This document shows positions 1 to 64,000 of a stretch of 64,000 nt of DNA, piece after piece. A program made the translations under genes and the position numbers. The DNA comes from Rhizorhapis sp. (GTDB taxonomy: Bacteria > Pseudomonadota > Alphaproteobacteria > Sphingomonadales > Sphingomonadaceae), in the NCBI GenBank assembly GCA_036570425.1, contig DATCYF010000014.1:357-64356 (forward strand). The letters run 5' to 3'. Within the stretch, counting starts at the first letter, position 1. The number at the start of each line of letters is the position of its first letter. The notes beneath the pieces are model-generated. The model was not told where the DNA came from. It was given only the letters and a program-made list of their open reading frames with translations, and did not search any database.

Positions 1-1066
1 GATAAAGGCCGCTCACCAGCAATATGATGGCAATCAAGTCGAAGATACCCCAGATAATCTTGAGCGGCAGTCCGGCATAATCACCAAAATGCAGCGGCTG
101 TGACAAATACATAACGCTCAGCGCCAGCGGCCAGCGCGGCACGGCTGTCAGCTTTGCCGTCACTGCGTCGACCAGCACCGGTTGAAAATTGCGTTCCGAC
201 AGCGATGAGTTACCTTTCATGAACACGCCATAATGATGGTCGCCGCTATAGCCCGTGCCTGGATAGCTGACGAAGGCTGGCTTCAGTTCCGGCTGGGCCT
301 TCCGCGCCTCTTGCACTGCCTGCTCAATCGAATCGAAATGGTCAGGTATCGGCTTACCCGCATAGTCACTCGTCAGGTGCGCAATCTCGCCCTTCTGCCA
401 ACTGGCATAGAGCGGCTCGTCGAGCGTGTTGATGACTCCCGTCAATCCGACCACCAATAGCCACCCTGCCGTCCCGATACCGAGAAGATTATGCAGGTCC
501 AGCCATTTCAGTCGTCGACTCCGGTCACGCCGAACCATGCCGAATGGCAACTTCGTCATGAAAGGCCGGTAGAGCACCACGCCCGAAATGATGGCGATGG
601 TGAACAGGACACCCATCACACCCAGGAAGAGCTTGCCCGGCAATCCCGCCAGCATATCCGTATGCAGCCGTCCGATAAAATAGAGCAGCCCCTCATTGAA
701 TTGAGGAGCAGCGACCGGCGCGCCCGTATAGGCGTCGAACAAAGCCGTGCGCATGCCTGCAGGCGCGGTATCTGGTGTGGGTCCCAGATTGACATAGACG
801 ATGGGTTCGTCGGAATACCAGCCAAGGAACAGCGGCACCTGCCCCGGATATTGCGCTCGCGCCTTCTCGATCAGACTGTCAAGATTGGCAGGCGAAGCGC
901 CCGAGGGCGGCGCCGCAAGCTCCGGCTCCGCGCCTGGGAGATGATGAATCTCCTCCGCAAAAATCAGCGGAAGACCGGTCACGCATAGCATGAGAAGGAA
1001 GGCGGTACAGACAAGGCTCGTCCATTTGTGGACAAGATACCAGGCCTGGACCGTCTTCCGTGTCAT
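1..1066 (-). CDS. PepSY-associated TM-helix / iron-regulated membrane protein (PiuB-like). The C-terminal end runs off the window.
   Basis: My own minus-strand translation from ATG (CAT at 1064-1066) gives MTRKTVQAWYLVHKWTSLVCTAFLLMLCVTGLPLIF..., and the frame stays open to position 1. It is absent from the ORF track because there is no stop in the window. It lies 4 nt downstream of a siderophore TonB receptor, the usual PepSY/PiuB context. Confidence 0.7.
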   Translation of the reverse strand, partial: MTRKTVQAWYLVHKWTSLVCTAFLLMLCVTGLPLIFAEEIHHLPGAEPELAAPPSGASPANLDSLIEKARAQYPGQVPLFLGWYSDEPIVYVNLGPTPDTAPAGMRTALFDAYTGAPVAAPQFNEGLLYFIGRLHTDMLAGLPGKLFLGVMGVLFTIAIISGVVLYRPFMTKLPFGMVRRDRSRRLKWLDLHNLLGIGTAGWLLVVGLTGVINTLDEPLYASWQKGEIAHLTSDYAGKPIPDHFDSIEQAVQEARKAQPELKPAFVSYPGTGYSGDHHYGVFMKGNSSLSERNFQPVLVDAVTAKLTAVPRWPLALSVMYLSQPLHFGDYAGLPLKIIWGIFDLIAIILLVSGLY

Positions 1067-1070
1067 GCCT

Positions 1071-3176
1071 TCAGAACCGGTAGGTCAGTGAACCGACAAC
1101 ATGGCGCCGGTTGCCGGTGAAACAGTCGCCGAAGGTGCGGCATGTCGAGAAATAGCTCTTGTCGAACAGGTTCGTTGCGTTGATCGCGGCCGTCCATCGG
1201 TTCCAGTCGAGCGCCACCAGCGCGTCAACAAGGGTGTAACCGGGTGTCTTGAGCACCGTTGTTGGTCCCGTCGAGACTGTGTTGCCGATATAGCGAACGC
1301 CAGCGCCGACGCGCAGGGCCATGTCCTCCTGGAGGGGAACCGTCTTGACGCCCCAGGCAGAGGCCATGTGCTGCGGTACGTCATTCACCCGCTCGCCAAC
1401 CTCGTAGGTGTAAAGGCTACTGGTCACTTCAGCGTCGTTATAGCTATAGGCGGCGGTTAGTTGGAAATTGCCCGGCATTTCCATCGCCGCCTCGAACTCG
1501 AAGCCTTTCGATTTGATCTCGCCTGTCTGATAGGTATCGAGAGGATTGGCCGGATCGTTGGTTGGCCGGTTTGCCTCGACAATGTCATAATATGTTGCAG
1601 TCAGTAGCATCCCGCGCTGCGGCTGCCATTTGATGCCGCCGTCATACTGACGCCCACGTGTCGGGATAAAGGGTACGCCATTCCGGTTAAGGCCCGCGAC
1701 TGGCTGGAACGCCTCGGAATAGCTGATATAGGGCGAAATGCCCCAGCCCAGCTCTCCGATCAGGCCAACCTTGAACGTCCATGCCTTGTCCACCTTGTCA
1801 GGTGAACCCTCAGTCTCGGAAACGGCGCGGTCATGGCGTCCGCCGACGACCAAAGTGACACGATCGGCATAGCGGATCTGATCCTGCACATAGACGCCAA
1901 GCTGCGTATTGCGCTGTTCAGGCAAAAGATCATAGGGCAGAACGGCAAAACCGGTAGAAACCGGATCGTAGATATCGATCGTCGTGACCACGGACCCGGG
2001 CCTGCTGCTCGTATCCGAGGCCGAACGGGTCCGTTCGAAATAATTGCTGTAATCGACTCCTACCAGCAACTGGTGCGACAGCGGGCCGGTGTCGAACTTG
2101 AACCGCATGTTCACGTCGCTGGTGAAGATCTTGGCATGCGGCATTGTCTGGTACGCATTACGGTTGACAATACGCCCGGTCTCCGCCGTGCCGTCGATAA
2201 ACGGATTGGACGGGTTTGTATAAACGTCGGGATACAGCTCCCGGAATGTTGCCTTGGCATCAATATAACGCGCCCGCCCGCTGATGCTCACCGCTTCCGA
2301 GAACTGGTGGTCGGCGATCAGGGTCACAGAAGCAGTGCGCTGCTTGAGCGTGTCGTAATCGGGATCACCCAGGAAAGTGCGGTTGTCGATCCGGCGCGCG
2401 TCCGAGGGCGCAAGGATCGTCGACACCAGAGGCAGGAACTGCTGGCTCGATGCCGAAGTATCGCGCTGATAAAGTCCGATCAAAGAGAACTGCGTGTCAG
2501 CGCCGGGCCGCCAGGTGAGCGACGGCGATATCAGCACCCGATCATCCTTCAGCGAGTCGGTCTGCTGGTCAGAGTCCCGTACGACGCCGACGATCCGCCC
2601 GGCGAGCGTACCGCTTCCATTGAGTGGACCCGTCAGGTCCACCGCCGCTTGCTTGCGGTCATAGGAGCCATATTCGAGCCGCACATAACCTTCCGGCGTA
2701 AATTGCGGAGTCTTGCTGACGCTGTTGATGATGCCGCCGTTCGTCGCCTGTCCATAGAGCACGGACGATGGTCCTCGCAGCACCTCGACACGGTTCAGGG
2801 TATCCACTGCTGTCCGCGCAAAGGGCGCGTAGCTGTAGAAATTGCGCATGCCGTCAAGAAACTGCACCGGAGAGAGCCCACGAATGATCGAAGCATCATT
2901 GCGCGTGTCGAGCCCGTAGGCTTCCCCGATCACGCCTGCGGAGTATCGCATCGTTTCCTGCAGGTTGCGCGCTCCGCGATCGCGAAAGACCGTATCATCG
3001 ATGACGCTGATGGCCTGGGGCGTTTCGACAAGAGGCGTGTCGATCTTGGTCGCTGTAATGGCCCGTCCTGCCGTGACAGTGATGTCTTCGGCGCCCTTCA
3101 CATCTGCATTGGCCCATGCCGCCCGGGCTGGGAAAGCGAGCGTGAGAAGAGCGATGCTGGACGTAAATAATTTCAC
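1071..3176 (-). CDS. TonB-dependent siderophore receptor
   Basis: ORF 1071..3317. A signal peptide (VKLFTSSIALLTLAFPARAAWA) starts at GTG 3176, with a GAGGGG RBS-like element upstream. Plug motif VEVLRGPSSVLYG is present, and the C-terminus is ...GSLTYRF. Alternative starts are ATG 3239 or 3317. Confidence 0.9.
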   Translation of the reverse strand: MKLFTSSIALLTLAFPARAAWANADVKGAEDITVTAGRAITATKIDTPLVETPQAISVIDDTVFRDRGARNLQETMRYSAGVIGEAYGLDTRNDASIIRGLSPVQFLDGMRNFYSYAPFARTAVDTLNRVEVLRGPSSVLYGQATNGGIINSVSKTPQFTPEGYVRLEYGSYDRKQAAVDLTGPLNGSGTLAGRIVGVVRDSDQQTDSLKDDRVLISPSLTWRPGADTQFSLIGLYQRDTSASSQQFLPLVSTILAPSDARRIDNRTFLGDPDYDTLKQRTASVTLIADHQFSEAVSISGRARYIDAKATFRELYPDVYTNPSNPFIDGTAETGRIVNRNAYQTMPHAKIFTSDVNMRFKFDTGPLSHQLLVGVDYSNYFERTRSASDTSSRPGSVVTTIDIYDPVSTGFAVLPYDLLPEQRNTQLGVYVQDQIRYADRVTLVVGGRHDRAVSETEGSPDKVDKAWTFKVGLIGELGWGISPYISYSEAFQPVAGLNRNGVPFIPTRGRQYDGGIKWQPQRGMLLTATYYDIVEANRPTNDPANPLDTYQTGEIKSKGFEFEAAMEMPGNFQLTAAYSYNDAEVTSSLYTYEVGERVNDVPQHMASAWGVKTVPLQEDMALRVGAGVRYIGNTVSTGPTTVLKTPGYTLVDALVALDWNRWTAAINATNLFDKSYFSTCRTFGDCFTGNRRHVVGSLTYRF

Positions 3177-3225
3177 CGGAATGGACCCCTCTTTGTCGTG
3201 ATGGGCCTCTATCCATGACACGCTA

Positions 3226-3242
3226 CTAATGCAAGTCATTCG
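3226..3242. promoter_or_regulatory. Candidate Fur box upstream of the siderophore receptor
   Basis: CTAATGCAAGTCATTCG contains an AATG-N5-CATT inverted core. It resembles the GATAATGATAATCATTATC consensus and sits 50-66 nt upstream of the GTG 3176 start. Confidence 0.3.
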
Positions 3243-3332
3243 CACCCATGCATAGGCTTTGATTGGCTGATAGCGTCGCGTTGGCATGTGGGATGGAATA
3301 CCAACCAGTCCTGTCACAGGCCGCTGGCCAAA

Positions 3333-3761
3333 CTACTTTGCTACAGAAGCCCTTGCTGCGGTCTTAGAGGTTTCCACAGGCGGCAACGTCCGGATTGTGG
3401 CGGCGTATTCGGCAATCAGCACGAAAAGCCAGAACTCGGACCCAGCCCATTCTCCCATGACTAGGCCCGTCACCAGATCAATGGCCAGGAAAACAGCGGC
3501 CAGCAGCCGGAAGAACATAAAGCTCGCCGTCGGATGGTCAGCCCGTCGAGCGGCTGTGATCATCATAAAGACGCTTATGCCGCCCCAAAGCACCGACGAG
3601 AACGGCGTGTCCGCACGGTAGAAGCCGTCGAGCGCCGCGATGAACCAGAACAACCGCGAAACTGCGAACTGGCTCTGGCGCGTAAGCTGACACAGCTTGA
3701 TGATGGGCGGGACGAATAGCGTCTTGCCAATCCATTGATCAATTTTCGCGAAAGACATCAA
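3333..3761 (-). CDS. Small hydrophobic membrane protein, function unknown
   Basis: 142-aa ORF with 3-4 hydrophobic segments (FWFIAALDGF, GGISVFMMITAA, LLAAVFLAIDLVTGLVMG, FWLFVLIAEYAA). It is co-directional with and immediately upstream of the TonB receptor. Confidence 0.5.
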   Translation of the reverse strand: MMSFAKIDQWIGKTLFVPPIIKLCQLTRQSQFAVSRLFWFIAALDGFYRADTPFSSVLWGGISVFMMITAARRADHPTASFMFFRLLAAVFLAIDLVTGLVMGEWAGSEFWLFVLIAEYAATIRTLPPVETSKTAARASVAK

Positions 3762-4117
3762 AGCTGCATAAGGCCAGGAACAGGTCGGCGCTACCCATAA
3801 CCAAATGCAAATGACCGCTTTGCCCTTTGCGGTGCAGCATCAGACTACAATCTGGCGGCCTCGCAAAAAGGCGATGCAACACGATGAGACAAAGCATTTC
3901 GATTCGATCTTCGAGGGAGGCCGTTACCCTTTATGCGAGTGACTCGTAATATCTTACCCGCGCACGCGTTATCCGTGGGTGGTTGCGTAGGCGCAGAAAA
4001 CTGTTGCTGACGGCAATCACCGGCACATCATGGCGAAGCGCAGCCTTATAGCCTTCTTCCTTGACCGGGCAGGCGTCGCATCGATCAGCAGCCCGCTTCC
4101 TTTCGTACGCGGTTCCC

Positions 4118-6643
4118 TTACAGCGCTCGCAAGGCGCGCGCTGGGCGCACCGACATCAGAGGAATCGAGGCGAGCAGTCCGATCCCCAGCGTCAGCACCG
4201 CGCCAGCGCCCAGCGTTGTCAGCACCAGCCTCCAGTCCGGCGCCCAAGCGAACTCGAAAATCTGCACGATCACGAACCAGGCCGCGATCAGCCCCAACAC
4301 CAGGGCAACCACCGCAAGAATCGAGGCGAGCAGCGCATATTCGAGCGCTTGGCTAGCCAATATCTGCCACCGCGTCGCACCCAGCGTTTTCAGGATCACG
4401 CTGTCATAGGCGCGCGCCTGCCGCGACGCCGCGATCGCACCGATCAATACCGCGATCCCCGCGAGTATCGCGACCGATCCCGCCATCACGATCGCCGTCG
4501 CCATCTGCCCCAGCAGCACCGTCACCTGCGCCACCACTTCGCTGACCGCGATGATCGAGACGGAGGGAAAGGCGGCCAATAGCGCGCGGGTCATTTTCGC
4601 GTCCGACCCGCTCGCCTCATTCATCGTGATTGTCGCCGCCAGGCTGTGCGGCGCGGCGCGCAGAGTGTTTGGGGAGAAGATCATGATATAATTGAAGCCC
4701 ATCGTTTCCCAATGCACCTGCCGCAAAGAGGCGATCCGTGCTTCAATCTCGCGACCCAGCACAGAAACCACCAGCGTGTCGCCAATACCGACGTTCATCA
4801 CTTTTGCAGCCTCACGATCGAGCGAAATCAAGGGTGGTCCTTCATAGCTCTTCGGCCACCATTCGCCTTCCACCAGCGCTGATCCTTCGGGCAGCGTGTC
4901 GCTATAGGTTACACCGCGTTCACCGCGCAGGAACCATGCATCCTTGGGTAGCTCGCTCATGTCGGCGACCCGCGTTCCGCCAAAAGCGACGATGGTTCCG
5001 CGCAGGGTAGGAACGATGTTGACATTTACACCCGGCGACTCGCGCGCGACAAGGTTCTGGAACTGCTGCTTCTGCGCTACCGGAATGTCGAGCACAAACT
5101 GGTCGGGCGCGGTGCGCGGAACGGTGTTGCGAATTTCGGCGCTCAGGCTTGACTGAATCGCCGCCAGCGTAACAAACAGGGTGAGGCCCAGCCCCAGCGC
5201 CACCACCAAGGCGGATGTCTGCGCGCCTGGACGATGAAGATTGGCAACGGCCAATCGCGCGAGCGGTGCGCGTGGCGGCGTCACCCTGCGCGCCATTCGT
5301 CGCACCAATCTGCCAATGCCGAGCAGCAGCAGGAGAACTGCGCCAACGGCGCCCAGCACAGACGCCGCAAATAACGGCTCACGGGCCGTGACGAGAGCCA
5401 GCGAGACCGCTGCGGTTGCGGCGCATGCCACGGCGATCATGCTCACCCGGTCAATCCCGCGGCGCCTGTCGACCGTTTCCCGGAACAGCGCAGCGGCAGG
5501 CAGGGTGCGCGCATGCGCCAGCGGCGGCATGATGAAGATGAACGCGATCAGCAGCCCATAAGCTGCGCTGGTGACCAGCGGCCAGGGCGTCAGGGCGAAG
5601 GCCGGCTGTACCGGCAATATGTCACGCACGGCTGATACCAGTGCCACCGGCAGTCCGACGCCGACCACCAGACCGCATGCCGTGGCTAGCGCCGCGACCG
5701 CACCGACCTGCACCAGGTAAATGCGCGATATATCGCTTGTCGACGCACCCAATATCTTCAGCGTCGCAATGCCATCGCGCTTGATGGCGAGATAGGAGGT
5801 GATGCCGTTGCTGACGCCGATCCCGGCAATGGCCAGCGCGGCCAGCCCGATCAGCGACAGGAATTGGCCCATGCGTTCGAAAAAGCGGCTGGTTCCCGGC
5901 GCGGCGCGGTCACGATCCTTGATTTCGAACCCCGCCGCCGGAAAGGCGCCTTTCAGGGCCTCGCCCGTTGCGCGGACCTCCGCGCCCGGTGCGATCCGAA
6001 TGCGGTATTTGCTTTCATAAAGACTGCCGGGCTGGATCAGCGCGGTACGACGGATACCTTCGATCGACGTGATCGCCACTGGCCCCAGCGTGAAGCCCTC
6101 TCCCACCCGGTCGGGCTCGTCAGTGATGATGTCACGGATGCGAAAGTCCGCATTGCCATAGCGCAGATGCTGCCCCGGCTGAAGCGCCAGCCGGTCGGCC
6201 AGTCCCTGACCGATCACCACCTCATCCGCTGCGAGGGTTCCGGCCGGTCCGCTTTTCAGCATCAGCGTGCCATACAGGGGATAGGCGGCATCCACGCCCT
6301 TTAGTTCGGTCAGCACGGCGGAAGGCCCGTCGCCGCTTCCCGGCCGCTGCGCCATGGCCCGCAACCGAATGGTTTCGCTGAGCTGCCCGAACCGGCGAAA
6401 GGCAGCCTTTTCTTCTCCGCTCGCTTCCCGCTGCGACAGGGCGACTTCGACGTCGCCGCCCAGCAATAGCCGGCCCTTGCTTGCAATCTCTCCCGTGATC
6501 GCAGCGGTCAGATTGCCGATCGTCGCCAGCGTCGCCACGCCCAGGAACAGGCAGACGAACAGCAGGCGCAGGCCCCGGAAACCCGGATGCAGGTCGCGGC
6601 GCGCGATCCGCCAACAGCCGCGCCAGCCCAGCCCTACGGTCAT
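4118..6643 (-). CDS. ybbP: ABC transporter permease, FtsX-like (YbbP type, two FtsX domains)
   Basis: Large polytopic ORF. ATG 6643 overlaps the stop of the upstream ATPase (ATGA). It sits in the conserved tesA / ybbA-ybbP arrangement. Confidence 0.8.
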   Translation of the reverse strand: MTVGLGWRGCWRIARRDLHPGFRGLRLLFVCLFLGVATLATIGNLTAAITGEIASKGRLLLGGDVEVALSQREASGEEKAAFRRFGQLSETIRLRAMAQRPGSGDGPSAVLTELKGVDAAYPLYGTLMLKSGPAGTLAADEVVIGQGLADRLALQPGQHLRYGNADFRIRDIITDEPDRVGEGFTLGPVAITSIEGIRRTALIQPGSLYESKYRIRIAPGAEVRATGEALKGAFPAAGFEIKDRDRAAPGTSRFFERMGQFLSLIGLAALAIAGIGVSNGITSYLAIKRDGIATLKILGASTSDISRIYLVQVGAVAALATACGLVVGVGLPVALVSAVRDILPVQPAFALTPWPLVTSAAYGLLIAFIFIMPPLAHARTLPAAALFRETVDRRRGIDRVSMIAVACAATAAVSLALVTAREPLFAASVLGAVGAVLLLLLGIGRLVRRMARRVTPPRAPLARLAVANLHRPGAQTSALVVALGLGLTLFVTLAAIQSSLSAEIRNTVPRTAPDQFVLDIPVAQKQQFQNLVARESPGVNVNIVPTLRGTIVAFGGTRVADMSELPKDAWFLRGERGVTYSDTLPEGSALVEGEWWPKSYEGPPLISLDREAAKVMNVGIGDTLVVSVLGREIEARIASLRQVHWETMGFNYIMIFSPNTLRAAPHSLAATITMNEASGSDAKMTRALLAAFPSVSIIAVSEVVAQVTVLLGQMATAIVMAGSVAILAGIAVLIGAIAASRQARAYDSVILKTLGATRWQILASQALEYALLASILAVVALVLGLIAAWFVIVQIFEFAWAPDWRLVLTTLGAGAVLTLGIGLLASIPLMSVRPARALRAL

Positions 6644-7329
6644 GTCCGCCGATCCGCGATGATCAGGCCATCGCGTATTTCGACAATGCGATCGCACCGC
6701 TCGGCAAGCGCAGGATCATGGGTGATGATGACCAGCGTCGCGTCATTGACGGCTCGCCGGGCGAACAACAGGTCGATGATCGCGCTGCTCGTCCCGCCGT
6801 CAAGATTGCCGGTCGGCTCGTCAGCGAACAATATGTCGGGCATCGGCGCGACCGCGCGGGCAATGGCAACGCGCTGCTGCTCGCCCCCGGAAAGCTGCGC
6901 CGGATAATGATGCAGCCGATGACCCAAACCCACCGCTTCAAGTTCCGCCGCGGCCCGCGCGAACGCATCGCTGGCGCCCGCGATTTCCAGCGGCACCGCG
7001 ACATTTTCAACCGAGGTCATCGTCGGCAACAAATGGAAGCTTTGCAGGACGATGCCGACGCGTCCACGCCGCGCCCGCGCCAGCCCATCTTCGTTCAGTG
7101 GGCCATAGTCGATCCCCGCGACGCGCACGTCTCCCCCGCTGGCGCGCTCCAGCCCCGACAGGATCGCCATCAGCGACGATTTTCCCGAACCCGATGGTCC
7201 CAATATGGCCAGGCTCTCACCCCGAACAATCGAAAGGTCGATGCCCTTCAGTATCTGTGTGGAGCCGAGCGAAAGGGTGACATTGCGCGCGTGGATGGCG
7301 ATATAGTTGAAATCAGACGAACCGTGCAT
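6640..7329 (-). CDS. ybbA: ABC transporter ATP-binding protein (YbbA type)
   Basis: Walker A GPSGSGKSS, ABC signature LSGGEQQRVAIARA, and Walker B ILFADEPTGNLD. The start is taken at MHGSSDF... (CAT at 7327-7329); the ORF track version extends further upstream into non-coding-looking sequence. Confidence 0.9.
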   Translation of the reverse strand: MHGSSDFNYIAIHARNVTLSLGSTQILKGIDLSIVRGESLAILGPSGSGKSSLMAILSGLERASGGDVRVAGIDYGPLNEDGLARARRGRVGIVLQSFHLLPTMTSVENVAVPLEIAGASDAFARAAAELEAVGLGHRLHHYPAQLSGGEQQRVAIARAVAPMPDILFADEPTGNLDGGTSSAIIDLLFARRAVNDATLVIITHDPALAERCDRIVEIRDGLIIADRRT

Positions 7330-7346
7330 GAGCGAAGGAGACCCCA

Positions 7347-8048
7347 ATGGCGCGAAACTGGCCAACATATGCGGGCTGCACGATCTTTGTGCAAATGCTG
7401 ATGGCATGCTCGGGCGAACCGGCGCAGAACAATACCGCCATTTCAGCCGCGCCGGAGCAGAGCAACATCGCACCAGCGGGTGACCGCAAGCTGATCCTTG
7501 CCTTCGGCGACAGTCTCTATGCAGGCTATGGGGTAGCCCAGAATGAAAGTTTTCCCTACGAACTGGAACAGGCGCTGCGGACGCGGGGCGATGCGGTCGA
7601 AGTGCGGAACGCGGGAGTTTCAGGGGAAACAACGCAGGGCGGCCTTCAGCGCCTGGCGTTCACGCTCGACGGCCTTCCCCGCAAACCGGATCTCGTGCTC
7701 CTCGGACTTGGCGCGAACGACATGCTGCGCGGCCTTGATCCGGCGCAAAGCGACAGGAATCTCCGCGCCATGTTGGATATCCTCAAGGCGCGAAACTTGC
7801 CTGTGCTGCTCACGGGTATGCTTGCGGCGCCCAACATGGGCCCCGAATATGCGGGACGTTTCAACGCCATCTATCCCGCCTTGGCAAAGGACTATGGCAT
7901 TCCGCTATATCCCTTCTTCCTCGAAGGCGTGATCGGTAATGCGCACTATATGCAGGCCGATTCAATCCATCCCAATCCCGTTGGCATTGATGTAGTCGTC
8001 AGTAATATCGCGCCGCTCGTCGCCGACACATTATCATCAGACGAATAA
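7347..8048 (+). CDS. tesA: SGNH/GDSL arylesterase / acyl-CoA thioesterase I-like lipoprotein
   Basis: GDS block LILAFGDSLYAGYG, GxND block GLGANDM, and C-terminal DSIHPN block. It is divergent from ybbA-ybbP, as in E. coli. Confidence 0.8.
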   Translation: MARNWPTYAGCTIFVQMLMACSGEPAQNNTAISAAPEQSNIAPAGDRKLILAFGDSLYAGYGVAQNESFPYELEQALRTRGDAVEVRNAGVSGETTQGGLQRLAFTLDGLPRKPDLVLLGLGANDMLRGLDPAQSDRNLRAMLDILKARNLPVLLTGMLAAPNMGPEYAGRFNAIYPALAKDYGIPLYPFFLEGVIGNAHYMQADSIHPNPVGIDVVVSNIAPLVADTLSSDE

Positions 8049-8364
8049 AGCACCTCGGGTGTGGATTAAGCAGCCGACTTCGGAACCCGGCCCTACCAGT
8101 CGACAGCCATACTCGGGCGGATTGCACCGCCAGCGAGGCAAAGCAGGATCGTCAATCACCGGTCCCAACAGGACTATTGCAGCAATTCCACGCTTAAGCA
8201 TGTGCCAGGAACACTTCTGAGTTCTGATCGTTTCGCGCCTATTGCGGCCGAGAGGGACAAGTACATGACCGCTGCTCGCCGGCGCCACCAAGTCCTTTCC
8301 GCTGCTCTGTCGAGAGTGGTGCCCGGATCACATCTCCACAATCCATCCGGCGAGCGCTGACCGC

Positions 8365-9720
8365 ATGCGCGCTTTTGAACCACTGCAAAGCGCAGGCAAA
8401 GCAGCTACCGGACAGCCTCGTCCCACCCTTCGTATCCGCGATGTCGTCGCGATCACGGTCGGCATTGTCATCGGCGCGGGCATATTCCGAACACCCTCGC
8501 TGGTGGCAGGCGCCGCCGGGAGCGCGGACATGCTGCTGTTGGCGTGGGCCGCGGGCGGCGTGCTCTCGATCATCGGCGCGCTCTGCTATGCAGAGCTGGC
8601 CGCCATTGAGGCAAGTGCGGGGGGCGACTACCATTACCTGATGCGCGCTTTCGGCCAGAGGCTGGCCTTTCTCTATGCGTGGGCGAGGCTTTCAGTCATC
8701 CAGACCGGCTCGATCGCCCTGCTTGCCTTCATTTTTGGCGACTATGCGACCCAGATTCTCAGCCTCGGCCCCCTCTCAAGCGCGATATACGGCGCCCTCG
8801 TCATTCTGGTCATTACCACTCTTAACTGGATCGGAGTCCACTTCGGCGCGCGCGCACAGAATTCGCTCACCATCATCGAAGTGCTGGGCCTTCTGCTCGT
8901 TATAGCGGCAGGCCTGCTTCTTGCACCGGCAGCGCCGAGCGAGATTGCCGCCACCAGTGAGAGCGCCTTCGGACTCATGATGGTCTTTGTGCTGCTCACT
9001 TTCGGGGGATGGAACGAGGCCGTCTACGTTTCGGCCGAATTACGCGACAGCAGGCGGCGAATGGGTTGGGCCATGATCCTCAGTCTGCTCATCGTGACCG
9101 TGTTGTACCTTCTCATAAATCTTGCCTATCTTCGGGTTCTCGCCATTCCCGGCATGGCCGGATCAGACGCGGTCGCCGCCGACGTCATGGACCGCGCCTT
9201 CGGACCTGGAGGTGCGGCCGTGATCAGTGTCCTGATCGCCGTTGCGGCGTTGACCTCGGCCAACGCCACCGCCATCACGGGCGCGCGCTCCACCTATGCG
9301 CTAGGCCGCAACTTCCCGCTCTTGCGCTGGCTAGGAACCTGGAACGGCGAGCGCGGCACACCGGCTAACGCGCTGATCGTGCAGGGAGCGGTCGCGCTCC
9401 TGCTGGTGCTGGGCGGATCGTTCTCCCGCGACGGATTTCAGGCGGTGGTTGAATATTCCGCGCCCGTCTTCTGGTTCTTTTTCCTTCTTGTCGGAATTTC
9501 CCTTTTCGTTCTCCGCTGGCGCAATCCCGGCGCGGAGCGGCCCTTCCGAGTGCCACTCTATCCGCTGCTTCCGGCGATCTTCTGTCTTACATGCGTTTAT
9601 CTGCTCTATTCGAGCCTCGCCTATACCGGACCCGGCGCGCTCGCCGGTGTGACAACCGTGGCGCTTGGCGGCTTCCTCTTGCTGTTCCTTAAACCCGCAA
9701 TTCCCGAGGAGATGAACTGA
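8365..9720 (+). CDS. APC-family amino acid permease
   Basis: 451 aa with a 12-TM-like profile. The N-terminal VVAITVGIVIGAGIFRTP segment is typical of APC permeases. Its stop overlaps the next ATG (TGATG at 9718-9722). Confidence 0.85.
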   Translation: MRAFEPLQSAGKAATGQPRPTLRIRDVVAITVGIVIGAGIFRTPSLVAGAAGSADMLLLAWAAGGVLSIIGALCYAELAAIEASAGGDYHYLMRAFGQRLAFLYAWARLSVIQTGSIALLAFIFGDYATQILSLGPLSSAIYGALVILVITTLNWIGVHFGARAQNSLTIIEVLGLLLVIAAGLLLAPAAPSEIAATSESAFGLMMVFVLLTFGGWNEAVYVSAELRDSRRRMGWAMILSLLIVTVLYLLINLAYLRVLAIPGMAGSDAVAADVMDRAFGPGGAAVISVLIAVAALTSANATAITGARSTYALGRNFPLLRWLGTWNGERGTPANALIVQGAVALLLVLGGSFSRDGFQAVVEYSAPVFWFFFLLVGISLFVLRWRNPGAERPFRVPLYPLLPAIFCLTCVYLLYSSLAYTGPGALAGVTTVALGGFLLLFLKPAIPEEMN

Positions 9721-10277
9721 TGAAAGCCTTTGTTTATCCTTTGGCTGTCGCGCTGGCACTTTCGATGGCGGCTGCCTGCTCAGCACAGTCGACGTCTGTC
9801 GCGCAATCTGAACGAGATCCAGACGTGATTTATGTGCCCACCCCTCAGCCGGTGGTCGATGCCATGCTCCAGATGGCGAACGTCAAGGAGGGGGACGTTC
9901 TCTATGATCTGGGTTCGGGCGATGGCCGTATCCCTATCACGGCAGCGAGCCGACATCGCGTTCGGGCCGTCGGGATAGACATCGACCCCCAGCGGATCGC
10001 GGAAGCCGAGGCGAATGCGCGAAAAGCGGGGGTGACGGATCTTGTCACCTTCCGCAACGAGGACTTGTTCGCCGCTGATTTCAGCAAGGCGACGGTGGTG
10101 ACGCTTTATCTTCTTGAAAGCCTGAACGCCAAGCTCCGGCCCAAGCTTCTTGCCGAGCTGAAGCCGGGAACGCGCATCGTCAGCCACGCCTTCACCATGG
10201 GTGACTGGAAACCCGAGAGGAAACAGAATGTCGACGGAAGCATGATCTACTTGTGGACAGTGCCAGCCCGAAATTGA
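9720..10277 (+). CDS. Exported class I SAM-dependent methyltransferase-fold protein (paralog 1)
   Basis: N-terminal signal peptide MKAFVYPLAVALALSMAAACSAQS, followed by SAM motif I VLYDLGSGDGRIPITAA. Confidence 0.75.
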   Translation: MKAFVYPLAVALALSMAAACSAQSTSVAQSERDPDVIYVPTPQPVVDAMLQMANVKEGDVLYDLGSGDGRIPITAASRHRVRAVGIDIDPQRIAEAEANARKAGVTDLVTFRNEDLFAADFSKATVVTLYLLESLNAKLRPKLLAELKPGTRIVSHAFTMGDWKPERKQNVDGSMIYLWTVPARN

Positions 10278-10283
10278 CCGAAC

Positions 10284-10850
10284 ATGACGAGACCGACGCC
10301 TCTCCTATTGATTGCCTTTCTTGCGGCCTGCATGCCGGCCGCGCCCGAGGACGCGCCATCCGAAGGGGCAGGTACGACGCGCCTGCGCGAACCCGACGTG
10401 CGATACGAGCCCACTCCCCAGCGAGTGGTTCACCAGATGCTGGAGCTGGCCCGCGTCGGGCCGGCCGATGTGGTTTATGATCTCGGATCGGGCGATGGTC
10501 GAATTCCGATCACCGCAGCAAGGCATTATGGCGCGCGCGGCGTGGGAATCGACATCGATCCTGAGCGGATCGCCGAAGCCGAAGCAAACGCGCTCGCAGC
10601 GGAGGTCACCGACCAGGTGACGTTCCGCAACGAGGATCTGCTGCTCGCGGATTTCCGCAAGGCTACGGTGATCACGCTTTTCCTTTCTCCCGCGCTCAAC
10701 GCCCGACTGAAACCAAAACTTCTCTCAGAGCTGCGGCCGGGGACACGTGTCGTCAGCTATTATCATGACATGCCTCGGTGGCAGCCGCAGCAAACCGTAG
10801 GTGCGGATGGGGCCAAAATCTATCTCTGGATCATCCCCGATCCCGAATAG
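10284..10850 (+). CDS. Lipoprotein-type class I SAM-dependent methyltransferase-fold protein (paralog 2)
   Basis: Lipobox LLIAFLAAC, then VVYDLGSGDGRIPITAA. It appears majority-identical to the preceding ORF over the whole mature region (aligned by eye). Confidence 0.75.
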   Translation: MTRPTPLLLIAFLAACMPAAPEDAPSEGAGTTRLREPDVRYEPTPQRVVHQMLELARVGPADVVYDLGSGDGRIPITAARHYGARGVGIDIDPERIAEAEANALAAEVTDQVTFRNEDLLLADFRKATVITLFLSPALNARLKPKLLSELRPGTRVVSYYHDMPRWQPQQTVGADGAKIYLWIIPDPE

Positions 10851-11085
10851 GGAGCGGATCAGCTGCGCTCGAGCTTCTGCATCGAACGCCCACTTTCCCG
10901 CCCGCGTGGGGAACTCCAGCTCTTTGTCCGTGTTGCCCGGGAGGAGTGTCGACGAGCTCCGCCAGGCTGAAAAGAAATCGGCATGGCTGACAATTGGCAG
11001 ATATCGCGGACCCAGGCAGGATGCGGGGCGGCGGCGCCGATACGACGCGGTTCGGCCGCAGAAACGCAAAAGGAGGAACACGGTG

Positions 11086-12075
11086 ATGACTCCGCCAGCT
11101 GAGCGCAGAACCGCAGTCATCATGGGCGCATCCAGCGGCATCGGTCGGGCGACGGCAGAGGCCTTCGCAAAAAAGGGCTGGTCGCTCGTGCTTGCCGCGC
11201 GCAGCCGCGAGGATCTGGAGATTGTCGCATCTCACTGTCGCACCTTGGACGCGCAGGTGCTGGTGGTGCCAACTGACGTCGGCGATGCCGAGGCAGTCCG
11301 TGCGTTGGCTGAGGTCGCGCGTGACTTTACTGGCAAAGTGGATCTCTGGTTCAGCAATGTCGGGGTCGGCGCCGTGGGTAAGTTCCTCGACGTACCGATC
11401 GAAACCCATGAGCAGATCGTCCGCTCAAACCTTATTGGTCATATGAACGATGCGCATGCGGTGCTGCCGATCTTCATCGCTCAGGGCCACGGCGTATTCG
11501 TCAACATGATCTCGCTTGGCGGGTTCGCGGCAGCCCCGTTTGCCGCGGCCTACTCAGCGAGCAAGTTCGGCCTCAAGGGCTTCTCAGAAGCGTTGCGCGC
11601 TGAGTTGCTCGATCACCCCGGGATCCACATCTGCGACGTCTATCCATCCTTCGTCGACACGCCAGCGCTTCGCCATGCCGGCAACTATACAGGCAAGGCA
11701 CTCTCGGCGCCGTCGCCGCTACTCGATGCACGAACCGTCGCGGGTGCCGTCGTGCGTCTCGCCGATCATCCGAAGCGCAGCGTAATCCTGGGCTCGCCGA
11801 GCTGGGCCGCCCGGCTCGGCCATTTCCTGTCCCCATCGCTGAGTGCGCGTGTGGCCAAGGCGGCCTTCGAGCGCTACTTCGCCAGCGCCGAGCCCACCCC
11901 AATCACCGATGGAAATGTTTTAGCGCCGCCGAGTGATGGCGCACGGATTGATGGCGGCCTCCGCTCTCGTCCGCCGCGTCGTGCCAGCCTGGTGGCGGGG
12001 GTCGCAGCGCTCGGCGCTGTGGTGATTGTCGGCGCCTTGCTTGTAGGTCGCGGGATTACAGGACGGCGCGAATGA
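11086..12075 (+). CDS. SDR-family oxidoreductase with C-terminal hydrophobic anchor
   Basis: AGGAGG RBS at 11071-11076. Rossmann motif GASSGIGRATA, catalytic YSASK, and C-terminal LVAGVAALGAVVIVGALLVG. The ORF track version (from 10801) includes non-coding-looking upstream sequence. Confidence 0.85.
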   Translation: MTPPAERRTAVIMGASSGIGRATAEAFAKKGWSLVLAARSREDLEIVASHCRTLDAQVLVVPTDVGDAEAVRALAEVARDFTGKVDLWFSNVGVGAVGKFLDVPIETHEQIVRSNLIGHMNDAHAVLPIFIAQGHGVFVNMISLGGFAAAPFAAAYSASKFGLKGFSEALRAELLDHPGIHICDVYPSFVDTPALRHAGNYTGKALSAPSPLLDARTVAGAVVRLADHPKRSVILGSPSWAARLGHFLSPSLSARVAKAAFERYFASAEPTPITDGNVLAPPSDGARIDGGLRSRPPRRASLVAGVAALGAVVIVGALLVGRGITGRRE

Positions 12076-12222
12076 TCCCCCGCTCGACAACACGCTCGCA
12101 TTCTTCAGTGAGGACTATGAGTTCGTCGCCAATCATTGCGGCAGGTGATGTCGCAGTTCTGCTTGAGGAGAGTAATGGCGACGAACGCTTGCCGACAAGC
12201 GCAAATGACGTGGAGAAAGACA

Positions 12223-12375
12223 ATGAACGGTGCACCGAAGCGACCAAAGAACCGGGAGGTCGAGAACGAGATGGTTTGCCCTCCCGAAAAGGCAGGTCAA
12301 CCGCCTCGGCCGGTCACTGAACCGGCCAAACCAGCTAAGCGGCGACCCTCTCGGGGCAAGGACGACGAGGACTAA
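12223..12375 (+). CDS. Possible small basic Pro/Lys-rich protein (50 aa)
   Basis: GGAG about 11 nt upstream of ATG 12223; product MNGAPKRPKNREVENEMVCPPEKAGQPP.... Third-position GC is only moderate and I recognise no family. Confidence 0.25.
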   Translation: MNGAPKRPKNREVENEMVCPPEKAGQPPRPVTEPAKPAKRRPSRGKDDED

Positions 12376-12386
12376 GTCAATTTTTG

Positions 12387-14852
12387 TCAAACGATGCAGC
12401 GATCCCAGCTGCCATAATGTGCTCGTATCTTCCCGCGCCGAAAGCTGAGGGCCACGAGCAGAAGGCCAATTGCGACACTCGTTGCGCTATGGATTCCGCT
12501 GGCGCCGAAGAGGAAGGGCGTTACCATCAGCGCACCGCCTAGCGGCACAAGGCAATAACGTAATGGGCGCGCCACTTCAGCAGCGGCCAGCGAAATGACC
12601 GTGAGTGCAAGGAAGCCGATAAGGTGGTCGGCATCAGCCATTGCACCTTCCGCACCGAAGGTCAGCCGCGTGAAAAGCAGCGACGCTCCAAGGACCCCCG
12701 CCAATGCGAGATTCCATGGAAGATTGACACCACCCGCCCACATGTCGCGAAGCGTCTCGCCTGGCCCTCGATTGAACTCGTCCACCCGCTCACCGCGCTT
12801 CCCCTTGTCAGTATCGCCAAACAGGAAAACACGGAGCCACGGCCGACCCGACCTGGCGCGCCGCCGCACGAACTGAATGGTCGCGAGCAGCTCATCGAGT
12901 GAATAGGGTATCTGGATGAGCATCGCCGCAGCGCCGACCAGCGTCAGCGTCGCCCATGTCCCGATAACGATCGGCTGAATTATGACGAAGAAGATCGATA
13001 CGACGCCCAAGGGCGCGATCATCAGCCCGAACAGGAACACCAGCCAGGGCATGGTCCGCCACCGTGCCCTCGACCCCACAATGCCGGTCACAATCTCGAG
13101 TGCATAGGTGTAACCTCCAAGCGCCGCATCAGGGATCGGAAAGGCTTCGGACACCGAAGAGGTGATCACCGCCTCTGTGCCGTTCTTTCCGGGTTCGTCA
13201 GGTAAACCAGGGAAGAACGGCTCCCATACGCCGCTGATCTGCCCAAGCTGATAGGCAGTGAGATAGCGCGCGACGAGAAGGCCGATCAGCGCCAGGAATA
13301 TGATCGGCAGCCGCTGCGTCCAGGCGGATGGATTATAGCTCCAGCCTGGCGGAGTATCGGGTCCGGTCATCGCCGCAACGGCCGAAGTTCCGGGCTCGGG
13401 CCGTGTTCCGACGGCGAGCCCGAACGCAAAGGCGCCAACCAGCGTATCGGAGAGGAAGGCGGCCGGATTGGTCGTCCAGAACAGGAACGGCACCGCCATG
13501 ATCCCGGCGGCGACCACCGCCGATGCCCAACGCGCCCAGGCCATGCGCCAGGACAGCGACAGCGTGGCGAACAGGATCAAGGCTGCGCCAAGCACGATCT
13601 CCGACCAGAAGAGCGCGGGCTCCTGAACTTCCACGATGACGGGCTGTACCAGGATCCAGCAACCCAGCGCGATGTTGACGAAATGCGCCCAGCGGGTGTC
13701 GGCATGTGCCGCGCGTCGCCATTGCTCGTGCTGAGCGCGTAGTTCCTCCGGATCATGGCCAGCCTCTTCAGCCTCTGACACGAACATGGGCGCCGGGATG
13801 CGGTTTGCTTTGTACCAGGCGGCCGGGTCCTCCTTAAGCGTGGCGACAATGGCGGGCAGTTCGTCCGCGAGCCGATGTTTCGGCTGCCACCCCAGCAATG
13901 TGTGTGCCCGGCTGACATCGAGCGCATAATGGTCGCTGGCCATCCGCGTCATGAATGGCTGAATGAAGGGGCGCTCGCCCTGATCGAGGGCGTCGGGGAT
14001 TAGCGGCTCGGCTTTGTCCTGCGCCCATGCGCCGACACCGGCCATGCTCGACGGCAGACGCAACGTGGCCCAGTCGTCCTCACCGTGGATAAAGCTGCCG
14101 AGGCGATCCTGCAGGTCATCATAACCAATGGCATCAGACTCTCCGATCAGGATGACTGTCTCGTCCGGCAGCTGGTCCCGCCGGTCGATCGTGCGCACGA
14201 AGGCATCGATCATGTCCTCACGGTGGACCATCGCCTGCCCGGCATCAGTATCGCCGGAATAAAGATGGCTCTGGAAATCGCGCTCGTAGATGCGAGCGAT
14301 CTGGTTGGCGAAGGTCGGCACCGAGGTGCGCTCGTCATAAAGGCCAGCCAGGTGCAGGAATACGACGGGGATGTCGCCTCGCGATTCGCTGATCGCGTTT
14401 TCCGCCGCGGCCTTGGATTTGGGATAGGCCCAGCCGGGCGCGATTGGACGATCCTCCTTAATGCGTTCGCCGGGTCGGCCGGGCTCATGGACCAGCATCG
14501 TTCCCGAATAGACGAACTGCTCGACCTCGAATGGCTGGAGCGCCCGCATGAGGTTGCGGCTGCCGTCGACATTGACGGCCTGATATTGCGGCTTGTCCTC
14601 GCCGCTGAAGTCGAAGAAGGCCGCCAGATGCACGACGCTGGCGATGCGGCGACCGTGTTCCGAACCTATTCGGGCAAGGGCATCGGCGATGCTCGCCTCA
14701 TCAGTGAGATCGGCTTCGAGTACCGGATAATCGGTATCGCCACTCGACCTGTCGAGACCAATCACGAAATAGCGCTCCTGGAGCGCGCTTGCGAGGGAGC
14801 GCCCAATATTGCCAGAAGCGCCGGTAATCAGGACAATCGGCTTGTCGGTCAT
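12387..14852 (-). CDS. Fusion protein: N-terminal NAD-dependent epimerase/dehydratase (extended SDR) domain plus a roughly 480-aa polytopic membrane domain
   Basis: MTDKPIVLITGASGNIGRSL Rossmann start, with YPKSK matching the catalytic YxxxK. From about aa 385 there are at least 10 hydrophobic segments in one uninterrupted 821-aa frame. Confidence 0.8.
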   Translation of the reverse strand: MTDKPIVLITGASGNIGRSLASALQERYFVIGLDRSSGDTDYPVLEADLTDEASIADALARIGSEHGRRIASVVHLAAFFDFSGEDKPQYQAVNVDGSRNLMRALQPFEVEQFVYSGTMLVHEPGRPGERIKEDRPIAPGWAYPKSKAAAENAISESRGDIPVVFLHLAGLYDERTSVPTFANQIARIYERDFQSHLYSGDTDAGQAMVHREDMIDAFVRTIDRRDQLPDETVILIGESDAIGYDDLQDRLGSFIHGEDDWATLRLPSSMAGVGAWAQDKAEPLIPDALDQGERPFIQPFMTRMASDHYALDVSRAHTLLGWQPKHRLADELPAIVATLKEDPAAWYKANRIPAPMFVSEAEEAGHDPEELRAQHEQWRRAAHADTRWAHFVNIALGCWILVQPVIVEVQEPALFWSEIVLGAALILFATLSLSWRMAWARWASAVVAAGIMAVPFLFWTTNPAAFLSDTLVGAFAFGLAVGTRPEPGTSAVAAMTGPDTPPGWSYNPSAWTQRLPIIFLALIGLLVARYLTAYQLGQISGVWEPFFPGLPDEPGKNGTEAVITSSVSEAFPIPDAALGGYTYALEIVTGIVGSRARWRTMPWLVFLFGLMIAPLGVVSIFFVIIQPIVIGTWATLTLVGAAAMLIQIPYSLDELLATIQFVRRRARSGRPWLRVFLFGDTDKGKRGERVDEFNRGPGETLRDMWAGGVNLPWNLALAGVLGASLLFTRLTFGAEGAMADADHLIGFLALTVISLAAAEVARPLRYCLVPLGGALMVTPFLFGASGIHSATSVAIGLLLVALSFRRGKIRAHYGSWDRCIV

Positions 14853-15153
14853 TGGCAGTCCCCGCGCTGATCGGCATCATCGGATGGATCGAATCCGCCC
14901 CTCGTGAGGGGAACCCTCTCCCCTTTCAGGAGGTTAACTGCCCCAGGCTGGAATGTTTCCAGGCCGACGGATTTCATCGCTCCGCTCAACCTGCACCTCT
15001 ACAGTTCGGTGCGTTGCCCGCCGGCGAAATCAAATTGCTTGAGGCTTTGCCATGCGCTGTATGCCTTTGGACCGCAAAAAACGCTGCGAGGCCGCGGAAA
15101 GCCTGTGTTCCGGCCTTCCCATTCCCACTCAAGTCGTGGCAAGCGACGAATTT

Positions 15154-16527
15154 ATGCCGGTGCCGCAAACCGAACGGCAACGGACAGTCGAGCGGGGGCT
15201 GCTCGAAATCGCCGACACAGTGTCACCCCGGCATGGACTCGACCGGCGAGAGTTTCTTCGGACCTCCGGCGGTATGGCGGCCGCCTTCATGGCCATCAAC
15301 GGAGTCTTTGGGCCGCTATTTGCGGTCGACCCGGCGGAAGCCGCTGAACCAGGCTCCGCCGAGGCTCGGAGCGAAGCGCTGCGGGCGCAGCATATCGTCG
15401 ACGTGCACACCCATTTCCTGCGTGATGACACACGACTGATGCGCTTTGTCGATATGCGCAGGGATGCGGCCGCCAACGGCTGGAATCCCGCGCTCAAAGG
15501 CAAGCCGCAAACGATTGAGCAGCTCAAGTTCGACAACTGGTTCAAGGAGATGTTTCTCGACAGCGACACCAAGGTTGCGCTGATCTCCGGCGCACCCTCG
15601 GAAATCGAGCGCGACTGGTTCCTGACCAACCCTATGGCAATTGAAGCGCGCGACCGGATCAACCGGGAGGCAGGCTCACGCCGCGCAATGGCCCACGCCA
15701 TCATCCAGCCGGGCGCACCGGGCTGGCTCGACGCAATCGACCGCGACATTGCGCTTCGGCCTGACGCCTTCAAAGGCTATACCATCGGCGACAACACGCA
15801 CAAAGATCTGGCCAAACCGTGGCGGCTCGATGACGAAGCGCTCGTCTATTCCTTCTATGAGAAGGCGGTGAAGGCCGGTCTTACCAATATTTGCATCCAC
15901 AAGGGACTGTTCTCCAAGGCTCTGGAGAAGCGTTACCCACACCTTCGGCGCTATGCCGATGTGAGCGATGTCGCCAAAGCTGCGAAGGATTGGCCACAGC
16001 TCAATTTCCTCATCTATCATGCCGGCTATCGCCATGTCGGCGGCCAGCCCGGCGAGGCATGGGAAGAGTTCTCCCGGACTGGTCGCCTGTCCTGGGTCAG
16101 TGACCTTGCCGAGATTCCGCAGGCCCATGGTGTCTCCAATGTTTGTGCCGACATCGGCCAGAGCTTCGCTAACACGATCATCGATGATCCGCGCGTGGCC
16201 GCCGCGATGCTGGGCATTCTCATCAAAGGTCTGGGGCCAGAGCGGGTGATCTGGGGCACGGACGCCGTCTGGGCCGGCTCACCGCAATGGCAGATCGAGG
16301 GATTGCGGCGGCTCGAGATTCCCGAAGAGATGCAGCAGGCACATGACTTTGTCCCACTCGGCGCTGCTGACGGACCCATCAAGACCGCAATCTTCAGCGG
16401 CAATCCCTCGCGCTTGTTTGGCCTCCAACCACAGCGCTCGGCCGATCGGTTCGACAGTTACAAGGCGCGCTATCTTGCCGAAGGTCCAGCCCCGAGTAAC
16501 CGACGCTACGGCTATATCGTCGCCTGA
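15154..16527 (+). CDS. Tat-exported amidohydrolase-family metal hydrolase
   Basis: Twin-arginine motif RREFLRTSGGMAAAF, HxH metal motif IVDVHTHF, and later IYHAGY. The start is uncertain (ATG 15052, ATG 15154 or GTG 15220). Confidence 0.75.
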   Translation: MPVPQTERQRTVERGLLEIADTVSPRHGLDRREFLRTSGGMAAAFMAINGVFGPLFAVDPAEAAEPGSAEARSEALRAQHIVDVHTHFLRDDTRLMRFVDMRRDAAANGWNPALKGKPQTIEQLKFDNWFKEMFLDSDTKVALISGAPSEIERDWFLTNPMAIEARDRINREAGSRRAMAHAIIQPGAPGWLDAIDRDIALRPDAFKGYTIGDNTHKDLAKPWRLDDEALVYSFYEKAVKAGLTNICIHKGLFSKALEKRYPHLRRYADVSDVAKAAKDWPQLNFLIYHAGYRHVGGQPGEAWEEFSRTGRLSWVSDLAEIPQAHGVSNVCADIGQSFANTIIDDPRVAAAMLGILIKGLGPERVIWGTDAVWAGSPQWQIEGLRRLEIPEEMQQAHDFVPLGAADGPIKTAIFSGNPSRLFGLQPQRSADRFDSYKARYLAEGPAPSNRRYGYIVA

Positions 16528-16776
16528 CAGCGCGAAATGGGGCGCCGTCCATCCGCTTGGCATTTGCTTGCGCTGACCGGCTCACTGGCCGTCATCTGGA
16601 CTCTGCAGCCGCAACGATGCCTATGTGCCAGATCGAGCAGATGCCTCGTCATCTTTAGGGAATTCTGCCGCTTGAGCCCCCGGGCCTGTCGGTGATGAAC
16701 CTGATGGCACTGGCTTAAATGGTTGTGATTGGCCTGTGAAGGCTTCGACCCTTTCCAGAAGTGCCGACTTCACGAG

Positions 16777-16968
16777 CTAGGCGAGAGAGGTTGTCATGAA
16801 AGATCCGGCGGTCGCTATGAAAGAAGACGCATCGAGGTAGCTGTGTGGACCTTCATTATGAGCAAGCATGTAGGCCCAACTGCCACGGATAGCGACCTCA
16901 ATTCTCTCGATGGCATCAAGAACGATCAGCCGCAAGCGCTCCCGCTTTCGCGGACTGGCCCCGAGCAA
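16777..16968 (-). pseudogene. Fragment of an Abi-like (Abi_2/AbiD-F type) abortive-infection gene
   Basis: 63-aa ORF ...RKRERLRLIVLDAIERIEVAIRGSWAYMLAHNEGPHSYLDASSF matches the conserved FDRxLRxLxLdaIExIEvaxRtxxaYxLa core of Abi_2 proteins. The N- and C-terminal parts are missing, and the flanks are non-coding. Confidence 0.4.
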
Positions 16969-17021
16969 GAAACCTATAGAGCGGCTGACGGTTCTCCAGT
17001 CGGGAAAGGAGGACTCGCCTC

Positions 17022-17456
17022 ATGGAAACTCAGACGCTCTATCGTGGCCGCCTGATCGATCATGTTCAGCTCGTTGTTAGGGACATTGCCACTTCGCGCC
17101 GCTTTTACGACGCCGTGATGGCGGCGCTCGGCGTACCGCTCGGCGGCAGCGCGGACGAACATTTTTGGTATGACGAACTCTTTGTCTCGTTACCCGACGG
17201 TCCGGAAGCACAGGGCAAGCTTACGGGGCGTCACCATCTCGCCTTTCAAGCGCAGGACCGTGCGATGGTCGAGGCCTTCTACAAAGCCGCGCTAGAGCAT
17301 GGCGGCACCGACAATGGAGCGCCGGGTGAGCGGCCCTATCATCCCGGTTATTACGCCGCCTTCGTGCTCGATGCCGACGGCAACAATATCGAGGCAGTCT
17401 TCCACGGAGAAGCCGATCGATCGGCGGCAAGCGTCATGATCCGCTTCGAGAGCTAG
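17022..17456 (+). CDS. VOC/glyoxalase-family protein
   Basis: LIDHVQLVVRDIATSRRFY beta-alpha-beta start, HHLAF, and YYAAFVLDADGNNIEAV. AGGAGG-like RBS (GAAAGGAGGA) upstream. Confidence 0.85.
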   Translation: METQTLYRGRLIDHVQLVVRDIATSRRFYDAVMAALGVPLGGSADEHFWYDELFVSLPDGPEAQGKLTGRHHLAFQAQDRAMVEAFYKAALEHGGTDNGAPGERPYHPGYYAAFVLDADGNNIEAVFHGEADRSAASVMIRFES

Positions 17457-17694
17457 GCTTCCCTTGTGCGGGTCTCCGATCCGATAGTGCAGGAGGGGCT
17501 GTCGTCCCCCGATTCGCTGGTCATGGCACCCCGGGCCGGGTCTTCCGCACCCTCGACAAGCTCCGTTCAACGTCGTCGATGCGCTGCTCTATCACCGGAA
17601 CACCGTCTGCGCCGGAGAGCATCGCGCTTGGGAGACCCCGGACCTCAATGCGCTCCGCACGAAGGCGGCGGATCATTGCCGCCGAGGGCTGGAT

Positions 17695-18681
17695 CTAGAC
17701 TCCTGCCCGCGCCCGCTCGACCGCCATCTGCGGGCCGCCCACGACCGGCTCTAGGGTCGCGACGAACTCATCGGTCTTGCTCAACCAGGCTGGCACCGTC
17801 TCACCTGCGCCGAACGCGAAATCGGCGCTGGCGCGACGATCGGCAACGACGAGCACCAGTTCGACGCCGTTCTCGCCCGCAATGATCGCGCCCATCGGCG
17901 TATCCTCGCGCTGAATACGGAGTTCGCCAGCGCCATAGGGCTTGCCGTCGATTGTCGCTGATCCCTTCACCACCAGGGTCACGATCTCGGTCGACCAGCG
18001 CGCCGGGGGCACGATCCGCTCGCCGGCAGCGCCGTGAATGACGTGGACGGCCGGCCCGGCGTGCTCGTCGCCAAGAACGCCGCTCAGTGCTCCGGCATTA
18101 CCACGTTCGAGCTTCGCGATCGTGCCGCGGACAAAGCCATTCTCGCCCTGCCCGACGCTGGTGTTGATTGCGGCAATACCCCGGTCTCCTGCCGGATGCG
18201 GATAGCCTTCGTCCGGCTTGGGTGCACCGTAGACGTCGTCATATTCGAAGATAGTCTCGACATCCTTTTTCAGTGCGATTGCAGCCTGGTTGCCACGGCG
18301 ATCACCCATGATGAGCATCGTCGTCCCCGCCCCGCCCGGGCCGGGATGTTCCTGGTAGACGATCCCCGAGGCCTGGAACGCGAAGTCGCCCGCCTGGAGC
18401 CGGCGGCCCGCCAGGTTCCAGCTATCAGTCAGGATCACCCGGAACTGGTCGCTGCCATGGTGATGGAGCGGGTCGATGCTGTGCCGCCAGTCGAGCGTCT
18501 CGCCCTCGACCGGCCGGATCAGGCCGAGCTGGAAACACGGCCCCACTACCGCATCGCCGACGTTGAAGATGAACGCGCGAATCGATCCCGATGGCGTCAG
18601 CTTCGGCCACTCCTCCGGACGATTGTAGGAAATGTCGAGATGGTCGCCCTCCATGGACAGACCGGCGTGACCTTGGAACAT
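17695..18681 (-). CDS. Bicupin-like hypothetical protein
   Basis: 328 aa with two beta-rich halves. A His cluster DPLHHHGSDQFRVIL resembles cupin motif 1. It is the last gene of the LysR-divergent operon. Confidence 0.55.
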   Translation of the reverse strand: MFQGHAGLSMEGDHLDISYNRPEEWPKLTPSGSIRAFIFNVGDAVVGPCFQLGLIRPVEGETLDWRHSIDPLHHHGSDQFRVILTDSWNLAGRRLQAGDFAFQASGIVYQEHPGPGGAGTTMLIMGDRRGNQAAIALKKDVETIFEYDDVYGAPKPDEGYPHPAGDRGIAAINTSVGQGENGFVRGTIAKLERGNAGALSGVLGDEHAGPAVHVIHGAAGERIVPPARWSTEIVTLVVKGSATIDGKPYGAGELRIQREDTPMGAIIAGENGVELVLVVADRRASADFAFGAGETVPAWLSKTDEFVATLEPVVGGPQMAVERARAGV

Positions 18682-18717
18682 ATCGTCTCTTCCCGAAGAA
18701 TCTGCAGTAGGTAGTGT

Positions 18718-19563
18718 TCAGTCCGCGCTGACGAGTTCCGCCGTGAGAATGCTGCAGTTGTCGCCGCAATCCTCCACTGCCGAAACGGTGCCGGCAAGCG
18801 CCCCGACCATCGCACCCAGTTGCCCCGCGAACATCGACGGCGGTGATAGCGGCGGATGCAGCCCCAGGGCGAGCAACATTTCGGCGAACTTGTAGCCGGT
18901 GCGCAGCGGATCGATCACCAATGTGCCAGCGAGCCGATCGGCCAGCGCATCGCGCGCGGCACTCATGCAGGTGCAGCCGAGCACGATAACCTCGGCACCT
19001 TCGGCCAGAGCTGTCCGGCACGCTTCCTCCACGCGGTCGAGCAGGCCGGCCCCGCGCAGGGTGCCCAGGCTGTGGATCTCGCCGGTTTCGAGCATGGCTG
19101 GCAATTCAGCATCCTGGGTCACGAAGTAAAGCCCGCTGCAGTGCCCGGCGAATCCATAGTCGACCAGCTGGCGCTCATAGGCAGGCCGCAGAATCTCGGG
19201 CCACACCGTCACGATGGCGAAGCGTCGGCCGAGACCCGCCGCCACCTGCATCGACGATTGCCCGGCTCCGACGACCGGGATCGACACCACGGAGCGAAGC
19301 TGGCGCATGCCGTAATCGGCAACAGGGCCGATCATGATCGCGTCGAAGCCTTCTGCCTGCGCCCGCAAGCCCGCCTCGACATAGGCTAGCTCGGTGACCA
19401 TGCGGTCGAGGTCGTTCAGCATTGTCTGCGGGCGCGCGAGCGCGACATATCCGATCTCGAAGCCTGGTGAGACCGCGTCTGCCGGTATCTCGTAGCTATG
19501 GCGACTGGCCGCTTGCCGGTCATCCGCATGGCCGATGATATTTGCGATCCGAAGTATCTTCAT
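18718..19563 (-). CDS. Asp/Glu/hydantoin racemase-superfamily protein (single-Cys variant)
   Basis: The start MKILRIANI (CAT at 19561-19563) overlaps the upstream stop (ATGA). The second catalytic block VIVLGCTCMS is present. The first block reads AIMIGPVADYG, where the family normally has Cys. Confidence 0.75.
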   Translation of the reverse strand: MKILRIANIIGHADDRQAASRHSYEIPADAVSPGFEIGYVALARPQTMLNDLDRMVTELAYVEAGLRAQAEGFDAIMIGPVADYGMRQLRSVVSIPVVGAGQSSMQVAAGLGRRFAIVTVWPEILRPAYERQLVDYGFAGHCSGLYFVTQDAELPAMLETGEIHSLGTLRGAGLLDRVEEACRTALAEGAEVIVLGCTCMSAARDALADRLAGTLVIDPLRTGYKFAEMLLALGLHPPLSPPSMFAGQLGAMVGALAGTVSAVEDCGDNCSILTAELVSAD

Positions 19564-19793
19564 CTCTGTCGTCCTTGATATTGCGCCGTACAACCGCCAT
19601 CGATCGGAAGATTATGGGCGCGCAGCGGCGTGACGCCGGGCGCGATGCAGTTCACGCGAATGCCGCGATCGGCATTGATGTCCGCCAGGATCACCCGCGC
19701 ACCGTTCTCCCCGAACGCCTGCGCGGTAGCGGCGCCGATGCCGTCCACCGCTGCTGTCACGAGCGCAACTTTCCCATCGAACCTGCCAGCCAT
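19560..19793 (-). pseudogene. Internally deleted SDR remnant (77 aa, in frame)
   Basis: The N-terminal Rossmann segment GKVALVTAAVDGIGAATAQAF...RVILADIN is joined directly to the C-terminal blocks GIRVNCIAPG and LPIDGG. The roughly 170 aa that would carry the catalytic Ser/YxxxK are missing. Confidence 0.6.
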
Positions 19794-20036
19794 GTCCTCT
19801 CCAATTAATCTTATAAGTTGCTGGTAGAGTGCTGGCCCTCAGTAAACAATGCATCCGCAGCTATGTTTCGGCTCGACGTATCAGTGTTGTTGGGGGTAAT
19901 GCGGCGGAATTGACCGTCCGCTGGCCACAGAACACAATGCCAGGGGACTGCAGGGGCCGTGAAACAGACTCGGGAGAGACCGCAATATGGCACGCAATCG
20001 GCTGACAGCCATCCGTGGCGGGAGCTGCCTGACCTC

Positions 20037-20909
20037 ATGAACCTGCAGCATCTTCGTTATCTGGTGGGCTTTTCGGAACACCGCACGCTCACCGATGCCG
20101 CCGATAGCCTGGGCATCTCCCAACCCGCGATCTCGCGGGCGCTGCACGAACTCGAGCAGGAGCTCGGATGCATACTCTTCCAGCGCACGGGGCGGCGGCT
20201 GGAGTTCACGCCAGCGGGCCACGACGTCCTGAAGGCCGCGCGACGCGCCCTCGCCGCGATCGCCGACATCCGTCATGTCTCGGATGCACATGCGGTGACA
20301 CCAATTCTGCGCATTGCGACACTTGGGGCGATCGCCGCAGGCATGTCGCCGGTGCTGGAACGCTTCATCCGCAAGGAGCCGGAAACGCAAGTCCAGGTCC
20401 ATCACTTCGCGCATGAAGAAGGCATGCTCGACATGCTGCGCCGGCGAGATGTCGATATCGCCTACAGCAGCGTCGCGAAGACGCCGTGGGGCCTCACCTT
20501 CACCGCGACGCGCCCTCTCGGCATCGTGCTCGCCTCACCCATCGGCACCAATCTGCCGGCGACTGTCACCTTCAAATCGCTCGACAAGCTGCCGATGATC
20601 TGCCCGTCCCCCACCGAGGAGCGGCGCCGACTGCTCGACGAGCCCTGCGAACGCGCCGGCGCAATCCTGAACTGCGTGATCGAAAGCGGCGATCCGACGA
20701 CTTTCCTCAGCGGCATTCGCGCCGGTATCGGATCCTCGTGCATGTGGGACGTCAACGCCGAACAGGCGACTGGCATCGAGGTTCGGCAGTTCGATCCCCC
20801 GCGCGAAATCGCCGTCGGATTCATCCATCATGCGAAGCCCTCGTCGATGGTGCGCACGCTCCTCGATATCTCACGCCGGCTCGAGCGCGAAAGGTTGCGT
20901 CCTGCTTGA
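20037..20909 (+). CDS. LysR-family transcriptional regulator
   Basis: MNLQHLRYLVGFSEHRTLTDAADSLGISQPAISRALHELE winged-HTH. It is divergent from the SDR-remnant/racemase/bicupin operon. Confidence 0.9.
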   Translation: MNLQHLRYLVGFSEHRTLTDAADSLGISQPAISRALHELEQELGCILFQRTGRRLEFTPAGHDVLKAARRALAAIADIRHVSDAHAVTPILRIATLGAIAAGMSPVLERFIRKEPETQVQVHHFAHEEGMLDMLRRRDVDIAYSSVAKTPWGLTFTATRPLGIVLASPIGTNLPATVTFKSLDKLPMICPSPTEERRRLLDEPCERAGAILNCVIESGDPTTFLSGIRAGIGSSCMWDVNAEQATGIEVRQFDPPREIAVGFIHHAKPSSMVRTLLDISRRLERERLRPA

Positions 20910-21092
20910 CCATGATGGCCATTGCATACGGCGGCGTTATCTTTCGAAGACAATCATAAGGCCGTATGCGGTTGTCCCTCGACGTTCCGTCATCCATCCG
21001 CCGCAGTAAGGAAACCGGCACAGACCGGGCTTGAGAGAGGATGCCGACGCCATCGGCCTCCAATCGATCAAGTATCGCGTTCGGAGGAAATT

Positions 21093-23456
21093 ATGCGAGC
21101 ATCGTTCTATGGTTTGGTAAATTGCGTCGCGTCGGCGGCAGTTCTGGGTTCATCCGGCGTCGCCGCCGCACAGGGCGCGCCGACGGGCTCCGTCGGCGGC
21201 AACATCCCGTCAGTCCCGCCTGCGACGGAAACGCCGACCGATTCCGGCATGGGCGATATCGTCGTCACTGCCCGCCGCGTCAGCGAGAATGCGCAGACGG
21301 TGCCCGTCACAGTGTCAGCGTTCAACGCCGATGCGCTGCGTGCCAGTTCGATCAGCCAGCCGCAGGACCTGCAGACTTCGGTCGCCGGTATCTTCCTTGG
21401 CGGATCGGGCGCGCCGACGAACGCGAACTACGCGATCCGCGGCGTGACCAAGCCGGTCGCTGGCCAAGGCGCGCCGGGCGTCGTCAGCTATTTCGCGGAC
21501 GTTCCCCTCCCCGCCTATGTCAGCTCCACGCCGCAATACGATCTCGCCTCGATTCAGGTTCTGAAAGGTCCGCAGGGCACTTTGTTCGGCCGGAACACGG
21601 TCGGTGGCGCCCTGCTCATCGATCCGGTCGCGCCGGGCTATCGGTTCGATGGCTACCTGCAGGCGAGCTACGGCAACTTTGACACGAAATCACTGGAGGG
21701 CGCGCTCAACGTGCCCATCGTCGACGGCAAGGTCGCGCTGCGCGTCGCCGGCCGGATCAACCGCGGCGACGGACAGGTCAAGAATCTCGGCAGCGGCCGC
21801 GATTTCCAGAACCAGCACGACAACAGCTTCCGCGCCTCGCTGCTGATCGAGCCAACCCACTGGCTGAAGAATCTCACCATCTTCGACTATTTCGATCTGC
21901 CGCTCAGCAAGAACGGCGGCGCCGCGCAGGTGGTCGTCGCGACGGGTATCCCCGCCTTCCAGCCATTTGTGGACGCTCAGAAGGCACTCGGACCCCACCG
22001 CATCGATGGTGGCGACATCGACAATTACAACAGTTCGCGAGCGCTGGGCGTGACCAACCGCACCGATCTCGATTTCGGCGCCGTGACCGTCACCAACATC
22101 TTCGGCTTTCGCCAGATCAAGAGCGAAAATCTCAGCAACTTCGACGGTGTGCCGGGCCATGTCCTCGACACCTATCAGCTGATCCGCAACAAGCAGTACA
22201 CCGACGAGCTGCAGATCAAGGGCGATCTGTTCGACGGCAAACTCGAATGGCTGGCAGGCGCGTTCTATCTGAACACGCCCGATGGGACGATCGGCTACGA
22301 CAGCGATCTCTCCACACTCGGCGTCCCCAATACCCCGCTCGGCTACAGCTTCTACAGCGAGAAAAGCAAGGCGCTGTTCGCGAACCTGACCTACGAGGTG
22401 ATCCCCGGCGTCCGCATCAATGGCGGCTATCGCTACACTTGGGACAGCTATGAATCGTGCAGCGGCACCAGCGACGAGCTCGATCCCCGCGCCGGGCGCG
22501 GGCCAGGCGATTGCCCGAGCGGTCTCGCCGCAGGCAGCCAGGTCGAGGGCAAGTCGAAGGCCCCGACCTGGACGATCGGCGTCGACTGGAAGGCCTCCGA
22601 CGAACTCTTCCTCTATGCGACGTCCCGGCGCGGGTACAAGACGGGCGGCATCAATGCGCCGGCGTACGGGCCGGGCCTGCGGCCGTACCAGACCTTCGCT
22701 CCGGAAAAGACTACCGACATCGAACTCGGCGCCAAGACCGACTTCCGCTTCGGCGACACCCGCCTGCGCTTCAACGCCTCGGTGTTCCGCGCCAAGACCA
22801 AGGGCATCCAGGTCATCGCCACCAGCGTCTCCACCTCCAGCTATCAGGCCGCGAACCTCGCCTGCACCGCGACGAACCCGGCGCCGTTCATTGACGGCGA
22901 CTGCAACCTGCTCAACGATCCGCTGCAGACCGTCATCACCATCAACGGCGGCGACGTCGTCAACCGCGGTATCGAGCTCGAGGCGACGATTGCGCCAACC
23001 CACCGCCTGATCTTCAGCGGCAATGCCACCTTCCTCGATTCGAAGACGAAGAAGCAGACGATCCCCGATGTCCTGTCCGCCTTCTTTCCGGTGGGCGACA
23101 TCCCGCTGCTCTTCACCCCGAAGACGTCCTATTCGGGCAATGTCAGCTACACCGTTCCTTTGGGTGACGACATCGGCGAGATCGCGTTCAACGCGCAATA
23201 CTACCACTCTGGATCGATCAATTTCTCGAATCTGATCACCGATCCGTACGACGTCGTGAACGCCAAGCTCGACTGGAACAAGGTCGCCGACCTTAGCCTT
23301 GACGTCAGCTTCTTCGTGAAGAACCTGTTCAAGGAAAAATATATCATCGGCCCAGGCGTGACCCCTGCTAACGCTATTCCGGTCTCGACGGCATTGTTCG
23401 CACCGCCGCGGACCTACGGCATCCAGGTCCGCTATCGCTTCGGAGCATCGCGATGA
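21093..23456 (+). CDS. TonB-dependent receptor
   Basis: GGAGGA RBS. Signal peptide MRASFYGLVNCVASAAVLGSSGVAAAQG, TonB-box/plug region DIVVTARR and IQVLKGPQGTLFGRNTVGG. The C-terminus is ...QVRYRF followed by 4 extra residues (GASR). Confidence 0.9.
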   Translation: MRASFYGLVNCVASAAVLGSSGVAAAQGAPTGSVGGNIPSVPPATETPTDSGMGDIVVTARRVSENAQTVPVTVSAFNADALRASSISQPQDLQTSVAGIFLGGSGAPTNANYAIRGVTKPVAGQGAPGVVSYFADVPLPAYVSSTPQYDLASIQVLKGPQGTLFGRNTVGGALLIDPVAPGYRFDGYLQASYGNFDTKSLEGALNVPIVDGKVALRVAGRINRGDGQVKNLGSGRDFQNQHDNSFRASLLIEPTHWLKNLTIFDYFDLPLSKNGGAAQVVVATGIPAFQPFVDAQKALGPHRIDGGDIDNYNSSRALGVTNRTDLDFGAVTVTNIFGFRQIKSENLSNFDGVPGHVLDTYQLIRNKQYTDELQIKGDLFDGKLEWLAGAFYLNTPDGTIGYDSDLSTLGVPNTPLGYSFYSEKSKALFANLTYEVIPGVRINGGYRYTWDSYESCSGTSDELDPRAGRGPGDCPSGLAAGSQVEGKSKAPTWTIGVDWKASDELFLYATSRRGYKTGGINAPAYGPGLRPYQTFAPEKTTDIELGAKTDFRFGDTRLRFNASVFRAKTKGIQVIATSVSTSSYQAANLACTATNPAPFIDGDCNLLNDPLQTVITINGGDVVNRGIELEATIAPTHRLIFSGNATFLDSKTKKQTIPDVLSAFFPVGDIPLLFTPKTSYSGNVSYTVPLGDDIGEIAFNAQYYHSGSINFSNLITDPYDVVNAKLDWNKVADLSLDVSFFVKNLFKEKYIIGPGVTPANAIPVSTALFAPPRTYGIQVRYRFGASR

Positions 23457-24556
23457 GCGCGCGTCCCGATCTCCAGCTCTTCGCCGTCGGCGATCTGCAG
23501 CTGATGACGCGCGAGCCGCCAGCTGATCTCTTCGAGCAGGTCACGCCGACCTTGTCGGCGGCCGACATCACTTTTGGCAATTGCGAATGGCCCTATGCTG
23601 AAGAGTCGGGCGACACCCATCCGATCGAAGCCCACATCAACGACGATTTCGACGGTGGCGATCTGTTTGCGCCGGGTGCGCCCGAAAGCATCCGGATGAT
23701 GGGCGCAGCCGGCTTCGACGTCATGTCGGTCGCCAACAATCACACCATGCACGGCGGCTACCGCGCCTTCCTGCGGACGATGGAGCTCCTCCGCGAATCC
23801 GGCATCGCGCCTGTCGGCGGCGGCGACAACATCCTCGCCGCGCGCGAGCCGGCGATCATCGAACGCCATGGCTACAAAATCGGGTTCCTTGCCTGCACCA
23901 CGGGCTTCTTGCCCGGTGCCCATGCTGGCCGCCGGACCCCGGGCATCGTGCCACTGCGTCGGCATACCTATGCCGAGAATGCATCCTGGCAGAACTGGGG
24001 CATCGAACCCGACGTCCGCACTCTCGTCAACCGCGACGATCTCGGTGCCCTGATCGAAAGCGTGACGGCGCTTAAGAAGCGGACCGACATCGTCGTCATG
24101 AGCTGCCACTGGGGCATACTTGAGCACCCTTCGGCAATCGCGGAATACCAACGCGAGGCCGCCCGCGCCCTGATCGACGCCGGCGTTGACCTGATCCTCA
24201 GCCAAGGCCCGCTGCCGATCAAGGGCTTCGAGGTCTACAAGGGCAAAGCGATCCTCTACTGCATGGGCAAGTTCGCGATGATCTCGCCCTGGTCGCGCGA
24301 CGAAACGCCATCGGGCATTTCCGCGCCGCTGCTCGACGAGACGAGCCGCGGCCTCGGTGCATCGATCACGATCTCGGAAAACGGGATCACCGGTGTCCGG
24401 ATTGTGCCGGTCTATCTCGGCAGCAGCGGGCGGCCAAAAATGCTTGAACCGGGCGCGCCCCATCACGCCGAAATCCTCCGCATCGTCGCCGAACGCACCC
24501 AGGCGGCGGGCCTGACAGGCTCAATGAGCGCCGACGGCGAGATCGACCTCTCGTGA
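23453..24556 (+). CDS. CapA/PGA_cap-family metallophosphatase-fold protein (divergent)
   Basis: ATGA overlap with the TBDR stop. CapA blocks AVGD, NCE, VANNH and MSCHWG are present, but the usual GHHPH block reads LSQGPLP. Confidence 0.75.
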   Translation: MSARPDLQLFAVGDLQLMTREPPADLFEQVTPTLSAADITFGNCEWPYAEESGDTHPIEAHINDDFDGGDLFAPGAPESIRMMGAAGFDVMSVANNHTMHGGYRAFLRTMELLRESGIAPVGGGDNILAAREPAIIERHGYKIGFLACTTGFLPGAHAGRRTPGIVPLRRHTYAENASWQNWGIEPDVRTLVNRDDLGALIESVTALKKRTDIVVMSCHWGILEHPSAIAEYQREAARALIDAGVDLILSQGPLPIKGFEVYKGKAILYCMGKFAMISPWSRDETPSGISAPLLDETSRGLGASITISENGITGVRIVPVYLGSSGRPKMLEPGAPHHAEILRIVAERTQAAGLTGSMSADGEIDLS

Positions 24557-24565
24557 CGCGGACTC

Positions 24566-25642
24566 ATGACTGAGCCGGTCGCGCACCAGGACGCGGCTGC
24601 GCTGATGCAGCGGCTCGGCGGCTGGCTGTCGGGTCGCATGGCCGGTGCCCCGTCGGTCGAGATCCGCGACGTCGTCGAGCCGTCGCAGGGCTTCTCCAGC
24701 CGGACAATTCTGTTCACCGCCGCGATCCGCGCCGAAGGCGGCTGGCGCGAACGGCCGCTCGTCGCGCGTCTGCAGCGCGACGTTGCGGTGCCGATGCTGG
24801 CGGATGTCTTTCACCAGTATCGGGTCATGCGCGCGGTCGCGGCACATTCCAACGTCAAGGTGCCGAACATCGACTTTGCCGAGGAGACCGGCGCGGTGCT
24901 GGGGACGCCGTTCTTCCTGATGGACTGCATCGATGGCCGAGTACCGCCCGACTTTCCGAGCTACCATGCCCAAGGCTGGTTCGCGGAGAACCTTGATGCA
25001 GCGGGGCGGGAGCGGATGTGGTGGAACGGCATCGAGGAAATGGAGCGGCTTCACCGCATCGACTGGCGCGCCTTCCCGTTCCTCGCCCCCGGACTGGCGG
25101 AAGCACCCACTGCCGTCTTCTACCTCGAAAAGTTCGTCGCGAACTGGTTCGACTGGGCGGCACAGGGGCGGTCGTTTCCGGTCATCGAGGAGTCGCTCCG
25201 GTTCCTGATCGCCAATCCACCGCCGACGCAGCGCTCCGGGATCGTCTGGAACGACGCGCGGCTCGGCAATACGATGTTCCAGTGCGACACGGCGGAGGTC
25301 GCGTCGCTGCTCGATTTCGAGGTCGCCTCGCTCGGCCCGCCGGAGATCGACCTCGCCCATTGGATGTATCTCGACGACGTCTTCAGCACCAATTTCGGGA
25401 TCGCACGCATCGCCGGAATCCCCGACGAGAACGCCGCAATCCGGGGTTTCGAGCGCATCTATGGTTGGCCCATGCCCTATTTCAGCTATTACCTCGCGGT
25501 GGCGGCGCTGAAGATCCTTATCCTGTCAGTGCGTGACTACAGCAACGGCAAGACGATGGACACCCCCGAGGCCCTCCCCGATTTCCTCGTTGATCGGCTT
25601 CGCCACTATGTCGCCCGCTATGCCGATTACCTTGCGGGATGA
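24566..25642 (+). CDS. APH/ChoK-fold phosphotransferase-family protein, small type (358 aa)
   Basis: Catalytic-loop region IVWNDARLGNTMF (D-x4-N retained, with Asn in place of the usual His) and metal loop LLDFEVASLGPPEIDLAHW. Confidence 0.8.
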   Translation: MTEPVAHQDAAALMQRLGGWLSGRMAGAPSVEIRDVVEPSQGFSSRTILFTAAIRAEGGWRERPLVARLQRDVAVPMLADVFHQYRVMRAVAAHSNVKVPNIDFAEETGAVLGTPFFLMDCIDGRVPPDFPSYHAQGWFAENLDAAGRERMWWNGIEEMERLHRIDWRAFPFLAPGLAEAPTAVFYLEKFVANWFDWAAQGRSFPVIEESLRFLIANPPPTQRSGIVWNDARLGNTMFQCDTAEVASLLDFEVASLGPPEIDLAHWMYLDDVFSTNFGIARIAGIPDENAAIRGFERIYGWPMPYFSYYLAVAALKILILSVRDYSNGKTMDTPEALPDFLVDRLRHYVARYADYLAG

Positions 25643-25817
25643 ATGAGAGTGACGATGAACGAACCACGGGACAATGCCATCCGAGGGCAAGAAGATCGGA
25701 TTCATCGCGACCGCAGTTCATCAGGACTGGGCTCGGTAGATCGGTGTGAAGTCGATAACGCCAAGGAGTCCCACGATCGCGGTCTCGTCATACGAGGATC
25801 GCATGGCAGAACGACCG

Positions 25818-27182
25818 TCAAGGTGCGAATGGCTGCAGCGCATATTGGGTGAGACGCTCTCGTGCAGGCACCGCCTCTGCCATGCGATCCTCGACCTGCC
25901 TCGCAAAATAGTCGAGCAACATCGCATCGTGCTCCGGCCCGGCCGTTTGGACGAAGCGCTCCATCGCGGCATCCGTCTCGCGCCAGTCCGCGGGACGGTA
26001 GCCCAGGATCGCGGCCGCACGATCGAGATCGGCCGCCTCATGCGCCGGCCGCATCGCTGCCTCCGCCCTCGCCCACTCGACCAGGCTCTCGGCTGAGCAC
26101 CTGTCGTTCTCGCCGAGCTTCGAGTTCGCGGTGTCGATCCTGCCGACCGTCGCCTCCAGGACCTGCCACACGATCTGCGAGCGAGTGTCTGCAGGCTCGG
26201 CTGGCGTCGACGGGACAATGGTGACGCCCATATGCTCGGCGATGGCCCAGAGCAGCGCCCGACGACACAAAATATCCCAGATGATGTACTCATATTGCAT
26301 GTCCGCAGGACCCGGATCGGCCAACGGTCCGGCTAACGTCATCGCCGAAGAGAGCATGAATGTCGCAGTGTGGTAGCTGAACGCTTTCTGATCGATCACC
26401 ATCCCCGTGATGCGCGCATAGTGGCGGACCAGATGATTGGGACCGGCACCCAGGGGCTCGGTTGGATGCCGCAGCCGGAGTGCGGCGAGATCGTGCAGCG
26501 GATCACCGATATGGGTGGCCTCGAAGTCGTATAGAGTGGTGACCCTGCCCTCTTCGAAGAGGAATTGTCCGGGGTCTCCATGAAGGAGGCATGTCCTGCT
26601 GCGATCCTGCGGCACGTTGCGTGACACCCATCGTAGAGCCCATTCCATCATCGGTTGCGGAGTCTTCTTGAGCCGGTGGAAGATCGCTATGTTGGGAGCC
26701 AAATATGCGAACGCCGTCTCTTCCGGAGAACTCGGCTGAGCCACGCCTGCAGCGACAAATGGCGCGGTGTCGAGGCTGTGGATCCGCGCGAGGATTTCGA
26801 TGCTTTCCTCGGCGATCCGCTGCGCCTCAGCGGCATTGGCCGCCTCCGAGACATCCCGCGTCCCGGGCACGCGATCCATGACGATCCCCTCGGGATCATG
26901 GCTCATGCCATAGACGTGAGGAACCGGAATGCCGCCCTGTTCGAGCAGCTTGAGGATCGCGGCCTCGCGCGCCAGGCCGGGAAATGTCTCGGCATCAATC
27001 CCTTTATCTCCACGAATGTAGAGGGGGATCGTGCGGCCGTCGCGGCTGACTTCCGCATACCAGCTCGTACGCCAGCGTGGCTGCCGCTCCAGCATTGTCA
27101 CGCGTCCGCCGACCAGCCGCTCAATCTGCCGGGCGAGCCGCTCAGTCACGTCGCCCTTAACTACAGCAAGGTTCATGTTCAT
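25818..27182 (-). CDS. APH/ChoK-fold phosphotransferase-family protein, large type (454 aa)
   Basis: LLHGDPGQFLF (HGD present, but no Asn at D+5), LYDFEATHIGDPLHDLA, and a roughly 130-aa C-terminal helical extension. Confidence 0.8.
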   Translation of the reverse strand: MNMNLAVVKGDVTERLARQIERLVGGRVTMLERQPRWRTSWYAEVSRDGRTIPLYIRGDKGIDAETFPGLAREAAILKLLEQGGIPVPHVYGMSHDPEGIVMDRVPGTRDVSEAANAAEAQRIAEESIEILARIHSLDTAPFVAAGVAQPSSPEETAFAYLAPNIAIFHRLKKTPQPMMEWALRWVSRNVPQDRSRTCLLHGDPGQFLFEEGRVTTLYDFEATHIGDPLHDLAALRLRHPTEPLGAGPNHLVRHYARITGMVIDQKAFSYHTATFMLSSAMTLAGPLADPGPADMQYEYIIWDILCRRALLWAIAEHMGVTIVPSTPAEPADTRSQIVWQVLEATVGRIDTANSKLGENDRCSAESLVEWARAEAAMRPAHEAADLDRAAAILGYRPADWRETDAAMERFVQTAGPEHDAMLLDYFARQVEDRMAEAVPARERLTQYALQPFAP

Positions 27183-27254
27183 TCCCGCCCGCGGATGAAG
27201 ATCGTGCCTTCGTCGGGTGAGCCACGATCCGCGCCCGACGAAGATGGCTTCAGT

Positions 27255-27629
27255 TCAAAGATCAGGCGTCTGTGGCCAGAACCGCGAGTGAAGCGATCCG
27301 TCCTCTCGAAACAAATATGTCTCGATCGATTCGAGATCGATGGTCTTTCCATCCTGGACCAGCTTGTGCGTGAAGTAGGTCGCGGCCTCGCCGTTTGCGA
27401 CCATCGCGGACACTAGACGGGACTGCACATTGACCCCGTCCTGCCACATGCGTTCAAGATGGTCCCATCCGTGGAAGACATCACCGTTCGCCGGCCACTC
27501 GAGCGAGTAGCCGCCGGGCGCTATCTGCCGGTAAAGCGCCATGAAGTCGTCCTTGCGGCTCTTGTCGTTGAAGAGGCGGGTCTGCTCGTCGAGGAAGTTG
27601 TGGATGGCCCTTGATGATGGAATGCTCAT
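27255..27629 (-). CDS. SnoaL/NTF2-like fold protein
   Basis: 124 aa of alpha+beta barrel size with a composition typical of the NTF2-like superfamily. It lies in an operon between the LEH-like gene and the large kinase. Confidence 0.55.
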   Translation of the reverse strand: MSIPSSRAIHNFLDEQTRLFNDKSRKDDFMALYRQIAPGGYSLEWPANGDVFHGWDHLERMWQDGVNVQSRLVSAMVANGEAATYFTHKLVQDGKTIDLESIETYLFREDGSLHSRFWPQTPDL

Positions 27630-27731
27630 GCCGACTCCTTTGATTAGGTTCAGGGATGACGTGACGCGCGGAGCGCGGGACAGGGTATGGGATGGCCATC
27701 CGTCAATGCAAAAGCGATCGGCATAGCAAGG

Positions 27732-28148
27732 CTAACCGGCTATGACGGCCTCGGGCTGCATGCCGAGCTGCTTGCCAAGATCGGCCGTATCGAAATATTC
27801 TCTCCAGCTCAGGATCTTGCCCTCTGCATCGAGATCGTAGACGGCGACGAGGGCGTGCGAGACGCGCACCCCATGCATCGTGAAATAGTCCAGGCGTTCG
27901 GTCATCACCGTTAATCCGGCGGAGACCAGCTTGACGATTCCGCACTCCATGAAGGTCGAGAACTCGCGCTGACGTTCAATTTCAGCGCGGATCGCCTCTC
28001 GCCCCTGTACGACTTGGCCGGGCACCCACAGGTGCCATTCACCTTCCGTCGCGAAATAGCCGGCGATGGTGTCCGGATCAGGCTTCTCGACCTTGCCCTC
28101 GCCCCACGCGGCGCAGAAATCACGCACGATCTTCTCGGCATCGATCAT
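27732..28148 (-). CDS. Limonene-1,2-epoxide hydrolase-like / SnoaL-family protein
   Basis: Start MIDAEKIVRDFCAAWGEG... with a GGAGAGGAG RBS. The length (138 aa) and the N-terminal (V/I)xxFxxAW pattern are typical of the LEH/NTF2-like family. Confidence 0.6.
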   Translation of the reverse strand: MIDAEKIVRDFCAAWGEGKVEKPDPDTIAGYFATEGEWHLWVPGQVVQGREAIRAEIERQREFSTFMECGIVKLVSAGLTVMTERLDYFTMHGVRVSHALVAVYDLDAEGKILSWREYFDTADLGKQLGMQPEAVIAG

Positions 28149-28194
28149 TCTATGCTCCTCTCCGATCGTCTTTATATCCAAATATCCAACTTGC

Positions 28195-28233
28195 CTCGAT
28201 GACACGCCTACCTCCTCGATAACACGCCTACCT
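28195..28233. promoter_or_regulatory. Two 19-bp direct repeats with 20-bp phasing in a divergent promoter
   Basis: CTCGATGACACGCCTACCT (28195-28213) and CTCGATAACACGCCTACCT (28215-28233) match at 18 of 19 positions. They lie between the LEH-like gene (-) and the MDR gene (+). Confidence 0.45.
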
Positions 28234-28291
28234 AACGGCAGGCATCAGGCCCTGTGGCGGCCATAATCTGGCGACTTGAGGAAGGAGAGCG

Positions 28292-29257
28292 ATGATGCGA
28301 GCAGTGCGCTTTCACGATTATAACGGTCTGTCCGGGGTCCGTATCGACCAAATCCCAACCCCCAGCGTCGATCCTGGGGCGCTGCTCGTCCGCGTGCACG
28401 CTGCTGGCGTCAATCCGTTCGATCGCTATGCAGTGGAGGGATATGTCAACGCCTTCGTCTCGTTCACCCTCCCGGCCGTTCTCGGTCGGGACTTCTCGGG
28501 AGTCGTCGAGGCGGTCGGCGCGGAGGTCACGGGGTTCATGGTCGGGGATGCGGTGTTCGGACAGGCGGCAGCGGACGCGGAAGGGACCTTCGCGGATTAT
28601 GTATCGATCCCTGTGGATCGCGCCGCCAAAAAACCGGAGACGATATCGCACATCGATGCAGCATCTCTCCCCAACGTGCTGATGGCCGCGTGGGATGGGC
28701 TGTTCTCGACGGCGCGTGGTCTCGATCTCCAGCCTGGGCAGACGATCCTCATCAACGGCGCAGCGGGCGGGATCGGCGGCGTCGCGACGCAACTCGCACG
28801 CTGGCGTGGCGCGCGGGTGATCGGCACAGCATCGGCGGGCAATCTCGATCTTGTCCGTGATCTCGGCGCCGAACCGCGAGACTATGCGGCGTCCGACTGG
28901 CTGGACGGCCTTGGCGAGATCGACGGCGTCCTGGATAGCGCGGACGGCAGCAACGCGGATCTGATCTGCGAAAGACTGCGTCCTGGCGACCGCTATGTCG
29001 CGCTTCGTGGCCTGCCCTCGGCCGACTTCGCGGAGCGCTGGGCTGCGAAGGGCATCGTCTGCCGCGTCGCGAGCGGCCCAGACAGTGCAGGCGCGTGGCC
29101 GGACATGGCGAAGGTGGTCGCTCAGGGACCCGTCCGACCGGTGGTGACGGCGACCTATCCGCTCGAGCAATTCGGCGATGCGCTAGCCGCGCTGGGAAGC
29201 GGCCATGCGCGCGGCAAAACGGTACTGATCATGAAAGATTCACAAGATTGTCCGTAG
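28292..29257 (+). CDS. MDR-superfamily NADPH:quinone oxidoreductase / zinc-type alcohol dehydrogenase-like protein
   Basis: MMRAVRFHDYNG... start, nucleotide motif INGAAGGIGGVATQLA, C-terminal HARGKTVL, and a GGAAGGAGAG RBS. Confidence 0.85.
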   Translation: MMRAVRFHDYNGLSGVRIDQIPTPSVDPGALLVRVHAAGVNPFDRYAVEGYVNAFVSFTLPAVLGRDFSGVVEAVGAEVTGFMVGDAVFGQAAADAEGTFADYVSIPVDRAAKKPETISHIDAASLPNVLMAAWDGLFSTARGLDLQPGQTILINGAAGGIGGVATQLARWRGARVIGTASAGNLDLVRDLGAEPRDYAASDWLDGLGEIDGVLDSADGSNADLICERLRPGDRYVALRGLPSADFAERWAAKGIVCRVASGPDSAGAWPDMAKVVAQGPVRPVVTATYPLEQFGDALAALGSGHARGKTVLIMKDSQDCP

Positions 29258-29259
29258 GC

Positions 29260-29286
29260 GAAAGGCCGCCGCCGGGATGGCCTTTC
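29260..29286 (+). terminator. Stem-loop after the MDR gene (weak terminator candidate)
   Basis: GAAAGGCC-N11-GGCCTTTC, an 8-bp perfect stem beginning 3 nt after the stop. No T-tract follows. Confidence 0.3.
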
Positions 29287-29609
29287 GTGGCTGCCAGCGC
29301 AGTACCTGGGCGGGCCTTGGCCGTCCGGCGCGCGCCCGCGCCGCCACGGTCGACAAGCTTGACGTTCCCGCGCCGCCAATCAAGGGTGTCGCCGTACGAG
29401 GCAATCGCGTCGTACAACATGCCTCAGACAAAGGCCGTCTGATCACCAGAGCACGCGGAGACAGGCGCTCCTTCCAGAAACGGACGGAGCGCCTGATCCG
29501 GGCCAGCCGTTGAGCTGTCCTTGATCGCCTTGGCAAGGCGAAGGTAAGCTTCTTCGACGCTTTGATCTTGATTGTTTCGCCACGAAATAGCCGGAGCCTG
29601 AAAACGAGA

Positions 29610-30464
29610 TCAGTTCGCTCCAAACCGCTCGATGGCATGTGCATGGGTCGGGTTGAAACTGCTGTGCTGTTCGTCCCACTCCGAAAGATCGAACAGCGCA
29701 AGCGGAGTGAGATGAAGCCCGCCATCCGCAAAGATCGTCATTCCGGTGATATACCGGCTCTCGTCCGAACACAGCATCAGCACCGCGCCGCCGATATCCT
29801 CCTCGGGATCCCCGACATAACCCAGGGCAATGGCCTTGCGGAGACGACGGCCGAATTCCGGGTTAGCCTCCTCCTGTGCGATGTGGGCGGGGCTCAGTCC
29901 GGCTGGAGCGATGCAATTGACCCGAACGCCAAATCGACCCCATTCCCGCGCGGCCGTTCGCGTCAGCCCACGAATCGCTTCCTTGGTGCTGTCATAATCA
30001 CCGAACAGGGGCTCGCCATCGACACCTTGCAGCGAACAGAAATTGATGATCCGTCCGTCCGCTTGCGTCTTCATGTACGGAATTGCGGCCTGCATCGTCC
30101 AGAGTGAACCGAGCAGGCCGGTTCGATATGAATATTCGAACATGGCCGTCGTCTTGTCTTCGATCAGGGCAAGGGGCGTGAATCCCTGGGCGGCGTTGAC
30201 AAGGATATCTATACGCCCAAACTGGTCATACACTTCTTCGACCAGTGCTTTGGCATCGATCTCTTGTCCGATATCCGTCCGACGGAAGACAACGGGTACT
30301 CCGAAATCCTTCTCTATCTCGGCGCGTGCGATGGGGCCGGTCTCTTCGTCAATTTCCGCGATCGCGATGGTTGCGCCCTCGCGCGCAAGCCGTCTAGCCG
30401 TGCCGTAACCAAGTCCTCGTCCCCCGCCCGTGACAATGGCGATCTTACCCTCGAGTCGCTTCAT
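29610..30464 (-). CDS. SDR-family oxidoreductase
   Basis: LEGKIAIVTGGGRGLGYG Rossmann motif and a YDSTK catalytic YxxxK; 284 aa. Confidence 0.9.
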   Translation of the reverse strand: MKRLEGKIAIVTGGGRGLGYGTARRLAREGATIAIAEIDEETGPIARAEIEKDFGVPVVFRRTDIGQEIDAKALVEEVYDQFGRIDILVNAAQGFTPLALIEDKTTAMFEYSYRTGLLGSLWTMQAAIPYMKTQADGRIINFCSLQGVDGEPLFGDYDSTKEAIRGLTRTAAREWGRFGVRVNCIAPAGLSPAHIAQEEANPEFGRRLRKAIALGYVGDPEEDIGGAVLMLCSDESRYITGMTIFADGGLHLTPLALFDLSEWDEQHSSFNPTHAHAIERFGAN

Positions 30465-30558
30465 GGCCCTCTCCCGTTATCTAGCACCGAAGGCATAGCC
30501 CACCGCGCTGGTGGTTCCGACTACACGCATCTTGAATGAAATCTTGATGCTTAACGGA

Positions 30559-30593
30559 ATTACTAGTAATGCATATATGTTCATCTAATGCAT
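30559..30593. promoter_or_regulatory. AT-rich palindrome cluster in the SDR/EthD divergent promoter
   Basis: Perfect 12-bp palindrome ATTACTAGTAAT (30559-30570), overlapped by TAATGCAT (30567-30574). A second TAATGCAT lies at 30586-30593. Confidence 0.4.
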
Positions 30594-30632
30594 GACAAGG
30601 CGAGAAAACCAAAGATGAAGCGGCCCAAAACG

Positions 30633-31343
30633 ATGATATTGTTGCGTAAGACCAACGACCGGACCGAGGACAAGTTCTTCCGCCGCGTTCGCGACTACGT
30701 GATCCCCCGGCTTATCGAGCGATGCGGCGACAGCGTTGATGGACTGACGATCAACCGAGTGGAGGAGATGAATTTTCGCGGAGGCATGCCGACCAACGCC
30801 GCCGGGCATATCTGGTCCGCAATAGTGGAGGTTTATTTCAGCAGGGAAGCGGACATGTTGCCTGCGATAACTGATGCCATCTTACCGACATTGAATGAAA
30901 GCGAAGACATCCTCTTCGATAATGCCGTTGTACCAGTCACCGAGATAATGATGTACGACAATCTCACTTCGCCCGATCCAGTGAAAATCTTCGGCCTTTT
31001 CCACATTACGGGAGGCTTGACCCGGTCCGAAGTCCATCGTTACTGGCATGGTCCGCACGCGGAAATGGGATTGCAGTTGAAAGCAGACACCATTATCCGC
31101 AAATATTCCCAGAACCATACTCTGCTCGATTATGTAGCCCCGGATCCCCGGTATCGCTACGATGGGGCATCCATCGCGTATTTCGACACCGTTGAGGATG
31201 CCGGAAAAATTTACCGCAACCCCGCCGTCCTCGACGTGGCAGAGGCGGATGAATTGCTGATGGGCACCGAGCCCGCCGCAGTTGTGTCGATCGCCGTACG
31301 TGAGGAGATCGTGTTTGATCGCAATGGTAGCCATTCCACGTGA
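30633..31343 (+). CDS. Tandem EthD-domain protein
   Basis: Two EthD-like halves. The first is MILLRKTNDRTEDKFFRRVRDYVIPRL.... The second is IFGLFHITGGLTRSEVHRYWHGPHAEM..., matching the classic EthD xLtxeeFxxYWxxxH pattern. The ORF track start at 30588 is possible but adds a Lys-rich leader. Confidence 0.6.
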   Translation: MILLRKTNDRTEDKFFRRVRDYVIPRLIERCGDSVDGLTINRVEEMNFRGGMPTNAAGHIWSAIVEVYFSREADMLPAITDAILPTLNESEDILFDNAVVPVTEIMMYDNLTSPDPVKIFGLFHITGGLTRSEVHRYWHGPHAEMGLQLKADTIIRKYSQNHTLLDYVAPDPRYRYDGASIAYFDTVEDAGKIYRNPAVLDVAEADELLMGTEPAAVVSIAVREEIVFDRNGSHST

Positions 31344-31412
31344 ACGACGGCGCATGAATTGCTTCAGGTGCACATAGCAGAGCAGGCGCGGGCATGGTCG
31401 TCCGTGTGACGC

Positions 31413-32537
31413 CTACCTCCGATTCATGACGGCAACCACCCGCATATAATCGTCGTTGGGGCCAGGATCAGCCAAACCCATCATACCGGCAAGAACACCC
31501 GAGGCCGGGTTGACGAGCCAACCGCTATTATCCGGCGCAAGCAGCCCATCTGCGATCAGGTTACGAACGGTCCGCGCCATAACGAGTGACATGCGCACAC
31601 CAGAAAGCTTCGCGTAATAGTCAAGGTTGGCGACCGGGCGGCCAAGTGCAACCTCGAACGCATCGATCTGCTCGGCGCGCGTTGGCATGCCAGTCAGCAA
31701 TGGCCGGCCGTCACTGACCATCTCGTCGACGAAGAACCACCAGCTCAGGTCTATCTCGGCTGGGCCGACGGCACTCGCTTCGAAGTCCACTGCTGCCGCT
31801 ATCCGACCATCACGGAAGAAGAGAAAATTACCCGGATTGGAATCCCCCCAAAGCAACTCCACTTCGGCACTTCGGGGACGATGCTCGTGCAGATATGCCA
31901 TTGCCGCGTCGACCACGGGATGCTTCTCGCCTGCGCACGCCATGTCCCGCCAAGCGCCAAGCCAGCCGAGATAGGCGTCCAGCCCCGGTGCCCCATATTC
32001 GGAATTGTGGAGGAATCCGAAATCTTCGCGCCAGGGCAGCTTGTTGATCTGGGAAATTGTATTGATTGCCCCAAACCATGCCTCGCGCCGGGTCGCCGGG
32101 TCGAGCTCATGGAGCAGGCCCGCGACATGATAGCTTGGATGCATCGGCAGCGAAACGCCCGAGATTCGATCCATTACGAGAAAGCTGCCACCAATCAGCG
32201 ATGCGTTTTCTTCCCAGCCCACGATCGCGGGCACCGAAATTCCATGATTGCTCAACGCCTGCATCATGCGGGCCTGCTTAACAATGCTAGTCCCTAGAAA
32301 GGTGTTGCGGCCGGGTCGTTCGATCCGCACTACCAGTGCCCGCTTACCCATGACGCCGGTAGCGCAGCCCTCCAGATCGATAAGGAAAGTATCTGCCGAA
32401 AAGCCCGTCTTCGGAACCGCAACGTCGACAATATGACAACGATCGCCTAATTCCGGCTGGCGGCACAACCATGATTCCAACCCTGCGATAATTGACGAAG
32501 GCGCTTCCAAGCCGATCTCCTTTCCTTTGCCCTTCAC
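31413..32537 (-). CDS. APH/ChoK-fold phosphotransferase-family protein, small type (about 374 aa)
   Basis: LLWGDSNPGNFLF (D-x4-N retained, with Trp in place of His) and VDFEASAVGPAEIDLSWW. GTG 32537 overlaps the stop of the upstream large-type gene (GTGA); ATG 32615 is an alternative start. Confidence 0.8.
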   Translation of the reverse strand: MKGKGKEIGLEAPSSIIAGLESWLCRQPELGDRCHIVDVAVPKTGFSADTFLIDLEGCATGVMGKRALVVRIERPGRNTFLGTSIVKQARMMQALSNHGISVPAIVGWEENASLIGGSFLVMDRISGVSLPMHPSYHVAGLLHELDPATRREAWFGAINTISQINKLPWREDFGFLHNSEYGAPGLDAYLGWLGAWRDMACAGEKHPVVDAAMAYLHEHRPRSAEVELLWGDSNPGNFLFFRDGRIAAAVDFEASAVGPAEIDLSWWFFVDEMVSDGRPLLTGMPTRAEQIDAFEVALGRPVANLDYYAKLSGVRMSLVMARTVRNLIADGLLAPDNSGWLVNPASGVLAGMMGLADPGPNDDYMRVVAVMNRR

Positions 32538-33952
32538 AAGCGGTCGAGGATCGGCTCCATCTTTGCCAAGGCGAGGTGGTTCGTTGCCGCGTCCGGGCCC
32601 GCAATGATCAGGCATTGCCGCAATAACCGGCGATAGAAGAGTCGGACCAGGGCCTTGTCATGCTCGGGCGCCGCAGAGCGTACGAAGTCCACCAGTTCGC
32701 GATCCGCCACCTTCAGATCCTTGGGCCGATGGCCCAGCACCTCAGCAGCATCATTCAGATCTGCGTCGCGTGCCCAGCCGTGATAATGAAGCTGATTACG
32801 AAGATAGATCGGGATGGCGGCGAGCACCCCACGCTGCCAGTCTGCAAAGTCTTCGGATAGCGGCAGATGTTGCACCTCCGCTATCAGCTTGTCGAGCGCC
32901 ATGTCCTCCAGCGGCGTGACATCCGGTTCTGGCAATTCGAACTCTTCCAATTCCAGGCCAAGTATCTCGGCCATTGCCTCGGCGCAGCGACGCCCGATCA
33001 GCGCCACCTGAACTTGAGCTTCCACCCAATCTCCGCCCGGCACAATCTTGTCGAGGGCGAAGAGCGGTGCATAATAGCCGATGCACATAAAAACGACCGT
33101 ATGATAAGCGATAACCCGCGCATCGAGCGGCTCGCCCAGAGCTTTTTCATAGTGCCGGAAGAGCGCCGGCAAATCGCCCATATTCTCGATCGGATGGCGC
33201 CCGCGGAAACATGCAAGATCGTGAAGGTGATCGCCCAAATAGCCGACCTCGACATCCAGGATGGCAGTTACTTCGGGGCCTTCGGAGAGGAACTGGCCAC
33301 AATCGCCCGTGACGAAAGAGATGCGCGAACGATGCTCCGGAACATTGCGCCGGAGCCAGACTGCGCAAAATTCCATGAACGGATCGATAATGCCGTGATC
33401 GGTACACATGGCGTAGAAGCGTTCAAAGCTATTGAGCGCAATGTCGCTCGCGCCTGACGGCATCTTTGCGCCCGCTTCGGCAAATTGTTCCGGCGGAATC
33501 TGGTGCATGCCGGCTAAGATTTCCATATATTTGAGGCTGGCGGCCCATCGATCGTCAGTCATGACTGAACCGGACTCGATCGCCTCCTGGACAAGCCCCG
33601 GATCCCTGCCACCGCGCATCCATTCCATTATGATCGCAAGAGGCTCAGGGCACATTCCGTGGACATGCGGCACGCGTATGCCGTTAGCCTCGAGCACCTG
33701 CATCATGCGCATTTCGTATTCGAGCGGATATGGATGCGCGCTCCACTCGCGCGTGCCCTTGCACAAAAGATCGGTGGGTGCGCCATTGTCCTGGTACGTT
33801 GCGCGCCACACCGGACGCCAGCGACGCTGGCGAACGATCTTGTCGACCGGGCCGCCGAGATTCTCCGTAATCCAGGCAGCGAGCTTACCGAAGTCGTCCG
33901 ATTTGTCGTCAATCCGGGCAACGGGGTTCCTGTTCGCAACGTTGATGGTCAT
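32534..33952 (-). CDS. APH/ChoK-fold phosphotransferase-family protein, large type (472 aa)
   Basis: SFVTGDCGQFLS (Thr in place of His, no Asn at D+5), ILDVEVGYLGDHLHDLA, and a C-terminal helical extension. It is a clear paralog of 25818..27182. Confidence 0.8.
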   Translation of the reverse strand: MTINVANRNPVARIDDKSDDFGKLAAWITENLGGPVDKIVRQRRWRPVWRATYQDNGAPTDLLCKGTREWSAHPYPLEYEMRMMQVLEANGIRVPHVHGMCPEPLAIIMEWMRGGRDPGLVQEAIESGSVMTDDRWAASLKYMEILAGMHQIPPEQFAEAGAKMPSGASDIALNSFERFYAMCTDHGIIDPFMEFCAVWLRRNVPEHRSRISFVTGDCGQFLSEGPEVTAILDVEVGYLGDHLHDLACFRGRHPIENMGDLPALFRHYEKALGEPLDARVIAYHTVVFMCIGYYAPLFALDKIVPGGDWVEAQVQVALIGRRCAEAMAEILGLELEEFELPEPDVTPLEDMALDKLIAEVQHLPLSEDFADWQRGVLAAIPIYLRNQLHYHGWARDADLNDAAEVLGHRPKDLKVADRELVDFVRSAAPEHDKALVRLFYRRLLRQCLIIAGPDAATNHLALAKMEPILDRL

Positions 33953-34032
33953 GGATGGATCCTCTTTTTATTTAGATGTGCACAAAACCACCATATTGGT
34001 GATATCCAGCCTTTGCAGCCCGCCCACGGTTC

Positions 34033-36510
34033 CTAAAAGCGATAGCCGAGTGTCACTCCATAGGTTCGCGGTTCACCAATCGATCCTTCAGCAACACCGA
34101 AAGATGTGATGAAATCGGCGACGTTGGTAAGGTAGCGCTTCCGCGTTATGTTACGTCCCCACACCGACAATTCCATTGCCGGGTTGTCCAGGTTGAGGGT
34201 GACGCGCGCGTTCAGCAAGCCATAGGCCGGGATAATGCCGACGCGGTTCGCCAGTTCGTATTGATCCTTGACGTTCTGGGTTGCCTGATCGGCGGCAGTA
34301 TTCTGATAAGCAGCACGGCGTGAAATATAAGCATAATCCGCATGCACCGACAACTGGCCAAACGAGATTGGTATAACCTGAGTCGCACCGATATTCCATG
34401 TTAGCCGCGGTGCCTGAGGAATTTTCTCACCACTGCGATCGACGTCGAACGGCTTGAGCGTGCCAGTGGCATTTTGGCCGACGCAGGCTGTCGACGGAAG
34501 CCCACGATCGGCCCCGTCGACACAGATGATCTGCGTCTCATTGAAGGTTCCCTTAACGTACTTTGCCCGCAACAGTGAGAGGCTGCCAGTCACCTCCATG
34601 CCCTTCCAGGGAAGGACGGTCGCTTCAAACTCGGCACCATAGCTGCGCGCCTTGCCAGCGTTGGTCGTATAGGATGTCAGCGACTGAAAGACTGGATCAA
34701 AAGTGCGGATATTCCGCTGAACGTCGCTCTGCCAAGCGTGGAAAATCGCTACATTGAAGCGCAACTTGCGATCGAACAAGTCAGCCTTGAAGCCTGCTTC
34801 GACATCGCGAACATTTTCCGGCTTGAAGGCTGGAGCGATCGAGTCTCGCAGATTCCACCCCCCAGCCATGGAGGCGCCGCTCGTCTTCGCATATACGAAC
34901 ATCGAGTCGTTCACTTTGTAATCAAGGCCAGCCGTCCAGGCAGGATAATCAAAATCGATATCGCGCGTACGGTCGCAGGCGCCGCCCGGGATGTCCCGCT
35001 GATCTGCCGGAATCGCACATTCCAGCGTGTCACGATCCAGCCGAGTGTGCAGCACCAGCTTGCGGCTGTCCCACGTATAGCGCAACCCGCCGGTTGCTCT
35101 CAGCCGGTCGGTAAGATGATAGTTGATCTGGCCATAAATAGCCTTGGAAACGCTGCGGGCATCACCCGAGGTATTGCGAAAAACCTTGGCATTGGGATCA
35201 AGTATGCTGAAAGATTTCGCATCGGCCTCCTCATATCCCTTTTCAATGAAATAATAGAGTCCGCCTATCCATTCCAGCCTTCCCGACTTTCCGGAGAGCT
35301 GCAATTCTTCGCTGAACTGTTTTTGCCTGGTGTGCGCGATGAATGAGACCAGATTTATTGGCAAACTGTCGATGTCGAGGGTGTCTCCGGACTTTGCCTC
35401 GCGATACGCAGTGATTGACTGAAGATTAGCACCACCGAGGTCGACATCCAGTGTCGCCGAAACGCCCTTCCCGCTGCTCCGGTTCTGGGGCTTATCGAGA
35501 TCAGCTTCGCCAGTGTCGTTGTAACCATAGCTGCTGTAAAAGTTTTTCTTATTCAGCAGATAATCATTCGGATCGATCCCCGTTCCCGCCACTGCATCTC
35601 CGACCGTGAAGCCGGGCGAAAGCTCAAAATCGGGATTATAGCCGACGAGACCTGTCAACTGGCCGCTATCGCGGAAGCGCGTATAATCACCAGACACAGT
35701 CAGCGTGAAAGGCTTATCGGCCGGAGCCCAGCGCAACTGCCCGCGAACATAGTAGTTTCCGCGCACGTCGGCCGCCGGTCGATCGAGCCTCACGAAACGC
35801 CCATATCCGTCCCGCTCGTTATAGGAGCCGGCAAAACGGACAGCGAGTTCATCCCCCATGAGAGGAATGTTCAGAACTCCCTCATAACGCCGATAGTCAT
35901 AGTTCCCCACGCTCGCCTTAACCGAGCCTTCAAGATCACCGGTAGGCGCGTTTGTTGTCAGACTGATAGCGCCGCCTACGGTATTACGCCCGAAAAGCGT
36001 GCCCTGCGGTCCACGAAGAACTTCAACGCGAGCGACATCAATGAGATCGAGATTACTGCCGGTCGGGCGCGCAATATAGACGCCGTCGACATAGATGCCG
36101 ACCGCCGGGTCCGTAGCGGTGGTTGGCTCGTTTTGACCTTGCCCGCGGATCGCGACGAACACAATCGAGGTCGGCGCGCCACCTCCCGTCGCAATGCTGA
36201 GCGATGGAGCGGTACGCTGCAGATCGGCAACCGCTGTGATCTGCGCGCGATCCAAGCTGGCCGGGGTCAGGGCGGTGACGGCGACTGGCGTCGTCTGAAG
36301 CGCCTCGCTGGAACGGCGGGCAGTCACGATGATATCTTCAAGACCGCCCGATTCCGCCGCATTACTGACCGCGTTGGCTTCAGCGGTAGATGCGGGCGCT
36401 GGATTGGACACCTCTTCATCCGAGGCCTGTGCGAATGCCGGGCAACCGAACAAAGGCACGCCTGCAACTATGAAGATCGAAACCGAAGTCAGCAGCCCAG
36501 AAGCGCGCAT
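34033..36510 (-). CDS. TonB-dependent receptor
   Basis: Signal peptide MRASGLLTSVSIFIVAGVPLFGCPAFAQA, TonB box/plug DIIVTARR and VEVLRGPQGTLFGRNTVGG, and C-terminal TLGYRF. Confidence 0.9.
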   Translation of the reverse strand: MRASGLLTSVSIFIVAGVPLFGCPAFAQASDEEVSNPAPASTAEANAVSNAAESGGLEDIIVTARRSSEALQTTPVAVTALTPASLDRAQITAVADLQRTAPSLSIATGGGAPTSIVFVAIRGQGQNEPTTATDPAVGIYVDGVYIARPTGSNLDLIDVARVEVLRGPQGTLFGRNTVGGAISLTTNAPTGDLEGSVKASVGNYDYRRYEGVLNIPLMGDELAVRFAGSYNERDGYGRFVRLDRPAADVRGNYYVRGQLRWAPADKPFTLTVSGDYTRFRDSGQLTGLVGYNPDFELSPGFTVGDAVAGTGIDPNDYLLNKKNFYSSYGYNDTGEADLDKPQNRSSGKGVSATLDVDLGGANLQSITAYREAKSGDTLDIDSLPINLVSFIAHTRQKQFSEELQLSGKSGRLEWIGGLYYFIEKGYEEADAKSFSILDPNAKVFRNTSGDARSVSKAIYGQINYHLTDRLRATGGLRYTWDSRKLVLHTRLDRDTLECAIPADQRDIPGGACDRTRDIDFDYPAWTAGLDYKVNDSMFVYAKTSGASMAGGWNLRDSIAPAFKPENVRDVEAGFKADLFDRKLRFNVAIFHAWQSDVQRNIRTFDPVFQSLTSYTTNAGKARSYGAEFEATVLPWKGMEVTGSLSLLRAKYVKGTFNETQIICVDGADRGLPSTACVGQNATGTLKPFDVDRSGEKIPQAPRLTWNIGATQVIPISFGQLSVHADYAYISRRAAYQNTAADQATQNVKDQYELANRVGIIPAYGLLNARVTLNLDNPAMELSVWGRNITRKRYLTNVADFITSFGVAEGSIGEPRTYGVTLGYRF

Positions 36511-37076
36511 TCTGATCCTCCCCTTTTTGAGCTTTTGCCCAGACGACCCTTGTTTCTGATCGTTTATAGGAAAGTCAGATATGTGCCATAACGATTATTA
36601 TGTATACAAGAAGTTTTTACATATAATCTGAAGCCAGTTTTGATTATGCTTATCGAACTTCCAGCAGGGCACCGGAATGGACTAGCCTAGCCTCACACGC
36701 CAAGACAGACAAAAATGAAAGACCCGGCGCCGGCAGATGGCACTGTCCTAGCTCCAGTCAGCAGACGGTGGCGGATCAGTATCATCTGCTATTAATTTCA
36801 TTTACGCCCATTTATGCATAACGAACTAGACATACGGACAAATGAACAATACGATATCCATCGTAGTTGGTCGAACAGCCGGATTCTACGGCGGACAACC
36901 CGACGGCACGATCGCAAACGAGAGTCGATCGGTTTCATTGGTAAGCATAGCGCAGCGTCATTCGGTCGACAGGATGTCGAACAATGCAATCTTCGTGCAG
37001 CACGGCTAATGATCGGAGGATTGTCTTTCTTTATATCCGATCGGCCTCCGGAAACGTATAAAGGACGAAACGCGCC
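36511..37076. promoter_or_regulatory. 566-bp divergent intergenic region with an AT-rich core (TBDR operon / Mo-oxidoreductase)
   Basis: No convincing ORF in this span. It is markedly AT-rich around 36580-36860 and contains the palindromes TGTATACA (36601-36608) and TTATGCATAA (36812-36821). Confidence 0.6.
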
Positions 37077-39302
37077 ATGATCGAGACCCGCATCGGTATC
37101 TGTAAAGTATGTTGGGCGACATGCCCGATTGAGGTAACAGTCGATAACAACCGCGCGATCAAGGTTGTCGGCGATCGCGAGTCACCGATATATGGCGGAT
37201 ATACCTGTCCGAAGGGGCGGGCGATGCCGGAAGGGCATTATTCGCCCGATCGGGTCCTTCACGCGCAGCGGCGTCGATCCGACGGTCAATATGAAGCCAT
37301 CACCACCGACCAGGCGCTCGACGAAATCGCAGCGAAGCTGAAGGCGATCATCGACGAGCACGGGCCCGAAGCGGTCGCGGTCTATCCCGGCAATGGAAAT
37401 CTGAGCAATCCACTTAACCCGGTCATGGGAGCCATGTTCATCATGGCGATGGGCACGTATCCAGACCGATTCTTCTCCGTCCAGACGATCGATCAGGCAG
37501 GCAAGGTGATCGCGCAGGCGCTTCACGGTCGCTGGATGGCAGGACCAAATGCATTCGCCAGTTCGGAAACCTGGATCATGGTCGGCACTAATCCGGTAAT
37601 CTCCAAGCAGGGCCTCTCGATCAACCCGGGTCAGACCGTGAAGCAGGCCGTGAAGAACGGGATGAAGCTGATTGTAGTCGATCCGCGCAAGACAGAATCT
37701 GCCAAACACGCCTTTCTGCATATTCAGCCGCAACCCGGCCAAGATTCAACATTGCTTGCAGGCTTCCTGCACGTCATCTTCGCCGAAGAGCTTTACGACG
37801 CGGATTTCGTGACGGCCAATGCCGTTGGCTTCGATGTGCTCAAGCGCGCCGTGGCCGGCTTCACCCCCGACCATGTATCGAGGGTGGTTGGTGTACCGAA
37901 GAATCAAATACTGCTGGCTGCGCGCACCTTCGCCGCCGCTAAGAGCGGTTGTGTGGTGACCGCTACAGGTGCCCACTTTCCACTCCATGGCACCCTTGCC
38001 GAATATTTGGCCCTGTGCATCAACACAGTTTGCGGACGCTGGGTCAGGGCGGGACAGCCACACAGTCAACCGCATGTGCTCCTGCCCGGGGTGGACATCC
38101 GCGCCCAACCCTATGCGCCCTATCAACCATGGGATTACAGCATCCGCAGCCGGATCAACGCCCTACCACGAACAGTGGTCGGCGCGCCCACGGGGACACT
38201 TCCCGACGAGATCCTGACCCCCGGGAAAGGTCAGGTGCGTGCGCTAATTTGCTCGGGTAGCAATCCCATGGTGTCGCTGCCGGACCAGATGCGGGCTTTC
38301 GAGGCGCTCGGCTCACTCGACCTCCTCGTGTCGTTGGACGTTGAAATGTCAAACACAGCGCGGATGGCCCATTATGTCATTCCCGACAAAATGTCGATGG
38401 AAACGCCGGGGGTCACTCAATTCACCGAGTCGATGAAATATTACGGTATCTGGACGGGCGGCTACGAGCAACCTTATGCCATGTACGCACCGGCGATCGT
38501 ACCGCCCCCGGAGAACTCCGACACGATTGAAAGCTGGGAATTCTTCTACGAAATTGCAAAACGGCTCGGACGGCAGATAGTCTATCATGCAAATTCCGCC
38601 GGGACCGGCGAGCATTGGGACAAGCTCCCCATCCCCTTCCCCCTCCCTCTTGATAGGCGTCCGACGACGGAGGAGATGTTCGAGTTCATGTGCGCCGGCT
38701 CACGCGTGCCTTTGTCGGAAGTAAAGCGGCATGTTCACGGCAAGTTGTTTGACGAGCTCGACATCACCGTGAAGCCGCGCGCCTCCGATTGCGACGCGAT
38801 GCTCCAGCTTGGCGATCCCACCATGATCGCTGAACTTGACATCGTGCTCAACGAAAACGGTGATACCGCTGTTCCCAGCGCGGAATTCCCGCTAATGATG
38901 ACGCCACGGCGCACCAACGAAATGATGAACTCGATCGGCCGGCAAAACCCGAAGCTCGGCGGCAAGAAATCCTATAATCCTGCTTTTCTCAATCCTTCGG
39001 ACATGGAGCGGTTCGGCGTTTCAGCGGGGGACATTATCCGCATCCACTCCCTTCATGGCGAAATACTCGGCGTCGCTGAACCCGAGCCGCATCTGCGCAT
39101 GGGCACGCTGTCAATGTCCCATTGCTATGGCCCGAACCCAGACGAACCCCTCGATCCGAAGGGACAGGGTGGGTGCACCTCACGGCTAATAGACGCGAAC
39201 GCCGATTTTGATCCTATCTTCGGCCAGCCTCGGATGGGCGCGATCCCCGTCGCGATCGCGCCAATCGAAGATGAGCTGTCGTTGCTCCACGCGGCGGAAT
39301 AG
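37077..39302 (+). CDS. Molybdopterin (bis-MGD) oxidoreductase, DMSO-reductase superfamily; cytoplasmic and stand-alone
   Basis: N-terminal 4-Cys FeS motif CKVCWATC...YTCPKG, MopB-like core, and a C-terminal beta-barrel-like region of the kind found in this superfamily. No Tat signal. 741 aa. Confidence 0.85.
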   Translation: MIETRIGICKVCWATCPIEVTVDNNRAIKVVGDRESPIYGGYTCPKGRAMPEGHYSPDRVLHAQRRRSDGQYEAITTDQALDEIAAKLKAIIDEHGPEAVAVYPGNGNLSNPLNPVMGAMFIMAMGTYPDRFFSVQTIDQAGKVIAQALHGRWMAGPNAFASSETWIMVGTNPVISKQGLSINPGQTVKQAVKNGMKLIVVDPRKTESAKHAFLHIQPQPGQDSTLLAGFLHVIFAEELYDADFVTANAVGFDVLKRAVAGFTPDHVSRVVGVPKNQILLAARTFAAAKSGCVVTATGAHFPLHGTLAEYLALCINTVCGRWVRAGQPHSQPHVLLPGVDIRAQPYAPYQPWDYSIRSRINALPRTVVGAPTGTLPDEILTPGKGQVRALICSGSNPMVSLPDQMRAFEALGSLDLLVSLDVEMSNTARMAHYVIPDKMSMETPGVTQFTESMKYYGIWTGGYEQPYAMYAPAIVPPPENSDTIESWEFFYEIAKRLGRQIVYHANSAGTGEHWDKLPIPFPLPLDRRPTTEEMFEFMCAGSRVPLSEVKRHVHGKLFDELDITVKPRASDCDAMLQLGDPTMIAELDIVLNENGDTAVPSAEFPLMMTPRRTNEMMNSIGRQNPKLGGKKSYNPAFLNPSDMERFGVSAGDIIRIHSLHGEILGVAEPEPHLRMGTLSMSHCYGPNPDEPLDPKGQGGCTSRLIDANADFDPIFGQPRMGAIPVAIAPIEDELSLLHAAE

Positions 39303-39339
39303 GGGTAACCAAACAATATTTGAAATATAATAGAGCAAA

Positions 39340-39368
39340 GGCCCTGCTCGCAAACTGCGAGCAGGGCC
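39340..39368. terminator. Bidirectional stem-loop terminator between convergent genes
   Basis: GGCCCTGCTCGC-AAACT-GCGAGCAGGGCC, a perfect 12-bp GC-rich stem. It lies between the Mo-enzyme stop (39302) and the OMP stop (39385), with an AT-rich run on its left flank. Confidence 0.7.
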
Positions 39369-39384
39369 TCCGGTTCGAAGCTAC

Positions 39385-40041
39385 TTAAAAGCGAAATCCA
39401 TAGCTGGCTACGATCTGGTGTCGATCAGTATCGACATCGAAACGGCTGCTGGTGGCACCATCGAGAAAATGAATATGGCCGCGATTGTAGTTTGAGTAGC
39501 GGTATTCCACTTTCGCAAAGGAATTGGAGCCGATGGCGTGCTCGACGCCTGCACCAACGCGCCAGCCATCCAGCTTGAAGTTGGTGTCTGTCTCCTCGTC
39601 GGTGTCCCCCGCGAGAACGTTCAGCTTTTCATTTGTATAACCACCCTTCACATACACCAGCATGGAAGGAGTGGCCAGAATGCCGGCACGGGCGCCCACA
39701 TAGATGTCGCGGCCCGCATCAACCCGGCCAAAGCCGAAATCATCGACATAAGAGTGCCGGTCGCTTTTGGCAGTAGAGTCCGTGAGTTCAGCCTCTACGC
39801 CCAGCACGGCCCCGCCAACGGCGATGTCATATCCAATTCCCAAGCCATAGAGCAGACCATCGACCGATTGATCATCCCGGCCATTGTCATTGTCGATGTC
39901 ACTTCCGGCGCCCACATGATCATAGCCGATCAGGCCTTCCACGCGCGGTCCGGTGAAGGTGGAATTGGTATCCTGCGCGAACGCTGGTGAGGTGAGGGCT
40001 GCGGCCCCCGCGAAAAGAGTTGCGACGATTATTTTATTCAT
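39385..40041 (-). CDS. Small outer-membrane beta-barrel protein (OmpA-like barrel / opacity-porin type)
   Basis: Signal peptide MNKIIVATLFAGAAALTSPAFAQ, alternating beta-strand pattern, and C-terminal ASYGFRF. Confidence 0.8.
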   Translation of the reverse strand: MNKIIVATLFAGAAALTSPAFAQDTNSTFTGPRVEGLIGYDHVGAGSDIDNDNGRDDQSVDGLLYGLGIGYDIAVGGAVLGVEAELTDSTAKSDRHSYVDDFGFGRVDAGRDIYVGARAGILATPSMLVYVKGGYTNEKLNVLAGDTDEETDTNFKLDGWRVGAGVEHAIGSNSFAKVEYRYSNYNRGHIHFLDGATSSRFDVDTDRHQIVASYGFRF

Positions 40042-40324
40042 AACTGCTCCATATTAAACCTCCCCATGACGGGGACGTATTTGAAGCAATTGTGCGCCGC
40101 CTTGGTTTCATCAACGCCAGATAAACGGGGAAACTGGCGTATTTTTATCACATTCGAACTGCCTATGCTGAGTGCGGTTTTTAGAGCGCCGCTCAGTTTG
40201 GTGCATGCGAAAACAAATATAGAGCGCCAGCAACGATCAAGGTCCCCCGCGAGGATACTCGAAGTGGATTTGAGGATAGCGCACCGAAATCCCTGCATGA
40301 TTGACGCGCCGCAACGTAACGGTT

Positions 40325-40510
40325 ATCGGCAGCATCGCGACAGGTTCCCCGGTAACGGGGATGAAAATGGGAACGGGGTAAAAGTCCCGGCTGCCCCTGC
40401 AACTGTGAGCGGTGAGCCATCGGACCACATGCCATTGGGATCAAAAGATCCTGAGAAGGCGGTCCGAACCGGCGTTGACCCGCGAGCCAGGAGACCTGCC
40501 CGTCGCCGTC
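40325..40510 (+). promoter_or_regulatory. Cobalamin (B12) riboswitch
   Basis: GGTTCCCCGGTAACGGGGATGAAAATGGGAACGGGGTAAAAGTCCCGGCTGCCCCTGCAACTGTGAGCGG ... GCCATTGGGA ... GAAGGCGG ... B12 box AGCCAGGAGACCTGCC (40485-40500). It lies directly upstream of btuB. Confidence 0.85.
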
Positions 40511-40658
40511 GTTCTTCGCGCGGACAGGGTGTGCCGAGCGGACGGGGGTGAACCCGAGAGACGACATGTTTGGACCGCGTTTTCGCGGAGACGTGTCGTG
40601 CGCCTGACGGCTTCGGCACCTCTTGCGAGCGTGGCCCTTCGTTCAGGGGTGCCCGCTA

Positions 40659-42617
40659 ATGTTGAAGTTTGTTTTCTGTTTGTCCCTTTTGCTGTCCACT
40701 GCCGCCTACGCAGAGGATTTTCCGCAAACGGCGCCCGCGCCGGATGCGGCAACCGCTGCGGAGACGAATATGATCGTCGTCACCGCCACGCGAACCTTGA
40801 CGCTGATCGATCAGGTGCCAGCTTCTGTCACCGTCCTGGGCAAGGCGGCGATCGACCGCGCTCAGGATATCGGCGTTTCCGAACTGCTGCTCCGGACGCC
40901 CGGGGTCAGCCTGTCGCGCAATGGTGGTTATGGCGCTGCGACATCGCTGCGCATTCGCGGTGCGGAAACCGATCAGACCGTGGTGGTGATCGACGGAGTA
41001 AAACTCAACGATCCTTCCTCTGCCGGGGGTGGCTATAATTTCGCCCATCTGCTCATCGGGGATGCGGCGCGTATCGAAGTGCTGCGTGGCCCACAATCTA
41101 TTCTCTGGGGCAGCCAAGCCATTGGCGGCGTCGTCAATGTCGTCACCGCCCTGCCTGAACGATCGCTGGAGGGCAGCTTCGATGTCGAGGCTGGATCTCG
41201 TCAAACGGTGAGCGCGCGCGCTGCCGTCGGAGGCAAGACGGGGTCTGTGCGTTGGCGGATCGGTGGCCAAACCTTCACGACCGAGGGCATATCAGCCCTC
41301 GCCCCCGCTTTCGGAGGGCGTGAAACCGACGGATATATAAACCGCAACGTCAACGGGCGTGTCGAAGTGGCGCTCACCAAAGGCGTTACGGCGGATTTCC
41401 GAACCTATTATTCCCATGGGCGAATCGAGATCGACGCCAGCAGCGGGGATACATCGGAATATGCCCTGAACCGTGAGTTTGTCGGGTACGGCGGGCTCAA
41501 TATCGACCTGCTAGAGGGTCGGTTCCGCAACCGCTTTGGATATGGCTACACCAATACCAGCCGCGACAACTACAACCCGGCGCGATCAAGGCCGCAGACT
41601 TTCGACTCCGCTGGACGGAACGAACGCCTAGAATATCAGGGCAGTCTCTCAATTACCCAAGGTTTGACGGCGCTGTTCGGCATTGAGAATGAGCGCTCGC
41701 GCTTCCGTAGCGTCTCACCACCAGCGTCACTCTCCACGCCGGTTCCTCCGTTCGCGCGGGGCTCCGCCGAAATCACAAGCGTCTATGGCCAATTGCGTGT
41801 CGAACCTCTGTCAGGACTCACTCTTACAGGGGGTGTGCGGAACGATGATCACAGCCGGTTCGGTGGAGAGACCTTGTTTTCGGCGGGCGGCATCTGGGTT
41901 CTGCCCACCAACACCGCTCTTCGGGCGAGCTATGGCGAAGGCTTCAAGGCTCCGACGCTCTACCAGCTTTTTTCCGAATATGGCAACGTCGCGCTTAGAC
42001 CGGAGCAGGCGCACGGATGGGAAGTTGGCGCTGAACAGCGGTTCTTGGGCGGAAGGCTGAACCTGGGCGCAACCTATTTCGAGCGCACCACGACTGATCA
42101 GATCATATACGATAGTTGCGCGCCCACTTCGGCCGACCCGCTGTGCTTCCAACCAGGGGCAAATATTTCTCGCTGGGGCTATTATCAGAACGTCTCCCGT
42201 GCGGAAGCACAAGGCATCGAGGTTCAGGCCGCCGCCCAGCTAATTGACGGCCTCTCCATAGACGGAAACTATAGCTGGACATTGGCGGAAGACCGCTCGC
42301 CCGGATCGGAAAACCTTGGCAAATGGCTGCCTCGTCGCCCGCGCAATACGGCCAATGGATCGATCAGCTATGCTTGGCGGTTCGGCCTTACGACTGGCGT
42401 GGCAATCCGCTGGTCGGGGCACAGTTTTGACAACGCAGCGAACTCAACACGGCTTGATGCCTATACGCTCGTCGACCTGCGCGCCGAGTATGCGCTGTCG
42501 CCGCGATTTCGCCTGTTCGGGCGCGTCGAGAACATCTTCGATGAAAGCTATATGACGGCCTATCGCTACGGCACGCTTGGCCGCAGCTTCTATGCCGGCA
42601 TGAGGGCGCGCTTCTGA
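40659..42617 (+). CDS. btuB: TonB-dependent vitamin B12 receptor
   Basis: Signal peptide MLKFVFCLSLLLSTAAYA, TonB box region MIVVTATR, IEVLRGPQSILWGSQAIGG, and C-terminal GMRARF. Preceded by the B12 riboswitch and followed by cob genes. Confidence 0.9.
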   Translation: MLKFVFCLSLLLSTAAYAEDFPQTAPAPDAATAAETNMIVVTATRTLTLIDQVPASVTVLGKAAIDRAQDIGVSELLLRTPGVSLSRNGGYGAATSLRIRGAETDQTVVVIDGVKLNDPSSAGGGYNFAHLLIGDAARIEVLRGPQSILWGSQAIGGVVNVVTALPERSLEGSFDVEAGSRQTVSARAAVGGKTGSVRWRIGGQTFTTEGISALAPAFGGRETDGYINRNVNGRVEVALTKGVTADFRTYYSHGRIEIDASSGDTSEYALNREFVGYGGLNIDLLEGRFRNRFGYGYTNTSRDNYNPARSRPQTFDSAGRNERLEYQGSLSITQGLTALFGIENERSRFRSVSPPASLSTPVPPFARGSAEITSVYGQLRVEPLSGLTLTGGVRNDDHSRFGGETLFSAGGIWVLPTNTALRASYGEGFKAPTLYQLFSEYGNVALRPEQAHGWEVGAEQRFLGGRLNLGATYFERTTTDQIIYDSCAPTSADPLCFQPGANISRWGYYQNVSRAEAQGIEVQAAAQLIDGLSIDGNYSWTLAEDRSPGSENLGKWLPRRPRNTANGSISYAWRFGLTTGVAIRWSGHSFDNAANSTRLDAYTLVDLRAEYALSPRFRLFGRVENIFDESYMTAYRYGTLGRSFYAGMRARF

Positions 42618-42688
42618 TGCGCGTCGAAACGAATGCTGCACATGAGCCGCATCACGCCACACAACATGACCGTACAGGAGGCAAGGCA

Positions 42689-43096
42689 ATGCTCAAAAGG
42701 GTAGAAGATGGACCTGCGGTGGTGGCCTGCAGCACCTGCCGCCATTCGAGCAAGGCGAAGGAGGATGCCGCAGGCGTGCGCGGCGGCGCGCGAATGGTTG
42801 AGGCGTTACGCGCCGTGAAGGAATCTGATCCGCGCTATGCGAGCATCGCCGTGCAGGAGATGTCCTGCCTGTTCGCCTGTAGCGATCACTGTACCGCCCA
42901 TCTGCGCGCGCCCGACAAGATCGGCTATGTCATGGGCCGCTTTGCCCCCAGCGAGGTCACCGCCCGCGCAATTCTTGACTATGCCGTCCTTTATGCCGCG
43001 AGCAAGCATGGCCAGGTGCCATATAGTCAATGGCCAGAGGGGATAAAGGGCCACTTCATCACCCGCACCCCGCCGCCAGGATATGTAGCGGAATGA
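42689..43096 (+). CDS. DUF1636-type metal-binding (thioredoxin-like ferredoxin fold) protein of cobalamin clusters
   Basis: AGGAGG RBS 8 nt upstream of ATG 42689. Cys pattern CSTC...C..AC..C. Sits in the typical btuB-cobT context. An alternative ATG at 42617 overlaps the btuB stop. Confidence 0.7.
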   Translation: MLKRVEDGPAVVACSTCRHSSKAKEDAAGVRGGARMVEALRAVKESDPRYASIAVQEMSCLFACSDHCTAHLRAPDKIGYVMGRFAPSEVTARAILDYAVLYAASKHGQVPYSQWPEGIKGHFITRTPPPGYVAE

Positions 43097-44109
43097 TCGT
43101 CTTCCCTACCGTCGCGGCGTTCGAGGGCGCGCTTCACACCCTGCCTGTTCCTGATGAAGCTGCCATAGCGGAGGCGATGGCGCGACAGGCCAGCCTCACC
43201 AAACCGGCGGGATCGCTGGGCCAGCTAGAGGAAATCGCATTATTCATCGCGGGGTGGCAGAGTCGTGCGCGGCCCCGGATGGCACGGGGCCAAGCCATTA
43301 TCTTCGCGGGCAATCATGGCGTGACGAAGCACGGCGTAAGCGCCTTTCCTCCCGAAGTCACGGCGCAGATGGTCGCCAATTTCGAAACCGGCGGGGCGGC
43401 AATCAATGCGCTTGCGGCCGCAGCAGGATTGGAGTTGAAGGTTGTGGCGCTCGACCTGGACCGCACGACCGGCGATTTCACGACAGGACCTGCCATGTCG
43501 GAAGCGGACTGCCTTGCCGCATTGTCGATTGGCGCCGCCGCCCTGGCGAACGATGAACTCGACCTGCTGGTGCTAGGGGAAATGGGGATCGGCAATTCGA
43601 CGGCAGCGAGCGCGTTGTGCGCGCGCAGTTTCGGCGGAACAGCGGCCGAATGGGCTGGTCCCGGCACCGGCATGGACGCTACCGGCATCGCGCGGAAAGC
43701 GGAAGTGGTGACACGCGGCCTCGCCTTCCATGCCGATGCGCCCGCCACTGCTTTTGAGACGCTGCGGCGGCTGGGTGGACGGGAAATCGCTGCTATCGCA
43801 GGCGCAGTGTTGGCCGCGCGCCATCGTCGCATCCCGGTCCTGCTGGACGGTTTCATCTGTTGCGCGGCAATGGCGCCACTCGCGGTCGCCAATCCTGCCA
43901 TCACGGCCCATTGCCTTGCCGGGCACTGCTCGGCCGAACCCGGCCATGCCCGCCTGCTCGAACGGTTGGGCCTCGATCCGCTATTGCGCCTTGGCATGCG
44001 GCTGGGCGAAGGCAGTGGCGCGGCGGTGGCTGCCTCAATCGTCCGTGCGGCGCTCGCGGCACACAATGGCATGGCGACATTCGCTCAAGCAGGCGTGTCG
44101 AGCGCATGA
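43093..44109 (+). CDS. cobT: Nicotinate-nucleotide--dimethylbenzimidazole phosphoribosyltransferase
   Basis: LTKPAGSLGQLEE, FAGNHGV and GEMGIGNST motifs. ATGA overlap with the upstream stop. Confidence 0.9.
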   Translation: MIVFPTVAAFEGALHTLPVPDEAAIAEAMARQASLTKPAGSLGQLEEIALFIAGWQSRARPRMARGQAIIFAGNHGVTKHGVSAFPPEVTAQMVANFETGGAAINALAAAAGLELKVVALDLDRTTGDFTTGPAMSEADCLAALSIGAAALANDELDLLVLGEMGIGNSTAASALCARSFGGTAAEWAGPGTGMDATGIARKAEVVTRGLAFHADAPATAFETLRRLGGREIAAIAGAVLAARHRRIPVLLDGFICCAAMAPLAVANPAITAHCLAGHCSAEPGHARLLERLGLDPLLRLGMRLGEGSGAAVAASIVRAALAAHNGMATFAQAGVSSA

Positions 44110-44678
44110 CGACACCGTTTTTGCTTCATCTGCTTCGCCACGGCGCGGTAGAGCCAAACGGACGGCTGATGGGCCGGACCGATTGCGCACCGACAGCGGA
44201 GGGCATCACCGCCTGCGTCTCTCAGGCGGCCGAACTTGCCGTAGAAACGTTGATCGCCTCCGATCTCAGCCGGGCGCGGTCCGCTGGCGAGGTTCTGTCT
44301 GCCGCGTTGCATGTGCCGCTCACTGTTGACTCACGGTGGCGCGAACTGGATTTCGGTCAATGGGACGGCAAGGCCACCGGCGATATAGATTCGGAAGCAC
44401 TCGGACGCTTTTGGGCCGATCCGGATTGTTACCCGCCGCCCGGCGGTGAACGCTGGTCGGCATTCGTCGAGCGCGTGGCGGCAGGGTTGGCCGACCTGCC
44501 GCCTGCGCCGACGCTAGTGGTGACACATGGCGGCGTGGTGCGAGCCGCGCTTCATTTGCTGTGCGGCTTTGGTCAACGCCAGATCTGGACGTTCGACCTG
44601 CCATACGCCGCGCTGCTCACGCTCAAGGTCTGGAGGGACGATGAACCTTCGGCGCAGATCGTGGCGCTTCGGCAATGA
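44106..44678 (+). CDS. cobC: Histidine-phosphatase family, alpha-ribazole phosphatase
   Basis: LLRHG catalytic RHG motif near the N-terminus and a THGG motif later. ATGA overlaps on both sides (44106, 44675). Confidence 0.8.
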   Translation: MTTPFLLHLLRHGAVEPNGRLMGRTDCAPTAEGITACVSQAAELAVETLIASDLSRARSAGEVLSAALHVPLTVDSRWRELDFGQWDGKATGDIDSEALGRFWADPDCYPPPGGERWSAFVERVAAGLADLPPAPTLVVTHGGVVRAALHLLCGFGQRQIWTFDLPYAALLTLKVWRDDEPSAQIVALRQ

Positions 44679-45403
44679 TGCGTTCAATCCGGCGGCTCGT
44701 CCTGGCGCTTCAATTCCTCACCTGCCTGCCCTTACCCCAGGTAAGAGCGGACGAGAGCGACTTCGCCGCTTCAATGCGCTGGTTCCCGGCGGCTGGGCTG
44801 GCGGTTGGCGCAGTGGTTGCCGGAGCAGCGTGGGTGGGCACGTTGTTCGATCCCTGGATCGCTGCCCTGTTCGCACTCGCCGCATGGGTCGGCATCACCG
44901 GCGCGCTCCATCTCGATGGCCTCTCCGATCTGGCCGACGCACGCGGCGCGGCGCATGGGGACCGCGACAAGCTGCTCACCGTGCTGGCCGATCCGCATGT
45001 CGGCAGCTTTGGCGTCACTGTGATCGTACTCCAGCTTCTCGCCAAGGCCGTGCTGCTGCATGCGACGGTGCAGGTCTCGCTGCCAGCGCTGATCTTCATC
45101 CCCTTTGCCGCGCGCATAGGACCCCTAGCCTGGTCACGTTGGCTGCCGCCGCTCCATGCGGGACTCGGCGCACGCTTCGCATCATCGGTGCGGCGCGTGG
45201 ATTTGGCGATCTGGCTGTTCATTCTATTAGGCGCCTGCTGGTTCGTGCCCGCGCTTCTGTCTGCGCCCCTGCTAATCTGTGGCTGGTTCTGGTGGCTGCG
45301 CCGCGCTGTGGGCGGCGTATCCGGCGACTGCCACGGCGCAGGCATCGAGTTGGTCGAGACCGCTTTGCTCTTTACATTCCTCATCGCTGGCAAACTGCCA
45401 TGA
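44675..45403 (+). CDS. cobS: Adenosylcobinamide-GDP ribazoletransferase (cobalamin synthase)
   Basis: Polytopic 242-aa protein. LQFLTCLP near the N-terminus and GALHLDGLSDLAD are both CobS hallmarks. Confidence 0.9.
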   Translation: MMRSIRRLVLALQFLTCLPLPQVRADESDFAASMRWFPAAGLAVGAVVAGAAWVGTLFDPWIAALFALAAWVGITGALHLDGLSDLADARGAAHGDRDKLLTVLADPHVGSFGVTVIVLQLLAKAVLLHATVQVSLPALIFIPFAARIGPLAWSRWLPPLHAGLGARFASSVRRVDLAIWLFILLGACWFVPALLSAPLLICGWFWWLRRAVGGVSGDCHGAGIELVETALLFTFLIAGKLP

Positions 45404-46395
45404 GCGACATGTCAGAAAGATGGACATTCCATGGCGGCCGCTTGAGTGAGGCGCGGTCCGTCTATGGCGATGGAGCCGAACCCTGGCTGGACCTTTCTAC
45501 CGGCATCAACCCGCATTGCTGGCCGGGCGTGCGGGACCTGCCAATCGATTGGAGAGCACTGCCCGATGAGCGGAGCCTCATCGAACTGGAAGCTGCCGCC
45601 GCTGCTTGCTTCAGTGTCCATCCCGATCACTTGTGCGCCTTGCCGGGTACGGAGATTGGCCTGCGGCTGCTCGGCGACGTCCTTCCGGGCAAGGCCTTCC
45701 ACCTGACCCCATCCTACAGAACTCATGCCGAAATGTTCATCGACAGCACTCCGATCACGTTTGACGAGCTGGAAAACGCGTCCGGAGGAACGGTCATCCT
45801 TGCCAATCCCAATAATCCGGACGGCCGGACAATCATGCCTGATTTCCTCGCCGATCGTCTGGGGCGTTTGTCTGCTTCATCGGGCTGGCTGGTCGTTGAT
45901 GAGGCGTTCGCCGACGCTGTTCCGGAGGCCAGCCTTGCCACACAAGTGCGGGACAATCAGCGACTGATCCTATTCCGTTCATTTGGAAAATTCTTCGGCC
46001 TTCCGGGCGTCCGCCTTGGCTTTGTCCTTGGTCCTCGATCGCTGATCGCCCGCTTTCGGGCAAAACTGGGGAGCTGGCGAGTTTCGGCGGCGGCGCTGGC
46101 CATTGGCACCGCTGCCTATCGCCATTGGGATTGGATAACAGACATGCGGCAGACGCTTCATGCCGATGCGGCGGCGCTTGATGCGGTGCTCGCGCGTCAT
46201 GGCTTCATGGCTATCGGAGACTGCCCGCTCTTCCGCCTGATCCAAACCGAGCAAGCAGCCGTTCTCTTCGATAATCTTGCGCGCCATGCCATCCTGACCC
46301 GTCCATTCGATTATAATTCGCGCTGGCTTCGCTTGGGTTTGCCCGGCAGCGACCAAGCGCTCGCACGATTGGATCAGGCATTGCGCGATGGTTGA
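45400..46395 (+). CDS. cobD: Threonine-phosphate decarboxylase (PLP aminotransferase class I/II fold)
   Basis: HGG near the N-terminus (WTFHGGRL), LDLSTGINP, ANPNNPDG, and the SFGKFFG PLP-lysine block. The ATG at 45400 overlaps the cobS stop. The 622-aa track ORF is an artefact of an open upstream frame. Confidence 0.8.
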   Translation: MSDMSERWTFHGGRLSEARSVYGDGAEPWLDLSTGINPHCWPGVRDLPIDWRALPDERSLIELEAAAAACFSVHPDHLCALPGTEIGLRLLGDVLPGKAFHLTPSYRTHAEMFIDSTPITFDELENASGGTVILANPNNPDGRTIMPDFLADRLGRLSASSGWLVVDEAFADAVPEASLATQVRDNQRLILFRSFGKFFGLPGVRLGFVLGPRSLIARFRAKLGSWRVSAAALAIGTAAYRHWDWITDMRQTLHADAAALDAVLARHGFMAIGDCPLFRLIQTEQAAVLFDNLARHAILTRPFDYNSRWLRLGLPGSDQALARLDQALRDG

Positions 46396-47326
46396 GCCTG
46401 TCGCCCTGCTGGCGCTTGCACTGGATGCCGCGATCGGCTGGCCTCAAGCAATCTATCGTCGTGTCGGTCATCCAGTGGGGATATTCGCGCGCGCGATCCT
46501 TTGGTGCGAGCTACGATGGAACTTGCAATCACGCACCCAGATATCCCGCCGTGTGTCCGGCGTGGGCACAGTGCTGATGCTGGTGGCGCTCGCTGGCGGC
46601 GTGGGGGCGGTCCTGCAATATGGGCTGCTTGTCCTCGCCGGTCCCTGGGCCTGGCCACTTATCGCGCTGTTGGCGGTGGCGGGACTCGCGCAGCGAAGCC
46701 TTTACGATCATGTGGCCCCGGTTGCTTTAGCGCTGGAGGCCGGGGATGTCCCCGCAGCGCGCGCCGCCGTCGCCATGATCGTCGGCCGCGATACGGAAGT
46801 CTTGGATGAGGCAGGCATAGCACGCGCTGCGATTGAGAGCCTTGCGGAAAGTTTCTGTGACGGAGTGGTGGCCCCTCTCTTCTGGCTGCTGGCCCTGGGC
46901 CTTCCAGGTATCTGGGTCTACAAGGCAATTAATACAGCTGACAGCATGATCGGCCACCGGGAGGAACGGTGGCGCGCCTTCGGCTGGGCTGCCGCTCGCA
47001 CAGACGACCTCCTGAACCTTGTTCCGGCGCGGCTTGGCGGCTTGCTGATCTGCCTTGCCGGTTCCGGCGGATGGGGGATCATGTGGCGTGATAGCGCCAG
47101 GCATGCTTCACCCAATGCAGGCTGGCCGGGGGCGGCGATGGCGGGCGCATTGGGGCTGAAACTTGCGGGGCCAATTGCCTATGACGGCGTTTGCCAGAAG
47201 AAGCCATGGATCGGCAAAGGAGAAAGCAGCGCCGGACCTGCCGACATTCGGCGCGCGCTTGCGATCTATGTCCGTGCTTGCCTTTACCTCTGGTTCCTGA
47301 CGGGAATTCTCATATGGGCGCTGTGA
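46388..47326 (+). CDS. cbiB: Adenosylcobinamide-phosphate synthase
   Basis: Membrane protein with HPV near the N-terminus (RVGHPVGIF) and an NTADSMIGH block. 8-nt overlap with cobD. Confidence 0.9.
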   Translation: MVEPVALLALALDAAIGWPQAIYRRVGHPVGIFARAILWCELRWNLQSRTQISRRVSGVGTVLMLVALAGGVGAVLQYGLLVLAGPWAWPLIALLAVAGLAQRSLYDHVAPVALALEAGDVPAARAAVAMIVGRDTEVLDEAGIARAAIESLAESFCDGVVAPLFWLLALGLPGIWVYKAINTADSMIGHREERWRAFGWAAARTDDLLNLVPARLGGLLICLAGSGGWGIMWRDSARHASPNAGWPGAAMAGALGLKLAGPIAYDGVCQKKPWIGKGESSAGPADIRRALAIYVRACLYLWFLTGILIWAL

Positions 47327-47859
47327 TGCTTCGGGAAACAGATGTAGGCGAGCCCCGCAATATGCTCGTTCTTGGCGGTGCCCGTTCAGGCAAAAGCCGC
47401 TATGCCCAGCAATGCGCTGAAACCTTCGCCGGAGAACTTGTCTTCGTCGCAACTGCCCAGGCTTTCGATGATGAAATGACCGAACGTATCGAACGTCACC
47501 AGTCCGATCGCGGCAAGCGCTGGCGAACCATCGAGGAGCCCCTTGAGATCGCAAACATTATCGTTAGGCATGCGGCGCCCGAGCGTCTCCTCCTGATCGA
47601 TTGTCTGACTTTGTGGACCTCAAACCTCCTGTTTGCCGAGCGTGACATTCCGGAGGAGACAGAGAAGCTCGTGTCAGCAATCCGGGCCACTCGCGGCCCG
47701 CTGATCTTCGTGGCGAACGAGGTGGGATTGGGCATCGTTCCCGATAATGCGCTGGCCCGGCGGTTTCGCGATGCTGCCGGTACAATCAATCAAGCCGTTG
47801 CCCATGCCGTTCAAGAAGCTGTTTTTATGGCGGCAGGGCTTCCCCTGCGGCTCAAATAG
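47326..47859 (+). CDS. cobU: Bifunctional adenosylcobinamide kinase / cobinamide-phosphate guanylyltransferase
   Basis: P-loop LVLGGARSGKS, IERHQSDRG (catalytic His) and IDCLTLW. TGATG overlap with cbiB; ATG 47362 is an alternative start. Confidence 0.9.
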   Translation: MLRETDVGEPRNMLVLGGARSGKSRYAQQCAETFAGELVFVATAQAFDDEMTERIERHQSDRGKRWRTIEEPLEIANIIVRHAAPERLLLIDCLTLWTSNLLFAERDIPEETEKLVSAIRATRGPLIFVANEVGLGIVPDNALARRFRDAAGTINQAVAHAVQEAVFMAAGLPLRLK

Positions 47860-47870
47860 CGCCTCAACCC

Positions 47871-48395
47871 TCAGAACGGAACTTCGTCGTCCAGATCATT
47901 GTCGAAATTAGGTCCGCTGCTGCGCGGCTTTTCGTTTTTGCTGCTGCCGAGACCGCCATTATCATAGCCGCCTGACGCGCCCCAACCGTCATCGCTGCGT
48001 CCGCCGCCGAAGTTACCACCCCCTGCGGATCCGGAACCGCCTTCGCGGCCATCAAGCATCACAAGTTTGGCGTCGAAACCCTGCAGCACGACTTCGGTCG
48101 TATAGCGGTCCTGACCACTCTGATCCTGCCATTTCCGTGTGCGCAGTTGGCCTTCTACATAGACCTTGCTGCCCTTGCGCAGGAAGCGTTCAGCGACATT
48201 GACCAGGCCTTCCGAGAAAATAGCGACAGTGTGCCATTCGGTCCGGTCCTTGCGCTCGCCCGTATTCCGATCCTTCCAGCTTTCGCTGGTCGCGATGCGG
48301 ATATTGCAGACCTTGCCGCCATTCTGGAAGCTGCGAACTTCCGGCTCCGCGCCAAGATTCCCGATCAGAATCACCTTGTTGACGCTGCCTGCCAT
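47871..48395 (-). CDS. ssb: Single-stranded DNA-binding protein
   Basis: [23 protein letters not shown]-fold start, Gly-rich linker, and acidic tail DDLDDEVPF. The track ORF extends upstream artefactually. Confidence 0.95.
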
Positions 48396-48456
48396 ATTGT
48401 CTCCTGTCGTCTCGCAAATTGGGTGGCGGTCAGCGCCGCGCATATGAAAGCGCTCT

Positions 48457-50319
48457 TTATAGTCCCAGAGCGGTCGCCGTCCAGAAGGTAATGCCAGCAA
48501 AGATGTAGGCCAGAGCAAAGAGGTACGCGACCATGAACATCGGCCAGCGCCAGCCATTGGTTTCACGCCGCGCAACCGCAATTGTCGATATGCACTGCGG
48601 GGCAAAAACAAACCATGCAAGGAAGGCGAGTGCGGTCGGCAGCGACCAGCGGCCCTGAAGCCGCTGACTGAGGGATTGTTCCGTCTTGGCCTCGTCGTCG
48701 CTTTGCTCAATGGAATAAACAGTCGCGAGTGCCGACACGGCTACCTCGCGCGCGGCCATGGCAGGCACAAGCGCCAATGAAATGTCGCGGTTGAATCCGA
48801 TGGGCTCCAGAACGGTATTAAGGCCGCCCGCAATCCGCCCGGCTATGCTGTAGTCTACAGGAGACACATTGCTGCCTTCGGGCGGCTTGGGGAAGCTGAG
48901 CAGCGCCCACAGGACGATGGTTGAAATAAAAATGATCGTTCCGGCACGCTTCAGGAAGATGGCGGCCCGTTGCCATAATCCCAGAAGAATGTCGCGCGGA
49001 CGAGGCCACTGATATTTGGGCATTTCCATCAGGAAACCGCTGCTCTTGCCTTTAGTCACGCTCCGTCGCAGCACGAGCGCAGCCACCAGCGCGCCGACAA
49101 TGCCAGTCACATAGAGCACGAACAGCACCAGCCCCTGCAAACCGATGCCCCAACCCACTGTCCTGTTCGGAATGAAAGCCGCAATGATCAATGTGTAGAC
49201 CGGCAGCCGCGCCGAACAGGTCATCAGCGGCGCGATCAGGATCGTGGTCAAACGATCCTTATGATCGCTGATCGTCCGGGTCGCCATGATGCCGGGAATG
49301 GCGCAGGCAAAGGAAGAAAGCAGCGGAATGAAGGCCCGCCCGGAAAGACCGACGCGCGCCATTAGCCCATCCATGATAAAGGCTGCGCGGACCATATAGC
49401 CCGTGGCTTCCAGCATCAGAATGAAGAAGAACAGAACAAGGATCTGCGGCAGGAAGACGACCACCGAGCCCACACCGTTGATGACGCCGTCAACCAGGAA
49501 GGATCGCACGATCCCTTCCGGCACTTGCTGCGTCACAAAGGTTCCGACGGCTGCAAACCAGCCTTCAATCATCCCTATGGGCGCTTCGGACCAGGCAAAG
49601 ACTGCCTGAAACATGACGAAAAGCAGCGCGGCAAGAATGATTGGCCCGGCGATCGGATGCAGGACGACCGAGTCTATAGCTAATGTCAGCCGTCGGACTG
49701 GCGTTTCCGAAACGATGGCGTTGCGGGCAAATTGCCGCGCCCGCGCCTGGACTTCATGAAAATCTGGCGAGTCCTGCGGCGCAGCGCCAACCCGGCTGTG
49801 GCCCTGGAGGACCATGGCCCCCAACGCATTTCGCAGTTCGTCCAGTCCGCGCTTGCGCACGGCGATGGTCGGAATAACCGGCACACCAAGGTCGCGGGAC
49901 AGAGCAGCGGGATCAAGCTCCAGGCCATCTCGCTTTGCCAGATCCACCATGTTGAGTGCTACGACGACCGGCAGCCCAAGTGCGATAAGTTCCAGCGCGA
50001 ATCGCAAATGATTGTCCAGATTGGCTGCATCGAGAACCACGACCAGGACGTCGGGTTGCCGCTCACCGGCTTGTCTGCCCAAAACGACATCGCGAGTGAC
50101 CTGTTCGTCGGGGCTGGCTGCATCAAGGCTGTATGTGCCCGGGAGGTCGACCAGTTCGACGGGACGCCCATCACTGAGGGGCAGGCGGCCGGACTTCCGT
50201 TCCACCGTAACCCCGGGATAATTGCCAAGCTTCTGCCGTGCGCCGGTAAGAGCGTTGAAGAGTGCGCTTTTTCCAGCATTGGGATTGCCTACGAGAGCAA
50301 TCAGGGGAATCCTGCTCAT
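48457..50319 (-). CDS. feoB: Ferrous iron transporter B
   Basis: G-domain [20 protein letters not shown] and DLPGTYSL, followed by a polytopic C-terminal domain. The ATG overlaps the feoA stop (ATGA). Confidence 0.95.
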
Positions 50320-50570
50320 GTTCTTGTCGCTGCCTCCGGGCGCACCGTGATGGCGGCAGCGTGAAAGCGACGCATTGCGATAAGCATGCGGCCGACGCGG
50401 CAAGCGATGGGGCCGCGCCGCAGCAATCCGCCGTGGTGCAGTGTCTCTATCGAGACGCCTTCGCCGACACCCAATTCCCGAAGACGCTGACCTTCCAGAT
50501 CGGATAGTTCCGACCAGTTCACATGATCGATGCAGGCCGGTTGGCGAAGCGGAAGCTGGTCAAGGCGCAA
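50316..50570 (-). CDS. feoA: Ferrous iron transport protein A
   Basis: 84-aa SH3-like FeoA pattern (LRELGVGEGVSIE...) immediately upstream of feoB. Confidence 0.85.
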   Translation of the reverse strand: MRLDQLPLRQPACIDHVNWSELSDLEGQRLRELGVGEGVSIETLHHGGLLRRGPIACRVGRMLIAMRRFHAAAITVRPEAATRT

Positions 50571-50613
50571 GGGCTTACTTTCAGGACAAACGAATATAGT
50601 ATCAAACCTTGCG

Positions 50614-50630
50614 ACTAATTATCAATAACG
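50614..50630. promoter_or_regulatory. Candidate Fur box upstream of feoA
   Basis: ACTAATTATCAATAACG (reverse complement CGTTATTGATAATTAGT) contains a TTGATAAT core resembling the Fur consensus. It lies 44-60 nt upstream of the feoA start, in an AT-rich patch. Confidence 0.35.
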
Positions 50631-50663
50631 CGGGGAAAACGCCAGCCCACATATTTCCAGAAC

Positions 50664-51326
50664 CTAAATGGCTGGGTAGCGGAGGCGGCCAACGAAACGG
50701 GAAAGACTGGGGCGACGCTCCCTCCGCTCCTGCCAGCGATGTTTCGCGCGTTCGAACCGGATGATTCCGTCGATCCGCCGTGCCAGGAAACCCCGGGTTT
50801 CTCTCTCTCCCTCACTCTCATCATCCAGAAAGACGAGGAGCGTCGCAGCGTATACGCTGGCCAGAATGATGCGTTTGCTGTAGTGATTGAAATCGGTCGC
50901 CTGATCACCTGCCAATCGCCAGATGCGATCGGCTGTGCGCCACCCGTATTTCGCGGCCTTGCCCAGATTCTGTGGCAGAGCCAGAAGCGACTGCGCCCTG
51001 CGCAGCGCCTCCCGATGCATTTTCACCATGTCGAGTCGCGCCTGCACAAGCGCTGCGATCCTGTCCCGCATTTTCATTTCGCTCAGTGTCTGGGCCGGAA
51101 TAGCTTGCGTCAGCGCTTCGTCCAGCGACTCGAACCAGGCATTGATCATGTCCGTGGCGCCGCCGGGGAACGCCAATTCCAGCATTTGGGAATCCAGCCC
51201 CGTCTCCCGCGCCGCACTCACCAGGGCCGCACTGGTCCAGCCATCGAACACAGCGTGAGCAGGCAGTAATGGCGCCACATAGGCGCGCACTTCATCCAGC
51301 GTCGGATCATCAGGCAATTTGGTCAT
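50664..51326 (-). CDS. COQ9-family protein (rpsU-divergently-transcribed type)
   Basis: From MTKLPDD.... It contains ...DQATDFNHYSKRIILASVYAATLLVFLDDES, matching the conserved DFNWYTKRxxLaxVY block of COQ9-like proteins. Confidence 0.7.
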   Translation of the reverse strand: MTKLPDDPTLDEVRAYVAPLLPAHAVFDGWTSAALVSAARETGLDSQMLELAFPGGATDMINAWFESLDEALTQAIPAQTLSEMKMRDRIAALVQARLDMVKMHREALRRAQSLLALPQNLGKAAKYGWRTADRIWRLAGDQATDFNHYSKRIILASVYAATLLVFLDDESEGERETRGFLARRIDGIIRFERAKHRWQERRERRPSLSRFVGRLRYPAI

Positions 51327-51411
51327 AACGGTCTGGGCCTCAATCTGGCGGGCCCCCAATGTAATGGACGCGCCAGCCTGGGCAAGGAAGGATTTCGTCC
51401 GTGAACCCCGA

Positions 51412-51834
51412 TTAGCCCGCGAATCTCTGGCCAATTTCGAACATGGCAATGGCAGCCTTCGCCGCCTCTCCGCCCTTGTCCTTTTCGGCCATGCGAGCGC
51501 GAGCAAGCGCTTGAGCCTCATCTTCCACGGTCAATATCCCATTGCCGATCGCCAGTCCGTCCATCGAAAGCGCCATCAGACCGCGCGCGCTCTCATTGGA
51601 CACCACCTCGAAATGGTAGGTTTCGCCCCGAATCACCACGCCAATGGCGACGAAGCCATCATAACGGCCCGACTCAGCGGCCATTGCTATAGCGCCCGGA
51701 ATTTCCAGAGCGCCGGGCACTGTCAGCACTTCATATTTATGTCCCGCCTCATCCAGCGCCGCCTGAGCGCCTGCAATCAGCATATCGTTCAGATGGTCGT
51801 AGAAGCGCGCCTCGACGATCAAGAATTTAGCCAT
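51412..51834 (-). CDS. ribH: 6,7-dimethyl-8-ribityllumazine synthase
   Basis: [20 protein letters not shown] and [14 protein letters not shown] motifs. Confidence 0.9.
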
Positions 51835-51846
51835 TGATCTTATCCT

Positions 51847-53127
51847 TCAATTTTCGATGGGCTGCTTGCCAACCACGGCCAGTTCATAGCCGTCAAGCGC
51901 CACAAGACTGTGATGGCTGTTGGTTAATAGAATCATTTCATGCACACCCATCTCCGCCAATATCTGCGCACCGACGCCATAGTCGCGCAGTTCGTCCATA
52001 TTGGGCTCTTCCATGCCTGCCTTCATACGGAACATGCGCGTAAAAGCGTCAGGCGTATGGCGGTTCAGAATGACCACAACGCCCGATCCTGCCTCTCCAA
52101 TGATCTCCATGGAACGCGACAGGAGCTTACTGCGCGGTCCTTCCTGACCCAACAGGTCAGTGAAGGGAGAGAATTGATGCATGCGCACCAAAGTTGGCGT
52201 GTCGAGGCTGATGCGCCCTTTTTGGAGGGCTATCTGTTCCGTGCCGGTCGCCTTGTTGAAGAAGGTCATGGCAGTCCAGTCGCCACCCCAGCGGCTGGTG
52301 AATTGCACTTCCGACCGTTTCTGGACCAAATGATCATTGCGCCGCCGATAGGCTATAAGATCACGGATCGTCCCGATCTTCAGCCGGTGCTTTTGCGCGA
52401 AGGGGATAAGATCATCCATTCGCGCCATTGTGCCGTCATCTTTCATGATTTCGCAGATGACACCGGAGGGATTCAGTCCCGCCAACCGCGCCACATCCAC
52501 TGCCGCCTCGGTATGCCCCGTGCGCACGAGCACGCCACCATCGCGAGCGACCAGGGGAAAAACATGGCCAGGCGTAACAATATCGTCCTTGCCGCGCCCT
52601 GCATCGATTGCAACCGCGATCGTGCGGGCCCGATCACCCGCGCTAATGCCCGTAGTTACCCCCTCCCGCGCTTCAATCGACACCGTGAAAGCCGTTTCAT
52701 GCCGCGTACCATTATTCCGGCTCATCAGGTCCAGCCCCAAGGCCTCCACGCGATCCCGGGTCAGCGCAAGGCAGATAAGGCCCCGGCCATGAGTCGCCAT
52801 GAAATTGATGGCTTCCGGCGTCGCCATCTGCGCCGGAATCACGAGATCGCCCTCATTCTCCCGGTCCTCGTCATCGACCAGAATGAACATTCGTCCATTG
52901 CGAGCTTCGTTGATGATTTCTTCCGGGCTTGCCAGCGCGGTGCCGCCCTCTCGCTTCAGAAGATAGGTTTCGAGCTTACCCAGCGTGTCGGCGGTCGGAT
53001 TCCAATCGGGTTCGTCCATCCGACGCAAGGAATTCGCATGCAGCCCCGCTGCCCGCGCGAGACCCGACCGCGACATGCCTCCATCGGAAATCAAGCCGCG
53101 TAACTTCTCCATCAAATCGGCGCTCAC
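51847..53127 (-). CDS. ribB: 3,4-dihydroxy-2-butanone-4-phosphate synthase with an N-terminal XRE-like HTH extension and a degenerate C-terminal GTP-cyclohydrolase-II-like domain (RibBX type)
   Basis: GTG start at 53127 with an AGGAGAA RBS. The HTH-like segment is MSRSGLARAAGLHANSLRRMDEPDWNPTADTLGKLETYL. The DHBPS motif is DDEDRENEGDL. The C-terminal domain reads VRMHQFSPFTDLLG, where GCH-II has VRVHSECLTGD...CDC. Confidence 0.85.
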   Translation of the reverse strand: MSADLMEKLRGLISDGGMSRSGLARAAGLHANSLRRMDEPDWNPTADTLGKLETYLLKREGGTALASPEEIINEARNGRMFILVDDEDRENEGDLVIPAQMATPEAINFMATHGRGLICLALTRDRVEALGLDLMSRNNGTRHETAFTVSIEAREGVTTGISAGDRARTIAVAIDAGRGKDDIVTPGHVFPLVARDGGVLVRTGHTEAAVDVARLAGLNPSGVICEIMKDDGTMARMDDLIPFAQKHRLKIGTIRDLIAYRRRNDHLVQKRSEVQFTSRWGGDWTAMTFFNKATGTEQIALQKGRISLDTPTLVRMHQFSPFTDLLGQEGPRSKLLSRSMEIIGEAGSGVVVILNRHTPDAFTRMFRMKAGMEEPNMDELRDYGVGAQILAEMGVHEMILLTNSHHSLVALDGYELAVVGKQPIEN

Positions 53128-53166
53128 TGCATTTTCTCCTGCTCATACCGAAGATTGAGGAGTCCG

Positions 53167-53209
53167 AATATCACATCACACTGTGATCGAATAGTAAGAA
53201 ATATCACAT
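53167..53209. promoter_or_regulatory. Operator-like repeats upstream of ribBX
   Basis: AATATCACAT occurs at 53167-53176 and again at 53200-53209 (33-bp spacing). The palindrome ATCACA-C-TGTGAT lies at 53175-53187. All are in the AT-rich patch 40-80 nt upstream of the ribB start. Confidence 0.4.
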
Positions 53210-53339
53210 TGCCGATTTTGCGCCCTATGTAGATCACGTTAAAGGCGCCGGAACACCGACCGCCGTGCCAAAGCTAATGCTTGAATGTGAAGTAGCGACA
53301 GGAAAGAGCGCCGCGACTGGCGCATTATACAGGAAAAAA

Positions 53340-53414
<75 letters not shown>

Positions 53415-53528
53415 ATGACCATTTACCCGACTCTGGCGCGGGACTTTGGAAGCGGGCCTATGGCCGCAGCCCATGCCTCTTGTCAAGGCGGCTTGCCCAT
53501 TTCGATCGAAAATCGCTATCAGCGCGGC

Positions 53529-53654
53529 ATGAGCAAAGGCGATGAAGAACGTGCAAAGCGGCTGGCGGAAGCGCTCCGGCAAAATCTGCGGCGTCGCAAG
53601 GTGCAAGCGCGTGAGGACAAGGGTAAAGACAAAAAACCGGAAGACAGCCGCTGA
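53529..53654 (+). CDS. Possible small basic protein (41 aa)
   Basis: MSKGDEERAKRLAEALRQNLRRRKVQAREDKGKDKKPEDSR. There is no clear RBS and only moderate GC3. The upstream part of the track ORF overlaps the tRNA and is not credible. Confidence 0.3.
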   Translation: MSKGDEERAKRLAEALRQNLRRRKVQAREDKGKDKKPEDSR

Positions 53655-56207
<2,553 letters not shown>

Positions 56208-56375
56208 CGGGTTCATCGCAGCGAAACTCGCCAATGCCTTCTGAAAGGCCGTTCGATCGATTGCCGCACATGGGAATTGATCGACGGCCAAGCCGAGATT
56301 TCTATCATTCGCTTGTGGCCTCTAAGCGAACCATTCCAGCGGGCACGTCCGCAGAGCTTCCCGCCGTACTGTTTG

Positions 56376-57053
56376 TCAGGTGGGAGCCATGGATGATTCA
56401 TCCACACGGAGCATCTTCCCCTTTGTGATGATAACATGATCACCTAGTCCAGCCTGCGAAAACAGCAGCGCTGCAAATTTCGTGGGGATACCGATGCACC
56501 CATGGGTGGCCAGTCCCCATTCTACTTCGCTGCCATGGATAGCAACACCATCATTGGTAAGACGCAGCATGTAAGGCATCGGTGCATCGTAGAGATTGGA
56601 AACATGGTCTTCATCCTTCTCCATAATGGAGAAGGTGCCCAGAGGAGTAGGCTTGTCATCGGCCCCATAAAGAATGACGGCGGCCCCTATTTCATAGCCG
56701 GCGCGGAAAACCGAGAGTGTCTGTGCGGCAAGATCAATGGTGATGACCACGGGACCATCAGGAACACCCTTGTCGTCCCAAACATAATCGCCGTGCTCGA
56801 ACGGCCCATCGATATGAAGGATGCGCTTCACAACAAATGTCTGTTGGGATGAGGGGGCGGCGACGGGATGATCAGCCGTCTTTTCCAAAACTTTTACGGG
56901 CGCGCGCGAAGTCAGACCAGACGGGACGGCACTGACAGGCGATCGGGCGGATAAGCTTGCCACCTGACACACTATGACAACCAAGGCTGCAGCAAAGAGC
57001 GGTTTCGCGCGCATCCACGCCCCAACCGCCCTCATCTTTTTCTTCATTATCAA
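56376..57053 (-). CDS. L,D-transpeptidase (YkuD) family protein
   Basis: N-terminal TM/signal segment, then the catalytic motif GVAIHGSEVEWGLATHGCIGIP. Confidence 0.85.
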   Translation of the reverse strand: MIMKKKMRAVGAWMRAKPLFAAALVVIVCQVASLSARSPVSAVPSGLTSRAPVKVLEKTADHPVAAPSSQQTFVVKRILHIDGPFEHGDYVWDDKGVPDGPVVITIDLAAQTLSVFRAGYEIGAAVILYGADDKPTPLGTFSIMEKDEDHVSNLYDAPMPYMLRLTNDGVAIHGSEVEWGLATHGCIGIPTKFAALLFSQAGLGDHVIITKGKMLRVDESSMAPT

Positions 57054-57180
57054 TGCCCTTCATCGCTCTGGGCAGAAATAGCGAAAATATCCGTGTGGGC
57101 CAGATGCTGATTCCGCTTGTGCCGCTGCGGGACGTTTCAGACAGCGAACGTTAACGAGTCAGACTCGCGTCAATAGCGAG

Positions 57181-58464
57181 TCAGCGCGGCAATGGTTCTG
57201 GCGGAGATTCCGAAGCCCGCTGCGCAAATAGTTCAACCCGACTACGGATCTGCTCCTGACGATAGGCGAGATCAGCCATTGGCACCCCGGTGGGAAGCGC
57301 GGCCATCAATTCGTTGAGTTTGGCCAACCGCACGGGCTCCGCGGTAGGATCACCACCTGCGGACACATTCTGCCAACGAATCTGGAACCAGCCCTCATGA
57401 AGACCGGCAGTATCTATCCAGTTGGCGACACCCGGGTCCTGAAGGGCGATCACATAGGTATAGCTGCCATCCGGATTCGGCTTTGCCTGGGTCTTGTTCA
57501 GGCTGGAAATCCGGAGAACGGTTTCCGGGCGTAACGTCCAGGGATCGGTGATCTGAAAACCGATATAGTCCGCCCCCCCATCCTTGGTGGTGACGATCAA
57601 AGCCTCGTCATCCGCCAGCTTGAACCGGCCGCCGCCAATATAACCCCAGCCGCCTTCGCTGTCCCTACGCTGAGGCAGGACGAGGAGGTTCGGCTCCGGA
57701 AAGCCGAAGAAACCATCTTTGAAGCGCCGCCAATAATCGACGAAAGCGGGCGCTGCCTTGACTATTCTGTCGATCAGCGCGGCCTGACTTGGCGCCGGTG
57801 TTATCCCGTTCCCTTCGACCAGCCGAAGCGAGAGAGTCGTCGCTTCCTGTGCCCAATCCGATCGGCTGTCACGCGCGGCCAGCAAGAGTCGACCTGACGC
57901 GACTGGAAGATGATTGCTCCGCCCGTTGATCGGCTTGCTGTCGATCGTCACGCGGAAAGTGCCATCCGGCTCCAGTGTGATCTGTTTATCAGTCAGCGTG
58001 GCGAGATGTTGGCCCATGCCACCGGCAGGGTGCGCCATTTCAACATTAAGGCTGAACTGGCCCGACTTGGGCTTTCCATAACGCCCGACCAACACATAGC
58101 TGCTATCACCATCGATATAGCTCACGCGGTTGGAATTGTCGGGATTGTCACCGGCGATGACGTCTCCCGGAAAGACATGCCCGAACCAGGAGCGCGGAGT
58201 ATTATCGGCGATCCAGATAAGCGCCGGCTCCTTTTGCTCCATGGTGAGTTGCATCAATATATTGCAACGGACCCACTGATCGAGGACTCGATCCAACGCC
58301 TCCCGGCCATCGATCGATTGCGCCCCGGGATCAGCAAGCATCATCTGCCGCAGCTTCTCCCGCACGGCTTGCATTTCCGGCAGGGCCTCAATCCGCAACG
58401 CCTCTTTCTCGGCCGTGATCTGCGCTGGTGTCGCAAGGGGATTGGCGCGCATCTGCGTAGTCAT
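57181..58464 (-). CDS. Conserved-looking hypothetical protein (427 aa, no signal peptide)
   Basis: Long clean ORF with a GGAGG RBS. I recognise no catalytic motif. Confidence 0.6.
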   Translation of the reverse strand: MTTQMRANPLATPAQITAEKEALRIEALPEMQAVREKLRQMMLADPGAQSIDGREALDRVLDQWVRCNILMQLTMEQKEPALIWIADNTPRSWFGHVFPGDVIAGDNPDNSNRVSYIDGDSSYVLVGRYGKPKSGQFSLNVEMAHPAGGMGQHLATLTDKQITLEPDGTFRVTIDSKPINGRSNHLPVASGRLLLAARDSRSDWAQEATTLSLRLVEGNGITPAPSQAALIDRIVKAAPAFVDYWRRFKDGFFGFPEPNLLVLPQRRDSEGGWGYIGGGRFKLADDEALIVTTKDGGADYIGFQITDPWTLRPETVLRISSLNKTQAKPNPDGSYTYVIALQDPGVANWIDTAGLHEGWFQIRWQNVSAGGDPTAEPVRLAKLNELMAALPTGVPMADLAYRQEQIRSRVELFAQRASESPPEPLPR

Positions 58465-58800
58465 GATCAGAGCCTCCGACAGGAGAATATGGAAAAAACC
58501 GAGGAGGCGTCAGCTCCCTCTAGACAATGGAGCTGCTCGTCCTGCATTTCGGTCCACGGGGGGTCTGATTCCCTTTGCATCACCTCTCCCTATCCCGCGA
58601 CTCACGGCTTCCGTCTCGCGTAGAATTCCGATCCTCGGTGAAGTGGCATATTCTACACTGTAGAAATTGTCTATTGCTACCTCGTCGCGGCAATTCGCTG
58701 CCTATTCATAATCATTGGAAAGCCGTGCTCCTGACTATTATGTCGAAGCTCAATCACAGCCCGGCTGCACCAATGGGCCTCTTTCTATCCAGCACATTCA

Positions 58801-59673
58801 TCAGGATTTGAGCAAATCCACGGCGAAAGCGCGAATATGATCGCGCATATCCTCACGCTCCAGCGCCAAGGCGAAGTTCGCCTCGATATAACCCGTTTTG
58901 GATCCGCAATCGAAGCGGCGGCCATTAAAGGTGACGCCATGAAAAGGCTGAATGCCAACAAGCGATGCCATGGCGTCGGTCAACTGAATTTCGCCACCCG
59001 CACCTTTTTCCTGATTTTCCAATATGCGCATCACCTCTGGCTGAAGGATATAGCGCCCGGCTATGATGAGGTTGGAAGGCGCCGTTCCCGGCGCGGGCTT
59101 TTCGACCAAGCCCCTGACTTCAGTCAATGCTCCTTTGGACGCACCGGGGGCAAGAATGCCGTAGCTCGATGTCTGTTCCATCGGTACTTCGAGCGCGCAG
59201 ATCAGATTGCCGCCGACATTTTCATAGGCATCAACCATCTGCTTCATGCAGCCGGGCGAACCCACCATGAATTCATCCGGCAAGAAAACCGCGAAGGGCT
59301 CATTCCCCACGATTTCGCGTGCGCACCATACTGCATGTCCCAGGCCCAGAGGCTCCTGCTGCCGCACGAAGGCGGCATTGCCCGGCATCAACCGGGTTGG
59401 GGCAAGGATGGAAAGATCCTTGCCGCGCTCCGACATGGTATGTTCCAACTCATAGGCAATATCGAAATGATCTTCGATGACGCCCTTTCCGCGGCCGGTG
59501 ACAAAGATCATCTGCTCAATGCCAGCCTCCAAGGCTTCATCGACGGCATATTGAATGAGCGGCCGATCCACGACAGGCAGCATTTCCTTGGGCACGACCT
59601 TCGTCGCGGGCAGGAATCGTGTGCCAAGTCCAGCGACAGGAAAGATGGCTTTTCTAATCTTTTGCCGGCTCAT
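58801..59673 (-). CDS. galU: UTP--glucose-1-phosphate uridylyltransferase
   Basis: KAIFPVAGLGTRFLPATKVVPKEMLPVVDRPLIQY, and LVEKP in EVRGLVEKPAPGT. Confidence 0.9.
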   Translation of the reverse strand: MSRQKIRKAIFPVAGLGTRFLPATKVVPKEMLPVVDRPLIQYAVDEALEAGIEQMIFVTGRGKGVIEDHFDIAYELEHTMSERGKDLSILAPTRLMPGNAAFVRQQEPLGLGHAVWCAREIVGNEPFAVFLPDEFMVGSPGCMKQMVDAYENVGGNLICALEVPMEQTSSYGILAPGASKGALTEVRGLVEKPAPGTAPSNLIIAGRYILQPEVMRILENQEKGAGGEIQLTDAMASLVGIQPFHGVTFNGRRFDCGSKTGYIEANFALALEREDMRDHIRAFAVDLLKS

Positions 59674-59793
59674 TGATCATCCTTCTGCTGTTTGCAGCGC
59701 GGTCATAGCGCAGCAATTGCGGACTCGTTCCGATCGGGTCAAGCGTGGAACGCTCACATTTGGCGGGAATATCCGGAATTGCTCGGGTGGACT

Positions 59794-60339
59794 CTAAAGA
59801 GCGACCAGACGCTCCCGGCAATTTTCCAGCCGAGAGACTTCCTGCTCCAGATCATCGAGACTGATGCAGATCATATTGTTCTTTGCATCCCGGCACAGGA
59901 ATGGAGCATTGTCCGATCCATGTTGTTCCTCGGCAGGTGCCTGGAAGCCCTGGATGACCAACATCCGGAATTTATCAATTCGCTGGATAGTGCGCTCAAT
60001 TTCGGCGATTTCGACGAGCTGCATATTGTTCCGCCGGTTCCGCATGGATACAATGGCGCGCAGTTCCGCCAGCATCTTGGCCATGGTCGGCCTGATACGG
60101 GCAGTCGCGCGCACATCGCCCGCGTTCTGCCGCAATTGTGCGACTTTCTGTTCGAGATGCACTTCCAGCTTGCCCCAACTGAAAATCAGACGCCCAATGC
60201 CGCACAGCAATGCCTCATGCATTTCTGTTGGCTGACTAGGCTTATCTCGGTCAGGGTCACGCGAAAAATCGGCCATAACGCATTTCCCGCTTACTTCTTC
60301 ATCAATCCCCAAAGCGGAAAAATCATTATACTGAAGCAT
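59794..60339 (-). CDS. Hypothetical helical protein (181 aa) in a lower-GC patch
   Basis: The ORF has a helical, heptad-like composition (LEQKVAQLRQN..., EIAEIERTIQRIDKF...). An equally long antisense ORF exists in the same codon register. The minus frame is favoured only by higher G at codon position 1, counted by hand over most of the ORF. Confidence 0.45.
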   Translation of the reverse strand: MLQYNDFSALGIDEEVSGKCVMADFSRDPDRDKPSQPTEMHEALLCGIGRLIFSWGKLEVHLEQKVAQLRQNAGDVRATARIRPTMAKMLAELRAIVSMRNRRNNMQLVEIAEIERTIQRIDKFRMLVIQGFQAPAEEQHGSDNAPFLCRDAKNNMICISLDDLEQEVSRLENCRERLVAL

Positions 60340-60527
60340 GATGTCGCGATCTCCATTGAACCGGCTAAGGTAGTACCAATTGGGGAGGACAGTAGGAGCG
60401 GGTCAGAAAGACTGCACGCTGGCGCATTCCCACTGCTCGCATGGATGGCACGAACCGCCGCGACCTGTGCAAAAAATACGTTCGCCTGTAGCTTCTCACG
60501 ATCCTCCGGAACCAAAATTCCGTGAAA

Positions 60528-60695
60528 TCAGAAGTCGATAGCGATACCCTTGCGTTCCCAATCACCATAGCGCGTGGGGTTTTCCGGATTCATTTCTCCT
60601 TCAGCAATATCCTTATCAAGGGGATCCGGCTGAGGCACTGGTGGGCTCTTGGACAGATAAGCCGGAGGTTTTACATGATCCGGGCGCTTGCCCAT
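60528..60695 (-). CDS. DUF1674 (SDHAF4-like) small protein, 55 aa
   Basis: My own translation: MGKRPDHVKPPAYLSKSPPVPQPDPLDKDIAEGEMNPENPTRYGDWERKGIAIDF*. The C-terminal P(T)RYGDWExKG(I/R)xxDF is the DUF1674 signature. It is below the ORF-track length cutoff. Confidence 0.7.
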   Translation of the reverse strand: MGKRPDHVKPPAYLSKSPPVPQPDPLDKDIAEGEMNPENPTRYGDWERKGIAIDF

Positions 60696-60784
60696 GTTAT
60701 GTCCTTTTCACATTGAAGCCAATTGAATGTCATCCCACATTCATGCGGTCCGCTCTATAAAGTGCGGAGACGGAGGTTTTACAA

Positions 60785-61729
60785 GTGAACGGTTTGAAGA
60801 CAGTAATGCTGCTGTCAGCGCTGACAGCGCTATTCATGGCGCTCGGTTATACGCTTGGCGGACCCAGCGGCGCCGTGATCGCGCTTTTGATCGCGGCGGG
60901 GATGAACCTCTTCACATTCTGGAATGCGGACAAGATTGTCCTCAAGATGCACCATGCTCGCGAGGTCGACGGCAGGACAGCTCCGGAATTTTACGGTCTG
61001 GTGCAGCAACTCGCAGGCAGGGCAGGACTGCCCATGCCGAAGGTCTATATAGTCGACAGCCCTCATCCCAACGCTTTCGCCACGGGCCGCAATCCCGAAA
61101 ATGCAGCCGTCGCGGCAACGAGCGGCCTTCTTTCCATGCTGAGCCAGGAAGAAGTTGCTGGCGTCATGGCGCACGAGTTGGGCCACGTGCGCAATCGCGA
61201 CACTTTGATCATGACGATGGTGGCGACCATTGCAGGCGCTATCTCGATGCTGGCGAATTTCGGCCTGTTCTTTCGCGGCCATGACGGTCGCGGCGCGGGC
61301 ATGGCGGGTCTGCTGGCAGTTCTGGTCGCGCCTTTTGCCGCAATGATCGTGCAAATGGCCATCAGCCGGACCCGGGAGTATGGAGCCGATCGGGCCGGCG
61401 GTGAAATCAGCGGCAATCCGCGTGCGCTGGCTTCTGCCTTACGAAAGATAGCGGGAGGCGCGGCGCGCATCCCCAATCCCGTCACGGAACATAACCCGGC
61501 CGCGGCGCAGCTTTACATTGTGCCGACCCATATCAGCCAACTCTTTTCCACGCATCCGGCGACCGAAAGCCGTATAGCGGCGCTGGAGGAAATGGCCCGG
61601 AACCTGGGCATTGAACCGGCGACTGGTTCGCCCCTCATGCGGGGTGAGAGCGAAACGTCTGCACTCTTTCCGACCGGAAAGCCCGCCTCCCGCCGTTCCA
61701 GCGCCCTTAACCCACATGAGCATTCATGA
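60785..61729 (+). CDS. htpX: Zinc metalloprotease HtpX homolog
   Basis: GTG start with a GGAGG RBS, two N-terminal TM segments, the HELGHV zincin motif, and a later REYGADR (M48 family). Confidence 0.9.
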
Positions 61730-61804
61730 CATTCCGATCAACGGAGCATGGAAGCAACGTAAGGCTGCTTTGCACCTCGCGCGAAATCGCCTAGGGCGTC
61801 GCTC

Positions 61805-63091
61805 ATGTCACTCTATCCCGCCAATCCGACCGGCCTTCCAGCGCGCCGTGCTGCCCTGAAGCTGTTAGACGCAGTGCTGCGGCGGGGCGAACCCCTGGAA
61901 TCGGCGTTGCATGCGGCCACGCAGGGTTTGGGCCAGCGAGCGGACCGGGCCTTGACCCACGCGATAGTGGCAGCCGTGTTGCGCTACATGCCCGATCTGG
62001 ATGCTCTGATCGACGCAGCAACGCGCCAACCTCTCCCCGAAGATGCCAAGGCGCGGGCGGTTCTGCGCATTGCGCTGGCACAGGCGCTAATCCTGAAAAC
62101 CCCACCACACGCTGCCATATCCACCGCACTTCCTCTGGTCGACGGGGGACCGCGCAAGCTGGTGCATGGCGTATTTGGCACTGTCATGCGAAGCAGTGCG
62201 TCACTCCCCGACACTCCCACACTGCTCCCCGAAGTGGCTGAGCGCTGGTCCGCCCAATGGGGCACTGAAATGACAGAGGCCGCGGCAGAAGCGCTCGCCG
62301 CACCGCCAGCCATGGACCTGACATTGAAGGATGCAGGGACAACCCAGACCTGGGCCGAAACATTGGGCGGAACGAGCCTGCTGCCGGGTCATGTGCGGCT
62401 GAACGAAGCGATGGATGTAACAACGCTGCCCGGCTTTGCCGAAGGGGCTTGGTGGGTGCAGGACCTGGCGGCCTCCTTGCCCGCTCGCCTGCTAGGCGCT
62501 GGTGAGGGCAAAGACGTGCTTGACCTGTGTGCCGCGCCGGGGGGCAAAACGATGCAGCTTGCCGCCGCCGGTTGGCGCGTGACCGCTGTGGATCAATCGA
62601 GCAAGCGACTGGGACGTCTGGCCGCCAACCTGGCGCGGACAGATCTTGCGGCTGAAACGCTCGCAGCCGATATACGCCATTGGGAACCTGCCGCGCCTGT
62701 AGACGCCATTTTGCTGGATGCACCATGCTCAGCCACAGGTATTTTCCGCCGCCATCCTGATGTGCTTCACCGCATTGGCAGCAGACAGATTGAAGAACGA
62801 GCGGAATTGCAGAAGGAGCTTCTCATTCGCGCTGCTTCATGGGTGAAACCCGGCGGGGTGCTGGTCTATGCCACCTGTTCGCTGGAACGGGCCGAAGGAG
62901 AAGAGCAGATTGAACCCTTGATAAGTGAGCGGGGCACCTTCGACATGGATAACATCGACCCCGTGGTTTTGCCTGCAGACGTGGCTCCTGCGGAACAGGG
63001 CTGGCTTCGCACCTTACCCTCCCTGCTTGCCGACAAGGGCCGGCTGGACGGGTTCTTCGTGGCGTGCCTGCGTAAGAAATACCCATCCTAA
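61805..63091 (+). CDS. rsmB: RsmB/NOP/Sun-family 16S rRNA (cytosine-C5)-methyltransferase
   Basis: NusB-like N-terminal domain, SAM motif DLCAAPGGKT, and catalytic blocks LLDAPCSATG and YATCSL. Confidence 0.85.
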   Translation: MSLYPANPTGLPARRAALKLLDAVLRRGEPLESALHAATQGLGQRADRALTHAIVAAVLRYMPDLDALIDAATRQPLPEDAKARAVLRIALAQALILKTPPHAAISTALPLVDGGPRKLVHGVFGTVMRSSASLPDTPTLLPEVAERWSAQWGTEMTEAAAEALAAPPAMDLTLKDAGTTQTWAETLGGTSLLPGHVRLNEAMDVTTLPGFAEGAWWVQDLAASLPARLLGAGEGKDVLDLCAAPGGKTMQLAAAGWRVTAVDQSSKRLGRLAANLARTDLAAETLAADIRHWEPAAPVDAILLDAPCSATGIFRRHPDVLHRIGSRQIEERAELQKELLIRAASWVKPGGVLVYATCSLERAEGEEQIEPLISERGTFDMDNIDPVVLPADVAPAEQGWLRTLPSLLADKGRLDGFFVACLRKKYPS

Positions 63092-63163
63092 AAAGCGTCC
63101 GGGTCGCCAGATTTGCTTTTACGGGAGTTGCGAAGCTGACGGCCTGTGGCTAATGCCTTGGTG

Positions 63164-63826
63164 ATGCATAGCCCTGTCAAGATTGCCCCTTCCATTCTCT
63201 CCGCTGATTTCGCGCGCCTGGGCGAGGAAATTCGCGCCATTGATGAGGCCGGGTGCGATTGGATCCATGTCGATGTCATGGACGGTCATTTCGTCCCCAA
63301 TATTACCATCGGCCCGGCCGTGGTGAAGGCGCTTCGTCCGCATACGGCCAAGCCCTTGGACGTCCATCTCATGATTTCGCCGGTGGACCAATATCTCGAA
63401 GCTTTTGCGGAGGCGGGCGCAGACATCATTACGGTTCATCCTGAAGCAGGGCCGCATGTCCACCGTACAGTCCAGCATATCAAGTCCCTGGGCAAGCAGG
63501 CGGGCGTGTCGCTCAATCCCGCCACCCCGGCCAAGATGCTGGACTATCTCATCGAGGACATCGATCTGGTCCTCATCATGAGCGTCAATCCGGGCTTTGG
63601 CGGGCAGAGCTTCATCGAAAGCCAGCTTCGCAAGATCGAAGCCGTGCGCAAGATGATCGACAAGACAGGCAAGGATATCCGCCTGGAAGTAGACGGTGGT
63701 ATTGACGCCAGCACAGCGCCGCGAGCCATTGCAGCAGGAGCGGATGTGCTGGTTGCAGGCACCGCGACATTCCGGGGCGGGCCGGAAGCCTATGCCGCGA
63801 ATATATCGATATTGAGGGGCGGGTGA
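63164..63826 (+). CDS. rpe: Ribulose-phosphate 3-epimerase
   Basis: [38 protein letters not shown] and VDGG motifs. ATG 63146 is an alternative start. Confidence 0.95.
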
Positions 63827-64000
63827 ACGATCAGACGCCAACGGAGCTCGCCCAGGACGGGATTGAACAGGGCAAGAGGCTAATCCGCCTCTCAGGGGAC
63901 AAAGGCCTCTCCCTGAGCGAGCGCGTGGCCAACCATTTTTATCGCCTCACTTGGCGGACTCCGCTGCATGCCATGCGGTTAAAAGGCAAATATCCGCTGA
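63823..64000 (+). CDS. Hypothetical protein, N-terminal fragment running off the window (possibly the heparinase II/III-like protein often found near rpe/rsmB/purH in alphaproteobacteria)
   Basis: GTG 63823 overlaps the rpe stop (GTGA). The frame [59 protein letters not shown] stays open to the window end. The family assignment is from memory of synteny only. Confidence 0.4.

Follow-up and report, generated by a model that had tools for sequence, protein, structure and literature searches.

The 64-kb stretch of DNA that was analysed (the window) carries the following genes and features around the locus under study.

19959/20037-20909, plus strand: LysR regulator (Pfam HTH_1 and LysR_substrate; no NCBIfam equivalog)
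20922/21093-23456, plus strand: TonB-dependent receptor A, TBDR_A (Pfam Plug and TonB_dep_Rec_b-barrel; below all NCBIfam cut-offs)
23453-24556, plus strand: CapA-like (PGA_cap) protein (Pfam PGA_cap, 161 bits)
24566-25642, plus strand: small kinase A, 358 aa (Pfam APH; 25-hydroxysteroid kinase/Rv3168 family)
25818-27182, minus strand: large kinase A, 454 aa (Pfam APH; last gene of its operon)
27255-27629, minus strand: h124, 124 aa (no Pfam match even at E=5)
27732-28205, minus strand: LEH/SnoaL_2 (NTF2-fold) protein (Pfam LEH, 39.8 bits, and SnoaL_2, 37 bits, in one protein)
28292-29257, plus strand: MDR, a quinone-oxidoreductase-like reductase (Pfam ADH_N and ADH_zinc_N_2; between the modules)
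29610-30464, minus strand: classical SDR (Pfam adh_short; NCBIfam matches below cut-off)
30588/30615-31343, plus strand: EthD protein (Pfam EthD, residues 143-222 only)
31413-32510, minus strand: small kinase B, 365 aa (Pfam APH; third gene of the module B operon)
32534-33952, minus strand: large kinase B, 472 aa (weak Pfam APH match)
34033-36510, minus strand: TonB-dependent receptor B, TBDR_B (Pfam Plug and barrel; heads the module B operon)
36511-37076: divergent control region, 566 bp, between TBDR_B and the Mo gene
37077-39302, plus strand: Mo-bisPGD enzyme (Pfam Fe4S4, Molybdopterin and Molydop_binding domains)
39336-39372: strong hairpin with a 17-bp stem (terminator-like scan)

Pfam searches largely bore out the gene inventory of a preliminary description of this region, namely two TBDRs, a LysR regulator, a CapA-like protein, four APH-fold kinases, an LEH/SnoaL_2 protein, an MDR, an SDR, an EthD protein and a Mo-bisPGD enzyme, and the divergent intergenic regions have the geometry given there. 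As it had also reported, no inner-membrane transporter, oxygenase, CoA ligase, glycoside hydrolase or mobility gene was found by Pfam in 20-39.3 kb. Two assignments were not confirmed: the supposed separate SnoaL-like protein is h124, for which hhalign against the neighbouring SnoaL_2 proteins was also negative, and the supposed double EthD protein matches EthD in its C-terminal half only. None of the region's proteins reached a curated NCBIfam cut-off and our literature search found no published description of this gene set, so no characterised cluster matches; the earlier description had likewise been unable to assign the enzyme set to a pathway. A single 19-kb island or pathway, as first proposed, was rejected on the grounds that the GC content falls from 0.63 to 0.56 mid-region, near 29.5 kb, that mobility genes are absent and that conservation elsewhere holds for each half independently.

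The genes form a module A (21093-28205) and a module B (31413-39302), with non-conserved oxidoreductases in between. Module A comprises two mutually convergent operons, TBDR_A-CapA-like-small kinase A on the plus strand (21093-25642), in which the TBDR_A stop overlaps the start of the CapA-like gene, and LEH-like-h124-large kinase A on the minus strand (28205 to 25818). Module B comprises the minus-strand operon TBDR_B-large kinase B-small kinase B (36510 to 31413) and the divergent Mo-bisPGD gene. The two receptors, formerly seen as flanking the region, each lead an internal operon, and a third TBDR gene, controlled by a cobalamin riboswitch, lies at 40623; the whole window holds at least four. 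The 566-bp control region of module B contains no regulator gene and only weak inverted repeats; a TetR gene lies upstream of the TBDR in the related loci L075 and L076. The hairpin at 39336-39372 sits where the Mo and OMP genes converge and marks the right end of the unit. Identity between the modules amounts to 30% for the small kinases, 32% for the large kinases and 27% for the receptors. Since the kinase pairs and the receptors are paralogous and the same families adjoin in many unrelated genomes, their grouping is more than chance. The two modules are paralogous, and we tentatively suggest, giving it slightly less than an even chance, that the 19 kb represent two diverged copies of one conserved uptake-and-activation gene set.

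The small kinases are, as judged from their sequences, full-length homologues of 25-hydroxysteroid kinase (25-HSK). In PDB sequence searches, small kinase A matched Rv3168 (E 1.8e-36) and 25-HSK (9fsg; E 9e-28, near full length; 28% identity over 333 aa), and small kinase B matched the same two proteins (E 8e-22 and 1.6e-17, respectively; 24% identity to 25-HSK over 319 aa). Both also matched the ACAD11 kinase domain. Small kinase A contains the motifs W-x-D-A-R-x-G-N and D-F/W-E.

The large kinase belongs to an uncharacterised APH-fold subfamily of ~470 aa, with 453 representatives among 1.84 billion (E<=1e-10). Large kinase B bears a C-terminal helical extension on the APH fold and has no PDB sequence match; the best PDB fold matches of its AF2 model (pLDDT 89.9) are 25-HSK (9ft5) and Rv3168 (E 3e-9), and ranks 5-50 include macrolide 2'-phosphotransferases and APH enzymes. 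Sphingomonadales, Porticoccaceae and Spongiibacteraceae have orthologues of it at 55-71% identity. The family keeps the catalytic Asp, Asp and Glu residues without exception, and large kinase A has the family-invariant residues E80, D217, Q220, D233, E235 and D245. Both types of kinase look catalytically competent.

The CapA-like protein is a divergent, cytoplasmic protein of the metallophosphoesterase fold, with 'SQGPLP' in place of the last His motif. Its orthologues (55-82% identity) retain D14, N43, E45, N95, N96, H97 and H219, and its closest solved relative is the MslH epimerase (85 bits). Like the kinases, it has no signal peptide.

The Mo-bisPGD gene product is predicted to be a Mo/W-bisPGD enzyme that works as a cytoplasmic monomer and carries a [4Fe-4S] motif at its N-terminus. 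The protein begins straight at the C-x2-C-x3-C...C cluster motif with no Tat leader or signal peptide, so that the earlier call of a stand-alone cytoplasmic enzyme holds, and no beta or gamma subunit gene adjoins its own. Its AF2 model (pLDDT 91) matches Fdh, Nap, acetylene hydratase, Psr and Arr at TM 0.70-0.74, and the enzyme stands no closer to any one of Fdh, Nap, acetylene hydratase and Psr than to the others; its highest-scoring NCBIfam match, Fdh-alpha, reaches 193 bits where the cut-off is 666. When aligned by profile, D139, at the metal-ligand position, lines up with the Cys in 'AMYMCIGN' of acetylene hydratase, a residue that we take to be the W ligand Cys141. The (S/T)(I/V)DQ motif is present in 23/23 Mo proteins of related loci, Asp139 being invariant. 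Orthologues of the enzyme are 63-79% identical.

Co-occurrence was surveyed in 65 loci with a large kinase, counting neighbours within 10 kb. L075 and L076 are related sphingomonad contigs in which co-directional, tightly spaced genes follow the order TBDR (48%)-large kinase (62%)-Mo (75%)-small kinase (45%), next to an oppositely oriented TetR gene, and TBDR (55%)-large kinase (64%)-Mo (74%), respectively, the TBDR_B orthologues lying directly upstream of the large-kinase orthologues in both. The Mo gene (63-66%) is adjacent to and ahead of the large kinase gene (61-64%) in L002, L003, L007, L009 and L010, all of which except L007 also have a convergent small kinase gene (48%); small kinase B orthologues (45-48%) adjoin both genes in L002, L009, L010 and L075. 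Large kinase, Mo and small kinase genes adjoin in Porticoccaceae and other gammaproteobacterial MAGs, and a second operon type, AraC-LEH-Mo paralogue-large kinase-SnoaL2-TBDR, is found in the gammaproteobacterial MAGs L051, L056 and L058. Module B is genuinely conserved as a unit.

Two gene pairings of module A recur as well, CapA-like with small kinase and LEH with large kinase. The genes of the first (CapA-like 65-83%, small kinase A 63-68%) adjoin in about 11 loci of Novosphingobium, Sphingobium and Caulobacteraceae; these loci additionally encode a large kinase, a SnoaL_3 protein and a TBDR. The LEH/SnoaL_2 gene is first in its operon here; elsewhere, a LEH-like gene immediately precedes the large kinase (L004, L043, L055, L057 and L069) or lies one gene upstream of it with Mo in between (L051, L056 and L058). 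Fusions of an NTF2 domain to the large kinase exist in two independent lineages (P0113, SnoaL_4; P0284, SnoaL_2). Database matches of h124 are near-identical only; a homologue (31% identity) follows the LEH gene, directly after the large kinase, in the Spongiibacteraceae MAG L057.

What recurs in many bacteria is a core of a receptor, two kinases, NTF2-fold proteins and an unusual Mo enzyme, no member of which has been studied so far. The proposed co-conservation of kinases, Mo enzyme and TBDRs applies to this core set but not to the MDR, SDR, EthD and LysR genes. An MDR homologue lies beside the large kinase in 1/65 loci (L041), EthD (called as 242 aa in L001) has one weak homologue (L048), and LysR is likewise not co-conserved with the core. 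SDRs are the commonest large-kinase neighbours (39/65 loci, 26-44% identity), with no orthologue of the window's own SDR among them. Membership of the LysR gene is uncertain because it is divergent from an Asp/Glu-racemase-like gene (18718-19593), which it may regulate instead. Within the core, a Mo-bisPGD gene is found near the large kinase in 14/65 loci and a TBDR in 28/65. The small/large kinase pair, another element of the preliminary description, is linked in some loci but not obligate (~16/65, most being without a small kinase).

A mosaic with no common pathway, an ordinary accessory stretch of a sphingomonad in which abundant families (TBDR, SDR, APH and NTF2) are co-located by chance or through loose clustering of hydrophobic catabolism and each gene has its own, different substrate, would fit the mid-region GC shift, the accessory genes that are not co-conserved, the number of TBDRs in 64 kb and the occurrence of large kinases in at least five operon types. 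It would also fit the Mo orthologues that exist without kinases: a 77%-identical one in Novosphingobium sp. CECT 9465 follows a beta-oxidation operon and has no kinase gene within 10 kb, and further relatives at 45% identity likewise lack kinases. We nevertheless consider such a mosaic unlikely given the tight, co-directional TBDR-large kinase-Mo-small kinase operons with orthologues at 45-75% identity, the same adjacency in Gammaproteobacteria, the two independent NTF2-kinase fusions and the duplication of the whole set within the window.

Large-kinase homologues have P450 (17 loci), Rieske (12), ACAD_2 (12), GMC (9), KstD-like FAD_binding_2 (6) and KshA_C Rieske (L004) genes nearby, in raw counts with no matched background; TBDR, SDR, P450 and Rieske proteins are generally abundant in sphingomonads. 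A steroid-alcohol kinase is the closest relative that has been characterised, and genes for P450, Rieske, KstD-like, GMC and SDR proteins abound in the neighbourhoods, so that a hydrophobic substrate is favoured; the polyol-like substrate that had been offered beside it gained no support. The likeliest function, put forward as a tentative reading that falls a little short of even probability, is that the gene set takes up a hydrophobic alcohol and activates it with ATP, with water-dependent chemistry at the Mo enzyme as the next stage. The imported compound would be hydrophobic and hydroxylated, most plausibly a steroid- or isoprenoid-like molecule; it would enter via the TBDR and would reach the cytoplasm with no dedicated inner-membrane transporter. 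Cytoplasmic kinases of the 25-HSK lineage would then phosphorylate one or more hydroxyls of this presumed substrate with ATP, a step to which homology and intact motifs point. The resulting phosphate ester would trap the compound and could serve as a leaving group, to be removed by the NTF2-fold and/or the CapA-like protein through elimination or displacement. The putatively Asp-ligated Mo-bisPGD enzyme would catalyse a water-dependent hydroxylation or hydration, and the SDR and MDR, whose genes are not conserved with the core, might conceivably tune the redox state.

Several observations count against uptake and activation of this kind, among them the Mo orthologues without kinases, the lack of a small kinase in most large-kinase loci and the general abundance of TBDR, SDR, P450 and Rieske genes in sphingomonads. 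The 64-kb window contains no canonical steroid-ring catabolic genes, and in Porticoccaceae the module set lies among housekeeping genes. The hosts live aerobically and have no evident need for an oxygen-independent route, and the reading gives no reason for two catalytically competent kinases.

NahK and AmgK are APH-fold sugar kinases whose phosphorylation leads into central metabolism, and the APH fold includes both sugar and amino-sugar kinases. The TBDRs could thus import a polyol, sugar or amino-sugar-like nutrient that the kinases phosphorylate for central metabolism, with the Mo enzyme and the reductases as side activities; phosphorylation after uptake is a standard trap, a phosphoesterase-fold protein is encoded and the polyol option had been raised before. 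This seems quite unlikely, as it is not sugar kinases but 25-HSK, Rv3168 and the ACAD10/11 kinase domain that are closest among characterised proteins, neither module has an inner-membrane transporter, a glycoside hydrolase or a sugar-phosphate enzyme, and P450, Rieske, SDR, NTF2, GMC and KstD-like proteins dominate the neighbourhoods elsewhere. Detoxification or resistance, in which the kinases inactivate a macrolide, aminoglycoside or other natural product as Mph and APH do and the link to TBDR and Mo is incidental, would account for the resistance enzymes among the fold matches of the large kinase and for a weak NCBIfam match to APH(3'); we regard it as improbable because all resistance-family scores are far under cut-offs (32 vs 205 bits), a resistance kinase and an importer in one operon make little sense, and the kinases are steadily linked with catabolic oxidoreductases and the Mo enzyme. 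Peptide tailoring by an MslH-type epimerase and LxmK-type lanthipeptide kinases is highly improbable, since the best NCBIfam match of the CapA-like protein, the lasso-peptide epimerase MslH, and the weak match of large kinase A to the class V lanthionine synthetase kinase LxmK score far under cut-offs (104 vs 700 and 27 vs 315 bits), Pfam found no precursor peptide, cyclase, protease or exporter genes, the modules start with importers and catabolic families populate the neighbourhoods.

The precedent for uptake and activation of a hydrophobic alcohol is 25-HSK, which phosphorylates a tertiary steroid alcohol; the phosphate is then eliminated by a still unidentified lyase, and a Mo enzyme next carries out a hydroxylation with water (PMC8449060, PMC7411048, PMC11061730). 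The small kinases and 25-HSK have the W-G/N-D-x-x-x-G-N and D-W/F-E motifs in common. The Mo enzyme is unrelated to the S25DH/S26DH type, having neither a Tat signal nor beta/gamma subunits, which counts against the proposed reading. It resembles acetylene hydratase in being monomeric with one [4Fe-4S] cluster; where acetylene hydratase has its W-ligand Cys, the Mo enzyme has an invariant Asp.

The open reading frames of the window were listed and their products scanned against Pfam. This reproduced nearly the whole gene inventory of the preliminary description, together with the absences it had claimed: Pfam found no transporter, oxygenase, CoA ligase, glycoside hydrolase or mobility gene inside the block. 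A protein said to carry a double EthD has only one EthD domain detectable by Pfam, and none of 18 proteins reached a curated NCBIfam cut-off (no equivalog). The genes are arranged as follows.

Genes of the block (ORF listing and Pfam; h124, ORF listing)
19959/20037-20909, plus strand, LysR regulator
20922/21093-23456, plus strand, TonB-dependent receptor (TBDR_A)
23453-24556, plus strand, PGA_cap/CapA-like protein
24566-25642, plus strand, small APH-fold kinase A
25818-27182, minus strand, large APH-fold kinase A
27255-27629, minus strand, 124-aa ORF (h124)
27732-28205, minus strand, LEH/SnoaL_2 protein
28292-29257, plus strand, MDR enzyme
29610-30464, minus strand, SDR enzyme
30588/30615-31343, plus strand, EthD protein
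31413-32510, minus strand, small APH-fold kinase B
32534-33952, minus strand, large APH-fold kinase B
34033-36510, minus strand, TonB-dependent receptor (TBDR_B)
37077-39302, plus strand, Mo-bisPGD enzyme (Mo enzyme)

The block had been described as a single 19-kb island, a view that did not survive. Its genes form two paralogous sets, module A (21093-28205) and module B (31413-39302), whose small kinases, large kinases and TonB-dependent receptors (TBDRs) are 30%, 32% and 27% identical, respectively, with the MDR, SDR and EthD genes sitting between them. Gene spacing indicates three operons: TBDR_A, the CapA-like gene and small kinase A on the plus strand, with a stop/start overlap at 23453-23456; LEH, h124 and large kinase A on the minus strand; and TBDR_B, large kinase B and small kinase B on the minus strand, with gaps of 80 and 23 bp. 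The Mo gene is divergent from this last operon. GC content falls from ~0.63 to ~0.56 near 29.5 kb (the step lies at ~29000-30000), inside the block and not at either edge. The public contig L001 (Logan SRR3648004, 17.8 kb) is identical to the window and starts at ~29.1 kb, its identity covering the right half of the block alone; together with the GC step, this start suggests a possibly separate history for each half. Pfam revealed no integrase or transposase in the block, no tRNA, repeat or mobility boundary was found at it (the sole tRNA lies at 53340), and PLSDB, compared with the whole region by megablast to test for plasmid origin, gave no match. We therefore rejected a genomic island, given no mobility genes, no boundary and an internal GC change.

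Scans for sigma-70 promoters and terminators gave nothing informative apart from a strong hairpin at 39336-39372, 3′ of the Mo gene, and weak inverted repeats alone were seen when the divergent regions were searched for operators. Just upstream of TBDR_B, an AT-rich stretch (36560-36650) contains the imperfect palindrome ATGTATACAAGAAGTTTTTACATAT, which could be an operator. This divergent region has no adjacent regulator gene in the window; a TetR gene is present in the related loci L075 and L076. The LysR gene is itself divergent from an Asp/Glu/hydantoin-racemase-family gene (18718-19593, minus strand), on whose side also lies a 328-aa ORF without family match (17695-18681, minus strand), and it may regulate these rather than TBDR_A. 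Further upstream are an 821-aa fusion (12387-14852, minus strand) that joins an NAD-dependent epimerase/3-beta-HSD-like domain, an SPW repeat and VKOR (vitamin K epoxide reductase), an unusual combination, as well as a MacB/FtsX-type ABC exporter pair (4118-7632, minus strand) and a further TBDR (1071-3317, minus strand). The region past 39.4 kb is unrelated to the modules. It holds an OMP gene and a cobalamin riboswitch (40325-40517, plus strand, 118 bits) upstream of a BtuB-like TBDR (40623-42617), followed by the cobalamin salvage genes DUF1636, CobT, CobC-like, CobS and CobD-like; ORF 40066-40551, which overlaps the riboswitch, is probably spurious. With at least four TBDRs in its 64 kb, the window calls for caution with arguments from mere TBDR proximity.

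Small kinase A matched Rv3168 (3ats, E = 1.8e-36) and 25-hydroxysteroid kinase (25-HSK; 9fsg, E = 9e-28) over residues 7-323; for small kinase B the values were 8e-22 and 1.6e-17. The 9fsg entry, the 25-HSK of Sterolibacterium denitrificans, was released in January 2026 and was identified by fold search. Over ~320-330 residues, small kinases A and B are 28% and 24% identical to 25-HSK, too low to infer specificity. We also compared the W-G-D-x-x-x-G-N catalytic loop and the Mg-binding segment D-W/F-E...G-P-x-E-x-D, which read WNDARLGN and LDFEVASLGPPEIDLA in small kinase A, WGDSNPGN and VDFEASAVGPAEIDLS in small kinase B, and WGDARPGN and LDWEMATFGPREMDVA in 25-HSK. The unusual W-G/N-D-x-x-x-G-N loop and D-W/F-E are thus common to all three, and by sequence both small kinases belong to the 25-HSK/Rv3168 lineage of the APH fold.

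The large kinase had no PDB match by sequence. AF2 predicted, with pLDDT 89.9, a bilobal kinase fold that continues into ~150 helical residues at the C-terminus, and the best fold matches of this model are again 25-HSK and Rv3168 (E = 3e-9). Residues E80, D217, Q220, D233, E235 and D245 are invariant across 37-38 large-kinase sequences, and the catalytic Asp, the Mg-binding Asp-x-Glu and the alpha-C Glu are all kept. A search of 1.84 billion clusters gave 453 representatives at E ≤ 1e-10, which makes the large kinase a small, distinct APH-fold subfamily (~470 aa) with no characterised member.

Homologues that share 55-71% identity with large kinase B are spread widely across Sphingomonadales, Porticoccaceae and Spongiibacteraceae. 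Scanning one genome per GTDB species yielded 65 large-kinase loci, onto which all window proteins were mapped by tblastn; 1,146 predicted neighbours were clustered and the clusters annotated with Pfam. As raw counts with no matched background, the families within 10 kb of the large kinase were SDR (39/65 loci), TBDR (28/65), P450 (17/65), Mo-bisPGD (14/65), ACAD_2-type and Rieske (12/65 each), AraC (11/65), double SnoaL_3 (10/65), small kinase by neighbour clusters and GMC (9/65 each), LEH, ALDH and sulfotransferase_3 (8/65 each), and KstD-like FAD_binding_2 and EcKL-like kinase (6/65 each). Gene-order strings revealed the following recurrent arrangements.

Recurrent operon types around the large kinase
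Type 1: TBDR, large kinase, Mo enzyme, small kinase
Type 2: AraC, LEH, Mo paralogue, large kinase (sometimes two), SnoaL2, TBDR; gammaproteobacterial MAGs
Type 3: Rieske alpha and beta, two P450s, large kinase; Novosphingobium, including a Chol11-labelled MAG
Type 4: large kinase, two SDRs, large kinase, SnoaL_3, TBDR, SDR, KstD-like
Type 5: ALDH, GMC, SGL, TBDR, large kinase, TBDR, MFS, AraC; Sphingobium

Module B, comprising TBDR, large kinase, Mo enzyme and small kinase, is a conserved gene cluster, as its closest relatives settle. In L075, an oppositely oriented TetR gene is followed by genes for a TBDR (48% identity), large kinase (62%), Mo enzyme (75%) and small kinase (45%); L076 has the same order up to the Mo enzyme (TBDR 55%, large kinase 64%, Mo enzyme 74%). 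The Mo gene (63-66%) adjoins the large kinase gene (61-64%) in the Porticoccaceae-type MAGs L002, L003, L007, L009 and L010, all but L007 also having a small kinase (48%) beside the pair. The proposal that kinases, Mo enzyme and TBDRs are co-conserved thus held for this core set. For module A, the CapA-like gene (65-83%) adjoins small kinase A (63-68%) in ~11 loci that also hold a large kinase, SnoaL_3 and a TBDR, in many cases together with a distant Mo paralogue. Furthermore, two independent fusions place an NTF2-fold domain N-terminal to a large kinase, SnoaL_4 in P0113 and SnoaL_2 in P0284.

These associations are facultative. By tblastn mapping, a small kinase lies within 10 kb in only ~16 of the 65 large-kinase loci; a Mo orthologue with 77% identity follows a beta-oxidation operon with no kinases nearby, and Mo relatives at 45% identity likewise lack them. 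Conservation of MDR, SDR, EthD and LysR with the core was not found by tblastn across the 65 loci.

Several neighbourhoods deserve mention in their own right. The P0113 fusion (loci L005 and L006) has an anaerobe context: its MAG is labelled Desulfobacterium, and genes for OYE-type flavoenzymes and ETF/ETF-QO surround the fusion gene. Near large kinases, and also near a Mo paralogue, Sulfotransfer_3-family genes recur in L030-L034, L007, L066 and L073, which may hint at sulfated substrates. In L004, from Sphingobium aromaticiconvertens, the large kinase gene is directly followed by a Rieske gene with a KshA_C domain (3-ketosteroid 9-alpha-hydroxylase-like), and an EcKL-like (ecdysteroid-kinase-like) kinase lies nearby (coordinates 11415-12623 and 14927-16075). 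A gene for the small flavin-binding protein dodecin, which could be a redox partner, is found just upstream of the Mo-large kinase pair in L002 (~7306-7515), L003 and L009; the window has none.

The Mo enzyme contains the Pfam domains Molybdop_Fe4S4, Molybdopterin and Molydop_binding, has the FS0 cluster cysteines C9-x2-C12-x3-C16...C44 at its start, and its AF2 model (pLDDT 91) adopts the bisPGD fold. It is a bona fide Mo/W-bisPGD catalytic subunit of the DMSO reductase superfamily, without Tat leader and with no adjacent beta or gamma subunit genes. Structural comparison singled out no closest subfamily, FdhH, Nap, acetylene hydratase, PsrA and Arr all giving TM scores of 0.70-0.74 at 18-21% identity, and the top profile matches were HDCR FdhF and then acetylene hydratase (216 bits). 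In the profile alignment, invariant Asp139 lies opposite the Cys that acetylene hydratase has in its segment 'AMYMCIGN', a residue we take to be the W ligand Cys141. The motif (S/T)(I/V)DQ is kept in all 23 Mo proteins of related loci, including paralogues only 21-25% identical. An Asp metal ligand is otherwise typical of Nar and EBDH-type enzymes. The architecture is of the acetylene hydratase type, monomeric and cytoplasmic with one FS0 cluster, and Asp139 is a putative ligand. Enzymes of this Asp type occur commonly in Sphingomonadales and in Gammaproteobacteria from the sea and fresh water.

Closer assignments failed. Since the ligand segment RFFSVQTIDQAG has no Cys or Sec and the scores are below cut-off (Fdh-alpha, 193 bits versus 666; NasC, 169 versus 1100), we rejected formate dehydrogenase and assimilatory nitrate reductase, and the replacement of the ligand-position Cys by Asp139 argues against identity with acetylene hydratase. 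A type II DMSO reductase (EBDH or steroid C25/C26 dehydrogenase) was dismissed for the missing Tat leader and subunit genes; type II structures (PcrA) rank below the Fdh/Nap/acetylene hydratase group, and the Asp at the ligand position is the sole trait shared with type II hydroxylases.

The CapA-like protein, which is cytoplasmic, scored 161.6 bits against the Pfam PGA_cap cut-off of 27. It keeps the motifs GD, GNxE, NNH and CHWG; opposite 'GHGPN' of its nearest solved relative, the epimerase MslH, it has 'SQGPLP', so the His is missing. As an MslH lasso-peptide epimerase it was rejected (104 bits versus 700 in NCBIfam). The 27732-28205 protein matched LEH (39.8 bits, gathering threshold 24) and SnoaL_2 (37 bits) in Pfam, both modest scores. 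The protein h124 had been called SnoaL-like, a label we could not sustain: it had no Pfam match at E = 5, hhalign against neighbouring SnoaL_2 proteins was negative, and a large protein database returned near-identical matches only. The sole h124 homologue found among the compared loci is in L057, directly after LEH and a large kinase.

Building on the observed homologies, intact motifs, conserved operons and fusions, we tentatively propose the uptake and ATP-dependent activation of a hydrophobic alcohol followed by Mo chemistry, a model that we regard as plausible, if a little short of probable. The alcohol would be imported by the TBDR, would cross the inner membrane without a dedicated transporter and would receive a phosphate from the cytoplasmic kinases. 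The NTF2-fold and/or CapA-like proteins might then remove the phosphate, the Mo enzyme could carry out a water-dependent hydroxylation or hydration, and SDR and MDR enzymes would adjust the redox state. In these steps, the kind of substrate, what becomes of the phosphate ester and the reaction of the Mo enzyme are inferred. Against this model, the Mo enzyme is unrelated to S25DH/S26DH, the gene associations are facultative, two predicted, competent-looking kinases are present without an explanation for both, no steroid-ring genes were found within the 64-kb window, and the hosts are aerobes. The polyol substrate suggested in the preliminary description is not supported.

A more specific form, in which ATP-dependent dehydration precedes Mo hydroxylation and the NTF2-fold partner acts as a phosphate-eliminating C-O lyase, seems to us rather unlikely. 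We are just as doubtful of its wider implication, namely that the genes represent a widespread, undescribed route for unreactive (e.g. tertiary) steroid or isoprenoid alcohols in aerobic bacteria, in which the kinases would install a phosphate leaving group and the Asp-ligated monomeric Mo-bisPGD enzymes would be water-dependent hydroxylases or hydratases of a new class. Such a lyase is still missing in the Sterolibacterium pathway (PMC8449060, PMC11061730).

Four other explanations lose ground because the operon is conserved across two proteobacterial classes and stands in catabolic neighbourhoods. A mosaic of genes with no shared pathway is unlikely on these grounds, and we consider it distinctly unlikely that the kinases trap a hydrophilic nutrient. 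Resistance kinases are very improbable, as a resistance phosphotransferase is also contradicted by operon logic and by scores far below cut-off (APH_3p, 32 bits versus 205; capreomycin Cph, 20 versus 390). RiPP tailoring of the MslH/LxmK kind is the least probable of the four and was rejected on scores and context.

If the uptake-and-activation model is true, it would provide a function for the large kinase family, some 450 representatives of which none has been studied so far, and would define an unusual Mo/W-bisPGD clade with an acetylene-hydratase-like architecture and Asp at the metal-ligand position. It would also carry kinase-then-eliminate chemistry over to aerobes, the cases known at present being anaerobic sterol side-chain degradation and 4-hydroxy-acid catabolism, and would help to explain the use of recalcitrant hydrophobic alcohols by TBDR-rich oligotrophs. 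The NTF2-kinase fusions would then be a concrete candidate for the missing Sterolibacterium phosphate lyase (PMC8449060, PMC11061730). Should the model be wrong, the operon would still be a clean target, with four unannotated genes conserved across two proteobacterial classes.

The closest parallel is the ATP-dependent relocation of a hydroxyl group from C25 to C26 in S. denitrificans, which involves S25DH, 25-HSK, a putative 25-phosphosteroid lyase and S26DH: 25-HSK transfers a phosphate to a tertiary steroid alcohol, loss of that phosphate through the putative lyase leaves an alkene, and the last step is a hydroxylation by a Mo enzyme that uses water (PMC7411048, PMC8449060, PMC11061730). 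Like that system, the window combines a Mo-bisPGD enzyme genetically with APH-fold kinases of the same lineage, the small kinases at 24-28% identity with WGD...GN and DWE motifs and the large kinase with 25-HSK as best fold match, in a context that points to a hydrophobic substrate. In contrast, the Mo enzyme here is monomeric and cytoplasmic, has a single FS0 cluster and falls on the Fdh/Nap/acetylene hydratase side, whereas those of S. denitrificans are Tat-exported alpha-beta-gamma enzymes of the EBDH/S25DH type. Moreover, the S. denitrificans kinase gene has no linked partner genes, whereas those of the window form operons with a TBDR, two kinases are present, and the hosts are aerobic Sphingomonadales and Cellvibrionales-type Gammaproteobacteria.

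Kinase-then-elimination of 4-hydroxyacyl-CoA is carried out by LvaA/LvaB/LvaC in Pseudomonas putida levulinate catabolism and by mammalian ACAD10/ACAD11. The small kinases match the ACAD11 kinase domain (8v3v) and the APH-like 3dxp, more weakly (E = 1e-4 to 1e-9) than 25-HSK/Rv3168 (1e-17 to 1e-36), and the logic of phosphorylating an unreactive hydroxyl to permit elimination would be analogous; unlike in those systems, the kinases of the window have neither a fused acyl-CoA dehydrogenase domain nor a gene for such an enzyme next to them. With acetylene hydratase of Pelobacter acetylenicus (2e7z), the second-best profile match (TM 0.70-0.72), the Mo enzyme shares the ~730-aa cytoplasmic monomer with one N-terminal [4Fe-4S] cluster and bisPGD and no partner subunits. 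Identity is only ~21%, the 'AMYMCIGN' Cys is an invariant Asp, and nothing points to an alkyne substrate or to tungsten.

NTF2-fold enzymes of elimination or hydrolysis include limonene-1,2-epoxide hydrolase, the bile-acid 7-alpha-dehydratase BaiE, scytalone dehydratase and LinA. The 27732-28205 protein resembles this group through LEH and SnoaL_2, and the SnoaL_4 domain fused to the large kinase in P0113 represents the Pfam family that, we assume, includes BaiE; we know of no member of these families that acts on phosphate esters. Finally, TBDR-led loci are candidates for steroid and bile-salt uptake in Sphingobium sp. Chol11 and Caenibius tardaugens (PMC8399759). As in these sphingomonad loci, the TBDR gene here comes first in its operon and no inner-membrane transporter accompanies it, and a MAG labelled Novosphingobium sp. 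Chol11 has large-kinase homologues beside P450, Rieske and ACAD_2 genes. We found no paper tying such loci to APH kinases or Mo enzymes, and no description of the TBDR-kinase-Mo-NTF2 gene set in the literature, in curated families or among solved close relatives. Compared with these systems, the gene set is best filed as a TBDR-led catabolic module using APH-family kinase activation; two of its protein families, the large kinase and the Asp-type monomeric Mo-bisPGD enzyme, lack any characterised member.
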